53,647 nt of DNA from Verrucomicrobiota bacterium (GTDB taxonomy: Bacteria > Verrucomicrobiota > Kiritimatiellia > CAIQIC01 > JAGNIJ01). The stretch's first letter is position 1; each line of letters begins with the position of its first letter. Location: positions 1 to 53,647 of the forward strand of contig JAHJJH010000240.1 in assembly GCA_018823105.1 (NCBI GenBank), written 5' to 3'. The position numbers and the translations under genes are program-made. Positions 1-53,647 of this stretch are shown one piece after another. A model generated the notes under the pieces. That model saw only the letters and a program-made list of their open reading frames with translations, searched no databases and was not told where the DNA came from.

Positions 1-158
1 CGGAGCAAGCGCAGCGGTTCAGCCTGGCCCAGTTGCGCCGTGGTCATGAGTGGCTGGTCCGATCTCATGAAGCGATCGTCAGCACGACCGTCCCCGCCGC
101 GCTCCAGCTCGAACTGCTGCTCCTGCGGTTGCTTGCGCCCGGTGAAGTGACCAAGTAA
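1..158 (+). CDS. 3-prime fragment of an unidentified CDS that enters from the left edge (frame 3, TAA at 156-158)
   Basis: Frame 3 is open from the window edge (...EQAQRFSLAQLRRGHEWLVRSHEAIVSTTVPAALQLELLLLRLLAPGEVTK*). Third codon positions are strongly G/C, like the real genes here. A REP-like element follows the stop, as at other gene ends. The fragment is too short to name. Confidence 0.35.
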   Translation, partial: EQAQRFSLAQLRRGHEWLVRSHEAIVSTTVPAALQLELLLLRLLAPGEVTK

Positions 159-184
159 TGCGGTGGGCGAAGCTCGTTTAAATT

Positions 185-243
185 GTAGGGCCTTCGCTTG
201 TCGAAGGCCGAACCGAGCGGCCGCCGGCGAGCGGCGGCCCTAC
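185..243. repeat. REP-like palindromic element (GTAGGGCC ... GGCCCTAC outer arms)
   Basis: GTAGGGCC at 185-192 is the reverse complement of GGCCCTAC at 236-243. There is an inner hairpin, ggccttcg/cgaaggcc (189-209). Same head and tail as the elements at 1478-1552 and 51344-51396. Confidence 0.6.
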
Positions 244-277
244 GATGTTCGTAAAGACACAGGATCATTGTCCTGAC

Positions 278-305
278 GCCCGGCCGGGCTGTCGCCCGGC
301 CGGGC
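278..305. other. GC-rich hairpin: two copies of the self-complementary 12-mer GCCCGGCCGGGC separated by TGTC
   Basis: Read directly: gcccggccgggc tgtc gcccggccgggc. No U-run follows, so this is not a classic intrinsic terminator. Confidence 0.5.
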
Positions 306-362
306 ATGACAAGGGGGTAGAAACGTGATAAAGTGCATAAGTTTATAGCCGTGGGATGACAA

Positions 363-1475
363 ATGATCCTGATCCTGGTGCCCAACGTGGATATGCAGGG
401 GGCCGAGTATCGCTCCCTGACCGAGGCCCTCGCCCTGCTGCCGAACGTGCAGACGCGGGTGCACCACGTGCAGGGCGCGCTGCAGACCCTGACGGAAGTG
501 TACCTGATCGGCGACACCAAGCTGCTGTCGCTCGAGGACATGCGCAACCTGCCGTGCGTGGAGCGCGTGGTCCGGGTCTCGCAGGCTTACCGGGTCATCG
601 GCCGGCATAAGGACGACCACCGGCCGACCTCCTTCGAGTACAACGGCGTGCGGTTCGGGCAGGACAATCTTCACGTCTTCGCGGGTCTTTGCGCCGTGGA
701 CACCCGAGAGAACGTTGAACGCATGATGCGCGCGCTGCAGGAGCACGGCCAGGTTTGCACCCGCATGGGGGCCTACAAGCCGCGGACCAATCCTTACTCC
801 TTCCAGGGTCACGGGAAGGCATGTCTGCCTTACGTATTCGAACTGGCCGGCCGCCACGGGATCCGCGTGATCTCCATGGAAATCACGCACGAGGACCACA
901 TTGACCAGATCCGCGCGGCGCTGGAGCAGGCCGGCCGACCGACGGGCGTGATGCTGCAGATCGGGACGCGCAACGTGCAGAATTTCGAGCTGCTCAAGCA
1001 CGCGGGCCGGCAGCAGGAATTTCCGATCCTTTTCAAGCGCGGCTTCGGCATCACGCTGGAGGAATCGCTCAACGCGGCGGAGTACCTGGCCAGCGAGGGC
1101 ACCCAGCGGATCGTCTTCTGCCTGCGGGGCGTGAAGACGCACATGGGCGACCCGCACCGGAACATGGTGGACTTCGCGCATGTCCCCGTGGTTCAGCGCC
1201 TGACGCGCCTGCCGGTGTGCATTGACCCCTCGCACTCGGTCGGCGGGCGGAACCGGTCGCCGGACGGCCTGCTGGAGCTTTTCCACGTCACGGCGCAGGG
1301 GGTCATCGCCGGCGCCAACATGGTGCTGACGGATTTTCACCCCGACCCCGACCGCGCCCTCGTGGATGGGCCGCAGGCGCTGCATCTGGACGAGCTAGGA
1401 CCCTACCTGGAGGACATCCACATCGCGCGGGAGGCCTATGAGCGGCGGCTGGCGCGGGTTCAAAACGGTTTATAA
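363..1475 (+). CDS. aroF: 3-deoxy-7-phosphoheptulonate (DAHP) synthase, type I-beta, with an N-terminal ferredoxin-like regulatory domain (Thermotoga/Bacillus-like)
   Basis: Motifs GAYKPRTNPYSFQG, LFKRGFG and CIDPSHS. An extra N-terminal domain of about 80 aa (MILILVPNVD...VERVVRV) is colinear with the T. maritima enzyme. Confidence 0.9.
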   Translation: MILILVPNVDMQGAEYRSLTEALALLPNVQTRVHHVQGALQTLTEVYLIGDTKLLSLEDMRNLPCVERVVRVSQAYRVIGRHKDDHRPTSFEYNGVRFGQDNLHVFAGLCAVDTRENVERMMRALQEHGQVCTRMGAYKPRTNPYSFQGHGKACLPYVFELAGRHGIRVISMEITHEDHIDQIRAALEQAGRPTGVMLQIGTRNVQNFELLKHAGRQQEFPILFKRGFGITLEESLNAAEYLASEGTQRIVFCLRGVKTHMGDPHRNMVDFAHVPVVQRLTRLPVCIDPSHSVGGRNRSPDGLLELFHVTAQGVIAGANMVLTDFHPDPDRALVDGPQALHLDELGPYLEDIHIAREAYERRLARVQNGL

Positions 1476-1477
1476 AA

Positions 1478-1552
1478 GGTAGGGCGCGCCGCGGCGGCTT
1501 AGCCTGCCCGCCATAGCCCGAAGGGCGACGGCGGGAGCCAAGCCGCCCTACC
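1478..1552. repeat. REP-like compound palindrome immediately after the aroF stop
   Basis: GGTAGGGCG (1478-1486) pairs with CGCCCTACC (1544-1552). GGCGGCTT pairs with AAGCCGCC. Inner gccc-gaa-gggc hairpin. Shares arms with 51344-51396. Confidence 0.65.
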
Positions 1553-1557
1553 GCAGG

Positions 1558-2400
1558 ATGCAACGGATGAAACGATGGCAAACAGCAGGAGCGGTCCTGG
1601 CCCTCGGCCTCGCGGCCGGGGTGGCCGCGCGCGCCGCGGACCCGCGGCCCGAGCTCTGGTTCCCCGTCGGCGAAAAGCTGACCTACCGCATCTACTGGGG
1701 CGTTTTCCAAGTCGGCATCTCGACGGCCACGACCGCCTGGCTGGAGGAAGACGGGCGCACCCTGCTGGTGATTCGGTTCCGGACGCGGACCAACCGGCTG
1801 GTCGAGAAGCTCTATCCCGTGGACGATTTCCTGGAGACCGTGATTGATCCGATCACGTTCCTGCCCGTGCGCACCACCAAGCGGCTGAAAGAGGGGCGGT
1901 ACCGCGCCGATGAGACCGTGGTCTTCGATCATGCCCGCGGCCTGGCCCGCTGGCACTCGAACATGTCCGACAAGAACAAGACGTTTGAAATTGACCCCGA
2001 CACGCGGGACGTCATTTCGTACATGTACTTCATGCGGTCGCGCCCCTTCAAGATCGGAGAGACCGTCAAGTCCCGCGTGATGGCCGACGAAAAGATTTAC
2101 GACCTGTATGTCAAGGTCTCCCGGCGCGAGAACCTGGACCTGCCGAACCTGGGGCGGCGGCAGAGCATCAAGCTGGAGCCGGAGGCGGCGTTCAACGGAC
2201 TGTTCGTGCGCAAGGGGAAACTGTGGATGTGGGTTTCCGACGATACGGACCGGTTCTGCACCCGCCTGGCCGCGCGGGTGCCCGTGGCCAGCGTGTCGCT
2301 CTGGTTGAGCAAGGTGGAAGTGGTGAACAACCGGGTCGTCGCCGGGAACGACGAAGAGGACGACGAGGAAAGCGAGATGAACGATGAGCCTGCATCCTGA
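1558..2400 (+). CDS. DUF3108-like secreted protein with an acidic C-terminal tail
   Basis: Signal peptide (AVLALGLAAGVAARA). A YRIYWGVFQVG...KLWMWVSDD pattern typical of DUF3108. The tail is NDEEDDEESEMNDE. Confidence 0.6.
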   Translation: MQRMKRWQTAGAVLALGLAAGVAARAADPRPELWFPVGEKLTYRIYWGVFQVGISTATTAWLEEDGRTLLVIRFRTRTNRLVEKLYPVDDFLETVIDPITFLPVRTTKRLKEGRYRADETVVFDHARGLARWHSNMSDKNKTFEIDPDTRDVISYMYFMRSRPFKIGETVKSRVMADEKIYDLYVKVSRRENLDLPNLGRRQSIKLEPEAAFNGLFVRKGKLWMWVSDDTDRFCTRLAARVPVASVSLWLSKVEVVNNRVVAGNDEEDDEESEMNDEPAS

Positions 2401-3400
2401 CCGCGCGCGGGAGCTGCTGGCCGCGTTTCCCCGGCAGCGCATCCTGGTGATTGGCGACCTGATGCTGGACCGGTACATCTACGGCGCCGTCAGCCGCATT
2501 TCGCCGGAGGCGCCCGTCCCCATCGTGTCCGTCACGCACGAGAAGAGCATGCCCGGCGGAGCCAGCAACACCGCCTGGAACGTGCAGTCGCTCGGCGGGC
2601 AAGCGGTGGTGGGCGGCGTGCTGGGGAAGGACGCCGCCGGCGCAGATCTCAAGGCCCTGCTCTCCGGCGGAGGCGTCGGCCTGGAGGGGCTGTTGGAGGG
2701 CGAGGGCCTTCGGACCACCGTCAAGACCCGCATCATCGCCGAGCGCCAGCAGGTGGTGCGGGTGGACTGGGACGATCATTTCGACGTGGGCGACCGGCCG
2801 GCGAAGACCTTCCGCGATCTGATGGAGCGGGAGGCGCGTCGGGCCACGGGAATCATCATCGAGGATTACGGCAAGGGCGTGGTCTGCCAGCCGGTGGTGG
2901 ATGCCGCGCTGAAAGTGGCGCACGAGGCCGGCATCCCGCTGGGGTTGGACCCGAAGGAGGGCCAGGAACTCGACGTGCGCGGCATCACCCTGGCCACGCC
3001 GAACCGCCACGAGGCGTTCAGCCTTGCCGAGGTCCGCGAGTCCCGGCCGCAGGCCCATCCGTTGGAGGACCAGCCGCTCCTGGACGTCAGTGCGCGCCTG
3101 CTGGAAAAATGGAACGCCGAGCAGATCCTTGTAACGCTCGGGCCGCAGGGGATCCTGCTGCGCGCCCGCACGGGCGGCCTGCACCACGTGCCGACGCGGG
3201 CGCGCGAGGTCTTCGATGTCAGCGGCGCGGGCGACACGGTGATCGCCACCTGCGTGCTGGCCCTCGCCGCCGGCGCCACGCCGGTCGAGGCCGCCGAGCT
3301 GGCCAACCACGCCGCCGGCGTCGTCGTCGGCAAGCTCGGTACCGCCACCTGCACGCCGGAGGAACTGCTGGCGAATGTGGGGATTGCGGAAAGTGAATAG
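2384..3400 (+). CDS. rfaE1: D-glycero-beta-D-manno-heptose-7-phosphate kinase (RfaE domain I, PfkB family)
   Basis: ILVIGDLMLDRYIYG at the N-terminus and the PfkB signature DVSGAGDTVIA near the C-terminus. Confidence 0.85.
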   Translation: MSLHPDRARELLAAFPRQRILVIGDLMLDRYIYGAVSRISPEAPVPIVSVTHEKSMPGGASNTAWNVQSLGGQAVVGGVLGKDAAGADLKALLSGGGVGLEGLLEGEGLRTTVKTRIIAERQQVVRVDWDDHFDVGDRPAKTFRDLMEREARRATGIIIEDYGKGVVCQPVVDAALKVAHEAGIPLGLDPKEGQELDVRGITLATPNRHEAFSLAEVRESRPQAHPLEDQPLLDVSARLLEKWNAEQILVTLGPQGILLRARTGGLHHVPTRAREVFDVSGAGDTVIATCVLALAAGATPVEAAELANHAAGVVVGKLGTATCTPEELLANVGIAESE

Positions 3401-3457
3401 TCCAAAGTCCCAAGTCCAAGGTCCAAAGTCCGAACTGAACACCGAACACTGAAACCT
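3400..3457 (+). repeat. 7-nt-periodic C/A-rich tract that ends at the kdsB start codon
   Basis: GTCCAAA GTCCCAA GTCCAAG GTCCAAA GTCCGAA CTGAACA CCGAACA CTGAAAC CT, then ATG at 3458. Confidence 0.8.
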
Positions 3458-4279
3458 ATGCGTATCCTCGGCATCATCCCGTCCCGCTGGGGTTCGACCC
3501 GGTTCCCCGGCAAGAGTCTGGCCCTGATCGCCGGCCAACCGCTGGTCCAGCGGGTGGTCGAACGGGTCCGGGCCGCGCGGCGGCTCGACGAGGTGCTCGT
3601 AGCGACGGATGACGAGCGCATCGGCGCCGTGGTGCGGAGGCTGGGCGTCGAGGCCGTCATGACCGATCCGGCCCTGCCGTCGGGGACCGACCGTGTGGCC
3701 GCGGCGGCGCGCGGGCGCGGGGCGGACATCGTGATTAATATCCAGGGCGACGAGCCGCTGGCCGATCCGTCGGTGATTGATCGGCTGGCGGAGGTCATGG
3801 AGAGCGATCCGTCGTGGGACATGGCGACGCCGGCCTGCGCGATGGAGAACGGCCCCGAGGTGGATCAGCCGTCCATCGTCAAGGTCGTGTGTGCGGCGGA
3901 CGGCGCGGCGCTGTATTTTTCGAGATCGCGCATTCCGCACATCCGGGACGCGGGCGGCGAGCGGGCGGCGAGCGGGCCGGTCTACTGGCAGCACATCGGG
4001 ATTTACGCCTACCGCCAGGCGGCGCTGGACCGGCTGGTGGCCGAGCCGCCGTGCCTGCTGGAGCAGATGGAGAAGCTGGAGCAACTCCGGGCGCTGCACC
4101 TGGGCTACCGGATCAAGGTCGTGCCGGCGGCCAGACCCGGCCTGGGGGTGGACACGCCGGAGGACGTGGCGAAGGCGGAGGCGAGGCTGAAGGATGAAGG
4201 AAGGAAGGAATCTCCAAAGTCCAAGGTCCCAAGTCCCAGGTCCAAACTGAACACTGAAACCTCTTATCCTGACACCTGA
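3458..4279 (+). CDS. kdsB: 3-deoxy-manno-octulosonate cytidylyltransferase (CMP-Kdo synthetase). The last ~25 codons read through a repeat tract.
   Basis: GIIPSRWGSTRFPGK and INIQGDEPL. The C-terminal KESPKSKVPSPRSKLNTETSYPDT is encoded by the heptamer tract. Confidence 0.92.
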   Translation: MRILGIIPSRWGSTRFPGKSLALIAGQPLVQRVVERVRAARRLDEVLVATDDERIGAVVRRLGVEAVMTDPALPSGTDRVAAAARGRGADIVINIQGDEPLADPSVIDRLAEVMESDPSWDMATPACAMENGPEVDQPSIVKVVCAADGAALYFSRSRIPHIRDAGGERAASGPVYWQHIGIYAYRQAALDRLVAEPPCLLEQMEKLEQLRALHLGYRIKVVPAARPGLGVDTPEDVAKAEARLKDEGRKESPKSKVPSPRSKLNTETSYPDT

Positions 4280-4295
4280 AACCTGACACCTGAAA
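4212..4295 (+). repeat. Second, longer copy of the 7-nt-periodic C/A-rich tract (kdsB 3-prime end through the kdsA leader)
   Basis: CTCCAAA GTCCAAG GTCCCAA GTCCCAG GTCCAAA CTGAACA CTGAAAC CTCTTAT CCTGACA CCTGAAA CCTGACA CCTGAAA. The first ~50 nt are paralogous to 3400-3457. Confidence 0.8.
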
Positions 4296-4308
4296 CCCGA
4301 GCAAAGCC

Positions 4309-5133
4309 ATGCCAACAACCAAAGTCATTCAAGTTGGAAACGTACGGTTGGGGGGACGCGCGCCCCTGGCGCTGATCGCCGGGCCGTGCGTGATCGAGAG
4401 CCGCGAGATGTGTCTGGATCTGGCCGGCCGGCTGGCGCGGTGGGCGAAGAAGGCCCGCGTCCCGCTGATCTTCAAGGCGTCGTACGACAAGGCCAACCGG
4501 ACTTCGCACCGGTCCTTCCGCGGGCCGGGGCTGTCGCGCGGCCTGGAGATCCTGGCCGAGGTCAAGGAGCGGTACGGCCTGCCGCTGCTGGTGGACGTGC
4601 ACAGCGAGACCGAGGTGCCGCTCGTGGCGAAGGTGGCGGACGCATTGCAACTGCCGGCGTTCCTCTGCCGCCAGACGGACCTGGTGCTGGCCCTGGGCGA
4701 GAGCGGGCGCGTGGTGAACATCAAGAAGGGGCAGTTTCTCGCCCCGTGGGATGTCCGGCACGTGATCGCCAAGATCGAGAGCACGGGGAACCGGAAGATC
4801 CTGCTGACCGAGCGCGGCGCGAGTTTCGGGTACAACACGCTGGTGGCGGACATGCGCAGCCTGCTGATCCTGCGGGAGACCGGCTACCCGGTCCTTTTCG
4901 ACGCCACGCACAGCGTGCAGGCGCCGGGCGGCGCGGGCGACCACACGGGCGGAGAGGGGCGGTTCGCCCCGGCGCTGGCGCGGGCCGCGGTGGCGACGGG
5001 TTGCGACGGGGTGTTCCTCGAAACACACGTCCGGCCTGAAAAAGCCTTGTCGGACAGCGAAAACGCGATACCGTGGTCCGCCCTGAACGGATTATGGCGG
5101 CAATTGAAAGCGATAGATGCATTGGTGGAGTAG
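4309..5133 (+). CDS. kdsA: 2-dehydro-3-deoxyphosphooctonate aldolase (Kdo-8-P synthase)
   Basis: FKASYDKANRTS and FDATHSVQAPGG. The length (274 aa) is typical. Confidence 0.93.
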   Translation: MPTTKVIQVGNVRLGGRAPLALIAGPCVIESREMCLDLAGRLARWAKKARVPLIFKASYDKANRTSHRSFRGPGLSRGLEILAEVKERYGLPLLVDVHSETEVPLVAKVADALQLPAFLCRQTDLVLALGESGRVVNIKKGQFLAPWDVRHVIAKIESTGNRKILLTERGASFGYNTLVADMRSLLILRETGYPVLFDATHSVQAPGGAGDHTGGEGRFAPALARAAVATGCDGVFLETHVRPEKALSDSENAIPWSALNGLWRQLKAIDALVE

Positions 5134-5146
5134 ATTGATCCGGGAT

Positions 5147-5194
5147 GTAGCCCCGAGCGTAAGCGAGGGGCCGCTTGCTCACGCTCGCGGCTAC
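5147..5194. repeat. GTAG...CTAC palindromic hairpin between kdsA and the lptC-like gene
   Basis: gtagccccgagcgtaagcg ... cgcttgctcacgctcgcggctac, about 19 bp of stem with 2 mismatches. It lies inside the spurious 5-prime extension of ORF 5117. Confidence 0.55.
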
Positions 5195-5203
5195 GGGAGA
5201 GGA

Positions 5204-5635
5204 ATGTGTTGTCTGGCCGCGGCGCTGGCGCTGCTGGCGGCCGCGCCGGCGGGGGCCCAGACGACGGGCTCCGTGCAGACCGTCGCGGGTTTCCGCGTGC
5301 CGGACTACGACGAGCAGAACAACCTCAAGAGCGTCCTGTTCGGCGATTTTGCCCGGATCCTGCCGGACGGGATCATCGAGATCACGAACCTGAAGATCGA
5401 TTTCTACCGCGAGGGCGCGACGAATATGACGGTGACTTCGCCGAAATGCATTTATAATCAGAAAGAAAACACCGCGCGTTCCGACGCCGACGTGGAAATC
5501 CGGCGGGAAAAGCTGCGGATCACGGGGACGGGCTTCTGGTGGAGCGCGAAGCAGGAACGGTTCGAGATTTTCCATAAAGCCCGCGTGGAGATCCAGGGAG
5601 CGAGGGGCCACATGGAATCGGGAGGGCTGCCATGA
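5204..5635 (+). CDS. LptC/OstA-like periplasmic LPS-transport protein. Start moved to ATG 5204, after the hairpin and a GGAGAGG box.
   Basis: Signal/anchor MCCLAAALALLAAAPAGA. OstA-like beta-jellyroll pattern (ITNLKIDFY...LRITGTGFWW). Sits directly upstream of lptA, with an ATGA overlap. Confidence 0.55.
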   Translation: MCCLAAALALLAAAPAGAQTTGSVQTVAGFRVPDYDEQNNLKSVLFGDFARILPDGIIEITNLKIDFYREGATNMTVTSPKCIYNQKENTARSDADVEIRREKLRITGTGFWWSAKQERFEIFHKARVEIQGARGHMESGGLP

Positions 5636-6138
5636 AACGATGGATCTGGCTGGTGGGGGGCCTCGCCGTGTTCGGCCTGGCGCGGACTGCGGCCCCGGCG
5701 GTTGCCGCCGGGGCGGCGGCCGCGGAGGAGGAGCCGGTGACGGTGATCACGTCGGACCGGTTGACCTTCGATTCGAATCAGCGCGTTGCGCTGTTCGAGC
5801 ACAACGTCCTGGTCACAGACGCGAAGATGCAATTGGCCGCGGACAAGCTGACGGTACAGTTCGACGACAAGGGGCAGGCGAAGACGATCAAGGCCGAGGG
5901 GCGGGTGACGATCACGCAGCTGGACCGGACGGCCCAGTCCGAGCAGGCGTTGTACGACGTGCCCACGGGGAAGATCGTGCTGACCGGCAAGCCGCGGGTC
6001 ACGCGCGGGCGGGACGTACTCGAGGGCGAGATCATCACGTACTGGCGCAACGAGGACCGAATGATTTGCCAACCCGGCGCCCGCCTGCTAATCTATCCTG
6101 AAAAGGGCGGCCTGCAGGATCAGTTCAGAGGAGAATAG
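5632..6138 (+). CDS. lptA: LPS export periplasmic protein LptA (OstA N-terminal domain)
   Basis: Signal peptide, then ITSDRLTFDSNQRVALFEHNVLVTD and GKPRVTRG. Located between the lptC-like gene and lptB. Confidence 0.7.
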   Translation: MKRWIWLVGGLAVFGLARTAAPAVAAGAAAAEEEPVTVITSDRLTFDSNQRVALFEHNVLVTDAKMQLAADKLTVQFDDKGQAKTIKAEGRVTITQLDRTAQSEQALYDVPTGKIVLTGKPRVTRGRDVLEGEIITYWRNEDRMICQPGARLLIYPEKGGLQDQFRGE

Positions 6139-6139
6139 C

Positions 6140-6877
6140 GTGGCGTCGCAAAGCACCGGACTGGTCGAGGCCCGGCAGATTGTCAAGGCGTACCACGGCC
6201 GGAAGGTCGTCAACGGCATAGACCTGTCCGTGAGCCGCGGGGAGATCGTCGGGCTGCTCGGCCCGAACGGCGCGGGCAAGACGACGAGCTTCTACATGAT
6301 CGTGGGGCTGATCCGCCCGACGGCCGGGGAGGTTTTTTTCGAGGGCCGGAACGTCACGACGATGCCGATGTACCGGCGGGCCCGGATGGGCATGGGCTAC
6401 CTGTCGCAGGAGCCCTCGGTCTTCCGACGGCTGACGGTGGCGGAGAACGTGCTGGCCATCCTCGAGACCCTGCCGCTGACCGCACGGGAGCGGCGCCGCC
6501 GTCTGGAGGAGCTGCTGGAGGAGCTGAAGATCGGCTACCTGGCCAAGCAGAAGGCCTACACCTTGAGCGGCGGGGAGCGCCGCCGCCTGGAGATTACCCG
6601 CGCGCTGGTGACGCGCCCGTCGCTGATCCTGCTGGACGAGCCGTTCAGCGGGGTGGACCCTCTGGCGGTCTTCGACGTGCAGCAGATCATCATGGAGCTG
6701 AAGGCGCGCGGACTGGGCATCCTCATCACGGACCACAACGTCCGCGAGACGCTGTCCGTGGTGGACCGCGCCTACCTGATCTGCGAGGGCAAGGTGTTGA
6801 GGGAGGGGACGAGCGATTTCCTGATCAACGATTCGGTGAGCCGCGAGCTATATCTGGGGCCGCGGTTCAGCATGTGA
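6140..6877 (+). CDS. lptB: LPS export ABC transporter ATP-binding protein LptB (GTG start)
   Basis: Walker A GPNGAGKTT, signature LSGGERRRLEI and Walker B LILLDEPFSGVDP. Confidence 0.92.
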   Translation: MASQSTGLVEARQIVKAYHGRKVVNGIDLSVSRGEIVGLLGPNGAGKTTSFYMIVGLIRPTAGEVFFEGRNVTTMPMYRRARMGMGYLSQEPSVFRRLTVAENVLAILETLPLTARERRRRLEELLEELKIGYLAKQKAYTLSGGERRRLEITRALVTRPSLILLDEPFSGVDPLAVFDVQQIIMELKARGLGILITDHNVRETLSVVDRAYLICEGKVLREGTSDFLINDSVSRELYLGPRFSM

Positions 6878-6901
6878 ACCCAGAACGAAAGGAGACCGGC
6901 T

Positions 6902-7264
6902 GTGCAAATCAGCGTGACGGGGCGGCACCTGGAGATCACCGACGCGATCCGGGACTACACGCATGAACGGCTGCAGCACGCGCTGCTGGACTACCCGCGC
7001 ATCGAAAGCGTGCACGTGATTCTGGATGTCGAGAAGTATCGCCACCTGGCCGAGGTCGTCGTGCAGGCGCCCAACCACGTGCGGGTCGAGGCGCGCGAGG
7101 AATCCAGCGACATGTACGCCTCCATTGACGGCGCCGTCGAGAAGGCCGCGAAGCAACTGCGCCGGCACCGGGACAAGGTCACCGATCACAAGGCGCGAGA
7201 GGGGTTGGCCGACCTTGAGCTGAACGCCCAGGCGGCGGAAAAGGAAGGCCCCGGCGCGGGTTGA
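6902..7264 (+). CDS. hpf: Ribosome hibernation promoting factor (short HPF/RaiA type, GTG start)
   Basis: MQISVTGRHLEITDAIRDY... is the canonical sigma-54-modulation/HPF N-terminus. 120 aa. Confidence 0.85.
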   Translation: MQISVTGRHLEITDAIRDYTHERLQHALLDYPRIESVHVILDVEKYRHLAEVVVQAPNHVRVEAREESSDMYASIDGAVEKAAKQLRRHRDKVTDHKAREGLADLELNAQAAEKEGPGAG

Positions 7265-7269
7265 AGGGC

Positions 7270-8205
7270 ATGGGCATCACCGTCAGACAGTTCCTGGACA
7301 CGGGGGGGGCCAGCCTGGGCCTGGCCTTGGTGGCGGGGGAGAAGTACCTGGACCGGATTGTGCCGGAGGAGGCGCTCAACCGGCCCGGCCTGGCGCTGGC
7401 CGGGTTCCTGCGCTACTTCGCCTTCCGGCGCATCCAGGTGCTCGGGCTGGCGGAGATGACCTACCTGAAGACGCTGGCGGACGCCGAGCGCTCGGCGCGG
7501 CTGAAGCAGTTCTTCGAGAGCCAGATCCCCTGCGTCGTGGTGACGCGCAGTCGCCACCTGTTCCCGGAGATGGAGGAGATGGCCGAGCACGGCCACGTGC
7601 CGGTACTGAAGACCTCGATGGTCACCAGCCGGTTCATCAACGAGGCCACCATCATCATGGAGAACCTCGTGGCCCCGAGGCTGCGGGCGCAGGGGACCAT
7701 GGTGGACATCCTGGGCATCGGCGTCCTCATCGAGGGGAAGCCCGGGATCGGCAAGAGTGAAACCGCCCTGGCCCTCATCGAGCGCGGGCATAGCCTGGTG
7801 GCCGACGACCTCACCGTCTTGCGCCGGGACAGCAGCGGGGTTATCATCGGGGCGGCGGTGGAGATCACCAGCTGTCACATGGAGATCCGCGGGCTGGGCA
7901 TCATCCACGTGCCCAGCCTCTTCGGCGTGGCCTCCATGCGGAAGGAGATGCGGCTGGACCTGATCGTCCGGCTTCACCGGCCGGAGCCGGGCGATGAGGA
8001 TGAGCGGACGGGGCTGAACCCGCAGCATCGCGAGGTGCTGGGCGTCCCTATCCCCGTGATCACCATCCCCGTGGCGGCCGGGCGCGACCTGGCCCACGTG
8101 GTGGAAGTGGCCGCCCTGAACCAGAAGCTCAAGCAGATGGGCCACGACGCGGCCAAGGAACTGGACGAGAAACTGATGAAGACGCTGACCCGGCAGCCGT
8201 CATGA
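7270..8205 (+). CDS. hprK: HPr kinase/phosphorylase
   Basis: P-loop GKPGIGKSETAL, plus LVADD and MEIRGLGII. A TTG at 7261 is an alternative start. Confidence 0.9.
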   Translation: MGITVRQFLDTGGASLGLALVAGEKYLDRIVPEEALNRPGLALAGFLRYFAFRRIQVLGLAEMTYLKTLADAERSARLKQFFESQIPCVVVTRSRHLFPEMEEMAEHGHVPVLKTSMVTSRFINEATIIMENLVAPRLRAQGTMVDILGIGVLIEGKPGIGKSETALALIERGHSLVADDLTVLRRDSSGVIIGAAVEITSCHMEIRGLGIIHVPSLFGVASMRKEMRLDLIVRLHRPEPGDEDERTGLNPQHREVLGVPIPVITIPVAAGRDLAHVVEVAALNQKLKQMGHDAAKELDEKLMKTLTRQPS

Positions 8206-8206
8206 C

Positions 8207-8512
8207 ATGAGCGCGAGCCGAACAGAGCCGGCCTCCGGGGCCGGGACCGCGACGCGGGAGATGACGATCGTCAACCGTTACGGGATCCATGCCCGGCCGG
8301 CGGCCCTGTTCGTCAAGACGGCCAGCCGGTTCACCTCCGAGATCATGGTCGAGAAGGACGGTTCCGTGGTGTCGGCCAAGAGCATCATGGGCCTGCTCAC
8401 CATCGAGGGAAGCATGGGCACGGTGCTGAAACTGAGGGCCACCGGCCCGGACGCCGAGGAGGCGCTTGACGCGCTTCAGGAACTGATCGAAAAAAAGTTT
8501 TACGAGGATTAA
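8207..8512 (+). CDS. ptsH: Phosphocarrier protein HPr
   Basis: Active-site GIHARPAALF (His15 equivalent) and the regulatory serine motif SAKSIMGLL. Confidence 0.85.
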   Translation: MSASRTEPASGAGTATREMTIVNRYGIHARPAALFVKTASRFTSEIMVEKDGSVVSAKSIMGLLTIEGSMGTVLKLRATGPDAEEALDALQELIEKKFYED

Positions 8513-8517
8513 GGCCC

Positions 8518-10299
8518 ATGGCGGACACCCCCACCCCAGCGCCCGCGGAAATAGAACTCAAGGGCATCGGCGTCTCGCCTGGCGTAGTGGTCGGGCCGGT
8601 CTTTCTCGCCACGACCGAGGAAGAACGGCTGGTCGAGCGCGACATCGCCGAGGAGGAAATCCCGCGCGAAATCGCCCGCTTCGAGGAGGCCCTGATCGTC
8701 ACCCGCCAGCAGATCCACGAGATCCAGCAGAAGGTCACCGAGGCCATCGGCCAGGAGAGCGCCAGCATCTTCGACGCGCACCTGCTGGTGGTGGACGACC
8801 GGTCCTTCGTGGAGGAGGTGATCCGGGGGCTTGGCGACCAGCGCCGCAACGTGGAATCCGTATTGAGCGTCGTGGCCGATCGCTACGCCCAGGCGCTGGC
8901 CCGGCTGGAGGACGACTACCTGCGCGAGCGCGCCGCGGACGTGCGCGACGTGACCCGGCGCATCTTGCGGAACCTGGCGGGGCGCAGCGCCTCGCTGCTG
9001 AGCCGGCTGGATCGGCCTTACCTCATCATCGCCAACGACCTGGCCCCGTCGGAAACGGCCACGCTGAACCGGGAGAAAGTGCTGGGATTCGCCACCGACC
9101 TCGGTAGCCCCACGTCGCACACGGCCATCATGGCCCGCGCGCTCTCCATCCCGGCCATCGTCGGGCTTCACGATGTCAGCGTGCGCGTCTCGACGGGCGA
9201 CCCGGTGCTCATCGACGGGCACAAGGGGCTGCTTTACATCCACCCCACGCGCGAACGCCTCGAGGAGTACGGCAAGATCGCCGAGGCGCGCCAATCCATC
9301 CAGGCCCGGTTGAGCGACTTGCGCGAGCAGCGGCCCGTCACGCGCGACGGGTACGAGCTGACGCTCTCGGCCAACATTGAGATGCCCGGCGACGTGGACT
9401 CCGTCCTGGCCGCGGGCGCGACCGGCGTCGGGCTCTTCCGCACGGAATACATTTACCTCTCCATGCAGCATCTCCCGACGGAGGAGGAGCAGACCGCCGC
9501 CTACGAGGAAGTGGCCCGGCGCGTGGCCCCGGAGCCGTGCATCATCCGCACCCTCGACCTGGGCGGCGACAAGTTCCTGTCGCACCTGAAGACGCCGTCG
9601 GAGCTCAATCCGTTCATGGGCTGGCGGGCGATCCGTTTCTGCCTGGCCCAGCCGGAGATTTTCAAGACGCAGTTGCGCGCCATCCTGCGGGCCAGCCGGC
9701 ACGAGAACGTCAGGATCATGTACCCGATGGTCAGCAACGTCGGCGAGGTGCTCCGCGCCAATGCCTTCCTGGAGGAGGCCAAGAACGAGTTGCGCCTGCA
9801 GGACGCGCCGTTCAACGAGGCGATCGAAGTCGGCGTGATGATCGAGGTGCCCTCCGCGGCCATTACCGCCGACCTGATCGCCCCGCACGTGGCCTTCTTC
9901 AGCCTCGGCACCAACGACCTCGTCCAGTACACGCTGGCCGTGGATCGCGTCAACGAACGCGTGGCCTATCTCTACGAGCCGACCCACCCGGCGATCGTCC
10001 ATCTCATCCGCAACACCATCGACGTGGCCCACCAGCACGGGATCTGGGTGGGGATCTGCGGGGAAATGGCCGGGAATCCCGTCATGACACCGCTGCTGCT
10101 GGGGTTGGGTGTAGACGAGTTGAGCATGAGCCCCTCCGCGATCCCCCTCGTCAAGGAGGTCGTTCGCAGCCTGCGTTTTACCGAGGCGGAGGAGCTGGCC
10201 CGGAAAGTCCTGCCGTCGGGTTCGGCCGCGGAGGTCCTGGAAGCCTGCCGGGAGCTTACCGGGCGGGTGGCGCCGGATGTGCTTGAACTTGTCAGTTGA
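8518..10299 (+). CDS. ptsI: Phosphoenolpyruvate-protein phosphotransferase (Enzyme I)
   Basis: GSPTSHTAIMARAL (phospho-His), SLGTNDLVQYTLA and GICGEMAG. Confidence 0.93.
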   Translation: MADTPTPAPAEIELKGIGVSPGVVVGPVFLATTEEERLVERDIAEEEIPREIARFEEALIVTRQQIHEIQQKVTEAIGQESASIFDAHLLVVDDRSFVEEVIRGLGDQRRNVESVLSVVADRYAQALARLEDDYLRERAADVRDVTRRILRNLAGRSASLLSRLDRPYLIIANDLAPSETATLNREKVLGFATDLGSPTSHTAIMARALSIPAIVGLHDVSVRVSTGDPVLIDGHKGLLYIHPTRERLEEYGKIAEARQSIQARLSDLREQRPVTRDGYELTLSANIEMPGDVDSVLAAGATGVGLFRTEYIYLSMQHLPTEEEQTAAYEEVARRVAPEPCIIRTLDLGGDKFLSHLKTPSELNPFMGWRAIRFCLAQPEIFKTQLRAILRASRHENVRIMYPMVSNVGEVLRANAFLEEAKNELRLQDAPFNEAIEVGVMIEVPSAAITADLIAPHVAFFSLGTNDLVQYTLAVDRVNERVAYLYEPTHPAIVHLIRNTIDVAHQHGIWVGICGEMAGNPVMTPLLLGLGVDELSMSPSAIPLVKEVVRSLRFTEAEELARKVLPSGSAAEVLEACRELTGRVAPDVLELVS

Positions 10300-10344
10300 A
10301 CAAGGCAGAGTAGCCACCCCATTCTAACTTGGAAGGAGTCAACC

Positions 10345-11523
10345 ATGTCGCATCATAGATACCTGTTTACGTCGGAATCGGTTACCGAGGGCCATCCCGA
10401 CAAGCTGTGCGACGGCATCTCCGATGCCGTGCTGGACGCCTGCCTGACCCAGGACCCGAAAAGCCGCGTGGCCTGCGAGACGCTGGCCAAGACCGGCATG
10501 GTCGTCGTCGCCGGCGAGATCACCACCCAGGCCGTCGTCAATTTCTCCGACGTCGTCCGCCAGAAGGTCATCCGGACGGGCTATGTCAGTTCGGACATGG
10601 GCTTCGACGGCCACACCTGCGCCGTCATCGTCGCCCTCGACCGGCAGTCGCCGGACATCAAGCAGGGCGTGGATGCGGCCAAGGCCAAGGGCAAGGCCAC
10701 GGCCCAGCAGGGCGCGGGCGACCAGGGGATGATGTTCGGCTACGCGTGCGACGAGACACGCGAGCTGATGCCCATGCCGATCATGCTGGCACACCGCCTG
10801 ACCCGCGGCCTCGCCCGGATGCGGCGGTCCGGCCGGCTGCCCTTCGTCCGTCCGGACGGCAAGTCCCAGGTTACCGTGGTGTACGAAGAGAACCGCCCGG
10901 TGCGCGTGGACACGGTGGTCGTCTCCACGCAACACGACCCCGAGGTGACGCACAAGAAGTTAAGCGAAGGCATCATCGAGGAACTGATCAAGAAGGAAAT
11001 CCCGGCGAAGATGATGGATCGGAAGACCCGGTTCCTCGTCAATCCGACCGGCCGTTTCGTGGTCGGCGGCCCGCAGGGCGATTGCGGGGTGACGGGACGC
11101 AAGATCATCGTGGACACCTACGGCGGCATGGGGCGCCACGGCGGGGGGGCCTTCTCCGGGAAGGACCCCAGCAAGGTGGATCGCAGCGCGGCCTACATGG
11201 CCCGCTACGTCGCCAAGAACATTGTGGCCGCCAAGCTGGCGCGGCGCTGCGAGGTGCAAGTGGCCTATGCCATCGGGTATCCCGAGCCGGTCTCCGTGCT
11301 GGTCGAGACCTTCGGCACCGGCCTCGCCTCGGACACCAGGATCGAGAGGGCCATTCGTCGCGTGTTCGGGCTCAAGCCGGCCGAGATCATCAAAGGACTC
11401 AACCTGCTGCGGCCGATTTACGAGGCCACGGCGGCCTACGGCCATTTCGGGCGGACCACCGGCCTGGACCACTTCACGTGGGAGAGGACGGACAAAGTGG
11501 ATGCCCTGCTGGATGCCGTCTGA
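10345..11523 (+). CDS. metK: S-adenosylmethionine synthase
   Basis: [20 protein letters not shown] and [22 protein letters not shown] box sits 8 nt upstream. Confidence 0.95.
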
Positions 11524-11666
11524 AGAACGGGGCCGCAGGCCGGGCGCCAATTTCCTGCTCTCCCGGGAAGACGGGGGGCGGGTTGTTCTTGCCATAGTCC
11601 GCGCAGACAGTTATAGGAATATTTACGCATTATACTTAGTTTGACGTGGGAGAAAGGAGTGTTCCC

Positions 11667-12026
11667 ATGAAAAGGAAGCTAACCTTGTGGGGCGTCGTCG
11701 TCTTGGCTCTAGCGGTGCTGGGGTTGGCGGGTTGTGCATCGCCGGGGAAGAACGTCAGTAAGCTGCGCCTGGGGGACACCCCGGAAGTGGTGCTGGACAA
11801 GATGGGCAAGCCGAACACCGTGCGGGCGTCCAAGGTATACGAGGATGAGAGTTCCGTGGAGATATGGGAATACCTGCCCGGGGTGTTCACCTTCTACCCC
11901 AAGGCCTATTGGCTTTATGTCGAGGACGGCCGGCTGGTCCAATGGGGTGAGCCGGGCGACTTTGCCGGCAAGTCCGGCAGCAACGTGCCGGTGGGCGAAT
12001 ACAGCGACAAGAAGCGGCTGAACTGA
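11667..12026 (+). CDS. Small lipoprotein of unknown function
   Basis: AAAGGAG box, then ATG at 11667. Lipobox LGLAGC. About 119 aa. Confidence 0.6.
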   Translation: MKRKLTLWGVVVLALAVLGLAGCASPGKNVSKLRLGDTPEVVLDKMGKPNTVRASKVYEDESSVEIWEYLPGVFTFYPKAYWLYVEDGRLVQWGEPGDFAGKSGSNVPVGEYSDKKRLN

Positions 12027-12033
12027 TCGCGTT

Positions 12034-12096
12034 CGCCGTCCTCCCCCAGGCGACACGCGGCCCGGCCCGGCGGGGGGGCGGACAGGCCTTTTTTTC
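12034..12096 (+). terminator. Putative intrinsic terminator after the lipoprotein gene
   Basis: cgccgtcctccccc (12034-12047) can pair with gggggggcggacaggc (12072-12087), followed by T7 at 12089-12095. The loop is large and the stem imperfect. Confidence 0.45.
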
Positions 12097-12105
12097 TCTG
12101 CGCAG

Positions 12106-13482
12106 GTGAGCCCAACGGAGAGAGCACGTTTGTACCATAGCACGCGACAGAACGGACCGCTTGGAAGCGGGCGGCTTGGCCTCTTGTGCCGGGTCGCCCT
12201 GTTCGTGGGGATGATCGGCGGCCTGGTTTCTCCCGCCGCGGCCCAGTTTCTCCGCCTGGGCATCTTTGACCTTGCCGCGGAGACGAGCCTCAAGGCCATC
12301 TATACCACCAACGTGGAGGGGCAGCGCGAATCGGAGGCGACGGAGGAGATGAAAGACTTCTACATCGTTCCCTCCCTCAGCCTTTCTGGTAATGCCCCTT
12401 TTGGCCGCAGCACCCAGCTTACCCTCGACACCAGCTTTGGAATGGAGAAACACTTTGTGCGAACGGACCTGGACAGCGAATCCGCGCCCTTCGGCCGCCT
12501 GCGACTGGACAGCCGGACCGAATTGGGGCGCTATTCCCTGGGCCTGTACGGCGGCCTGGAGCGGGCGTTGGAGGAAAGGGAGGATCGTTTTGTTCCGGGC
12601 GGGCGCAAGAAGAGGGATCCCACGGACACCCTGGAATACGGGGGCGAGTTGAGGTGGGAGTGGCGGAATCTCAAGCTGAGTGGGAAGCCCGACTTCACGG
12701 CTGAACGTCACCGCGAAGAGGAGTTCCGGGACGGCGACCAGGATGAACTATCTATGGCGTTTGACGCGGCCATCCAACTCCGACAGGACCTTTCGGCCAA
12801 GTACAGTTACGAGCAGACCCGCACCGAAATACTCAACGATCCCGATGACAACCCGGAATGGGACACCACGGAAAGCATCACCCTGGACTGGAATCTGCCG
12901 TTGTGGGAACGGCCCACGATTACCTACAGCCTGGGCGTGGAGCGCGAGACCAAGGACGGGGTGAGTGGAGACTGGGAATTGACGCATCGCTTGAGCATGA
13001 CCGGCGACTGGGAAATCTTCCCCGCGGCGGGGGCCTTGCGGCTTTCACTCAACGCCTCCTACCAATACGAGAAGGATCCGGAGGAGGATGATATCACGTT
13101 CACGTACGGGGCCGACCTCGAGCACGAGATTTCCCGGACCGCTCGGCAGCGGCTCTCCGCGAAGCGCGAGCCGGTGGAGACGTTTGGCTCCAAGAACGAT
13201 ACCGACAGCACCACGCTGGACTACACCTTTACCAAACAGGATTTGTTCATCTATAATCTCCAACTGATGCTCGGCGTAAGTTGGTCGCGCGACGCGCCTA
13301 TGGAAGAAGGCGCCGTGGTCGAGAAGACTTTGGAATACACGGTGGGCTTGACGCACTCCCGAGACCTTTCTCGCAAGCTTGCCAGGGATCTGGCCTATGA
13401 GTACAGTCTCGAGGACTCGAACTTGGAAGCGGAAATGCTGCAAGAACACAGGGTAACCCTGACGTTGACCTACACGTTCTGA
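12106..13482 (+). CDS. Putative outer-membrane beta-barrel protein of the polysaccharide-export module (start uncertain)
   Basis: Signal-like LLCRVALFVGMIGGLVSPAAAQ. Alternating beta-strand pattern. C-terminal ...LTLTYTF ends in Phe, an OMP signature. Immediately upstream of the Wza-like gene. Confidence 0.5.
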   Translation: MSPTERARLYHSTRQNGPLGSGRLGLLCRVALFVGMIGGLVSPAAAQFLRLGIFDLAAETSLKAIYTTNVEGQRESEATEEMKDFYIVPSLSLSGNAPFGRSTQLTLDTSFGMEKHFVRTDLDSESAPFGRLRLDSRTELGRYSLGLYGGLERALEEREDRFVPGGRKKRDPTDTLEYGGELRWEWRNLKLSGKPDFTAERHREEEFRDGDQDELSMAFDAAIQLRQDLSAKYSYEQTRTEILNDPDDNPEWDTTESITLDWNLPLWERPTITYSLGVERETKDGVSGDWELTHRLSMTGDWEIFPAAGALRLSLNASYQYEKDPEEDDITFTYGADLEHEISRTARQRLSAKREPVETFGSKNDTDSTTLDYTFTKQDLFIYNLQLMLGVSWSRDAPMEEGAVVEKTLEYTVGLTHSRDLSRKLARDLAYEYSLEDSNLEAEMLQEHRVTLTLTYTF

Positions 13483-13501
13483 CGGGCGGGAGAGACTGGG
13501 G

Positions 13502-14695
13502 ATGGCCACGGAGCAAAAAAGCGCGCGAAGACAATACGGATGTCTAGGGGTGGCGTGTGCGCTCCTCGTGGCCGGGATGTCTGCTGAGGCGCAGGGACAA
13601 CTATCCAAGATGTTGCCGGACGCGGTCCGCCGCATCATGGCCGGCGACCGGCTGCGCATCTCCGTGCAGGAAGATCCCAGCCTGAATCGCGTATACACCG
13701 TGGCCGGCGACGGCACGGTGGACCTGGGATTCGTGGGGCGCCTGGTCCTCGAAGAACTGGCCATTGACGAGGCAGCCGACTTTATTGAGCGCAAGCTGGA
13801 GGAGTCCTATTTCAAGCAGGCCACGGTCGGCATCGAGATTTCGGAGTTTGTCGAGGGCGCCATCCTGGTGGTCGGCGCGCTTCACAGCCCCGGGACCATC
13901 GCTTTCCGCGGGGACCAGATGGTGACGTTGATGGAGGTCATCACGATGTCCGGCGGCCTGACGCGCGAGGCGGCGGGCAACGAGGTGCGGATCCTGCGGT
14001 GGAAAGCGGGTGGGGGGATGGGCCGGCAGATCCTGACCGTGGATGTGCAGACGATGCTGGAGACCCTGGACTTCAGCCGGGACCAGTTCCTGCGTCCGCG
14101 CGACATCGTTTTTGTGCCCTCGCTGGGCGCCAGCGAAACGCGCAAGGAGTTCCTGGCCCTGGGCGCGGTGGGCGCGCCGGGGTTCCATCCCCACACGGAC
14201 GGGTTGGATGTCATCCGGACGGTCATGCGCATCGGGGGCATCGCGCGTGACGGCATTTGGAGCGCCGCGCGCATCCTGCGCCCGGATAAGACCGGCGCCT
14301 ACCAGGTCATCCCCGTGGATCTCGGGCGTCTGTTTGGCGCCGCCGAAACAAGCTTGAATGTGCCGGTGCTGGCCGGTGATATTTTCTTCGTGCCGTATGC
14401 CGAGCAGGCCAGTCGCGGCCAGGTTTATCTGTTGGGCGAGGTGGCCAAGCCCGGGGCCGTGTCCCTGGGCATGGGGCAGGAGAACACCCTGGCACGACTG
14501 CTGCTGACGGGGGGCGGACTGGGCAAGTTCGCCAACGACAGCAAGATCCGGATTCTGCGCGAGGCGCCGGACGGTACCCGCCAGACGCTGTATGTGGATG
14601 TCGGGCGTATCATCAAGACGGGCAACTTTGACGAGGATGTGCCCCTGCAGAACGGCGATGTGGTCATCGTGCCCGAGAAATTGTTGAGCTTCTGA
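13502..14695 (+). CDS. Polysaccharide export protein (Wza/OPX-like: Poly_export plus SLBB domains)
   Basis: GDRLRISVQEDPSLNRVYTVAGDGTVDLGFVGRL (Poly_export signature) and repeated SLBB-like segments ending in GDVVIVP. Confidence 0.8.
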   Translation: MATEQKSARRQYGCLGVACALLVAGMSAEAQGQLSKMLPDAVRRIMAGDRLRISVQEDPSLNRVYTVAGDGTVDLGFVGRLVLEELAIDEAADFIERKLEESYFKQATVGIEISEFVEGAILVVGALHSPGTIAFRGDQMVTLMEVITMSGGLTREAAGNEVRILRWKAGGGMGRQILTVDVQTMLETLDFSRDQFLRPRDIVFVPSLGASETRKEFLALGAVGAPGFHPHTDGLDVIRTVMRIGGIARDGIWSAARILRPDKTGAYQVIPVDLGRLFGAAETSLNVPVLAGDIFFVPYAEQASRGQVYLLGEVAKPGAVSLGMGQENTLARLLLTGGGLGKFANDSKIRILREAPDGTRQTLYVDVGRIIKTGNFDEDVPLQNGDVVIVPEKLLSF

Positions 14696-14697
14696 AG

Positions 14698-16986
14698 ATG
14701 AAAAGCATGATTCAGCCCCCCGCCGTGACTGGAATTCATGGTCCCACCCCCCCCAGGCCCTCGGTGGCCGGGACCGGTGCGGCGCGTCAGTTCGACATCT
14801 TCGATATCAAACAGTACTTCCACATTGTTCTCAAGCGCATCTGGCTGGTGGCCCTGTGCTTCTTTATTTCCGTTGGCGTCACCATGGTTTTTGCCCTGCA
14901 GGAAGAACCGGTGTTTCGGGCCCGGGCTACGCTTCTGCTTAGCTGGGGGCTGCCGATTCCCGCGGCCTTGCGCCAGGAGGAGATCCAGTTGCGGGGCGAG
15001 TACCTGGCCACCCAGCAACTCATCCTTCAAAGCGGCATGATGGTATCCCGCGCGAAGGAACGGATCGCGCGTTCCGGCGGAAAGGCGGGTTCGTATAACG
15101 ATCTGCGGGTCTATCAGGTCTTGGCCACCTCGTTCATCGCCCTCGAATCGGATGGCCCGGATCCGGTATACGCGGCCGAATTCATCAACGCCCTGGCGGA
15201 GGAGTACCTTGATTTCAAGGCCGAGGAGCGGATGGATACCTCCCAGGCTACCGTGATCAGCCTGACCCAGCAGGCCAACCGCATTCTGGAGGAGTTGAAG
15301 AAGGCGGAGGGGCGCATGGTGGCCTTCGAAAAGGACAACAGCGTCGTGGCGCTCCAGGATCGCGGCAATGTGGCCGCCTCCTTTCTTGCCGACCTCGCCC
15401 ATCGCAGTGCGGGCTATCGAACGGAGCGGATGCTGCTGGAGACTCAACGCCCCCTGCTCACCGGCGTCTCCGATGATATCATTCTCAACATGCTGGCGTG
15501 GCCGTCCGCCGCGGCCTTGCAGCCCGCGGCGACGGGCGGCACCCTGAAGGAGGGCCGGGAAAGGACCGGCGAGACGGAAGAATCCACCGGACGCCGGGAA
15601 CGCTTGATCGAGTGGGGCGTGGTGGATCAACCGGGTTGGAGCGCGTTAAAGCGCGACCGGACCCGGCTCGAAGCGCAGTTGACCACGTATCGGGAGAAAT
15701 TCCGGGATAGCCATCCTTTAATCAAGCAGACCTTGGCCAAGATCGAAGAGAACCAGCAGGCCTTGGATGTCGAAGTGCAGTTTGCCATGAGCCAGTTCAA
15801 TGCTCGCTTGGAGTCGCTGACCCTCCTGGAGCAGTCCACCCAGCGGGTGGAGAAGGAATGGGAGGCAGACGCCATCGAGTCAACGCGTAAAAACCAAGAG
15901 TATAGGGCGTTACAGAGAAACGCGCAACGCCTGCAGAGCTTGTACGACTTGGTCTTTAATCGCCTCAAGGAAATTGATGTTTCCATCGGTATCGAACCCG
16001 AGACCGAGCGAATCATGGAGCCGGCGAAGCCCCCGACGTCGCCCATTACTACGCGCAAGGTGCAATCCATTGTCATTGCGGCGCTGGTGGGTCTGGGCAT
16101 CGGAATAGGCATGGTTTTCGGCCTGGAATACATTGATGACTCGCTGCGCTACCCGGAAGAGGTCAGCAAGTGGCTTAACCTGCCCTTCCTGGGCGTGGTG
16201 CCGACGGCCAAGTGGGACCCGCAGGACCTGCGGACGCATATGCTCGCGAATATTGACCAGAAGAGCGTGCTTGCGGAGTCGTATCGCAACCTCCGCTCCG
16301 CCTTTTTGTTCAGCGGTTCAGGAGACCGCGCACGGACCCTTCTGCTGACCTCGGCCGTTCCGCAGGAGGGAAAGACCACCACCGTCTTGAACCTCGCTGT
16401 CAGCCTGGCCCAGGTCGGATCCCGAGTGCTGATCGTGGATGGGGACCTCCGGCGCGGTGAACTGCACAAGTTCTTCGGGCTGGAAGGGGGCCGCGGCCTG
16501 TCGGATGTGTTGGTGGGCCAGGCGAAGCCCGATGCCGTCATCCAGCGCACGGGGATTCCCAATCTCGATTTCGTGGCCACCGGGCCGCTCCCCCCGAATG
16601 CCGCCGAGATCGTGCTGCGCCCGGAGATGAAGTCTTTCATGGAGTATGTGCGCCGGACCTACGACCGCGTCCTGTTTGACTGTCCGCCGGTCATGGCGGT
16701 CTCGGAGGCCGTCATCCTGGCCTCGATGGTGGACGCGGTCATCTTCGTGGTCTGGGCCGGTCAGACCTCCCGGAAGCTTGCGGGTCTGGCCATTCAACTG
16801 TTGCGGGAACGCGGCGCGACTGTCCTGGGCTGCGTGCTGAACAATCTCGAATTCGGGCGGGTGGGGTACTACTACTACTCCACGTACTACGGGTACTATG
16901 ACTACGAGACCGCGTATTCCGGCGTCACCGCCAAACCAGGCTCGACCCCGACGGCTCCCAATGGGAGCGATCTCAAGGGTCATTAA
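14698..16986 (+). CDS. Polysaccharide co-polymerase / tyrosine autokinase (Wzc/GumC, PCP-2a type)
   Basis: N-terminal TM, long coiled-coil periplasmic region, second TM, then a P-loop (VPQEGKTTTVLNLA), LIVDGDLRRGELHKFFG and a Tyr-rich tail (GYYYYSTYYGYYDYETAYSG). Confidence 0.85.
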   Translation: MKSMIQPPAVTGIHGPTPPRPSVAGTGAARQFDIFDIKQYFHIVLKRIWLVALCFFISVGVTMVFALQEEPVFRARATLLLSWGLPIPAALRQEEIQLRGEYLATQQLILQSGMMVSRAKERIARSGGKAGSYNDLRVYQVLATSFIALESDGPDPVYAAEFINALAEEYLDFKAEERMDTSQATVISLTQQANRILEELKKAEGRMVAFEKDNSVVALQDRGNVAASFLADLAHRSAGYRTERMLLETQRPLLTGVSDDIILNMLAWPSAAALQPAATGGTLKEGRERTGETEESTGRRERLIEWGVVDQPGWSALKRDRTRLEAQLTTYREKFRDSHPLIKQTLAKIEENQQALDVEVQFAMSQFNARLESLTLLEQSTQRVEKEWEADAIESTRKNQEYRALQRNAQRLQSLYDLVFNRLKEIDVSIGIEPETERIMEPAKPPTSPITTRKVQSIVIAALVGLGIGIGMVFGLEYIDDSLRYPEEVSKWLNLPFLGVVPTAKWDPQDLRTHMLANIDQKSVLAESYRNLRSAFLFSGSGDRARTLLLTSAVPQEGKTTTVLNLAVSLAQVGSRVLIVDGDLRRGELHKFFGLEGGRGLSDVLVGQAKPDAVIQRTGIPNLDFVATGPLPPNAAEIVLRPEMKSFMEYVRRTYDRVLFDCPPVMAVSEAVILASMVDAVIFVVWAGQTSRKLAGLAIQLLRERGATVLGCVLNNLEFGRVGYYYYSTYYGYYDYETAYSGVTAKPGSTPTAPNGSDLKGH

Positions 16987-17018
16987 TCCCGGAACCCATC
17001 CGGTCGGGAAACGATAGA

Positions 17019-18494
17019 ATGCTGGGGAAGTCATCCATCCGCATTTCGCCGCGGCGGGTTGTGCTGCTGCTGCTGGATACGCTCTGCATCGTCGTCGGCA
17101 TTGCGCTGGCGGCCTTTATCCGCCTGGGATGGGAGGATGGGGTGGGCTATGTGTTCCACCACCGGTTCACGCTGGGCGCCGCCGCCATGGTCTTTCTCCT
17201 GGTCTTCTACAGCGGAGGCATGTATGAACGCGAGGCGCTGTACCGCCGCAAGCGCGAACTGGCCTACCTGCCTTTCTTCGCCACCGCCATCGGCCTGATC
17301 CTGACGGTCGTGCTTTTCTATGCCCGCGCGGGGGCGGCCATCGGCCGGGGCATCCTGCTGCTGGCCGGGGGGCTGATCTTCCTCGGCAGTTGGGGCTCGC
17401 GGGTTCTGTACCGCGCCGGCATGGGTTACAAGCTGTTGTCCATGAATGCCCTCATCATCGGCGAGGGCCAGGAGGCGAGGGCCGTGCTCAAGCTCCTGGC
17501 GACCGCGCCCGACGCGGGATACCGGGTGTTCGGCATCGTCTCCAGCAGCCGGGCGAAGCACGAGGACTTCATCGAGGGCGTGCCGGTGCTCGGCCACGTG
17601 AGCCGGCTGCAGGAATTCGCCGATGCCTACGAGATCGAGGTGATCATCGTGGCCGCGTCCATGGCGCGCGAACATGCGCTGCTGTGCCTGCTGCGACCGC
17701 TTCGCTACGCGGGCGTCCAGATCCTGGATTACATGGCGCTCCACGAGGAACTGGGCCAGGAAATCCCCCTGGATCACGTGGACGACGAATGGCTCATGTA
17801 TGCGGCGATGAACAATTCGGTGATCCATATCCGGAAGATCAAGCGCGGCATGGACCTGGTCGTCGCCGTCCTCGGCTTGATCCTCCTGCTGCCGGTCAGC
17901 CTGCTGGCCGCGCTGGTCATCAAGCTCTCTTCCCGCGGGCCGGTCCTGTATCGCCAGCGCCGCGCCGGCCAGGGCGGCCGGCCCTACACCCTGATGAAGT
18001 TGCGCACGATGAGGCAGGATGCCGAGGCGCTCACCGGGCCGGTCTGGGCCGACAAGTACGACCAGCGCGTGACCCCGGTCGGCCGGTTTCTCCGGATATC
18101 CCGGATCGACGAAATCCCGCAGCTGGTCAACGTGCTGCGCGGGGAGATGAGCCTGGTGGGGCCGCGGCCGGAGCGCCCCGAGTTCGTGGACACCCTGGCC
18201 GGGGCGATTCCTTACTACAAGGAGCGGCTTCTCGTGCCGCCCGGCATCACCGGGTGGGCCCAGATCATGTATCCCTACGCGGCCAGCATCGAGGCGTCGC
18301 GTCGGAAACTTCAGTATGACCTGTACTACATCAAGCACATGAGCTTCATCCTCGATGTGATGATCCTGCTCCGGACCTTCAAGACCATCCTGATGGGCTT
18401 GCGACACAGTGAGGACCTCGAGCCCGTCGCGGCGGCGGGCGGGAAGGCCTTGCCTCAAACCGATCCGGAAGAGAAACAGGCGAAATGGGCTTGA
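17019..18494 (+). CDS. Polyprenyl-phosphate glycosyl-1-phosphate transferase (WbaP/EpsB-type initiating sugar transferase)
   Basis: N-terminal TM block plus a Rossmann-like linker. IKRGMDLVVAVLGLILLLPV, RPYTLMKLRTM and DEIPQLVNVLRGEMSLVGPRPERPEF. Confidence 0.88.
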   Translation: MLGKSSIRISPRRVVLLLLDTLCIVVGIALAAFIRLGWEDGVGYVFHHRFTLGAAAMVFLLVFYSGGMYEREALYRRKRELAYLPFFATAIGLILTVVLFYARAGAAIGRGILLLAGGLIFLGSWGSRVLYRAGMGYKLLSMNALIIGEGQEARAVLKLLATAPDAGYRVFGIVSSSRAKHEDFIEGVPVLGHVSRLQEFADAYEIEVIIVAASMAREHALLCLLRPLRYAGVQILDYMALHEELGQEIPLDHVDDEWLMYAAMNNSVIHIRKIKRGMDLVVAVLGLILLLPVSLLAALVIKLSSRGPVLYRQRRAGQGGRPYTLMKLRTMRQDAEALTGPVWADKYDQRVTPVGRFLRISRIDEIPQLVNVLRGEMSLVGPRPERPEFVDTLAGAIPYYKERLLVPPGITGWAQIMYPYAASIEASRRKLQYDLYYIKHMSFILDVMILLRTFKTILMGLRHSEDLEPVAAAGGKALPQTDPEEKQAKWA

Positions 18495-18524
18495 GCCGGC
18501 CCGCCGGCCCGATATGCTGCGGGG

Positions 18525-19058
18525 ATGAACCCGATCCGCGACGAGGCCATTCCTGACCTGGCGATCCCCCCTCCCGGAAAGGCGTGGGTCGTGCTGCACG
18601 TCCGGCCCCGATGCGAAAAAAAACTGGAGGCCTTCTGCCAGCGAAGCGGCCTGCCCGCCTACCTCCCCCTGCGCCGGAAGGTCCATCGCTACGGCGTCCG
18701 GGAACGCGCCTTCTGGTCGCCCCTCTTCCCGGGATACCTCTTCTGCGTGAGCACGGCCCCCGGCCGGTCCACGCTGCGCCAGAATCGGTACGTGGCCAAC
18801 CTGTTGGAGGTGCTGGACCAGGCCCGGTTGGTCGGGCAACTGCTCCATATCCGGCAGGCGCTGGCCGTGGACGACATGGTCGAGGTGATGCCCTACCTCG
18901 CGGCCGGCCGTCGCGTCCAGGTGACTGCCGGCCCCTTCAAGGGGCTGGAGGGAATCGTTCAACGCATCAAGGGCCGGACCAAGGTGGTCCTTAACGTGGA
19001 CATGATCCAACAGGCGGTGATTGTCGAGGTGGACAGCACCTGCCTGGCGCCGGCCTGA
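18525..19058 (+). CDS. NusG-paralogue transcription antiterminator (UpxY/RfaH-like: NGN plus KOW)
   Basis: WVVLHVRPRCEKK, FPGYLFC and a KOW segment, GRRVQVTAGPFKGLEGIVQRI. Confidence 0.75.
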   Translation: MNPIRDEAIPDLAIPPPGKAWVVLHVRPRCEKKLEAFCQRSGLPAYLPLRRKVHRYGVRERAFWSPLFPGYLFCVSTAPGRSTLRQNRYVANLLEVLDQARLVGQLLHIRQALAVDDMVEVMPYLAAGRRVQVTAGPFKGLEGIVQRIKGRTKVVLNVDMIQQAVIVEVDSTCLAPA

Positions 19059-19074
19059 AGGATGCTGCTGCGCC

Positions 19075-19878
19075 ATGATGGCCTTGTTGAAGAAACTGGT
19101 TCGACGTTATGCCCCGCCCGGGCTGAAGCACCGGCTCCGGAAGTGGAACAGCTGGCGTCTGGTGCGGGATTTCGATGAATCCCGCTGGCCTCCGGCGGCG
19201 GGAGTGCGTCGGCTGATTCGATCCGGCGATCGCGTGGTGGACGCTGGCGCCAACATCGGCTATGTCACCGCCCTCTTTTCGCGATGGGTCGGGCCGACCG
19301 GCCGCGTATACAGCATGGAACCGGAACCGGGGACCTTCGATGTTCTCGCCGCCAATGTCCGTCGCCTGAACCTTGGGAACGTGGATTTGTTTCCCTGCGC
19401 GGTTTCCTCCAGAGAGGGGGAGGGCGTGCTGGCCATCCCCGAATACGCGGACGGCGGAGAGAATCTTTACGAGGCGCGAGTGTTGGACCAGGCCGAAGCG
19501 GGCTTGTCCGCCGGAGCCACGAGGGCGAAGGCGGAAGGCGGCGTCCGCACGGTCAAGATTCAACTGGCCACCTTGGATCGCCTGCTGGTGAGACGCGCGG
19601 ATGCCTTGGCGTTGATCAAGCTGGATGTAGAGGGCTGCGAACTGGAGGCCGTGCAGGGGGCGGCGGAACTGGTCCGGCGGTTTCATCCGGTCTTTCTCAT
19701 CGAGGTCAGCGGCAATCCGTGGGAGCCCGGGTCGCGCGCGGCGGCCCTGTTGGACCTCATGAAAGCGTGGGGATATCGCCCCTATCGTTTGGAAGCCGGC
19801 GAATGGCGGCTGATTGAGCGCGGGGCCGCGAGCCTGGATGTATTGTTTTGGCCTTCGAACTCATCCCCTCCGGGGTAA
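19075..19878 (+). CDS. FkbM-family SAM-dependent methyltransferase
   Basis: VVDAGANIGY and LIKLDVEGCELEA. Start chosen at ATG 19075, after the NusG-like stop. Confidence 0.75.
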   Translation: MMALLKKLVRRYAPPGLKHRLRKWNSWRLVRDFDESRWPPAAGVRRLIRSGDRVVDAGANIGYVTALFSRWVGPTGRVYSMEPEPGTFDVLAANVRRLNLGNVDLFPCAVSSREGEGVLAIPEYADGGENLYEARVLDQAEAGLSAGATRAKAEGGVRTVKIQLATLDRLLVRRADALALIKLDVEGCELEAVQGAAELVRRFHPVFLIEVSGNPWEPGSRAAALLDLMKAWGYRPYRLEAGEWRLIERGAASLDVLFWPSNSSPPG

Positions 19879-20124
19879 TAAACCCGGATTTTGCCGTGGG
19901 CTTCTTGCGAAGACGCCAAGTCCGCGAAGCAGAACAAATTACAAACCGATTGCTCTCACTTTTTCAGGCAATTTTTCAGTCCGTTCCGTCTTTCTTGACG
20001 GGCTTTGTGACTTTTAGAGAGAATCAATTGCACGATCTTGGACAAACGGGGCCAACAGGTTTTGGAACTCCCTATCCTGCACGGGAAAAAAACGCCCTTG
20101 ACGCCGGACGCTGCATTGAATACT

Positions 20125-20140
20125 TTTAGAATATTCTAAA
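20125..20140. promoter_or_regulatory. Perfect 16-bp palindrome TTTAGAATATTCTAAA, 9 nt upstream of the regulator gene (candidate operator)
   Basis: Read directly. The half-site CTTTTAGA recurs at 20011-20018. A TTGACG hexamer lies ~25 nt upstream. Confidence 0.5.
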
Positions 20141-20148
20141 CGCAGGAT

Positions 20149-20649
20149 GTGCGCATGTTGCCGGATACCGTCCAATCCGCAAAATGGGAAATGATTGAAG
20201 CTGGAGGACGAACCACCCAGTCTTTCGGCCTCGGACGCCTCTTCGGGCAGATCTTCATGCTGCTGTATTTAAGTCCTACCCCCTTAAGTCTGGACGACTT
20301 GGCCTCTCAACTGGGCGTCAGCAAGGCCAGTGTCAGCATCGCCTGCCGACAGCTGGAAACCTGGGGCGCCGTGCACCGCGGCTGGGTGAAAGGTGATCGT
20401 AAGGACTATTACGTGGCTGAAACCGCGTTCGACCGTATCTTGAGAAACGGGCTCTTATCGTCCATCTATAAAAAACTGGACACGGCCAAGATTCAGATCG
20501 AAAGAAGCCTTTCCCTGCTGGAACAAGCCAAGACGGGCGACGAGGCTGTGCCTTTTTTCCGAGATCGTCTCCGCCAGGCGGAGAAATACCGCGAGCGGAT
20601 CAACCGGTTGTTGGGTAGTCGCGTGGTCAAGGCCATCTTGCGGCTCTGA
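20149..20649 (+). CDS. GbsR/MarR-type winged-helix transcriptional regulator (GTG 20149 or ATG 20155)
   Basis: HTH segment LSLDDLASQLGVSKASVSIACRQLETWGAV. About 165 aa with a C-terminal helical region. Confidence 0.6.
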   Translation: MRMLPDTVQSAKWEMIEAGGRTTQSFGLGRLFGQIFMLLYLSPTPLSLDDLASQLGVSKASVSIACRQLETWGAVHRGWVKGDRKDYYVAETAFDRILRNGLLSSIYKKLDTAKIQIERSLSLLEQAKTGDEAVPFFRDRLRQAEKYRERINRLLGSRVVKAILRL

Positions 20650-20798
20650 AGCGAAGGTGTCGCAGGTTGGCGGCCCCATGAAAAGGGCTGAATACAGGGC
20701 GGGAGCAGGCAATTCCGGTCGGGAATTGACCGGGGCGAAGCCTGCCGATTTGAAGATTGGAGCATTCGCTGATTGGATGATTGGGTAAGTGAATAAGC

Positions 20799-21206
20799 AT
20801 GCGGAGCGAGACCATGGAATTGCCGAATTCCTTTCGGACGTTTGAGGATTTGGAATGCTGGCAGGCGTGTCGTGAGTTACGGCTTTTTGTGGCCAAGAAG
20901 GTCGTTGCGGTTCTGCCCCGTGAAGAGCGATATGCCCTTGGAGACCAGCTTTTGCGAGCAGGCCGATCCACCACCGCGAATATCGCGGAAGGATATGGCC
21001 GCTTCCATTACGCGGATCAAATTAAATACTGCCGGCAATCAAGAGGCTCGGCTTATGAAGTGCTCGACCACCTGATCACGGGAGCGGATGAAGAACTGTT
21101 GCCGACAAAACTTCAGGATGAAGGTCGCCTCGTGGTTGAGAAAGCGGTCAAACTGATCAATGGATATATCCGTTATTTGTCTAACCGCAAGGCAGAGGGG
21201 AAGTAA
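20799..21206 (+). CDS. Four-helix-bundle protein (the family first found in 23S rRNA intervening sequences)
   Basis: FEDLECWQ, RAGRSTTANIAEGYGR and SRGSAYEVLDHL. Confidence 0.85.
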   Translation: MRSETMELPNSFRTFEDLECWQACRELRLFVAKKVVAVLPREERYALGDQLLRAGRSTTANIAEGYGRFHYADQIKYCRQSRGSAYEVLDHLITGADEELLPTKLQDEGRLVVEKAVKLINGYIRYLSNRKAEGK

Positions 21207-21271
21207 TGAAACCATCCCATTTCTCGGTCAACCCGTTCACGAATTTTCCAATCATCTAATCCACCCTCCCC

Positions 21272-22585
21272 ATGTCCCTCTGGGCCTTCAGATTTTTGCT
21301 CTGGTACATCTGCATCATGATCGTGCAGCCGCAGCACCGGTTCATGTTCCTGTACCCCTTCCGCATCGCCAACCTTTGCATGATTATTGCCACGGGGCTG
21401 CATGTCTTTTCCTGTCTGACCGAAGGGCGACCCCTGATCCGGTTCGGGCCGGCCACAAAACTGGCGTTGGCCCTGCTCGGGTTCGGGCTGTTGTCGCAGT
21501 ATGCAGGGGTTTTCCAGACGAGCACGGCTTGGAACGGCTACATCGACATGCTGGTAAAAAACGCTTACACGTTGATCCTGATTGAAGCCATGGCCCTGAC
21601 CGTGGATCGAGTGTGGGCGGTGCACACGACGCTGGCCATTGCTTCGCTCTGGTGGATCAAGGGCGGGCTGCGGCTGTCCGCGGCGGGGGCGACCTGGGGC
21701 ATGGGCGACCGCATCATGGGCCCGGCCGCCGGCCTGGTGCAGGATCCCAACTTCTTCGCCTATATGATGGGCGTGTTCATTCCCTTGTACTTCTATTACT
21801 ACCGGCATGCGCACAAGGCATACATTCGATGGGGCGCCCTGGCCGTCACCCTCTTTGCCGTCTTCATCAGCCTGCGCACGGGAAGCCGATCGGGGATGAT
21901 CCAGCTTTTCTTGCTGGGCCTGATCCTGTTCCCCCGTTTAGTCCGCGAGGAAAAACGCGCGCTGGCGATTGCGGGACTGGGCCTGTTCCTCCTGCTGCCG
22001 TTTGTGGGGGAGCAGAATTTCGAGCGCTTTCGAAAGATCCCCCGGTCGATAGCGGCGTATCTCAGCGGCACGCCGGAGCTTCACATGGATCCGGATACCT
22101 ACAGTTCTATGGAGCGACGCACAAAAAACACGGACACCCTAGCCCTCATTAAAAAACACCCCTTGTTTGGCGTGGGAATGAGTCCGGACGAGCGTCTTTT
22201 CGCCCAGGACTACTGGGGCGCGACGGGGCAGGTCCATTGCGAAATCCTCATGGCTGGCCGCCAGATGGGCCTGATCGGCATGGCCATGCACGTGGGCTTT
22301 CTCGTGATCCCCTTCCTGATGGGATGGCGCGTTCAGCGACGATTCGGCTCCACCTGGCCGGCGCTTTCCGGCCTGGGATTCATGATCAAGCTCCAGGCGA
22401 TCATGTTCGGGCTCGGCGGGCTTTTCCTGCCGTTACCCTGGCATCCGATCCTGATGATCCTGGCCGGATCGAGTTCCGCGCTGTGGAGCACGGCGGGCGC
22501 GCTGGATCCCTCGGGTGTGCCATCCCTTTCGGAGGTGCCGGCGGAAACGGGGGAGGAAACCCCCGGCCTCCTGCCTGCCACCTGA
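21272..22585 (+). CDS. O-antigen ligase/polymerase-like integral membrane protein (Wzy_C family)
   Basis: About 10-12 predicted TM helices. SLRTGSRSGMI loop typical of Wzy_C/WaaL-like proteins. Confidence 0.7.
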   Translation: MSLWAFRFLLWYICIMIVQPQHRFMFLYPFRIANLCMIIATGLHVFSCLTEGRPLIRFGPATKLALALLGFGLLSQYAGVFQTSTAWNGYIDMLVKNAYTLILIEAMALTVDRVWAVHTTLAIASLWWIKGGLRLSAAGATWGMGDRIMGPAAGLVQDPNFFAYMMGVFIPLYFYYYRHAHKAYIRWGALAVTLFAVFISLRTGSRSGMIQLFLLGLILFPRLVREEKRALAIAGLGLFLLLPFVGEQNFERFRKIPRSIAAYLSGTPELHMDPDTYSSMERRTKNTDTLALIKKHPLFGVGMSPDERLFAQDYWGATGQVHCEILMAGRQMGLIGMAMHVGFLVIPFLMGWRVQRRFGSTWPALSGLGFMIKLQAIMFGLGGLFLPLPWHPILMILAGSSSALWSTAGALDPSGVPSLSEVPAETGEETPGLLPAT

Positions 22586-22628
22586 AGCCCGGCTCCTTTC
22601 ATCTCCAACGGCTATTCATTGTTCCTCT

Positions 22629-23495
22629 ATGCAAACAACCATCTATGACGCCTCCGGCCGTGACCGGATTTCTCTCGCCGCCTGGGGGCACATGCTGCGT
22701 GAGTTCTGGGGCTACCGCGAACTCACTTGGCGCCTGATCTCGCGCAATTTCTCGGCCCAGTTCCGCCAGTCGTTTCTGGGCTATCTGTGGGTCGTCCTGC
22801 CGCCCGTGGCCACGGCCGTCGTATTCGCCCTGCTGCGCCAGGCCCAGATCGTCAACGTGCCCATGGCCGAGGGTTCCATGCCCTACGTCCTGTTTGCCTT
22901 GATGGGGACAACGTTATGGGGGTTTTTCACCCAGATCACGCTGATGACCACGAACAGCATCGCCTCTGCCGGCAACCTGGTCTCGCGGATCTACTTTCCC
23001 CGCGAGGTGTTGGCCGTGAGCTCGGCGTTCAATGCCGTCATTAACCTGGCCATCCGGCTCGCGGTCCTGGCCCTCATGTTTGCCCTGGTTCGGTACGCGC
23101 CGCACTGGCAAGTGGTCCTGGCCCCCCTGCTGCTGATTCCCCTGGCCGCCCTGGGCGTAGGGCTGGGCCTGTTCTTTGCCCCGATCAACACGATGATGCA
23201 CGACGTGGGCCGCATGCTGGAGTTCGCCTTCCAGTTCGGCCTGTTCCTGGCCCCCACGGTCTATCCCACGCCGGACCTGGCGACCGCCACCGGGCGCTGG
23301 GAACGGGTCCTGTTCTGGATCCACTCCCTGAACCCGGTTTCCCATTTCCTCTACGCGGTCCAGTCGCTCGTCGAAACCGGGGTCTTTGCGGTGACCCGCG
23401 GCCTGGTCGTCTCCACCGGCCTTTCGTTTCTTATCCTCGCCGTCGGCTGGCGCTTCTTCCACATCTGCGAGCCGCTGCTGGCGGAGAGACTATAA
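22629..23495 (+). CDS. ABC-2 type polysaccharide exporter permease (Wzm/KpsM-like)
   Basis: YRELTWRLISRNFSAQFRQSFLGYLWVVLPP followed by 6 TM segments. Start moved to ATG 22629. Confidence 0.85.
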   Translation: MQTTIYDASGRDRISLAAWGHMLREFWGYRELTWRLISRNFSAQFRQSFLGYLWVVLPPVATAVVFALLRQAQIVNVPMAEGSMPYVLFALMGTTLWGFFTQITLMTTNSIASAGNLVSRIYFPREVLAVSSAFNAVINLAIRLAVLALMFALVRYAPHWQVVLAPLLLIPLAALGVGLGLFFAPINTMMHDVGRMLEFAFQFGLFLAPTVYPTPDLATATGRWERVLFWIHSLNPVSHFLYAVQSLVETGVFAVTRGLVVSTGLSFLILAVGWRFFHICEPLLAERL

Positions 23496-23525
23496 CCACG
23501 AAGCGCACGGAGCGACGGAGAACTC

Positions 23526-23900
23526 ATGTTGATAGAAGAAAAATTGACAGAAGCAATTTTGGGCGCGGCCATCGAAGTGCATCGCTATTGGGGGCCGGGT
23601 TTATATGAGGAGGTCTATGAAAGAAGTCTGTGTAGAGAGCTGCAGCTTCGCCACATTGAATTCGACAACCAGGTCAACATACCCCTGCTTTACAAGGACG
23701 AACCCGTAGGGGACGCTCTTCGATTGGATCTCTGGGTTGAGAAAAAAGTCGTTTTTGAAGTTAAGGCCGTATCGGACCTTTTGCCCGTTCATGAAGCGCA
23801 AGTGTTAACCTACATGAGGCTCACGAATAGCCGTGTTGGATTATTGGTCAACTTCAACGTCAAACTTCTTAAAGACGGCTGGCGCCGTTTTGTTCTTTAA
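23526..23900 (+). CDS. GxxExxY protein (PD-(D/E)XK-like; family also first seen in 23S rRNA intervening sequences)
   Basis: GPGLYEEVYERSL (GxxExxY), then LDLWVEKKVVFEVKAV and HEAQVLTYMRLT. Visibly A/T-richer than its neighbours. Confidence 0.85.
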   Translation: MLIEEKLTEAILGAAIEVHRYWGPGLYEEVYERSLCRELQLRHIEFDNQVNIPLLYKDEPVGDALRLDLWVEKKVVFEVKAVSDLLPVHEAQVLTYMRLTNSRVGLLVNFNVKLLKDGWRRFVL

Positions 23901-23915
23901 TTTCTCCGCATCTCC

Positions 23916-25367
23916 GTGTCCTCCGTGGTTAAAATGTCTTCCGAACCCGCCATACGCGTCGAGCGCGTGTCGAAGAAATTCGCCCGCTCGCTGAAGAAGG
24001 CCATGGTCTATGGCCTGGCGGACATCGCCCGCGCCACCCTCCTGCCGCGCCAATTCCGTTCGCCCAACCTTGAGGCCAGAGTGTCGGATACTCTGGGGGC
24101 GACAACAGGATCATACCGGACACGGAAGACCGAACGCCCAACGCCCAGCAACGAGCAACCCGCAACGAGCAATCCGCAACCCGCCGATGGCCTTCGCCCG
24201 TCGGAGTTCTGGGCCGTCCGGGATGTCTCGTTCGAAGTCCGCCGCGGCGAATGTCTCGGCTTGATCGGCGCCAACGGCGCGGGCAAGAGCACCCTTTTCA
24301 AGATCCTTAGCGGTATCTACGGGCCGACGGATGGGCGGATCGAGATCCGCGGACGGTTGAGCGCGCTCATCGAGGTGGGGGCGGGTTTTCACGCCATGCT
24401 GTCGGGCCGCGAGAACATCTACATCAGCGGCGCCGTGCTCGGCATGAGCACGAAACTGATCGAGGAGAAGTACGAGCAGATCGTCGAGTTCTCCGGCGTG
24501 CGGGATTTCATTGACATGCCGGTGAAGTTTTACAGCTCCGGCATGCACGTGCGCTTGGGCTTTGCGGTCCTCGCCCACCTGGACCCGGAGATCATGTTGA
24601 TTGACGAGATCCTCGCCGTCGGCGACATGGAGTTCCAGAAGAAGTGCATTGACCGCATCAACGAAATGCGCCAGGGCCAGATGGCCATCGCCCTGGTCTC
24701 GCACAGCCTCTACCGGATCGAGTCGCTCTGCCACCGCGTCGTCTGGCTCGACCACGGCCATGTCGTCATGATCGGCGAAGCGCGCGAGGTGATCCGGGCC
24801 TACCGGGATCAGCAGATACAGCTTTCCGCAGAGCCGGACGGACATGGGCTCAACGCCCGGAAGGCGACCGGGGCCCTGGCGGAATCTCCCTTCTTCATCA
24901 TCCATCGCGCGGAACCTGTTCATGCGGATGGGCGGGTGGATGAACGGTTTGCTTATGGGGAGCCCATTGCCGTCCGGATTTCGTTCACGGCCCGGCAGCG
25001 GATTGAGCGGCCCCTGTTCAACTTGAGCTTCATGGTGGCCGGGGTCTCGGTTCTCGAGACCTCGATGTTGGTGGACGGGCAGGCGCCCGACTACGTGGAA
25101 GGTCCGGGCGAGATCACCAGCCGCCTCGTCAACCCCCGACTGCTGCCGAACGCTTACACCGTCGAGTTGTTCATCCGGAATCCGGAAGGCATGGTGGACC
25201 TGATGGACATGCAGGTTGTGACGCAGTTCACCATAACGTCAGAAGGTCTCGATCAAATCCCCCAGACGGGGCCTTATGCGCTGGGTCATCTTATGCATGG
25301 CAACATGTTGTACCAGCCTTACGAGTGGGATTTATCCCGCATTCGTTCGGCGGGGAAAGACGCCTGA
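23916..25367 (+). CDS. Polysaccharide ABC exporter ATP-binding protein (Wzt-like) with a C-terminal beta-sandwich glycan-binding-type domain. ATG 23934 is an alternative start.
   Basis: Walker A GLIGANGAGKSTLFK, signature YSSGMHVRLGFA and Walker B MLIDEILAVGD. Extra ~200-aa C-terminal domain. Low-complexity N-terminal insertion TERPTPSNEQPATSNPQPADG. Confidence 0.88.
   Translation: MSSVVKMSSEPAIRVERVSKKFARSLKKAMVYGLADIARATLLPRQFRSPNLEARVSDTLGATTGSYRTRKTERPTPSNEQPATSNPQPADGLRPSEFWAVRDVSFEVRRGECLGLIGANGAGKSTLFKILSGIYGPTDGRIEIRGRLSALIEVGAGFHAMLSGRENIYISGAVLGMSTKLIEEKYEQIVEFSGVRDFIDMPVKFYSSGMHVRLGFAVLAHLDPEIMLIDEILAVGDMEFQKKCIDRINEMRQGQMAIALVSHSLYRIESLCHRVVWLDHGHVVMIGEAREVIRAYRDQQIQLSAEPDGHGLNARKATGALAESPFFIIHRAEPVHADGRVDERFAYGEPIAVRISFTARQRIERPLFNLSFMVAGVSVLETSMLVDGQAPDYVEGPGEITSRLVNPRLLPNAYTVELFIRNPEGMVDLMDMQVVTQFTITSEGLDQIPQTGPYALGHLMHGNMLYQPYEWDLSRIRSAGKDA
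24132..24185 (+). repeat. In-frame 7/14-nt tandem repeat tract inside wzt
   Basis: GAACGCC CAACGCC C.. then GCAACGAGCAACCC GCAACGAGCAATCC GCAACCCGCC (14-mers at 24148-24161 and 24162-24175). Confidence 0.7.
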
Positions 25368-25368
25368 A

Positions 25369-26571
25369 ATGCGCGGAAACAAACAGGCGCCATGGAGCAG
25401 AATCGTGGCCTTCAGTGCGGCCTTGGTGTTCCTGGCGGGGTGCGCCACCCGGCCCAGCATCACCGGGTTGCAGGTACTGGCCCGCAAAGGCCGGCCCTTT
25501 GTGATCTTGAAGACGGACAAGGCGCTGGGCTGGGGCGTGGCCAATCATCCTATTCTTTGCCGTGTATCAGATAAACGAATTGCGTTGAGCTATTGGATTG
25601 CTGGTGACGGGGCCTATAGTGGGACGGCTCCGGTTTCCTGGCCGGTCTACAGCGATGACCAGGGCAAAACCTGGCAATTTGGCGACCCGTACGAATGGGC
25701 AGGGGAGAAGCCGCCGCCCGAATACAGCTTCATTGAGGCGGGGACCGACTTTGCCAACTACAACTTCGGCTACTTCATGGCCGCGGCGCAATTGCCCTCC
25801 AGCGAACGGATTGCTCACGCCCGGTATGCCGTGGCGGGTTCGCCCTGGACCGTGGCCGTCGTGCGCAGTTCTGATGGCATACGCTGGGAAGGCCCGGTCC
25901 AAGCGCCGATCAACATCCCTTCGGATTACCCGTATCAGCCAGCCGGTCTGGCTTTTGAACAGAAAGCCGTTGTGACTCCAGGCGGCAACATTCTGGTGAC
26001 CGCTTATTGGAACGAGCCTTTTCTGTTCGAATCCCGTAACCGGGGCGCGTCATATGACCTTGTCTCCGTCGTGGCCACAAAGGCGGATGCCCCTTGGGGC
26101 ACCGAGGGACCCTGTGAGCCGTCCTTGGCTTTGCTGCCGAATGGCGAGTTGCTGTGTATCATGCGCACCGGCGCTCCATGGACTGGGACGGGTACCGCCG
26201 TGGCGCAGCCCCTCCTCGCCGCCCGGAGCAAGGACGGCGGTCGGACCTGGGAATACCAGAAGATGCCGATTGTCGGTGTCATGCCCAAGCTGGAACTCAT
26301 GAGCAACGGCGTGTTGGCTCTCGCCACAGGCCGGCCGGGGAACAGGCTGTACTTCAGCACGGACGGTGGACGGACATGGGGGCGGGAGGTCGTGCTGACG
26401 CGCCTGGACGGCAAAACCAGCGGATACTGTGATATCCTCGAAGTCGCCCCCGGCCGCTTACTCGCGGTGTGCGACACCATGGATACCGATATGACCGGTT
26501 TCTGGCTCTGGGAGCCCAAGGAGGTGAACGGCATCTTCGGTGTTTTCGTGAACGTCATGAAACTGTTCTAA
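25369..26571 (+). CDS. BNR/Asp-box repeat lipoprotein (sialidase / exo-alpha-sialidase-like beta-propeller)
   Basis: Lipobox FLAGC. Asp-boxes SDDQGKTW, SKDGGRTW and STDGGRTW, plus the degenerate SSDGIRW. Start ATG 25369 sits 1 nt after the wzt stop. Confidence 0.7.
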   Translation: MRGNKQAPWSRIVAFSAALVFLAGCATRPSITGLQVLARKGRPFVILKTDKALGWGVANHPILCRVSDKRIALSYWIAGDGAYSGTAPVSWPVYSDDQGKTWQFGDPYEWAGEKPPPEYSFIEAGTDFANYNFGYFMAAAQLPSSERIAHARYAVAGSPWTVAVVRSSDGIRWEGPVQAPINIPSDYPYQPAGLAFEQKAVVTPGGNILVTAYWNEPFLFESRNRGASYDLVSVVATKADAPWGTEGPCEPSLALLPNGELLCIMRTGAPWTGTGTAVAQPLLAARSKDGGRTWEYQKMPIVGVMPKLELMSNGVLALATGRPGNRLYFSTDGGRTWGREVVLTRLDGKTSGYCDILEVAPGRLLAVCDTMDTDMTGFWLWEPKEVNGIFGVFVNVMKLF

Positions 26572-26606
26572 CCTGAAACAACCATCTTTCCGCCATCGCA
26601 TCCCGG

Positions 26607-26641
26607 ATCCATTCTCCATTGACCATCCACCACTAACCATA
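26607..26641 (+). repeat. Five 7-nt-periodic units (nnCCAYn) in the G-poor pseB leader
   Basis: ATCCATT CTCCATT GACCATC CACCACT AACCATA. The leader begins with CCTGAAA (26572), as in the kdsB/kdsA tracts. Confidence 0.6.
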
Positions 26642-26651
26642 GGGTCATCCC

Positions 26652-27743
26652 ATGATTACACTCCGCCCCTTGGACTTTCTCGAAAACACCCGCATTCTGA
26701 TCACCGGGGGGACTGGTTCGCTAGGTAATAGGCTGATGCAAGTCATTCTTGGGGCTACGTCAGCGGCCCATGTCGTTATCTTAAGCCGTGATGAATTTAA
26801 GCAATATCAGATGCGAGAAGCGCAGGACGAGGCGGCTAGGCAACGCACCAGTTATTTCCTGGGCGATGTGCGGGATGCTTCCCGTTTGCGGCGCGCTTTC
26901 CAGGGTGTGGATTGCGTCATCCATACCGCCGCACTGAAGCAGGTTCCCGCTGCCGAATACAATCCTTTTGAGTTTATTAGGACCAACGTGGTCGGGGCGG
27001 AGAACGTTATAGATGCGGCGATTGATTGCGGGGTGTCTCGCGTCGTGGCTTTGAGCACGGACAAGGCTGCCAATCCCATCAATTTATATGGGGCCACCAA
27101 GCTCTGCTCTGATAAGCTCTTTGTGGCTGGCAACAGTTATAGCGGCAAGAAGAAAACACGTTTTTCGGTCGTCCGATATGGTAATGTGGTCGGCAGCCGC
27201 GGCAGCGTGATCCCGTTCTTCCTGGCGAAGCGCAAGAAAGGCGTTTTGCCCATCACCGATCCGCGGATGACGCGGTTCTGGATCACGCTGGATCAAGGTG
27301 CGGCCTTGGTGCTTAATGCCCTGCGCGAGATGAAAGGGGGCGAGATCTGGGTTCCCCGGATTCCTAGCCTGCGCATTACAGACCTGGCGCGAGTCATTGC
27401 GCCTGAATGCGAGACCCAGATTGTAGGTATTCGGCCAGGAGAGAAACTGCACGAGATCATGATCCCGGTGGATGACAGCCGTCAAACTCTCGAGTTTGAC
27501 AGCCATTTTATCATTAAGCCGGCCTTCCCATGGTGGGGCGGGGACTGGCACATGGAGAAAGGCGGGAAGCCGTGCCCGGATGGGTTTTATTACGGCAGCG
27601 ACAACAACACGGAGTGGCTGAACGACGCGCAGCTCGCGCAGATGATTACACGCTTGGATTTGCCGGACGCGCGGGAGTGGGCGAGCGAAAGAGGGCTGTC
27701 TCCCAGAAGCGGATCCGCCGGTGGCGGAGAGGCGGAAGACTGA
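26652..27743 (+). CDS. pseB: UDP-N-acetylglucosamine 4,6-dehydratase (inverting), PseB/FlaA1 type
   Basis: ITGGTGSLGN, SRDEFKQ and YGATKLCSDK. About 330-aa core plus a short Gly/Glu-rich tail. Confidence 0.9.
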   Translation: MITLRPLDFLENTRILITGGTGSLGNRLMQVILGATSAAHVVILSRDEFKQYQMREAQDEAARQRTSYFLGDVRDASRLRRAFQGVDCVIHTAALKQVPAAEYNPFEFIRTNVVGAENVIDAAIDCGVSRVVALSTDKAANPINLYGATKLCSDKLFVAGNSYSGKKKTRFSVVRYGNVVGSRGSVIPFFLAKRKKGVLPITDPRMTRFWITLDQGAALVLNALREMKGGEIWVPRIPSLRITDLARVIAPECETQIVGIRPGEKLHEIMIPVDDSRQTLEFDSHFIIKPAFPWWGGDWHMEKGGKPCPDGFYYGSDNNTEWLNDAQLAQMITRLDLPDAREWASERGLSPRSGSAGGGEAED

Positions 27744-27809
27744 GATCGCAGGGGGGACTTGTGGAGTGAGAGAGGATGGACTTCCGGTTGCCATCTTGAG
27801 GTGCGGATT

Positions 27810-29015
27810 ATGACTGACTCAGCTTTCATCCCTCATCCTTCATCCGTTATCCCCTACGGCCGCCAGTCCATTGACGAAGCCGATATCGCAGCCGTAACCG
27901 AGGTCCTGAAGTCACAATGGCTCACTCAAGGCCCGAAGGTGAAGGAGTTCGAGGGCGCCTTTGCCGCGAAGGTGGGAGCGCGATATGCGGTGGCGGTCAG
28001 CAGCGGGACGGCTGCCCTGCACGCTGCCATGGCCGCCTTGGGCATTGGCGCGGGCGACGAAGTCATCGTCCCGCCGATCACCTTTGCGGCAACGGCCAAC
28101 AGCGTAGTGTTTCAGGGCGCCACACCCGTGTTTGCCGACGTCGAGCCGGACACGCTTCTGATTGATCCGTGTAGCGTTGAGGAGCATGTGACGCGGAAAA
28201 CCAAAGTTGTTATTACCGTGGACTATGCCGGCCAGCCCTGCCGCTACGATGCCCTGAGAAAGCTGGCTCGGAAGCACGGACTGGTCCTCGTTGCCGACGC
28301 GTGTCATGCGCTGGGCGCTGTCTACAAGGGGCGTGCAGTCGGGTCGTTGGCCGATCTCAACACCTTCAGCTTCCACCCGGTTAAGCACATCACGACGGGT
28401 GAAGGCGGGATGATCACGACCGACGATGAAACGCTCACGCAACGTATGCGCGATTTCCGCACCCATGGCGTCACGAAGGATCCCGATAGTTTCCTGTCCT
28501 CTGACCCCTGTCCTCTGACCTCTGAAAAAGGGCCGTGGCACTACGAAATGCAGGCCCTCGGCTACAACTACCGCCTAAGCGACATCAGCTGCGCCCTGGG
28601 ACTTAGCCAGTTGAGAAAGCTTGATCGGTTCGTGACTCGCCGCCGTGAGATTGCTGCTCGCTTCGACAAGGCATTCCGCCCGCTGTCGTCAGTCCTCCGC
28701 CCGCTGGCTCTTGGATCCCAGACTTGCATGCACGCCTATCACCTCTACGTCGTGCAGGTCGATTTTCCAAAGCTCGGGAAAACCCGCACAAGGGTAATGC
28801 GCGAGTTGAGGGAGCGGGGCGTCGGCACGCAAGTCCACTACATTCCAGTTCACCTCCAGCCCTTTTACCGGGCCCGCTTTGGATGCAAGCCGGGTCAGTG
28901 TCCCGTCGCCGAGGAGGCTTTCGGACGTGTGCTATCCTTGCCGATGTATCCCGCGCTGCGCGATGAGGATGTGGAGCGTGTTGTCGAGGCTGTCCGCGGC
29001 GTCTTGAGCGACTGA
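27810..29015 (+). CDS. pseC: UDP-4-amino-4,6-dideoxy-N-acetyl-beta-L-altrosamine transaminase (DegT/PseC type)
   Basis: IPYGRQSIDEADI and FSFHPVKHITTGEGG (PLP lysine). Directly follows pseB. Confidence 0.88.
   Translation: MTDSAFIPHPSSVIPYGRQSIDEADIAAVTEVLKSQWLTQGPKVKEFEGAFAAKVGARYAVAVSSGTAALHAAMAALGIGAGDEVIVPPITFAATANSVVFQGATPVFADVEPDTLLIDPCSVEEHVTRKTKVVITVDYAGQPCRYDALRKLARKHGLVLVADACHALGAVYKGRAVGSLADLNTFSFHPVKHITTGEGGMITTDDETLTQRMRDFRTHGVTKDPDSFLSSDPCPLTSEKGPWHYEMQALGYNYRLSDISCALGLSQLRKLDRFVTRRREIAARFDKAFRPLSSVLRPLALGSQTCMHAYHLYVVQVDFPKLGKTRTRVMRELRERGVGTQVHYIPVHLQPFYRARFGCKPGQCPVAEEAFGRVLSLPMYPALRDEDVERVVEAVRGVLSD
28493..28527 (+). repeat. Perfect 14-nt tandem duplication (CCTGTCCTCTGACC x2, plus TCTGAAA) in frame inside pseC
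   Basis: Read directly at 28493-28506 and 28507-28520. It encodes the loop ...SSDPCPLTSEK..., which looks longer than in the PseC homologues I recall. Confidence 0.85.
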
Positions 29016-29019
29016 CCTC

Positions 29020-29955
29020 ATGAACGTGGTCCACAATCTGGATTTGACATGGCGCGAGGAAAGCGTCTCCCGGATGGTCTTGGGAACGGCCCAGTTGGGT
29101 TTGAACTACGGGATCGCCAATACCGACGACAAACCTGCCGCAGATGAGAGTCGCGAGATCATCAAGGCCGCATGGGGGGGCGGGGCGTGTTTTTTTGACA
29201 CGGCCCAGGGCTATGGAGACAGCGAAAAGGTTCTTGGTCAGTTCTTGAAGGAAGCCGGGGTGGTCGATCAGGCCGGCGTCATCACCAAGCTCGATCCGGG
29301 GTTGAATCCGGAAAACCCGAACGAGATCTACGACTCGATCGTCCGGTCGGCCGATCGGCTGGGAAAGCGGCCGTTATGGGCGGTTCTTCTGCATCGCGCC
29401 GAATGGCTCCGGTTCCTGGCCGGCGGTCTGGGAGAAGCCCTGAAGAAGGCGCGACGGGACAACCTGGTCCGGTTCCTCGGCGTGTCGGTTTACACCGTCG
29501 AAGAGGCCCGACAGGTTCTGACGTTTGAGGAAATGGACGTTCTGCAAATTCCGTGCAATGCGTGGGATCAGCGTATGCTGGCGTCCGGCCTGCTTGCGGA
29601 AGCGCGCAAGAAAGACCGATTGTGTTTCGTTCGCAGCATTTATTTGCAGGGCCTTCTGCTGATGACCGCGGCTCAGGTCGCCGCTCGTCTTCCGGACGCC
29701 GCCAAGGCGGCGGAATGCTGGTGGGCTGTTGCGGAAAAACTTCACATTCCTCCGGCTGAACTGGCCATGCGGTTCGCGCTGAGCTTGGATTGCCCGTTGG
29801 TCATTGGAGCGGAGCGCGCGGAGCAGGTTCGTACGAATGTAAACCTGATGAAGTTGAGCCCGTTGTCCAAATCGGAACGCGCCACGCTGGAAAAGGAAAT
29901 GCAACCGCTCATTTCAGCGGATATTCTGAACCCTGCGCGCTGGCAGCAGGCGTAA
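29020..29955 (+). CDS. Aldo/keto reductase family oxidoreductase
   Basis: GTAQLGLNYG and FDTAQGYGDSE. The length (311 aa) is typical. Confidence 0.8.
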   Translation: MNVVHNLDLTWREESVSRMVLGTAQLGLNYGIANTDDKPAADESREIIKAAWGGGACFFDTAQGYGDSEKVLGQFLKEAGVVDQAGVITKLDPGLNPENPNEIYDSIVRSADRLGKRPLWAVLLHRAEWLRFLAGGLGEALKKARRDNLVRFLGVSVYTVEEARQVLTFEEMDVLQIPCNAWDQRMLASGLLAEARKKDRLCFVRSIYLQGLLLMTAAQVAARLPDAAKAAECWWAVAEKLHIPPAELAMRFALSLDCPLVIGAERAEQVRTNVNLMKLSPLSKSERATLEKEMQPLISADILNPARWQQA

Positions 29956-29957
29956 AA

Positions 29958-30734
29958 ATGACAAAAGGGCAAACGCGCAGCGTCATGGCCATCCTACAGG
30001 CCCGGATGGGTTCTTCGCGACTGCCGGGCAAAATGTTGCTGCCGATCTATGGGGAAAAGGGCGCGTTGGAACTCATGCTGGAGCGGGTGCGAAGAGCCCG
30101 CCTTCTGGACCGAACCGTTGTCGCCACCACGGTGTCGGCGCAGGATGACCCGCTGGAAAAGCTCTGCGCCCGGCTGGGGGTCCCTTGTTTCCGGGGCAGC
30201 GAAGACGACGTTCTGGACCGGTACTACCAGGCCGCGATTCGGCACGGACCAGCGTCGGTTATTGTTCGTCTCACGGGCGACTGTCCCCTGCACGACGGGC
30301 GCGTGATCGATGAAGCGGTGCAGTCCTTTCTCAGCCAGCACGTCCATTATCTTTCCAACGCTTGGCCGCCGGTTTATCCCGACGGCCTGGATACGGAGGT
30401 TTTTTGGTTCACGGCGTTAGAAACGGCCTGGAAGGAAGCCCGCCTCAAATCGGAGCGGGAACACGTGACGCCCTACATCCGCAACCACCCGGAGCGGTTC
30501 CGCATCGGCCACATCCCGGCGCGGAAAGATCTTTCAGCGCTGCGCTGGACGCTGGATGAGCCGCGGGATCTTCAGTTCATTCGCGCCGTTTTCGCAAGGC
30601 TCGGCGACCGCGAGTTCGGGTTCGAAGATGTTTTGAGTCTGCTGGAACGTGAGCCCGGGTTGGGGGACATGAATGCTGGAATGCAACGCAACGAGGGCTA
30701 TCTGAAGTCGCTTCGGGAGGATCATCAATCGTGA
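29958..30734 (+). CDS. SpsF/FlmC-type cytidylyltransferase (CTP_transf_3 family), a candidate CMP-nonulosonate synthetase
   Basis: AILQARMGSSRLPGKML and RLTGDCPL. Start at ATG 29958, 2 nt after the AKR stop. Confidence 0.75.
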   Translation: MTKGQTRSVMAILQARMGSSRLPGKMLLPIYGEKGALELMLERVRRARLLDRTVVATTVSAQDDPLEKLCARLGVPCFRGSEDDVLDRYYQAAIRHGPASVIVRLTGDCPLHDGRVIDEAVQSFLSQHVHYLSNAWPPVYPDGLDTEVFWFTALETAWKEARLKSEREHVTPYIRNHPERFRIGHIPARKDLSALRWTLDEPRDLQFIRAVFARLGDREFGFEDVLSLLEREPGLGDMNAGMQRNEGYLKSLREDHQS

Positions 30735-32077
30735 AAGAATCTGCAGCGGGCGGAGGAAGGGGGCAACAGTTGTATCGCAGGGCCAAGATTTTGATCCCCG
30801 GCGGGACCCAGCTTTTATCGAAACGGCCCGAGATGTTCCTCCCGGATCAATGGCCGAGCTATTACGAGCGGGCCGAGGGCGCCTGCATCTGGGACCTGGA
30901 CGGCAATAAGTACATCGACATGTGCATCAGCGGAGTGGGGGCCTGCCCGCTGGGATATGCCGACCCGGACGTGAATGCGGCCGTGATAGATGCCGTGAGG
31001 CGGGGCAGCATGAGCACGCTGAATTGCCCCGAGGAAGTTGAGCTGGCGGAGGTGCTCTGCCGCCTGCATCCGTGGGCCCAAATGGTGCGTTTCGCGCGAA
31101 CGGGCGGCGAATCCATGTCCGTCGCCGTCCGGATCGCGCGTGCCTGGACCGGACGCTCGCAGGTCGCCTTTTGCGGGTATCACGGCTGGTCGGACTGGTA
31201 TCTCGCCGTCAATCTGGTTGAGAGCGATGCCTTGGGCAGCAAGGGTCTTCTGCTCTCCGGGCTTGAGCCGCGGGGCGTTCCGCGCGAGCTGACCGGCACG
31301 GCCTGGGGATTCCGTCATAACCATCTGGAAGAGCTTCGGGACATCGTTTCAAAGACGGGGGGAAACCTGGCCGCCATCATCACCGAGCCGCAACGGGGCG
31401 AACGTCCGACGCCGGAATTTCTGGCGGGATTGCGTCAGATCGCGAATGAAACCGGCGCGGTCTTGATTTTCGACGAGATCTCCGCCGCCATGCGACTGAA
31501 TACCGGCGGGGCTCATTTGCTTTACGGCCAGTCGCCCGACATCGCCGTTTTTTCCAAGTCGATCGGCAACGGGTTTGCCATCGGCGCCGTCATCGGCAAG
31601 GGCGAAGTCATGGAGGCGGCCCAAACGACGTTTCTGAGCAGCACCTATTGGACCGAACGAGTCGGGCCGGCGGCCGCGCTGGCAACATTCAGGAAACACG
31701 AAGCCCTCAACGTCCCGGAACGGTTGATTCATGCCGGGCGGCGGGTTCAGCAGGTCTGGAAGGACGAATCGCAGAAGGCGGGGCTCGCGGCCGAAGCGAG
31801 TCATCCCGAGATGCCGCCGCTCTCCCATCTCGTGTTCAAGTACCCCAACGCCAAGGCCGTCCAGACCCTGTTGTGTCAGATGATGCTGGAGCGCGGGTTC
31901 CTGGACAACGGGAATTTCTACGCCATGTATGCGCACACCGACGAGATCCTCGATCAGTATGAAGCCGTGGTCCGGGAGGTGTTTCCTCTGCTGGCGGACG
32001 CCGTGCAGCGTCAACGAGTGGAGGCCCTGTTGAAGGGCCCGGTCTCGCACAGCGGTTTTGCGCGGTTGACATCGTGA
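30731..32077 (+). CDS. Class III PLP aminotransferase (glutamate-1-semialdehyde aminomutase-like), GTG start overlapping the upstream stop
   Basis: LIFDEISAAMRL and VFSKSIGNGFAIGA (PLP lysine). Confidence 0.8.
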   Translation: MKESAAGGGRGQQLYRRAKILIPGGTQLLSKRPEMFLPDQWPSYYERAEGACIWDLDGNKYIDMCISGVGACPLGYADPDVNAAVIDAVRRGSMSTLNCPEEVELAEVLCRLHPWAQMVRFARTGGESMSVAVRIARAWTGRSQVAFCGYHGWSDWYLAVNLVESDALGSKGLLLSGLEPRGVPRELTGTAWGFRHNHLEELRDIVSKTGGNLAAIITEPQRGERPTPEFLAGLRQIANETGAVLIFDEISAAMRLNTGGAHLLYGQSPDIAVFSKSIGNGFAIGAVIGKGEVMEAAQTTFLSSTYWTERVGPAAALATFRKHEALNVPERLIHAGRRVQQVWKDESQKAGLAAEASHPEMPPLSHLVFKYPNAKAVQTLLCQMMLERGFLDNGNFYAMYAHTDEILDQYEAVVREVFPLLADAVQRQRVEALLKGPVSHSGFARLTS

Positions 32078-32109
32078 GAAGCGGTTGAAGACATGCGGCG
32101 GACGTGCCT

Positions 32110-32178
32110 GCCCGCATCGATACGCCCGCCAGCAACGCTTCGCGTAGCGATGCGGGCTGGCGAAGCGTTGCAGGCGGG
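32110..32178 (+). promoter_or_regulatory. Structured spacer element: 19-bp hairpin whose loop is complementary to a 10-nt upstream segment (pseudoknot-capable)
   Basis: Stem 32125-32143 pairs with 32160-32178 (18 of 19 pairs). gcccgcatcg (32110-32119) is the exact reverse complement of cgatgcgggc (32148-32157) in the loop. Confidence 0.5.
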
Positions 32179-32287
32179 GCAGTCCGCCCTCCACGTTGCC
32201 GTCAGTCAACGAATTCTGGAGGACGTGGTGCGGCTCGACGGAGCTCGCCGAAGTCCACGCGCGCCAGTTCATGATCAGGAATCGAGA

Positions 32288-33379
32288 ATGCCCCCTCGTG
32301 ATCCGACGGTACTGCTGATTCGTGCGGACGCCTCCGTCGCCGTCGGCGTCGGACACGTGATGAGGTGCCTGGCGCTGGCCCAGGAATGGAAACGTTCCGC
32401 TGGAGCCTGCGGAGGCAAAGGCCGAGCGGTCATGGCCGGCGTGGAATTTCCGGCGGGGCTGAAATCCCGCGTTGAAAACGAAGGGATCGAGATTCGTCCC
32501 GTTCGCGAGGTCCCGGGCAGCGCTGAGGACGCGGGACAACTGACTGAACTGGGCCGGGAAATCAACGCGGGCGTCATGGTGCTGGACGGTTATCATTTCA
32601 GCCGGGATTACCAGGCGCGTGTTCGCGTGTTCGGCGCTTTCCCGGTGATGGTGCTCGATGATTATGCAGAGATCGGCGGCCACGACGCGGATCTTATTCT
32701 CGATCAGAATTACGGCGCCGACGTTTCGTTGTATGGCACGTCTTCGCGGGTCGGCCGTTTCCTGCTGGGTACGGATTACGTTCTTCTGCGCCGTGAGTTC
32801 CGACTGCGTCGGAAGACGCCGCGCGATGTGGCAGACCGGGCCGGCAAAATACTGATCGCCATGGGCGGAAGCGATCCGGACAACCTCTCGGGAAAGGTCA
32901 TTGAGGTGTTGCGCGGACTTCTGGACGATGGTGCGACGTTCAAGGTCGTCGCGGGCCCGGCCTGTCCTCACCTGGATGTGCTTCGGAAACGCTCCGGGGA
33001 ATCCGCGGGGAGAATTGATTTGATCGCGGATTCAAACGACATGCCGGACTTGTTGGCGTGGGCAGACCTAGTGATCCTGGCGGGTGGGGGCACGTTGTGG
33101 GAGGCTTTGTGCATGGGGTGCCCGGTGGTGAGTCTGGCCCGGCATCCCGTCCAGGACGTGATCCTGGGAAAGATGGGGAAAGCGGGGATCATTGCTTACG
33201 CGGGGTTTGCCGCGTCCCTTGAAATGAAGGCATTTCAGGGCGAGATTATAGAGTTGGTTGCTTCGCGCCCACGTCGCGCCGAAATGAGTCGCAAAGGTCA
33301 ACAGTTGATTGACGGCGAGGGCACGTCACGGGTTGTCCGCGCTTTGTTCGACATGGTCAGCAGCAAGAAGACAAACTGA
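32288..33379 (+). CDS. pseG: UDP-2,4-diacetamido-2,4,6-trideoxy-beta-L-altropyranose hydrolase (PseG-like, GT-B fold)
   Basis: LIRADASVAVGVGHVMRCLALA at the N-terminus, MGGSDPDN, and AGGGTLWEALCMGCP. Start moved to ATG 32288, after the structured spacer. Confidence 0.75.
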   Translation: MPPRDPTVLLIRADASVAVGVGHVMRCLALAQEWKRSAGACGGKGRAVMAGVEFPAGLKSRVENEGIEIRPVREVPGSAEDAGQLTELGREINAGVMVLDGYHFSRDYQARVRVFGAFPVMVLDDYAEIGGHDADLILDQNYGADVSLYGTSSRVGRFLLGTDYVLLRREFRLRRKTPRDVADRAGKILIAMGGSDPDNLSGKVIEVLRGLLDDGATFKVVAGPACPHLDVLRKRSGESAGRIDLIADSNDMPDLLAWADLVILAGGGTLWEALCMGCPVVSLARHPVQDVILGKMGKAGIIAYAGFAASLEMKAFQGEIIELVASRPRRAEMSRKGQQLIDGEGTSRVVRALFDMVSSKKTN

Positions 33380-33380
33380 A

Positions 33381-34922
33381 GTGAACACGAATCCATCGAT
33401 CCTGCTCATTTTCCCCAATCCGATTGCCACCATTCCGGGCGGTCTGACCTACGTGGCCAAACGGTTCAAGCAGAACGGATTCGATGTGTCGGTCCTCATC
33501 AACGCCTTCCGCCATTTCCGCAGCATGGACAGCATCATGGATGAGGTTGTCCGCGTGAAGAATCCGGACGTCGTGGGGTTGGCCTTCGCGACGTTCAACG
33601 TTATAGAGGTGTACCGCCTGCAGCAACTTTGCAGGTCCGCCGGCTTCTTCGTGATCGCCGGCGGCAATCATCCCACGATACGGCCCGAGGAATGCCTGCA
33701 GCACGGTGCCGACCTGGTGTTCCGCGGCGAGTCCGAAACGGCCATCGACGAGTTTGCCCGATGGTTCAAAACCGGGCGCGACCCGGCCGCGCGCAAGGAT
33801 CTGGGCGGGATAAGTTATGTCGACGTGGACGGGCGGTTTGCGCACAACCCGAAGCATCCACGCCTGCGCGATCTGGACGCGCTCGGGGACATGGATTTTT
33901 CGGCGATCGATCTGGACGAGTTCCGCGTCGCGGACGGTTCGGTCAAAGGCCTGAACGCCGTCAGCTGCGGGCGGGGCTGTCCCTTTGACTGTTCCTTCTG
34001 CTCGCATCGCGACTGGTACCAGTACGCACACCGGAGCGCCGACAGCATCATCCAGGAGATGGTCACGCGCCACGAGAAATACGGGATCACGAATTTCTGG
34101 ATGTCTGACGAGACGTTCGTGGTCAAGAAGGATCGCGTCCACGACTTCTGCGACAAGCTGCTGGCGCTGAAGGCGCCCTTCACGTGGCTGATGGGCACGC
34201 GGGTCGGCACGGTGGACGAGGCACTGCTGAAGAAGATGAAGCAGGCTGGGCTGGCGCAGATCACCTACGGCGTCGAAAGCGCTCACGATGAGACTCTGAA
34301 TCGGGTTCACAAGGGCTACACGGCCCAGCAGGCGTACGACACGGTGCTGCTGACCGGGCAGGTCGGCGTCCCCATGTACATCAACCTGATGACCGGCTTC
34401 CCATGGGAGACCCCGGAACATTGCGAGGCGAACATCCGTTTCATCCATGCTGTGGACCGATACGTCAACTGCTTCCAACTGTATGGGGCGGTCATCCCGT
34501 ACCCCGATACGTCCATCTACGAGGAGTATCACGAAAAGGAAGGCTTCACCGACTGGTGGCTCAAGGAGCGGTACCAAGACGCCGGCATGGTGATCTACCA
34601 GAACGTCGCGAATCCGTACAAGGTCAGCACGTATTTCCAGCGGAACCTGTACGACGATACCTACGTGGCCGAGGACTATTTCTTCAAGTTCACGCCGGAG
34701 TACAAGAGGGCCGTGGCGCGGATGGGGCTGGTGATCGGCCGCAAGGCGATTGAGGCGGCGAGCAGCAGTCGCTGGCGCAAGCAGTGGCGTTACTCGCTGG
34801 GCGTCCTGTCGCAGCGCCTGTACGCGCTGCACCCGCGGCTGGAGATGAAGGTGGTTGGCTCGCTGAAAAAGGTGAACCGCCTGCACGAGACGCGGCTCAC
34901 GGGGCAGTTTATCAAGAAATGA
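33381..34922 (+). CDS. B12-binding-domain radical SAM enzyme (class B, methyltransferase-like), probable GTG start
   Basis: N-terminal Rossmann-like cobalamin domain (ILLIFPNP...) and CGRGCPFDCSFC (CxxxCxxC). Confidence 0.8.
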   Translation: MNTNPSILLIFPNPIATIPGGLTYVAKRFKQNGFDVSVLINAFRHFRSMDSIMDEVVRVKNPDVVGLAFATFNVIEVYRLQQLCRSAGFFVIAGGNHPTIRPEECLQHGADLVFRGESETAIDEFARWFKTGRDPAARKDLGGISYVDVDGRFAHNPKHPRLRDLDALGDMDFSAIDLDEFRVADGSVKGLNAVSCGRGCPFDCSFCSHRDWYQYAHRSADSIIQEMVTRHEKYGITNFWMSDETFVVKKDRVHDFCDKLLALKAPFTWLMGTRVGTVDEALLKKMKQAGLAQITYGVESAHDETLNRVHKGYTAQQAYDTVLLTGQVGVPMYINLMTGFPWETPEHCEANIRFIHAVDRYVNCFQLYGAVIPYPDTSIYEEYHEKEGFTDWWLKERYQDAGMVIYQNVANPYKVSTYFQRNLYDDTYVAEDYFFKFTPEYKRAVARMGLVIGRKAIEAASSSRWRKQWRYSLGVLSQRLYALHPRLEMKVVGSLKKVNRLHETRLTGQFIKK

Positions 34923-36067
34923 AGCGCGCGATCAGGCCATCTTCGCTGTTGGTGTTATGCCAGGACACGGGCTCCGCGAACGCGCTGGCCGCTTTCCTGG
35001 TGTCTTCGAACAGGGCGAGGGGCGTGTATTTCCTCGTGTGTCGGGAATCCGTGCGGGCCGTTTTCGAACGGCAGAACATCAAACCCAGTAGCGTTTTCCG
35101 GGATGAATTGTCGGTGGCGGAACTCGAAGACCTCCTGGAGCGGCCGAGACCGGCCGTGGTGTTGCTGGGCAGCAGTCTGGACTTGTGGACGGAGCGACGG
35201 TGTTGCGAGCTGGCGCGCGGACGGATTCCCTGCGTGAGCCTGGTGGATTGGTGGAGCAATTTCGGCCGGCGTTTTTCATCGCCGGAGACTCTTGACCTTC
35301 GCTATCTGCCGGATCGTGTGGGCGTCCTGGATGAGGACTCTCGCGCCGGATGCGTGGCTGAAGGCGTGCCGGAAACTGCGTTGACCGTTACGGGGAATCC
35401 TTATTGGGATCGGCTGCTCGGGATTTCGGAGCAGGCGAACTCCGCGGCGCGTGGCCAGGCCCGCGCGCGGTTGGGACTTCCCGAGTCCGCCGCCGTTGCG
35501 CTGCTGGTTTCCAGCGACATACGAAATCTGCCGCTGAGACTTGGATACACGGAGGCCGATTTCTTCTCGGCCCTGGCGCCCTTGCCGCCCCGCGCCGGGG
35601 ATGGCCGCGATGTGGTCTGGCTCGTTAAGCCGCATCCGCGCGAGTCCGTGGAAGACACCCGCCGTCTGATGGCGAGTCATCACATAGACGCCCGCCTCCT
35701 GGCCGATGCGACGGGGGAGGAAGCGGTCGTTGCCGCGGATTACGTGATTGGGATGTGCTCGAGCCTTCTGCTGGAGGCGGCTCTGTTGAAGAAAAGAATC
35801 CTGTCCGTTCAGCCAGGAATGAATCCCGCTTCATTTCGTTATTTCTCCATATTCAAACGGCTTGGCATTCCCACGGTTACGCGGACGGCGGAAGTTCGGC
35901 CCTTGGTCCAGCGACTGGTCTCCGACGAAGGGCCCGTGCCGGATTTGTCGAAGCTGCCGCCGCCCATCGGCGACGGTCGAGCGGCCGCGCGCATCGACGC
36001 GGTGTTGGACGGATTTCACGGTCGCGGACCCGTCGCGAAATCGGCCCTGCTCAAGGAGACGGTATGA
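34919..36067 (+). CDS. Uncharacterised protein, GT-B-like, with a VKPHPRE motif (possible CMP-sugar-dependent transferase)
   Basis: ATGA overlaps at both ends. High GC3. Motifs VGVLDED and WLVKPHPRES. No family was confidently recognised. Confidence 0.5.
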   Translation: MKRAIRPSSLLVLCQDTGSANALAAFLVSSNRARGVYFLVCRESVRAVFERQNIKPSSVFRDELSVAELEDLLERPRPAVVLLGSSLDLWTERRCCELARGRIPCVSLVDWWSNFGRRFSSPETLDLRYLPDRVGVLDEDSRAGCVAEGVPETALTVTGNPYWDRLLGISEQANSAARGQARARLGLPESAAVALLVSSDIRNLPLRLGYTEADFFSALAPLPPRAGDGRDVVWLVKPHPRESVEDTRRLMASHHIDARLLADATGEEAVVAADYVIGMCSSLLLEAALLKKRILSVQPGMNPASFRYFSIFKRLGIPTVTRTAEVRPLVQRLVSDEGPVPDLSKLPPPIGDGRAAARIDAVLDGFHGRGPVAKSALLKETV

Positions 36068-36948
36068 ACCGTCCGAGCTACAAGTTGATTCAAGACCCCG
36101 AATACGGGTTCCTGAGGATCGATCCCGTTCCGACCCGGGAAGAGGTGGACCGCTACTACCGCGAGGAGTTCTATTCCAAGCTAAAAAGTTTTAACGACTC
36201 CGCCCTGGAAGTGCAGTTGGAGGAAAAGGAATTCATGGACAGCCGCTGGGCGGCCATGTGCGACGCGTGCCGCCGCGTGCTGGGTCGTGTGCAGGGCCTT
36301 TCGGTTCTCGATGTTGGCTGCGGGTTTGCGCAAGCGCTCCTCTATTTCCGGGAGCAGGGGATGGAGGCCAGCGGTTTGGAGCCGGCTCCCGAGGGCGTGG
36401 CGTATGCCCGCGCGAAAGGCGTGGAGGTTTTCGAGGCCGACATCGAGGATTTCGACTGCGTCGGTGGGCGTCGTTTTGACGTCGTGACCCTGATCAATGT
36501 GCTCGAGCATTTGCGGCAGCCTGCGGAAACGCTTCGGCAGATCAGGGACAAGCTGCTGAATCGCGGCGGGCTGCTGATCCTGGACGTGGCGAACGAGTTC
36601 AACGATTTCCAGACGACGGCCGACGCGGAGTATCGTCTGAACCAGTGGTGGTTGTGCCCGCCGAACCACATCAACTATTTTTCCGTCACGAGCCTGTGCC
36701 GCCTGCTGGAACGGTGCGGCTTCAACGTCGTGCACAAGGAAGCGTCTTTTCCCGTGGAGTTGTTCATGCTCCTGGGCGACGTGTACGTCAGGCATCCAGC
36801 GCTGGGACGCGATTGCCACAAGAAGCGGGTCCAATTCGAGCGGCTGATGCGGAAGCACGGAAAGGCGGACAAGTTGTCGCGGTTCTACCAGGCGCTGGCG
36901 GAACTGGACTTGGGGCGACAGGTGGTGGTTGGCGCGACCCCGCGCTGA
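36064..36948 (+). CDS. Class I SAM-dependent methyltransferase
   Basis: VLDVGCGFAQ (motif I) and FDVVTLINVLEHL. ATGA overlap with the upstream gene. Confidence 0.8.
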   Translation: MNRPSYKLIQDPEYGFLRIDPVPTREEVDRYYREEFYSKLKSFNDSALEVQLEEKEFMDSRWAAMCDACRRVLGRVQGLSVLDVGCGFAQALLYFREQGMEASGLEPAPEGVAYARAKGVEVFEADIEDFDCVGGRRFDVVTLINVLEHLRQPAETLRQIRDKLLNRGGLLILDVANEFNDFQTTADAEYRLNQWWLCPPNHINYFSVTSLCRLLERCGFNVVHKEASFPVELFMLLGDVYVRHPALGRDCHKKRVQFERLMRKHGKADKLSRFYQALAELDLGRQVVVGATPR

Positions 36949-36979
36949 TGAAAGACGCAAGGGTCGCTATGGAGATCTT

Positions 36980-38050
36980 ATGGAATTGATTGCATTATCC
37001 CGTTTTACCGGCGACGAGACCGAGGGAAGAATTCCGCCATTTTCGGAGCTTCGGACCATGCGGCCGCTGGAACTGACGCAGTACCTGGAAATCTATGACA
37101 CGCTGGAGAACCGCGCGTACCTGTCGCAGTTGCTCGAGTCCGGAACGACCGTCGCTCCGGTGCGACGCCAGCCTCCGTCGCCCAAGTTCCTCAACCGGGG
37201 AGAATTTCCGCGTCGGATTGCGTTCGAAATGACGAGCCGGTGTAATTTCCTCTGCCGCATGTGCCCGCAGCAGAACCTGACGCGGCCGCGCATGGATATG
37301 CCCGGCACGCTGTACCGGAAGGTGATCGACGAGATTGACCGCTACGGCATTGAAGGGCTCTGGATGTATCACTTGGGCGAATCCCTCCTGCACCCGGAGT
37401 TCCGCGAAAACGTGGAGCACATTTCCAGCAAGAAAAACCTGGGCATCATCTGGATGAGCACGAACGGCCGCTATTTCACCGAGGAGTATATCCGGCTGGT
37501 CCTGCGGTCGAACATCACCTACATCAATTTTTCGGTGCACGCCGTCACCGAGGACACGTACGGAACCGTCGCGCCCCGCGAGAATTTCGCCACCGTGCAG
37601 GACAACCTGGCCGCGCTGTATCGGCTCAAGCAGGCGTCGGGTAAGTCCGGAACTCCCTTTCTCCGATGCCAGATGATCGAGCAGGAGACGACCCGACACG
37701 AGGTGGACCCGTTCATTCGCGACCATGTACGAAGGGCTGACCTAGTCAGCATCAACATGCTCGAATACGTCAATCTTCCAAACAATGCCTACGGCATGAA
37801 ACAGCGCGCGCGGAGACCGCTGACGAATTGCCTGCGCGTCACGCGGAACGATTGCTTCATTTGTTCCAATGGGACGGTGACGTTGTGCGACGCGGCCTAC
37901 AACGGCGAGATCTTCCTCGGCAATGTGGAAACGGAATCGCTGTTTGACATCTGGAATGGCAAAAAGCGAAAAGCCATCATGGACCTTAATGCCCGGGGCC
38001 GCATGAGCGAGATCCCGTTCTGTTGTCAGTGCACGGACTACGATATCTGA
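36980..38050 (+). CDS. Radical SAM enzyme with a C-terminal Cys-rich SPASM-like domain
   Basis: TSRCNFLCRMCPQ (CxxxCxxC). C-terminal CLRVTRNDCFICSNGTVTLCD and CCQCTDYD. Confidence 0.8.
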   Translation: MELIALSRFTGDETEGRIPPFSELRTMRPLELTQYLEIYDTLENRAYLSQLLESGTTVAPVRRQPPSPKFLNRGEFPRRIAFEMTSRCNFLCRMCPQQNLTRPRMDMPGTLYRKVIDEIDRYGIEGLWMYHLGESLLHPEFRENVEHISSKKNLGIIWMSTNGRYFTEEYIRLVLRSNITYINFSVHAVTEDTYGTVAPRENFATVQDNLAALYRLKQASGKSGTPFLRCQMIEQETTRHEVDPFIRDHVRRADLVSINMLEYVNLPNNAYGMKQRARRPLTNCLRVTRNDCFICSNGTVTLCDAAYNGEIFLGNVETESLFDIWNGKKRKAIMDLNARGRMSEIPFCCQCTDYDI

Positions 38051-38565
38051 TGTCGACTCAACCGCTCCAGGTTGCGTTGGTTCCCTTTTCGAAGGATCAT
38101 GTTGCACAGACCTTCAGATGGGTCAGCGATCCTGATCTGCGCCGCACGTTTCTAATCCGCGGCGTGCCGACCTGGGAGGGTCACCTGGCCTATTCCGACC
38201 GGGTGCTCGCGGATTCGAGCCAGAAGGTTTTCGCGATCCTTGCCGCGGGACAGCACGTCGGCAACTGCGGGTTCAAACATCTCGAACCCGCGGCGAAGCG
38301 CGGAGAACAGTGGTTGTACGTCGGCGACCGTTCCTGGCGTGGCCGCGGGGTCGGCAAGGCCGCAGCGGAAGTCCTTTTGCAGGAGGGATTCCAAGCCCTG
38401 GGCCTTGAGCTCATCTACCTGCACGTGGCCGATTTCAATGAGCCGGCGCGAAGGCTGTATGAGCGGCTGGGATTCGTCGAAGTGCCGCTTCAGGATCCGT
38501 CGGGCGAATGGCAAATCCGCGGCTTTCGGATGATCCGTATGGAATTGAGGAAGCCGCGATTATGA
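38050..38565 (+). CDS. pseH: GNAT N-acetyltransferase, PseH-like
   Basis: FRWVSDPDLRRTF and WRGRGVGKAA (acetyl-CoA loop). Located between radical SAM genes and pseI. The function call is by context. Confidence 0.65.
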   Translation: MSTQPLQVALVPFSKDHVAQTFRWVSDPDLRRTFLIRGVPTWEGHLAYSDRVLADSSQKVFAILAAGQHVGNCGFKHLEPAAKRGEQWLYVGDRSWRGRGVGKAAAEVLLQEGFQALGLELIYLHVADFNEPARRLYERLGFVEVPLQDPSGEWQIRGFRMIRMELRKPRL

Positions 38566-39338
38566 AGGTCGCGATGATGCAGCCCGCGTTCCTGCCGTGG
38601 CAGGGATTCTTCGAGCTTATTGCCAAGGCAGATCGTTTTGTCTTTCTGGACGATTTCCAGTTCTCCGTTCAAAGCTACCACCAACGCAACCGCCTGTTCG
38701 TGAATCCCGGCAAGGCGGATTGGTACACAGTGCCGATCCGGAAAAGCCTGTCCTTCGGCGAACCGCTGAATCTCACGCAGGTCGCCGAGGACGGCTCGTG
38801 GCGGATGAAAATGTGGAAACGAATCCGGATGAACTACGCCAAGGCGCCGCATTTCGGTGAACTGTCCGGGCCGCTGCAAAACTGGCTGCTGCACCCGTGG
38901 GGGACACTGGCGGCCCAGAACATGGAATTCATCCGATGGGTGTGCGGGTTGCTCCGCTTGGCGCCGGAATTCCGCCTTAGTTCGTCTTTCCCCTGCACGG
39001 CGCAGCGCTCGGCCCGCGTGCGGGAAATCCTTCAATGGTGCGAGGGTCAGGTCTACTTCTCCGCGCGCGGTTCCTTCGAGTACATGTTGGCGGACGGCGT
39101 CTTCCCGATGGAGGGGATGGAGGCGCGCTTCCAGGATTTCCAGCCGAAACCATACCCGCAAGTGGGCAGCCCCGATTCATTCGTGCCGTGCTTGGCGATT
39201 CTCGATGCCCTGCTGAACGTGGGGCCCGAGGCGACGCGGCAACTGGTCGTCGGCGGGACTTCGCACTGGTGGTCGTGGGAGGAGATGAAGGCTGTGCGTG
39301 CCGGACGCGAGGGGATAGAGGAGCCGTCGGAGCAATGA
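38562..39338 (+). CDS. WbqC-family protein (uncharacterised glycan-cluster family)
   Basis: MQPAFLPWQGFFELI is the characteristic N-terminus. ATGA overlaps at both ends. Confidence 0.8.
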   Translation: MKVAMMQPAFLPWQGFFELIAKADRFVFLDDFQFSVQSYHQRNRLFVNPGKADWYTVPIRKSLSFGEPLNLTQVAEDGSWRMKMWKRIRMNYAKAPHFGELSGPLQNWLLHPWGTLAAQNMEFIRWVCGLLRLAPEFRLSSSFPCTAQRSARVREILQWCEGQVYFSARGSFEYMLADGVFPMEGMEARFQDFQPKPYPQVGSPDSFVPCLAILDALLNVGPEATRQLVVGGTSHWWSWEEMKAVRAGREGIEEPSEQ

Positions 39339-40372
39339 AAATAGGCTGCAGAAAAATCGGGGCGGGCGAGCCGGTGTGTGTAGTTGCCGAGCTTTCCGCG
39401 AATCACAACCAGCATTTCGACGAGGCGGTCCGCCTCATCCACGCCGCGAAGGATGCGGGGGCAGATGCCGTCAAGCTGCAGACCTATACGGCCGACACGA
39501 TCACGCTCGATTGCCGCAACGAGTATTTTCAGATCAAGGGGACGTTGTGGGCCGGGAGAAATCTTCATGACCTGTACAAGGAAGCCTTCACGCCGTGGGA
39601 CTGGCAGCCCAAGCTGAAAAAGGAGGCCGACGCCCTGGGGCTGCCGCTCTTCTCGACGCCCTTCGACCGTTCGGCCGTAGATTTCCTCGAGCAGATGAAC
39701 GTGCCGGCCTACAAGGTGGCCTCGCTTGAAATTGTCGATATTCCACTGATCCAATATATAGCGCGTCTCGGGAAGCCCGTATTGCTCTCGACGGGCGCTT
39801 CCGCACTGAAAGAGATCGAGGAGGCGGTGGCGGCGATCCGCGCGGAGGGTAACGATCAGATCGCCCTGTTAAAGTGTACCAGCGCCTATCCCGCGCCGCC
39901 GGACGAAATGAATCTGCGCACCATCCCCGACCTTGCGGAACATTTTAACGTGCCGGTGGGATTGTCGGATCATACGTTGGGCATCGCCGCGGCGGTGGCG
40001 TCCGTGGCCCTGGGCGCATGCGTCATTGAAAAGCATTTCACACTACGAAGAGCCAACGGCGGGCCGGACAGCGCATTTTCCCTCGAGCCGCATGAGTTCA
40101 AGGCCATGGTTGTGGCCGTGCGCGAGGCGCAGCAGGCTCTGGGCGCTGTTTCGTACGAGGTGTCAGAGCACGAAAAGGCCAGCCGGGTTTATCGACGGTC
40201 GCTGTTTGTTGTGGAGGACGTCAAGACAGGCGCGCGGTTTACGGAGCAAAACGTCCGCTCCATCCGGCCCGGCTACGGCCTGCCGCCGAAACACCTGGGC
40301 GATGTACTCGGGAAAAAGGCCACGCGAGACATCGAGCGCGGGACCCCGCTGAAGTGGGAACTCGTCGAGTAA
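39335..40372 (+). CDS. pseI: Pseudaminic acid synthase (NeuB family with a C-terminal SAF domain)
   Basis: VVAELSANHNQ, KLQTYTADT, GLSDHTLG and the SAF-type tail VRSIRPGYGLPPKHL. Confidence 0.9.
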   Translation: MKIGCRKIGAGEPVCVVAELSANHNQHFDEAVRLIHAAKDAGADAVKLQTYTADTITLDCRNEYFQIKGTLWAGRNLHDLYKEAFTPWDWQPKLKKEADALGLPLFSTPFDRSAVDFLEQMNVPAYKVASLEIVDIPLIQYIARLGKPVLLSTGASALKEIEEAVAAIRAEGNDQIALLKCTSAYPAPPDEMNLRTIPDLAEHFNVPVGLSDHTLGIAAAVASVALGACVIEKHFTLRRANGGPDSAFSLEPHEFKAMVVAVREAQQALGAVSYEVSEHEKASRVYRRSLFVVEDVKTGARFTEQNVRSIRPGYGLPPKHLGDVLGKKATRDIERGTPLKWELVE

Positions 40373-40510
40373 CCCAGATCATGCTGCCGCCTGTGTCAGC
40401 CGGGGGCTCCTATATTGGTCAATACGGCGAGATGGTCATATGCCCTGCGTATGTCTCGGCCTTTGAAATGGCGGGCTGAATCACTCCGCTTGCGAAACCC
40501 TGAAGCGGGT

Positions 40511-42805
40511 ATGAATACGCAGACCGAAACAACCTTAATATTCATCGCCAATCGCTACCAGTGGAGGGCTGCCCAGGAGGCCGGGTTGCCGGGTCCCAAG
40601 GACATCATGGTCACGGCCAGCTCGGATATCTACTTCGCGTGCCGGTTGGAGGGCCGGTCCTGCCTGTCGCTCTGGGATTACTTGCCGCCGGAAGAATCGG
40701 TCCAGCATGAAAACTGGGCTTGGGATTTGTGCGATCGGATCGGGGAGGGCTTCCGAGACGCGTCAGATTCGGAAGACAGCGATCTAGCGCGGGTGATATG
40801 CTATGATGGTTTTCATCCGCTGGTCGCTGCGCTTAACCTGTCCCTGTGCATTTCCCGGGTGCTGACGGCCAAACAGCCTGGTCGGGTAAGGCATTTCGCG
40901 GAAAGGCAGCAGATGTTCTGCTTGGATGGGGGTACCAGGCCAGCGCCCGATGTTTTTAACCTGCTGGTTGCCTTGCTTGCCGGGCGGCGCGGTATCCCGG
41001 TTGAGACGCTGGCGCTCTCCGAATCCGTCCGGACGGCGATTCGAATAGACTCCGCTTCACCCCTGCAGGGCAGGTATTGTAACAAGGCGGAGTTTCCCCG
41101 CGATCCTGTCCGTGCCATCGCGTTTACGCAGAGCGTGTTTTATGCAGAGCAGGAACTGCTTATTGAATCGCTTTGTCGGGATTGGGGTGGCCACGTCTTG
41201 ACGGTCATGCCGGACCCGACCAACTTGGACGGCCCATATCTTTCGTGGACGCACCTGCGCCGGTTACCAGTGGATCCGCCAGGCTCGCCGGACGAGAAGC
41301 AGGCGCGGCAAGTTCTTGCGCGCGCTTTAGCCGATCTTGGGCTGCCTGAATACGCCGCGGTGCTTGGCAGTCCTGAATATGCCTCATTTTTTCTGCGAGG
41401 CTGGAGGGAATGGCTGGCGGCAGCGGCGATTGAAAGGGGCATTGCCCGGTTGTGTGCCCTGGCCTATCGTCCGGCGTACGTCCTGTTGCCCTACGACGTG
41501 GAAGGCGTCGTGCGAAGTATGGCGGGAGTGTGGAAGGCCTGCGGCGTGCCGGCTCTTTCGGTGGACCATGTCGGCCTTACCGTACAGGATATGGAGCGGC
41601 GGAACATAGGCGCGAGCAGCCATGCCGCCGTTTGGGGCCGGTACGACGCGGCGGCCCACCGGCGCTGGCGCGATCCCGCTGCGCGCATATTCGAAACCGG
41701 CAGCATGCGCCGCGACCTGGGAGAAGCCGCGGAGTTGGGGCAGCGACGTTGCACGCTGAAGTCCGCCCGTACGTTGAGGTCGACCGTTCTGGTGATCACG
41801 GCGGAATATGGCTCCGATCTTATGGCGTACGGGGGAATAGCCGGGACGGAGGAGGTCCTGTCTTGGTGGGAAGGTCTGTGCGCCCTTTCGGTTCGACAAA
41901 CCGGATGGGACTGGCGGCTCAAGATGCATCCCCGCTTTGACCGCGCGGTGTTTTACCGGTATGTGCTGTCGGCGCAATCGCATCGGTTGGAACAGGTGTC
42001 TGGTGAACTTGTCGCCGCCTTGGAAACCGCGGACGTCATGCTTCTCATGGTCAACCCCTCGACCAGCGCCGCGCACGCCATCTTGGCAGGAGTTCCGGTG
42101 GTGTACTTCAAGCCAGCCTCCACGCCCGAATCCTGGGCTTCCCCGCTGGAGAAAGGCGGGGCGTCGGTTGTTTCGGATTTTGCCGGGCTGGAATCGGAAT
42201 TGAAGCGCCTGTTCGGCGACGCGGTTTATCGACAGCAGGTCGTGGTGACACAGCGCGCATTTCTGGACCGCGCCCTGGTGGCGGTCGGCGAAGCGTCCGT
42301 GGAGAAGGCGCGTGGTGCGTTGGACGAGTTGATTCGGAGCAGAGCTGCCGCGAAAGGACCGGACGCTGCCGCCCGTTGGCTGCTGGATCTGCTCATGATC
42401 GTAGATTATGGAATGCGCGGCGCTTTGGGCTGGCCCGCCTTCAGGGATCGGTTGCGCGAACTGGGTCGACGGGGAAAAAAGCTGACCTTTGAACATCTGC
42501 CCGGGATCCAGACTGCCGACCTGGCCGACATGTTAATGAACATCACCTTGGTGGCGATCTGGTGGCGGCCGGAGCAGGAGCGGCGCATCGGTAAGAACCG
42601 GCCCTGGCTGGGACGGATCTTGTGGCGCGTTTATCGCGCCCTGCCGGACTCGATCCGCCCGCTCCCCATCTGGCTTCTTCCCTACTTGAGGCGGACCCTG
42701 GAGGAGGAGCCGCTTTTCAATACGGACTCCCGGTTCTGGCGGTGGATCGGATCCCGGAACCCCACCGTCTCGCGGGGGCCGCCAATCCCCGATAGACAGA
42801 TGTGA
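40511..42805 (+). CDS. Large (765 aa) uncharacterised protein. The central region is GT-B-like with an LKMHPRFD motif. The start is uncertain.
   Basis: Long ORF with high GC3, coupled at its stop to the downstream radical SAM (GTGATGA). No family was confidently recognised. Confidence 0.6.
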   Translation: MNTQTETTLIFIANRYQWRAAQEAGLPGPKDIMVTASSDIYFACRLEGRSCLSLWDYLPPEESVQHENWAWDLCDRIGEGFRDASDSEDSDLARVICYDGFHPLVAALNLSLCISRVLTAKQPGRVRHFAERQQMFCLDGGTRPAPDVFNLLVALLAGRRGIPVETLALSESVRTAIRIDSASPLQGRYCNKAEFPRDPVRAIAFTQSVFYAEQELLIESLCRDWGGHVLTVMPDPTNLDGPYLSWTHLRRLPVDPPGSPDEKQARQVLARALADLGLPEYAAVLGSPEYASFFLRGWREWLAAAAIERGIARLCALAYRPAYVLLPYDVEGVVRSMAGVWKACGVPALSVDHVGLTVQDMERRNIGASSHAAVWGRYDAAAHRRWRDPAARIFETGSMRRDLGEAAELGQRRCTLKSARTLRSTVLVITAEYGSDLMAYGGIAGTEEVLSWWEGLCALSVRQTGWDWRLKMHPRFDRAVFYRYVLSAQSHRLEQVSGELVAALETADVMLLMVNPSTSAAHAILAGVPVVYFKPASTPESWASPLEKGGASVVSDFAGLESELKRLFGDAVYRQQVVVTQRAFLDRALVAVGEASVEKARGALDELIRSRAAAKGPDAAARWLLDLLMIVDYGMRGALGWPAFRDRLRELGRRGKKLTFEHLPGIQTADLADMLMNITLVAIWWRPEQERRIGKNRPWLGRILWRVYRALPDSIRPLPIWLLPYLRRTLEEEPLFNTDSRFWRWIGSRNPTVSRGPPIPDRQM

Positions 42806-44283
42806 TGAAAATTTTACTCGTCAACCCCCGAATCCGCCCGCGGCACCCGCCCAGCGATTTCCCCATCGGTCTCGGGATTATCGCGTCCATCATGCTTCGG
42901 GAGGGGCACGAGGTGCGGGTCTATGACGACAACGCCCTGCGGCCCGACCCGGAGGCCTTCCGGCGAGACTTGGCGGGGATGCCCGAGCCCGACGTGGTCG
43001 GCATCGGTGGGCTTATCACGACGTACACCCATCTCAAGAAAATGGTGCCGGCGCTCAAGGAACGATTCCCCCGCGCGGTCTTTATCTGCGGCGGCGGCGT
43101 GACCATCGAGCCGGAGGTGATCTTCGAAAACTTACCCGTGGACTTCTGTGTTCACGGCGAAGGCGAACACACGTTCCGGGAATTGTGTGCGGCGTTGGAG
43201 GTCGGGCGCGGCAACGATCTTGCCGGGGTTCAGGGGATCAGCCTCCGGGACGTCCGTTCCGGCCGCATTATCACCACCGCCCCGCGCCCGATCGAGCGAG
43301 ACTTGGACCGCTTTCCGTTCCCGGCCTATGACTTGTTCCCGTCGGAGCTCTATTTTTCCAACAACCGGGGCCAGATTAAGTTCTGGAAGAAGGGCGCAAC
43401 CGTTCAGCGGTGCGCCCCCCTCGTGTGGAGCCGGGGTTGCCCCAATGAATGTACTTTCTGCTGGCGCATGATGGGCCGCACGGTTCGTTTCCGGTCCATG
43501 GACAATCTGATGCGGGAAATTGCTTTCCTGCGGTCGCAGTACGGCGTGGATTCATATTTCTTTTACGATGAATGCATCAATGCCAGCCGGAGCAAGGCCA
43601 TGGAGTTTGCCCGGCGGCTGCTCGACGCCGGTTACGCTGCGCCCTGGTACAGTCATGCCCGGACGGATCGGTTTGATGATGAACTGGCGTCGTGGTTCAG
43701 CCGCTCGGGGTGCATCGGGTTGAACTTCGGCATTGAGAGCGGCAGCGAAAAAATGCTGAAGCTTATGCGGAAACGAGCGGATCCGGAAAGGGCGGCGCAG
43801 GCGGTGGCCGTGGCCATGCGGGCCGGCATAGCGCCGCAGTGCACCTTCATCATCGGCACGCCGGGCGAAACCCGGGCGACCGTGCGCGAATCCGTTCAGT
43901 GGATTCGCCGGACCCGGGTGAAGCATTTTTCCTTCTTCTATTTCACCCCCTATCCGGGCTGCGAGGAATACGAGCGGCCGCAAACCCAGGAGCGGATTCG
44001 CCGACGATACGACAGTCGGAATGCGTACTTTTCCATCCTCGGCGATGCCTACAACCTCGTGGTCAATTTGACGAACGTATCCGACGCGCGGCTGATCCGG
44101 TGGCGGGAGTGGGCCTACCGCGCCGCCAGGGAGAGGCCGCGGGAGCGCTGGATCCGCCGCCTGCTGGAAATCGCTTCCTTGGTGAAAAAGGCGGCGGCGC
44201 TGCTGGTGCAACCGGCGCGATGGCGAACGGTCATCGCGAACCGTTTGCGCCGTTCGGGCTGGTACGAATTTCGATCTCCCTAG
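42805..44283 (+). CDS. Second B12-binding-domain radical SAM enzyme
   Basis: MKILLVNPR... cobalamin-type N-terminal domain and SRGCPNECTFCW (CxxxCxxC). Confidence 0.8.
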   Translation: MKILLVNPRIRPRHPPSDFPIGLGIIASIMLREGHEVRVYDDNALRPDPEAFRRDLAGMPEPDVVGIGGLITTYTHLKKMVPALKERFPRAVFICGGGVTIEPEVIFENLPVDFCVHGEGEHTFRELCAALEVGRGNDLAGVQGISLRDVRSGRIITTAPRPIERDLDRFPFPAYDLFPSELYFSNNRGQIKFWKKGATVQRCAPLVWSRGCPNECTFCWRMMGRTVRFRSMDNLMREIAFLRSQYGVDSYFFYDECINASRSKAMEFARRLLDAGYAAPWYSHARTDRFDDELASWFSRSGCIGLNFGIESGSEKMLKLMRKRADPERAAQAVAVAMRAGIAPQCTFIIGTPGETRATVRESVQWIRRTRVKHFSFFYFTPYPGCEEYERPQTQERIRRRYDSRNAYFSILGDAYNLVVNLTNVSDARLIRWREWAYRAARERPRERWIRRLLEIASLVKKAAALLVQPARWRTVIANRLRRSGWYEFRSP

Positions 44284-44292
44284 GATCTGGCC

Positions 44293-45447
44293 ATGAGCGG
44301 GAAAAAACCATCGCTTCTGATCCTCTGCCATCACCCCGAAGTTCGCGCCGGGGCGTGCATGGTAACGATGCGGACAGTCTTCCTGGGCGTGGCGTCCACG
44401 TTTGCGGCGTCGGGTCGCCGGGATGTGGCCTATGCGCATCTGGACGGGCTGGGATCGTTGCCGCGGATCCTCCGTGCTGTGCGACGGGATCCAAACACCA
44501 TCCTCTTGTTCAACAGCGTGAATGCCCTTCGCCAATCGCCGGCGCTCTGGTTGCTGGTCTTGAATGCCTGGTTTTATAAACGAAAGCAGGTGGTCTACTG
44601 GCACGAAACCGCCTGGTTGCTTCGCGAGGCCTGCGGGCTGGAAGCCCCGTCCGCCTTCCGTCGCGGGTGGCGCAAGGCGATCTTTGCCGTGTTCCGGCAT
44701 TTGCTGGTCAACGTGCGCACGCGGCACCTGACCACCGCGATTCAGAATAAACAACTGGTCATGTTCCTGCTGGGGGTGGATCCGGATGTAATCTACATTG
44801 CGGGGAATGCCCTGGAGGCGGAGCGCTATCCCGTCCGCGACCGGCGAAAGACCACGGAGGCCATCCGGCTGTGCATGGCCGGCAGTCCCTGCCGCCGCAA
44901 GGGATTTGATCTCTTTCTGGGCATGGCCCGGACGTTCGCCCAGTGGAAGAATCGGCCGGTGCAGTACACGTGGTTCGGAGGGACCCCGGAGGAATTGGCC
45001 CATGTCCGGGGGCCCGCTTATGGCGCCGTTGTGGACCATTCCGGGATCCTTCTCCCCGGCCATCTCGAGGATCTTGGCGCCGCGCTTGCCACCCAGGACA
45101 TCTTTATTCAGACCAGCCGCGACGAACCCTTCGGCTTGGCGGCCCTGGAGGCCCTGGCCTGTGACCTGCCCGTGTTCTGCTTTGACTCCACCGCCATGGC
45201 GGAGATCCTCGATCCGGACTTCGTCTGCACGGACCTGAACGACATGATCGATAAGATCGGGGTCTATCTGGACAATCGGGAACGATACGAGCCGGGCTGC
45301 TTTCGGCGGATCGCGCTCGGATTTAACAAGGATCGCTTTCTGAAAGCCTGGCGAGCCATGGAACGGGATTTTGGATTCACGCAGGGATTGCCCGAGGGCG
45401 AGAAAGTGCGCGTGACCGGCCGCGTGGAGCAGTCGAAAGGCGAATGA
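44293..45447 (+). CDS. GT-B glycosyltransferase (GT4-like)
   Basis: SRDEPFGLAALEALACDLPVF (E-x7-E region). Confidence 0.8.
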   Translation: MSGKKPSLLILCHHPEVRAGACMVTMRTVFLGVASTFAASGRRDVAYAHLDGLGSLPRILRAVRRDPNTILLFNSVNALRQSPALWLLVLNAWFYKRKQVVYWHETAWLLREACGLEAPSAFRRGWRKAIFAVFRHLLVNVRTRHLTTAIQNKQLVMFLLGVDPDVIYIAGNALEAERYPVRDRRKTTEAIRLCMAGSPCRRKGFDLFLGMARTFAQWKNRPVQYTWFGGTPEELAHVRGPAYGAVVDHSGILLPGHLEDLGAALATQDIFIQTSRDEPFGLAALEALACDLPVFCFDSTAMAEILDPDFVCTDLNDMIDKIGVYLDNRERYEPGCFRRIALGFNKDRFLKAWRAMERDFGFTQGLPEGEKVRVTGRVEQSKGE

Positions 45448-45451
45448 ATCG

Positions 45452-46246
45452 ATGAAAACGCTGCGAGAGCACGTAGACCTTCTGAGAAAAAAGCCTTGGG
45501 GACGACGCCTCGAAAACACCCTGCGATTCAGGGGGCGCCTGCTGGTAAGTGTGGGCGACACCAACTCCAGTTTCTGGTGCCCGGGCTGGCGCACCCTGGA
45601 CATGGTGGACGCCGATCACATCTGCGACATCCGCAAGGAGAAGCTGCCTTTCGGCGATCACAGCGTGGACATCGTCAACTGCTCCCATGTGGTCGAGCAT
45701 TTGAGGAAGGGGGGCGAAAGTGCTTTCTTTTATAAAGAGGTGCTACGGGTCTTGAAACCGGACGGCCTTTTTCGTGTGGCGACCCCCGATGCCGACAGGC
45801 TGCTGGAAAAATACAGGGAGGGGGACTGGGCGTATTTCTTGAGGGGCGACGGGCTGCACATGATGTACCAGATTCAGAGCCGGAAACTGCCCCCCGAAGT
45901 CCTGCTGATTCACAATCGGCTTGTGGGTTGGTTTGCCTCTTACAGCGGCCGGCTCGACACGGCCGGAGGCCCATTGGTCGATAAGGAAGAAGTGGACCGG
46001 CGCGTGGCCACGATGGACGCGGAGGATTTCAGCGACTGGTGTATGTCTTTGCTGGAGCCCGGCCGGATCTACGCCCATGTGAATGTGTATACCTACGAGC
46101 GGCTGAAAAAGGATCTGCTGGAAGCGAAATTCCAGCGGGTCGAACGCCTTGATTTCAATCAGTCGTCCGCCCCGGAAATCGCTCGCTTTCATGTGGATCG
46201 AGAGGCTGAGCGTGATTACAGCATCTACTGCGACGCCATGCCTTAG
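45452..46246 (+). CDS. Class I SAM-dependent methyltransferase (Methyltransf_11-like)
   Basis: DIVNCSHVVEHL and LRVLKPDGLF. Confidence 0.75.
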   Translation: MKTLREHVDLLRKKPWGRRLENTLRFRGRLLVSVGDTNSSFWCPGWRTLDMVDADHICDIRKEKLPFGDHSVDIVNCSHVVEHLRKGGESAFFYKEVLRVLKPDGLFRVATPDADRLLEKYREGDWAYFLRGDGLHMMYQIQSRKLPPEVLLIHNRLVGWFASYSGRLDTAGGPLVDKEEVDRRVATMDAEDFSDWCMSLLEPGRIYAHVNVYTYERLKKDLLEAKFQRVERLDFNQSSAPEIARFHVDREAERDYSIYCDAMP

Positions 46247-46396
46247 CCCCGGAGCCGCCTGTGTTTCGAACAACCCTGAACGAACCCGGCGGGGTTGAAT
46301 AAAGGCAAATGAAGGAAACCGAGAGGGGGAAAACAGCCAATCCCTCATCGGCGATTGTTAATTCCTGGTTGAAAATCCCGAACCCCGGAGCCCCCC

Positions 46397-47245
46397 ATGA
46401 GCCTGTTTATCATTGCCGAGATCGGCATCAACCATAACGGCGACGTCAAGATCGCGAAGCAGTTGATTGACGTCGCGAAGGATTGCGGCTGCGATGCGAT
46501 CAAGTTCCAGAAGCGGACCATCGACCTGGTCTATACGAAGGAATTTCTCGCCGCGCCGCGGGAAAGCCCCTGGGGGACGACCCAGCGCGCGCAGAAAGAG
46601 GGCCTCGAGTTCGGGCTGGAGCAGTACCGGGAGATTGACGCCTATTGCTGGGAGAAGGGCATCGAGTGGTTCGCCTCCGCCTGGGACATGGAGAGCCAGA
46701 ACTTCCTGCGCCCGTTCAACCTGAAACATAACAAGATCGCCTCGACCATGATTGTCTGGGAGGATTTTTTAAAAAGGGTGGCATCCGAAGAGAAGTACAC
46801 GTTTATTTCTACGGGTATGTGCGAGCTTCGGCACATTGATCGCGCCGTGGAGATCTTCCGCGCGGCCGAGTGTCCTTTCGAATTGATGCACTGCGTCTCG
46901 ACCTATCCGGTGGAAGATGAAAAGACCAACCTCCGCGGCATCCAGACCCTTCGCGACCGCTACGGCTGCAAAATCGGATACAGCGGCCATGAAGTGGGGC
47001 TGGCCGTCTCCTACGCCGCCGTGGCGCTGGGCGCGACGTCCCTGGAGCGCCACATCACGCTGGACCGTGCGATGTACGGGTCCGACCAGGCCGCCTCGGT
47101 CGAACCGTCGGGGCTGCGGATGCTCGTCGGCGCCGTGCGGAAGATCGAGAAGGCCCTCGGCGACGGCATCATCCGCCTTACTCCTGAAGAGTTGCCTCAA
47201 GCGAGGAAACTGCGAGCGCATATCCCGGTCAAATGGGAAAAGTAG
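46397..47245 (+). CDS. NeuB-family (non)ulosonic acid synthase lacking the C-terminal SAF domain
   Basis: IIAEIGINHNGD and IGYSGHEVG. At 282 aa it ends right after the TIM-barrel part, whereas pseI here is 345 aa with a SAF domain. Confidence 0.8.
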   Translation: MSLFIIAEIGINHNGDVKIAKQLIDVAKDCGCDAIKFQKRTIDLVYTKEFLAAPRESPWGTTQRAQKEGLEFGLEQYREIDAYCWEKGIEWFASAWDMESQNFLRPFNLKHNKIASTMIVWEDFLKRVASEEKYTFISTGMCELRHIDRAVEIFRAAECPFELMHCVSTYPVEDEKTNLRGIQTLRDRYGCKIGYSGHEVGLAVSYAAVALGATSLERHITLDRAMYGSDQAASVEPSGLRMLVGAVRKIEKALGDGIIRLTPEELPQARKLRAHIPVKWEK

Positions 47246-47325
47246 GGGCCGGGGCGTGCATCACGGAATAGGCAGAAAACGCCCCCTCTTGCGAACTCCC
47301 GTCCAGTTCAACAAACTATAAGATT

Positions 47326-48045
47326 ATGATTACAATCGCCATCATTCCAGCCCGGGGTGGATCCAAAGCGATCCCGAAAAAGAACATCATGGACTTCTGC
47401 GGCCATTCGCTGTTGGCTTGGACCGTGGCGGCGGCGCGCGGGTGCCCGGCCATCGACCGCGTGTATGTTTCCACTGACTGCCCGGAGATCTCCGCCGTGG
47501 CGCGCCGCTACGGAGCCGAGGTCGTCCGGCGTCCGGACGACATTTCGGGGGACCGGGCCACGTCGGAATCCGCCCTGATCCATGCGTGCCGGGAGATCGA
47601 GAAGGCCGGGAGACGCCCGGATCGGGTCGTCTTCCTCCAGGCCACGTCGCCGGTGCGGGAGAGTTCCGAACTGACTGGCGCGCTGGAGCATTTTGAAAAG
47701 GCAGGGCTGGACTCGCTCTTCTCCGCCTCGGTGCCCGAGGACCTGCTGGTCTGGTGGGAAGAAGGCGGGCAGTTGAAGAGCCTGAATTACGATTTTCGAA
47801 GCCGAAAGCGTCGGCAGGAGTCGGAAGGGGGCGGACGGTTGCTGATCGAGACGGGATCGTTCTACGTGACCAAAACGGACCTGCTGCTGGAGACGGGCAA
47901 CCGGCTGGGCGGCCGGATCGGGACATGGATCGTACCGGTCTGGAAAAGTTGGGAAATTGATTCCGCCGACGGCTTGGCCCTGGTTGAGTCGTTGATGAAG
48001 ATTCACCAATTGGACAAGAATCCGCCCGTGCCGGTGAACGGGTGA
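47326..48045 (+). CDS. Acylneuraminate (CMP-nonulosonate) cytidylyltransferase, NeuA-type
   Basis: AIIPARGGSKAIPKKN and FLQATSPVR. Confidence 0.85.
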   Translation: MITIAIIPARGGSKAIPKKNIMDFCGHSLLAWTVAAARGCPAIDRVYVSTDCPEISAVARRYGAEVVRRPDDISGDRATSESALIHACREIEKAGRRPDRVVFLQATSPVRESSELTGALEHFEKAGLDSLFSASVPEDLLVWWEEGGQLKSLNYDFRSRKRRQESEGGGRLLIETGSFYVTKTDLLLETGNRLGGRIGTWIVPVWKSWEIDSADGLALVESLMKIHQLDKNPPVPVNG

Positions 48046-48064
48046 GGGAGGTCGGAAGCTATCC

Positions 48065-49060
48065 ATGACACAAAAAACACAAGAACGCGTCGTGTATGTC
48101 AACGGAGAATACGTGCCGGAAGCGGAGGCGCGGATCTCCATCTACGATTCCGCCCTGATGTTCGGCGACATGGTCTTCGAGATGACCCGGTCGTTCCACA
48201 AGAAGCAGTTCAAGCTGCGAGAGCACCTGGCGCGGCTCATGGCCGGCGTGAAGATTCTTCATATACCCCTGAACCAATCCGTCGAAGACCTTGAACGCGC
48301 CTGTCTTGAAACGATCGAGCGGAATGATCCGGGCTTTGCGGCGGACGACGAGCACCGGTTAATGATAGATGTTTCACGCGGCTTGCTGGGGATTTACCGG
48401 GGGGTGGCAGGGCTTCACAAGGGACCGAACGTCATCATTGCAGACTTCCCCCTCCACTGGACGGTTGCCGGCATGGGCAAGCTGTTCGAATCCGGCATCA
48501 ACGCGGCGATCACCAGCCAGCGTGCCATCCCCGCGATCCTCTTGGACCCGAAGGTCAAGAATCGCAGCCGGGTCCACTACTTGATGGCCAATATTGAGGC
48601 ATCGAAGCTGGAAGGGGAGGACAACTGGGCCCTTCTCCTGGATCCGGACGGATTCATCGCCGAGGGGACGGGGGACAATTTTTTCATCGTGAAGAACAAG
48701 ACGCTGATCACCCCCGAGGGCCGGAACGTCCTGCGGGGGATCAGCCGCGCCTACATCATGCAAGAACTGGCCCCACAACTAGGCTTGCCGGCCGTAGAGA
48801 AAAACATCGAGCCGTACGACGTCATGACCGCAGATGAGGCGTTCATGACGGGAACCCCCTTCTGCATGATCCCGGCCACCTCGCTCAACCGCGTGCCCAT
48901 CGGGGACGGGAAAGTCGGGCCGGTGACCCGGTCGTTGCTGGACGCGTGGAGCCGGAGTGTGGGCGTGGATATCGTCAAACAGATCCAGGCCTGGGACCGG
49001 CAGCGGACCGCAGACGCTTCGGGCGCCCCGACGCCGTACTCGTTCAAGGGAAAGAAGTAG
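48065..49060 (+). CDS. Fold-type IV PLP aminotransferase (branched-chain / D-amino-acid aminotransferase family)
   Basis: EGTGDNFFIVKN, GISRAYI and AFMTGT. Confidence 0.8.
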   Translation: MTQKTQERVVYVNGEYVPEAEARISIYDSALMFGDMVFEMTRSFHKKQFKLREHLARLMAGVKILHIPLNQSVEDLERACLETIERNDPGFAADDEHRLMIDVSRGLLGIYRGVAGLHKGPNVIIADFPLHWTVAGMGKLFESGINAAITSQRAIPAILLDPKVKNRSRVHYLMANIEASKLEGEDNWALLLDPDGFIAEGTGDNFFIVKNKTLITPEGRNVLRGISRAYIMQELAPQLGLPAVEKNIEPYDVMTADEAFMTGTPFCMIPATSLNRVPIGDGKVGPVTRSLLDAWSRSVGVDIVKQIQAWDRQRTADASGAPTPYSFKGKK

Positions 49061-49069
49061 GAGGGCGGC

Positions 49070-49846
49070 ATGAACTACCTGGAATCTCTGTTTTCACTTT
49101 CTGGCCGGGGCGCCGTTGTTACCGGGGCCGCGCGCGGCAGCGGCCGGGCCATGGCCGAGGCCCTGCTGCGGGCCGGCGCCCGCGTCGTGCTGGCCGACCT
49201 GTTGGAGCCCGAACTCAACCGGCTCGTGACGCGTTTGAAGAAGGCCGGGTTGAGAGCCCGGGCGTATGTGGCCGACGTGACGAAGGCGGACGATCGGGTA
49301 GCGCTGATTCGGTTTGCAGAGAAGGTGACCGGACACGTGGATATCCTGGTCAATAACGCGGGGATCACCCTTCCGCATGCCGCGCTGGATTACCCGGAGG
49401 GAAACTGGGATCGGACATACCAGGTGAACCTCAAGGCCCCGTTCGAGCTGTCTCGGATTGTCGCGCGCGCCATGGCCCGTCGGCGGAGGGGCGTGATTCT
49501 AAACATCACCAGCCTGAACGCCGAACTGGCCTTCCCGGATAACCCGGCGTACATGGCTTGCAAGGGTGCGCTCAAACAACTCTCCAAATCCTTGGCGTTG
49601 GATTTGGGGCCCCGCGGGATCCGGGTCAACAGCATCGGTCCCGGCTATTTCCGAACGGAGATGACCAGGGGCAGCTGGGGCGATCCTGCCCGGCGCGTGG
49701 CGCGGGCCGCACGCACGGTGCTGGGGCGATGGGGCCGGCCGGAGGACCTGGCCGGCGCAGTCATTTTTTTGGCCTCGGACGCGGCTTCCTATATCACTGG
49801 CCAGGACCTGTACGTGGACGGCGGCTGGCTGATCAAGGGATTGTAG
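49070..49846 (+). CDS. Short-chain dehydrogenase/reductase (FabG-like)
   Basis: VVTGAARGSGRA, NNAGI and YMACKGAL (YxxxK). Confidence 0.88.
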   Translation: MNYLESLFSLSGRGAVVTGAARGSGRAMAEALLRAGARVVLADLLEPELNRLVTRLKKAGLRARAYVADVTKADDRVALIRFAEKVTGHVDILVNNAGITLPHAALDYPEGNWDRTYQVNLKAPFELSRIVARAMARRRRGVILNITSLNAELAFPDNPAYMACKGALKQLSKSLALDLGPRGIRVNSIGPGYFRTEMTRGSWGDPARRVARAARTVLGRWGRPEDLAGAVIFLASDAASYITGQDLYVDGGWLIKGL

Positions 49847-49866
49847 CCGCGGCTCAATCCGCGTTG

Positions 49867-49886
49867 CCGCATCCGTTAGGATGCGG
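49867..49886 (+). other. 8-bp stem / GTTA-loop hairpin after the SDR gene
   Basis: ccgcatcc gtta ggatgcgg. No U-run follows. It contains the ATG (49881) that the ORF track used as the start of the next ORF. Confidence 0.5.
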
Positions 49887-49943
49887 GTAAAACAATGCAT
49901 CCTATCCGCCCGCGTCGTGACCGGCGCGGCTACGTTGCAGCCC

Positions 49944-51347
49944 ATGCCCATTCCCATTCATATGATCTATATCCCGTGGGGGAAGGACCAGAAGCTGCTG
50001 GCGGATCTGGACGCCTTTGACCACCAGCCCTGCGAGAACATGAGGCAGTATGCGGCGGGATTTGAGGTCAAGCTGTGGACGCATTCCAGAATACAGGAGC
50101 TTTGTCTGCAGCACTATCCGTCCATATGGCGGACGATCAGTACGGTGGCGCGCCCCATGGTGATGGTGGACCTGTTGCGATGGCTGGTCGTCTATCATTT
50201 CGGCGGCATTTACTGGCAATACGATATGAATCCCCTGGTGCCGATGGACCGCATCCTGCCTTCCCCGGGGAAAAAAGCGCGGGTCTTTACGGAATTTGTA
50301 TTGGGTCCGGAGGAATGCCTGAAAGCGGCGGCGGAACCCATTCGCCAGGGCGAGCCGGAAGAGCCCCTGCGGATTGTAAACCAGGCCTTCTCGGCCGAGC
50401 CCGGACATCCCTTTATCAAGGCCACGCGGGATTTGATCCTGGAGCGGATACAACGCTATGAGCTGAAAACCGACTACGATCTGCTGTTTATCAGCGCCAA
50501 TGCCGCGGTCAGCACGGCCTATGACCGTTTCGGCAAGGGCGATCCCACAGTGGAGCTTGTTTCGCGGCCCGAAACGCGGGAAATAATGAAGATCGACTAC
50601 AAGGGGACTTGGCGGACCGACCGCAAGCCCGACCGCCCGGAAGCCGCCCGCCCCGCGGCGGTCTCGCCCCTGTCCAAGGTGGCCGCGCTCTGCAAGAAAA
50701 CGATCAAATCCGTGCCGCTCGCGGTCGGCGCCTACCATCGCTTTGTGCAGCCCCATCCCCACGAGACGGCGTTCGAAAAAATGGCTATTCCTTCAGAATG
50801 GCCGGAGACCCTCGTCGAGGCCATGCCTGGCCTCGTCGCCGACTTCGGTATCCATTCCGTGCTCGAGTTCCCCTGCGGAGACTATTCGTCCCGCAAGGCC
50901 GAGGCGTTGAAGGGGCTGCGCTATATCGGCGGGGGTCCGGTTCGCAAAGCGATTGACCGCACCCGGCGGCAGGGCCGCCGGGAGGGCGTATCGTTCCGGT
51001 TAATGAATATCATGTATTCCTGTTTTCCCCCGGTGGATCTGGTGGTCTGCCGGGACTTTCTGGTCTATCTCGACTATCGCGAGATTTTTGAGGCTTTGCG
51101 CAACCTGGCCCGGAGCCGATCCACCTATCTGCTTACTACGACCTATCCCTTGTTGAACAGCAATTGGGACAGCGCTCTGGGCGATTGGCGGCCGTTGAGC
51201 TTCACCTTGCCTCCGTTTTCATTCCCTCCGCCCGTGTTGATCCTTCCGGATCGCGACGAGCAAAGAAGGCCGGATCGCTCGCTGGGGCTGTGGAAGATCG
51301 CGGACTTGACGATCAGCCCATACGTGAATGGACAGCAGAAATGGTAG
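49944..51347 (+). CDS. Fusion protein: GT32-like (DXD sugar-binding region) glycosyltransferase plus a C-terminal class I methyltransferase-like domain
   Basis: DLLRWLVVYHFGGIYWQYD in the N-terminal half. The C-terminal half has VLEFPCGD...VVCRDFLVYL...YLLTTTYP...GDWRPLSF, typical of a methyltransferase-like family. Confidence 0.7.
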   Translation: MPIPIHMIYIPWGKDQKLLADLDAFDHQPCENMRQYAAGFEVKLWTHSRIQELCLQHYPSIWRTISTVARPMVMVDLLRWLVVYHFGGIYWQYDMNPLVPMDRILPSPGKKARVFTEFVLGPEECLKAAAEPIRQGEPEEPLRIVNQAFSAEPGHPFIKATRDLILERIQRYELKTDYDLLFISANAAVSTAYDRFGKGDPTVELVSRPETREIMKIDYKGTWRTDRKPDRPEAARPAAVSPLSKVAALCKKTIKSVPLAVGAYHRFVQPHPHETAFEKMAIPSEWPETLVEAMPGLVADFGIHSVLEFPCGDYSSRKAEALKGLRYIGGGPVRKAIDRTRRQGRREGVSFRLMNIMYSCFPPVDLVVCRDFLVYLDYREIFEALRNLARSRSTYLLTTTYPLLNSNWDSALGDWRPLSFTLPPFSFPPPVLILPDRDEQRRPDRSLGLWKIADLTISPYVNGQQKW

Positions 51348-51396
51348 GGCGCGCTCGCTGAGCGCGCCGCGGCGGCTTGGGCCAAGCCGCCCTACC
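51344..51396. repeat. REP-like compound palindrome overlapping the stop of the GT32 fusion gene
   Basis: GGTAGGGCG pairs with CGCCCTACC. Inner gcgcgctc/gagcgcgc and ggcggcttgg/ccaagccgcc palindromes. Shares arms with 1478-1552. Confidence 0.65.
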
Positions 51397-51507
51397 CAAA
51401 GACAGGAACCCCCTGCTTGCGCCGGCGACTGCGGCATCAAATTGAATTCCAGCAAATCGTAGCTGCGCCCCTAAGGGTGCGGAAAATGCAGGACCAGGCC
51501 TGACCGT

Positions 51508-52674
51508 ATGAAACGTCTCATTTTTGCCCCGGGCATCTGTCAGATCATAAACGCCGCCGCGGCGTTGGCCCAGGAACGCGCGGATGGGGGCGGGGGGGCG
51601 GGGCACGAGGACGTGCTGGTGCTCTACGGCAGCTATCCGTTCTCGGACATGTCCCGTGCCATGGAGCAGGCAGCGCGGTGCGCCTGGAACTGGCGGGACA
51701 TCCGGTGGGCGGAGGAGGTTTTGGTTTGTCATTTCCCGACCCGCCGCTTCGCGCCCATCGCGAGGCAGGTTCTTCATGAGAAACTTGGTTCCACGGCGGA
51801 CGAAGTGTGGGTGTCCAAGCTGGGGCTGGAGCCGGCGAAACTGGTTCTCCGCGCTTACCCGGAAAGCCGGGTGGTCCTGTATGAGGACGGCGCGGAGGAG
51901 TTTATTCCCCAGGAGATCTTGTGCGGCATGTCGCGCCTGAAGCGGTTGAAGCCTTCCGGCTGGCCCGGGGGGCTGTGGAGGGAACTCGGGCACTGGGCGC
52001 CGGATCCCGAATGCCTGGACCTGGATGGCGTCTGCACCCGGGACCGCCGCCGTGCGACCGTGCTGTATTCCTTCCTTGAGCAGTACTTGGGCCTTCCTTC
52101 GTACCTGGCGGGTGTTCCTGTTGTGCGTGTGTCCGGCGAGATTTTGAAAGAGCGCCTGCAGGCCCTGACGCCGCTGCTCGATGCGGCGGCCTGCCGTCAG
52201 CCGGAAAAGCGGCCGGAGGAGGCCGTGGTCCTTTTCCTTCCGCAGCCCTTTGCGGTCCTGTTTCTGACGACGGAGGATGAGTATGCCTTGTATCGGTCCG
52301 CGGTCATGGAAATACTGAAAAAAGGCTACACCATCCTCTGGAAGGAGCACCCGCGCGAGACCACCCCGCTGGCGCCGCGCCTGCAGGAGGAGACCGGCGA
52401 TGAACGTTTGAAAATCCTGCGCGTCCGGCAGCAGATGCCGGTAGAATGCCTGGTGGCGGGGTGGACCCTGGCCGGCGTCGTTTCGGTATCTTCGACCTCG
52501 CTGTTTTATCTGAAGGGATTGTATGGATATCCTGCGTACACGGCCGCCGCGGGGATTGGGATGGACCGATGGCTGAAAAGAACGGATGCCGAACTGGCGC
52601 GAATGTTCGTCCAGACTCTGCCGGGACTGGATCGGTTGCCCCCGGCGGAAGGACGGGAAAAGGATCAACTATGA
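51508..52674 (+). CDS. Putative sialyltransferase-type (CMP-nonulosonate-dependent) glycosyltransferase
   Basis: VLYEDGAEEF (D/E-D/E-G motif) about 155 aa upstream of WKEHPRE (HP motif). This is the arrangement described for bacterial sialyl- and polysialyltransferases. The call rests on motifs only. Confidence 0.5.
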   Translation: MKRLIFAPGICQIINAAAALAQERADGGGGAGHEDVLVLYGSYPFSDMSRAMEQAARCAWNWRDIRWAEEVLVCHFPTRRFAPIARQVLHEKLGSTADEVWVSKLGLEPAKLVLRAYPESRVVLYEDGAEEFIPQEILCGMSRLKRLKPSGWPGGLWRELGHWAPDPECLDLDGVCTRDRRRATVLYSFLEQYLGLPSYLAGVPVVRVSGEILKERLQALTPLLDAAACRQPEKRPEEAVVLFLPQPFAVLFLTTEDEYALYRSAVMEILKKGYTILWKEHPRETTPLAPRLQEETGDERLKILRVRQQMPVECLVAGWTLAGVVSVSSTSLFYLKGLYGYPAYTAAAGIGMDRWLKRTDAELARMFVQTLPGLDRLPPAEGREKDQL

Positions 52675-53150
52675 GCAAAGCTCGCAACTGGTCGGCCATT
52701 AAGTTGCTGGCCCTGGATTTTGACGGAGTGATGACGGACAACCGCGTGCTGGTGGACCAGGAGGGGCGGGAGGCCGTGCTGTGCCATCGCGGGGACGGGC
52801 TGGGGATCGGGATGCTGAAAAAAGCCGGGATCGAAGTGGTCGTGATTTCCATGGAGCCAAATCCGGTGGTGTCCGCGCGGTGCCGGAAACTTAAAATTGA
52901 CTGCATCCAGAAGTGCGAGGAAAAACTCCGCGCGCTTCAGCAGATCGCCGCGGCGCGCGGCCTGAAACCAAGGGACATGGCCTTCGTCGGGAACGACGTC
53001 AATGACCTGGAGTGCCTGCGCTGGGTGGGCCTGCCGATCGCCGTGGCCGATGCCGAGCCCGAGGTGCGGAAGGCCGCGGTCTATGTCACCCGGCGCCCCG
53101 GCGGCTACGGCGCCGTGCGGGAAGTCGCAGAGAAGATTCTTGAGGCCTGA
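52671..53150 (+). CDS. HAD-IIIA phosphatase of the KdsC/YrbI family (Kdo-8-P, Kdn-9-P or Neu-9-P phosphatase type)
   Basis: LLALDFDGVMTDN (DxDxT-like motif I) and FVGNDVNDLEC (motif IV). 159 aa. ATGA overlap with the upstream gene. Confidence 0.85.
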   Translation: MSKARNWSAIKLLALDFDGVMTDNRVLVDQEGREAVLCHRGDGLGIGMLKKAGIEVVVISMEPNPVVSARCRKLKIDCIQKCEEKLRALQQIAAARGLKPRDMAFVGNDVNDLECLRWVGLPIAVADAEPEVRKAAVYVTRRPGGYGAVREVAEKILEA

Positions 53151-53167
53151 GGAGCGAACAAGCGATC

Positions 53168-53188
53168 CCGAACACTGAACACTCCCCA
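53168..53188 (+). repeat. Partial copy of the CYGAACA heptamer tract in the leader of the last gene
   Basis: CCGAACA CTGAACA CTCCCCA. Compare CTGAACA CCGAACA at 3435-3448. Confidence 0.4.
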
Positions 53189-53207
53189 ACCCTTCACAGG
53201 CATCCTT

Positions 53208-53647
53208 ATGATCCGACAAATCGTTGTTTTCCTGTATCACTACCTGCTGGCGGTCGGCGCATGCCTTTACCTGCTGACCGTCGGGGTGTTCCGCTCCGAT
53301 CGCCGGGAAATCCTGCACGAGATCCTGTTCCGCCTGGGCTGGCGAAAACGTCCACCGCCCGAGCCCTCGGGACCGCCCCTGTTGATCCCTCCAATCCAGG
53401 TCCGCGAACTGCTGCCCGCCGAGTCGGTCTTCCGTTTGCTGGAACCCGATACCACCAGCGGTAACGTCTCGGGGTATGAACTGGCGATCATCAACGCGCT
53501 GGTGGTGGCGGTCCGGCCGGCCGCCTGCTTCGAGATCGGCACGTTCGACGGCCGCACCACGATCAACCTGGCGGCCAACGCGCCCGTGGAAGGCCGTATC
53601 TATACGCTGGATCTCCCGCCGGAAGGGCTGGGCCATACGCGCCATTC
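53208..53647 (+). CDS. Class I SAM-dependent O-methyltransferase (Methyltransf_24-like), truncated by the window end
   Basis: My own translation from ATG 53208: MIRQIVVFLYHYLL...CFEIGTFDGRTTINLAANAP...YTLDLPPEG. It is open to the last base and is not in the ORF track because it has no stop. Confidence 0.7.
   Translation, partial: MIRQIVVFLYHYLLAVGACLYLLTVGVFRSDRREILHEILFRLGWRKRPPPEPSGPPLLIPPIQVRELLPAESVFRLLEPDTTSGNVSGYELAIINALVVAVRPAACFEIGTFDGRTTINLAANAPVEGRIYTLDLPPEGLGHTRH

Follow-up and report, generated by a model that had tools for sequence, protein, structure and literature searches.

The 53,647-nucleotide stretch of verrucomicrobial DNA analysed here (the window) contains, at positions 26652-40372, an operon in which pseudaminic acid (Pse) genes are interspersed with additional genes. 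Our best explanation, held with slightly better than even confidence, is that this operon is conserved and horizontally shared, and that it directs the synthesis of a CMP-activated, further tailored nonulosonic acid of the pseudaminic acid type for surface glycans. The 13 genes are tightly packed and co-directional on the forward strand, and form one operon. Its coding strand shows no sigma-70-like promoter, and it has 7 terminator-like sites, below the 18.9 of shuffled sequence. The genes named in the initial annotation lie at the positions it gave, while its description of nearly all junctions from 33379 to 39338 as overlapping holds for five of the seven. These are ATGA overlaps at 34919, 36064, 38562 and 39335, and TGATG at 38050; at the other two, pseG is followed by the B12-binding radical SAM gene across a 1-nt spacer without overlap (TGAaGTG), and 31 nt lie between the methyltransferase and SPASM genes. 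The latter gap assumes a SPASM start at ATG 36980, giving a protein of 355-356 aa, a length common to more than 100 homologues. Upstream, the start of the class III aminotransferase gene overlaps the stop codon of the cytidylyltransferase gene (GTGA), the start of pseC was taken as ATG 27810 within the ORF 27759-29015, and that of pseG as ATG 32288, leaving a 210-nt gap downstream of the aminotransferase gene. Past pseI the co-directional gene string continues with a gene for a 796-aa protein and a second B12-binding radical SAM gene (42802-44283).

The core Pse genes are all present, as originally proposed. Called against the curated NCBIfam equivalog cut-offs, all four of PseB, PseC, PseG and PseI pass: the inverting UDP-GlcNAc 4,6-dehydratase PseB (26652-27743; TIGR03589, 497 bits, cut-off 408; Polysacc_synt_2, 333 bits), the UDP-4-amino-4,6-dideoxy-N-acetyl-beta-L-altrosamine transaminase PseC (27810-29015; TIGR03588, 488 bits, cut-off 423), the UDP-2,4-diacetamido-2,4,6-trideoxy-beta-L-altropyranose hydrolase PseG (32288-33379; TIGR03590, 176 bits, cut-off 154) and the pseudaminic acid synthase PseI (39335-40372; TIGR03586, 506 bits, cut-off 340), the last with NeuB and SAF domains. 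The GNAT N-acetyltransferase (38050-38565; Acetyltransf_3, 63 bits) has PseH as its best NCBIfam model (TIGR03585, 49.8 bits), and since this score is below the cut-off of 93.1, 'pseH-like' is the right wording. In a related Omnitrophica locus a formyltransferase takes the place of the GNAT. These assignments argue strongly that PseB, PseC, the GNAT, PseG and PseI build the 5,7-diamino-3,5,7,9-tetradeoxy-L-glycero-L-manno skeleton from UDP-GlcNAc.

The initial annotation counted four extra genes and missed three more between pseC and pseG. These encode a non-canonical aldo/keto reductase (AKR; 29020-29955; PF00248, 93 bits), an SpsF-type cytidylyltransferase of the CTP_transf_3 family (CTP3; 29958-30734; PF02348, 95.9 bits) and a non-canonical class III, GSA-aminomutase-like PLP aminotransferase (AT3; 30731-32077; PF00202, 142 bits). 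Wherever a related locus keeps an AKR, the AKR gene adjoins those for CTP3 and AT3; locus L091 has an SDR at this position. CTP3 has no match to the NCBIfam PseF model TIGR03584, matches the PDB entry 6OEW ('cytidylyltransferase', 2e-44), and is the sole CTP_transf_3 gene within +/-10 kb in loci L001, L002, L093, L094 and L096-L098. It is presumed to be the CMP-nonulosonate synthetase of the module, and there is strong ground for regarding an SpsF-type enzyme as the replacement of PseF. [quoted passage not shown] The AKR/CTP3/AT3 trio is independent of the SPASM enzyme, as a Legionella pneumophila Sg6/Sg12 O-antigen cluster carries it with no radical SAM gene present (PMC3694923), and a fusion of an SpsF-like CTP transferase to an AKR is found in a Vibrio Pse cluster, likewise without a radical SAM gene (PMC7371886). 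Among the PDB matches of AT3 are GSA aminomutases (5e-41) and aminoglycoside C-6' aminotransferases (5e-33), and its translation contains FSKSIGNG, a possible PLP-lysine motif.

Downstream of pseG, a class I SAM methyltransferase (MT; 36064-36948; Methyltransf_23, 94.7 bits) directly precedes a twitch/SPASM radical SAM enzyme (36980-38050; PF04055, 50.2 bits; PF13186, 38.5 bits), both in the window and in loci L002, L083, L085, L087, L088, L093, L094, L097 and L098. The SPASM enzyme is related to the sugar radical dehydrogenase BtrN, both by profile comparison to the PDB (4.5e-16) and by its AlphaFold (AF2) model (pLDDT 90.7), for which BtrN is the top Foldseek match (1.8e-12), a likeness that is remote at 16-17% identity in the Foldseek alignment. 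The invariant cysteines C284, C303, C348 and C351 lie in the stretch aligned to the C-terminal Cys-rich segment of BtrN, and the next fold matches are SuiB and SkfB, which are RiPP maturases. Sequence and model together suggest a putative radical dehydrogenase. Its homologues form more than 120 clusters at >=54% identity. One orthologue (64% identity) stands alone in an unrelated context in Binatia, and a distant paralogue on a deltaproteobacterial plasmid adjoins genes for a DegT aminotransferase, an AsnB homologue and a class I methyltransferase. The C-terminal part of the NCBIfam 'spiro-SPASM' model (positions 229-505) aligns to the SPASM enzyme, and its N-terminal part weakly to CTP3 (18.3 bits, E 7.5e-4). 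The WbqC-family protein (38562-39338; PF08889, 182.6 bits) is the constant partner of the N-acyltransferase; no relatives were found in the PDB, even with the family profile.

Together with pseB, pseC, pseG and pseI, the gene set was recovered from no fewer than 12 further loci, which represent several, mostly anaerobic phyla. The co-occurrence sought as a check on the initial annotation was thus found, and the extra genes belong with the Pse genes. The window order, pseB-pseC-AKR-CTP3-AT3-pseG-[B12 radical SAM-GT-B]-MT-SPASM-GNAT-WbqC-pseI, is identical in L087 and L098, and L094 and L097 differ by lacking the bracketed pair. Among the 12, the taxon-labelled loci belong to Desulfonema magnum, Omnitrophica, Saganbacteria, Elusimicrobia and Acetobacterium; shuffled gene orders are seen in Desulfonema magnum, Omnitrophica, Elusimicrobia and Acetobacterium. 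The synteny kept in 12 other loci shows that the arrangement is far beyond chance. Gene fusions of CTP3 to AT3 (Desulfonema), of GNAT to the GT-B-fold protein (other loci) and of GNAT to WbqC (L098) link the additional genes with enzymes of the Pse pathway by the Rosetta-stone argument. The four nested genes do not behave as a single unit, however: MT and SPASM are part of a widespread 11-gene base module that also includes AKR, CTP3, AT3 and WbqC, whereas the B12-binding radical SAM and GT-B genes are a separate add-on, inserted in a subset of loci exactly between pseG and MT.

The first add-on gene (33381-34922) encodes a B12-binding radical SAM enzyme of the class B type (PF02310, 54.6 bits; PF04055, 69.1 bits) with a CGRGCPFDCSFC motif and its own orthologue family (about 50 clusters at >=50% identity). 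The B12 domain scores above the Pfam cut-off, and when the family profile is compared with the B12-dependent OxsB, TsrM, TokK and CysS, the alignment runs through the N-terminal domain. The initial proposal of a C-alkylated product followed solely from the generalisation that class B enzymes are methylases, and of this the B12 domain stands while the methylase assignment is not supported. All NCBIfam matches are below cut-off, with no methylase family passed; the best are BchE, ApyD and HpnJ, BchE and HpnJ being the closest models with a known reaction, and profile comparison to the PDB matches AprD4 (2e-33) and OxsB (7e-29) best, followed by TsrM (8e-18) and TokK (6e-17). To our knowledge, none of BchE, HpnJ, AprD4 and OxsB is a methyltransferase. 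Classification of the two radical SAM enzymes by profile and structure, as originally suggested, gave a BtrN-like SPASM enzyme and a B12 enzyme whose closest characterised matches are non-methylases. C-alkylation is consequently just one of several possible chemistries, and no more likely than the addition of an amino or N-methyl group or an epimerisation. The combination of BtrN-like SPASM enzyme, AT3 and AKR points to predicted carbonyl chemistry (amination or epimerisation) rather than alkylation. The product of the second add-on gene (34919-36067) was rightly called an orphan GT-B-like protein, as no domain family is above threshold and the fold of its AF2 model (pLDDT 88) is of the UDP-GlcNAc 2-epimerase/GT-B type. 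The best 50 Foldseek matches are all UDP-HexNAc-type 2-epimerases (WecB, MnaA, NeuC, CapG and relatives; TM about 0.65, identity 12-19%). The family has about 15 close representatives and 707 relatives at 1e-30, carries the invariant motifs DWWSNF, GNPYW and KPHPRE, and is elsewhere fused to GNAT, FolD or GFO_IDH domains. It could be a transferase rather than a biosynthetic enzyme, as its W-x-K-x-HPRE motif is shared with a polysialyltransferase-like protein of the window.

In the carbonyl-centred tailoring branch that we infer for the constant extras (AKR, AT3, MT, SPASM enzyme and WbqC), the twitch/SPASM enzyme would oxidise a sugar hydroxyl to a ketone without oxygen, most plausibly at C8 or C4 of the nonulosonate or of the CMP ester derived from it. 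Substrate, carbon and stage (UDP-hexose, free nonulosonate or CMP-nonulosonate) are guesses. AT3, whose likeness to aminoglycoside C-6' aminotransferases we count in favour of this branch, would convert the ketone to an amine, to be N-methylated by the adjacent MT; alternatively, the AKR may reduce the ketone back with inverted stereochemistry. In some of the lineages, the B12 enzyme and GT-B pair may add an optional step. The GT-B protein would bind the nucleotide-sugar, and the B12 enzyme would carry out a radical C-H functionalisation on it, by C-methylation or by an AprD4/OxsB/HpnJ-type rearrangement or dehydration. The base module adjoins flagellin genes in two loci, with Maf or FliD/FliS, and Wzx flippases lie near it in others, while the window contains Wzm/Wzt ABC transporter genes, by which the glycan is probably exported there. 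The modified sugar is probably destined for flagella and cell-surface polysaccharides. As the initial annotation held, no characterised Pse derivative made in this way was found in the literature, nor any report that connects radical SAM enzymes with the synthesis of nonulosonic acids. The pathway would thus end in an undescribed modified Pse sugar. By analogy, the tailoring branch may follow the logic of BtrN and the aminotransferase of butirosin biosynthesis, and that of GenQ/GenB1/GenL in gentamicin biosynthesis.

The operon at 26652-40372 (+ strand) extends the pseudaminic acid (Pse) pathway in a way that is real, conserved and so far uncharacterised, and its extra genes very probably tailor the Pse-type sugar or its substituents. 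The core intuition of the initial annotation, that the genes nested in this operon extend the Pse pathway, is borne out by conserved synteny and by gene fusions. All genes of the operon are co-directional and the core enzymes are intact. Each gene listed in that annotation was recovered where it had been placed, and Pfam confirms the B12-binding radical SAM enzyme (33381-34922), the class I methyltransferase (36064-36948), the radical SAM/SPASM protein (36980-38050) and the WbqC protein (38562-39338). Three genes between pseC and pseG had been overlooked; they encode an aldo/keto reductase (AKR; 29020-29955), an SpsF-type cytidylyltransferase of the CTP_transf_3 family (29958-30734) and a glutamate-1-semialdehyde (GSA)-aminomutase-like class III aminotransferase (30731-32077), the last two genes overlapping by 4 nt. 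Of the short overlaps said to join almost all genes from 33379 to 39338, four ATGA and one TGATG are present; pseG and the B12 gene are instead separated by a 1-nt spacer (TGAaGTG), and the methyltransferase and SPASM genes by a 31-nt gap. A start of the latter at ATG 36980 yields 355-356 aa, the length common to more than 100 homologues, of which NCBI's shorter gene call covers 93%. A scan of 25500-45400 detects no sigma-70-like promoter inside the block on the coding strand, with a consensus that may not apply to Verrucomicrobia, and terminator-like sites are rarer than in shuffled sequence, which is weakly consistent with a single transcription unit. The sole sizeable gap within the operon, 210 non-coding nt between the class III aminotransferase gene and pseG (32078-32287), contains no promoter-like site. 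Rfam gives zero matches in the whole window, and there is thus no cobalamin or SAM riboswitch in this gap or elsewhere in the window. An alternative pseG start at ATG 32093 would add an Arg/Ala-rich extension of 65 residues and exceed the 345-366 aa of the proteins in the PseG position of related loci.

The products of pseB (inverting UDP-GlcNAc 4,6-dehydratase), pseC (aminotransferase), pseG (UDP-sugar hydrolase, 32288-33379) and pseI (synthase) all exceed the cut-offs of their equivalog models (TIGR03589, 497.3 bits against 407.75; TIGR03588, 488 against 423.5; TIGR03590, 175.7 against 153.55; and TIGR03586, 506.1 against 340.25, respectively). The wording 'pseH-like' in the initial annotation was apt for the gene at 38050-38565, which encodes a generic Acetyltransf_3 GNAT with the PseH N-acetyltransferase (TIGR03585) as its best model, at 49.8 bits and below the cut-off of 93.1. 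NCBIfam identifies no PseF-family cytidylyltransferase in the operon, the CTP_transf_3 protein of which gives no match at all to TIGR03584; a second CTP_transf_3 gene, at 47326-48045, reaches 111.9 bits against a cut-off of 205.7. Judged by these profiles, the operon core belongs to the Pse pathway family, but without PseH and PseF equivalogs. We strongly infer that PseB, PseC, the GNAT, PseG and PseI would produce a Pse-type skeleton and that the SpsF-type enzyme would perform the CMP activation. In seven other loci the module has no other cytidylyltransferase nearby, and there is genetic support for the cytidylyltransferase step by SpsF in B. subtilis (PMC7439481).

The window spans one whole contig (53,647 bp) of a metagenome-assembled genome (MAG) from Verrucomicrobia; nearly all its genes lie on the + strand, and together they constitute a large surface-glycan region. 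Family scans reveal KdsA-like and KdsB-like genes, Wza, Wzc, an initiating sugar transferase, an FkbM methyltransferase, an O-antigen-ligase-like protein, Wzm, Wzt and a BNR/sialidase-like protein, with more glycan genes downstream of the operon. The G+C content across the window is about 0.56-0.69, and falls to 0.56-0.59 at 19000-23000, near the FkbM methyltransferase and O-antigen-ligase-like genes (0.60-0.69 elsewhere), a dip typical for horizontally exchanged O-antigen genes. The gene directly upstream of pseB codes for the BNR/sialidase-like protein (25276-26571; BNR_2, 42.7 bits against a cut-off of 31.4); since the longest ORF of this gene shares 92 nt with the Wzt gene, translation probably begins further downstream. 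A protein of sialidase fold beside a nonulosonic acid operon might take part in glycan processing or trimming. The S-adenosylmethionine synthetase gene metK (10345-11523) is located in the same co-directional gene string, which also carries three radical SAM enzymes and at least four SAM-dependent methyltransferases, a placement that may be coincidence. Some 6 kb downstream of the operon follows a second nonulosonate-like module (46397-49846 and 51508-52674), comprising a 282-aa NeuB homologue that lacks the C-terminal SAF domain (NeuB model, 251 bits; cut-off 400), a PseF-like cytidylyltransferase (112 bits; cut-off 206), a class IV aminotransferase of the IlvE/D-amino-acid type and an SDR, and further downstream a polysialyltransferase-family protein (PF07388, 77.8 bits). 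These family matches suggest a second ulosonic acid, possibly polymerised.

Neighbourhoods of homologues of the B12 and SPASM enzymes were fetched and compared to the window proteins by tblastn, and a metagenome scan with the GT-B-fold protein family gave seven loci. Twelve further loci, belonging to several phyla, show the same gene set together with Pse genes, so that the co-occurrence proposed as a check in the initial annotation is seen even where the gene orders are reshuffled. The full window order (pseB, pseC, AKR, SpsF-type, class III aminotransferase, pseG, B12, GT-B, methyltransferase, SPASM, GNAT, WbqC, pseI) is identical in two loci (L087 and L098), while all genes occur in shuffled order in Desulfonema magnum (L001; CP061800, 3.05-3.07 Mb), a cultured organism with the full 13-gene set, in an Omnitrophica MAG (L002) and in three further loci (L085, L088 and L090). 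The window order minus the B12 and GT-B genes is found in a Saganbacteria contig (L094) and in L097, and two MAGs, of Acetobacterium (L093) and Elusimicrobia (L096), lack the same two genes as well. The four nested genes, first taken as one unit, are indeed tied to the Pse genes but represent two evolutionary units. The methyltransferase and SPASM genes belong to a widespread 11-gene base module that also holds the AKR, SpsF-type, class III aminotransferase and WbqC genes, and the B12 and GT-B genes are an add-on landing exactly between pseG and the methyltransferase gene. The B12 gene, missing from at least four otherwise complete modules, is therefore not part of the pathway core. Flagellin and Maf genes adjoin the module in L093, flagellin and FliD/FliS genes in L097, Wzx flippase genes in L002, L094 and L098 and Wzm/Wzt in the window, which suggests that the module feeds both flagellin glycosylation and polysaccharide synthesis.

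Several of the genes are also fused. The SpsF-type and class III aminotransferase genes encode a single 696-aa protein in Desulfonema, the GNAT and WbqC a single 427-aa protein in L098, and the GNAT is joined to the GT-B protein in L090 and in one library representative; in further GT-B relatives the fusion partner is FolD or a GFO_IDH oxidoreductase. The C-terminal part of the NCBIfam 'spiro-SPASM' model (TIGR04321) aligns with the SPASM enzyme (52.9 bits) and its N-terminal part weakly with the SpsF-type protein (18.3 bits). An SpsF-like cytidylyltransferase fused to an AKR is known from a Vibrio Pse cluster (PMC7371886). The WbqC protein, a full-length match to PF08889 (182.6 bits against a cut-off of 21.3, positions 1-217 of 218 in the model) with no PDB relative by single sequence or by an 8-member profile, always adjoins or is fused to an N-acyltransferase in the related loci, one of which has a formyltransferase instead of the acyltransferase. 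One exception to these associations is a SPASM orthologue standing alone in a Binatia contig. Given the fusions and the synteny between phyla, action of the extra genes on unrelated substrates is very improbable.

The nearest solved relative of the SPASM enzyme is BtrN, by sequence profile as well as by fold. In an hmmsearch against PDB the family profile matches BtrN at 4.5e-16 (next match 3.7e-3) in two stretches, one of which aligns BtrN residues 168-237 (SCM, PC, CKNC) with the invariant C284, C303, C348 and C351 of the family; the BtrN cysteines in this segment are presumably auxiliary-cluster ligands. C88, C92 and C95 of the radical SAM CxxxCxxC motif are likewise invariant, and together with the C-terminal Cys set alignable with BtrN they fit a twitch/SPASM enzyme of the BtrN type. 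Its AlphaFold model (pLDDT 90.7) finds BtrN at Foldseek rank 1 (1.8e-12; TM by target 0.68-0.76), followed by SuiB, SkfB, DesII, BlsE and EpeE. The family is rather big and very uniform, with more than 120 clusters at 54% identity or higher, all of about 355 aa. The classification of this radical SAM enzyme by structure and HMM, another check set in the initial annotation, thus upholds the SPASM type and makes it BtrN-like; considered with the class III aminotransferase and the AKR, this suggests carbonyl chemistry rather than alkylation. BtrN oxidises a secondary alcohol of an aminocyclitol, which lets an aminotransferase add a second amine, and by analogy the enzyme is a putative BtrN-like dehydrogenase of a secondary alcohol. 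The class III aminotransferase has its PDB relatives among GSA aminomutases (5e-41) and gentamicin-type C-6' aminotransferases/epimerase (5e-33 and weaker), including the 6'-epimerase/C-6' aminotransferase 9AU3. By the same analogies the extra enzymes of the base module may form a carbonyl-centred branch, in which the BtrN-like enzyme would anaerobically oxidise a C-OH (C4 and C8 carry the only free hydroxyls of Pse), the class III aminotransferase would aminate the ketone and the adjoining methyltransferase would methylate the new amine; alternatively, the AKR would reduce the ketone with inversion. In this specific form the oxidise-aminate-methylate scheme is possible but rather doubtful.

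Distant SPASM paralogues occur in other settings. A Deltaproteobacteria bacterium Smac51 plasmid (CP026658; L099, 9070-14030) encodes one with 24.6% identity, annotated as 'molybdenum cofactor biosynthesis protein'. Downstream of it come genes for an aminotransferase of the perosamine-synthetase type, an AsnB-like amidotransferase and a class I methyltransferase, the same theme of radical SAM enzyme, aminotransferase and methyltransferase. Similar paralogues are found on Brachyspira hyodysenteriae and Lawsonia plasmids. In Desulfonema magnum (CP061800; L001, 13687-18354) the gene directly after WbqC encodes a 1,555-aa multidomain protein with radical SAM, SPASM and methyltransferase domains and glycoside-hydrolase-like and terpene-cyclase-like regions, so that this glycan locus holds a further radical SAM fusion of unusual make-up.

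The B12-binding radical SAM enzyme combines a B12 domain (PF02310, 54.6 bits against a cut-off of 32.1) with a CxxxCxxC core (PF04055, 69.1 bits), and C200, C204 and C207 are invariant in its family, an orthologue family of its own with about 50 clusters at 50% identity or higher. The initial annotation had compared it with the class B methylases GenK and Fom3. The class B-type architecture stands, but the enzyme scores far below every cut-off of the characterised methylase subfamilies compared (HpnR, PhpK, TsrM, KedN5, RiPP C-MT, Mmp10 and others, a set without a GenK or Fom3 model). Its best NCBIfam models, all below cut-off, are BchE (147.9 bits), ApyD (second) and HpnJ (118.6 bits), and its best PDB profile matches are AprD4 (2e-33, radical SAM core only), OxsB (7e-29) and the unnamed protein 9CCB; the methylases TsrM, TokK and CysS rank behind these. 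None of BchE, HpnJ, AprD4 and OxsB is a methyltransferase. Among models with a known reaction and among solved structures the best matches are in this respect non-methylases, and 'C-alkylated', the term applied earlier to the product, is just one among several equally open chemistries. By analogy the B12/GT-B pair may add a further radical step on the nucleotide-sugar, either C-methylation or a rearrangement like those of AprD4, OxsB or HpnJ. A B12 orthologue (53% identity) occurs with the SpsF-type and class III aminotransferase genes and an SDR in another nonulosonate cluster without SPASM, methyltransferase and GT-B genes (L091), and a relative at 38% identity in an unrelated dTDP-sugar context. 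A phosphonate (Fom3-like) reading of the cytidylyltransferase, reductase and B12 enzyme was dropped, as no PEP mutase is encoded in the scanned window ORFs or the gene tables of related loci. A DesII-type deamination of the PseC product was judged unlikely, since the amino group would shift to hexose C3, that is nonulosonate C6, the oxygen of which would be expected to close the ring. Downstream of the operon (40415-44283) lie the gene of a 796-aa soluble protein, with no Pfam or NCBIfam match and no hydrophobic segments, and, overlapping it by 4 nt, a second B12-binding radical SAM gene (493 aa; about 23-25% identity to orthologues of the first), followed by a GT4 glycosyltransferase and a methyltransferase. 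A relative of this second enzyme (33-35% identity) also occurs in the Pse clusters L067 and L088.

The protein encoded at 34919-36067, initially termed an orphan GT-B-like protein, indeed falls in no assigned family and has the GT-B fold in its model, with fold matches that are 2-epimerases. The best 50 Foldseek matches of the AF2 model (pLDDT 88) are all UDP-HexNAc 2-epimerases (E down to 2e-13), and its two-Rossmann-domain GT-B fold matches WecB/NeuC with a TM of about 0.65 at 12-19% identity. Epimerase_2 (PF02350), however, is scored at 15.7 bits only, against a gathering cut-off of 30.6, and the family profile matches WecB in PDB at E 0.3-0.6. The superfamily, which is unannotated, numbers 707 representatives at 1e-30 and 5,822 at 1e-3, and the tight clade tied to the operon about 15. 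Comparisons by hhalign of the family with the polysialyltransferase-like PF07388 protein of the window, the 796-aa protein and PseG give probabilities of 1-18%, a shared motif being all they have in common. The 796-aa protein has the motif 'WRLKMHPR', resembling the HP motif region of the GT-B family.

Taken together, these features may point to the first radical SAM-dependent nonulosonate branch, in which the BtrN-like dehydrogenase, the class III aminotransferase and the methyltransferase would place a third (methyl)amino group on Pse and the B12/GT-B subset would add a radical C-methylation or rearrangement, giving a new class of sialic-acid-like 9- or 10-carbon sugars. This joint reading is taken tentatively, at somewhat less than even confidence; if it is true, such sugars decorate flagella and O-antigens in phyla that are mainly anaerobic and for the most part uncultured (Verrucomicrobia, Desulfobacterota, Omnitrophica, Elusimicrobia, Saganbacteria and acetogens). 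The original proposal was that the B12 enzyme is a class B methyltransferase that C-methylates an unactivated carbon of a Pse intermediate to give a C-alkylated nonulosonic acid. The carbon attacked could be, for example, that of the 6-deoxy methyl group (the later C9) or one in the ring, and the product might be chain-extended. The presence of both the B12-binding domain and the radical SAM core, the alignment of TsrM, TokK and CysS over both domains, and the tight coupling of the gene to those of a nucleotide-sugar-fold protein and a methyltransferase are in line with it, as is the fact that most characterised class B enzymes are methylases. In gentamicin, moreover, the B12 radical SAM enzyme GenK, a class III aminotransferase and an N-methyltransferase act on one sugar carbon, and the aminotransferase of the operon resembles GenB-type enzymes. 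With no methylase family cut-off reached and the best matches being non-methylating enzymes (BchE, HpnJ, AprD4 and OxsB), a C-methyltransferase is nevertheless a doubtful assignment, and so is the proposal built on it. It is unlikely that the extra enzymes leave the nine-carbon skeleton unaltered and build or decorate an unusual N-acyl or O-linked substituent attached by WbqC and the acyltransferase. Precedents are the N-methyl-glutamyl group on a Clostridium botulinum Leg derivative and the 2-methoxy-4,5,6-trihydroxyhexanoyl group on the Treponema denticola flagellin nonulosonate (PMC13439194). WbqC is the constant neighbour or fusion partner of the N-acyltransferase, the exchange for a formyltransferase indicates that the N-substituent varies, a GSA-aminomutase-like enzyme would fit an amino-acid-derived side chain, and spirochaetes have a CTP-like domain fused to SPASM (TIGR04321 family). 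However, family scans find no acyl-CoA ligase, acyl carrier protein or ATP-grasp ligase inside the conserved module, and the closest relative of the SPASM enzyme works directly on the aminocyclitol ring.

Quite unlikely, too, is a branch that only inverts stereochemistry to give a known Pse isomer, epimeric for instance at C4 (fusaminic acid type) or at C8 and perhaps with an O- or N-methyl group, through SPASM radical oxidation and AKR reduction or through PLP-dependent epimerisation by the class III enzyme, as carried out by GenB2. A dehydrogenase-like radical SAM enzyme and a ketoreductase-fold AKR do share one module, and 9AU3 is among the relatives of the aminotransferase. The trio of AKR, SpsF-type and class III aminotransferase genes is also present in an O-antigen cluster of Legionella pneumophila Sg6/12, alongside homologues of pseG, DegT, CapD and NeuB but without a radical SAM gene (PMC3694923). 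The SpsF-like CTP-AKR fusion of the Vibrio Pse cluster (PMC7371886) has no radical SAM gene with it either, so that the trio has a role independent of the SPASM enzyme. Mere inversion, though, leaves unexplained both the methyltransferase gene always glued to the SPASM gene and the joint retention of aminotransferase and reductase in nearly all loci. The GT-B protein may be a transferase, and a more far-reaching but improbable version makes it a CMP-Pse-dependent glycosyltransferase, with the radical SAM enzymes and the methyltransferase modifying the glycan or glycoprotein after transfer rather than the nucleotide-sugar. Its family sits between Epimerase_2, Glyphos_transf and polysialyltransferase models, its sequence profile finds the Kdo transferase KpsC as best PDB match, at an E of 0.034 that is not significant, and the fold matches of the SPASM enzyme include peptide-modifying enzymes. 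A W-x-K-x-HPR(E) motif is also common to the GT-B protein and the PF07388 protein, although with such hhalign probabilities it is not enough to call the former a transferase. Against this version, the GT-B protein is kept at 38-50% identity between loci in which the neighbours imply acceptors that differ, with Wzm/Wzt in the window, Wzx in both L002 and L098 and a Maf-like protein in L090, its fusion partners are biosynthetic enzymes (GNAT, FolD, GFO_IDH) and not acceptor-binding domains, and the best 50 fold matches are without exception 2-epimerases. The view of the nested genes as unrelated passengers, for instance a RiPP or cofactor maturation system inside a sugar operon, is close to refuted already. 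It could draw on the second-best NCBIfam model of the B12 enzyme, the RiPP enzyme ApyD, on weak maturase matches of the SPASM protein and on its one orphan orthologue; but co-occurrence with Pse genes in a dozen reshuffled loci and fusions to Pse enzymes speak against it, and no peptidase or RiPP-type exporter is found inside the module in the called-gene tables of related loci or the window family scans.

Bacterial surface recognition, flagellar assembly and immune evasion depend to a large extent on nonulosonic acids (such as sialic, legionaminic and pseudaminic acids), and to our knowledge all known routes to these acids use conventional two-electron enzymes. Radical SAM sugar chemistry has so far been mainly a matter of the butirosin, gentamicin, apramycin and desosamine pathways. 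If the joint reading is true, such chemistry extends from antibiotic pathways into primary cell-surface glycan synthesis, and new sugar structures are predicted on flagella and lipopolysaccharides of many anaerobes, including candidate phyla without cultured members. Three orphan families, WbqC, the GT-B-fold proteins (about 700 or more members) and the SpsF/AKR/class III trio, would gain their first link to a function, and enzymes would become available for the chemoenzymatic synthesis of modified sialic acid analogues. A full-text literature search combining radical SAM with pseudaminic, legionaminic or nonulosonic acid or flagellin glycosylation returned no paper on a radical SAM enzyme in nonulosonic acid biosynthesis and no triamino nonulosonic acid, in agreement with the earlier statement that no Pse derivative made this way has been characterised; the sole near match was a paper that refers only in passing to a radical SAM ORF of Legionella LPS loci.

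The operon shares the PseB, PseC, PseG and PseI equivalogs with the canonical CMP-Pse pathway of Campylobacter and Helicobacter, with a GNAT in the PseH position, so the same starting substrate and an L-glycero-L-manno skeleton are expected. It differs in having an SpsF-type CTP_transf_3 protein instead of a PseF-family enzyme, a GNAT below the PseH cut-off and seven extras: the AKR, the class III aminotransferase, the B12 enzyme, the GT-B protein, the methyltransferase, the twitch/SPASM radical SAM enzyme and WbqC. The SpsF/AKR/GSA-aminomutase-like trio of B. subtilis sps, Legionella pneumophila Sg6/12 and Vibrio sp. B9-25K2 likewise lies beside pseG, pseC and neuB homologues, with SpsF as the cytidylyltransferase replacing NeuA/PseF (PMC7439481, PMC3694923, PMC7371886), but the published descriptions of those clusters list no SPASM radical SAM enzyme, module methyltransferase or B12/GT-B pair. 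UDP-GlcNAc 2-epimerases (non-hydrolysing WecB/MnaA and hydrolysing NeuC/LegG) resemble the GT-B protein in predicted fold and through a weak Epimerase_2 match below the gathering cut-off; the GT-B family, however, has invariant motifs of its own (DWWSNF, GNPYW, KPHPRE) at 12-19% identity, and with a canonical PseG already present a second nucleotide-sugar hydrolase is not obviously needed. The best profile and fold match of the SPASM enzyme, BtrN (the twitch-type 2-deoxy-scyllo-inosamine dehydrogenase of butirosin), has the CxxxCxxC motif and the four C-terminal cysteines in common with it, together with an aminotransferase in the same operon and an oxidise-then-transaminate logic. Unlike BtrN, with which identity is just 16-17% (Foldseek), the SPASM enzyme carries an extra N-terminal domain of about 75 residues and more cysteines (Pfam: SPASM), its substrate would be a nonulosonate or nucleotide-sugar rather than an aminocyclitol, and its partner aminotransferase is of class III, not DegT-type. 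In gentamicin C-6' tailoring, GenK is the C-methylase, GenQ a dehydrogenase, GenB1-4 class III aminotransferases/epimerase and GenL the N-methylase. The same classes (B12 radical SAM enzyme, oxidoreductase, class III aminotransferase, class I methyltransferase) acting on an amino sugar recur here, the aminotransferase matching GenB-type structures at 5e-33, although the B12 enzyme is nearer to AprD4/OxsB among solved structures and the product would be a surface glycan building block, not an antibiotic. By this likeness of enzyme class, and as an analogue rather than a likely orthologue, the operon may work like BtrN with its aminotransferase and like the GenK/GenQ/GenB/GenL system.
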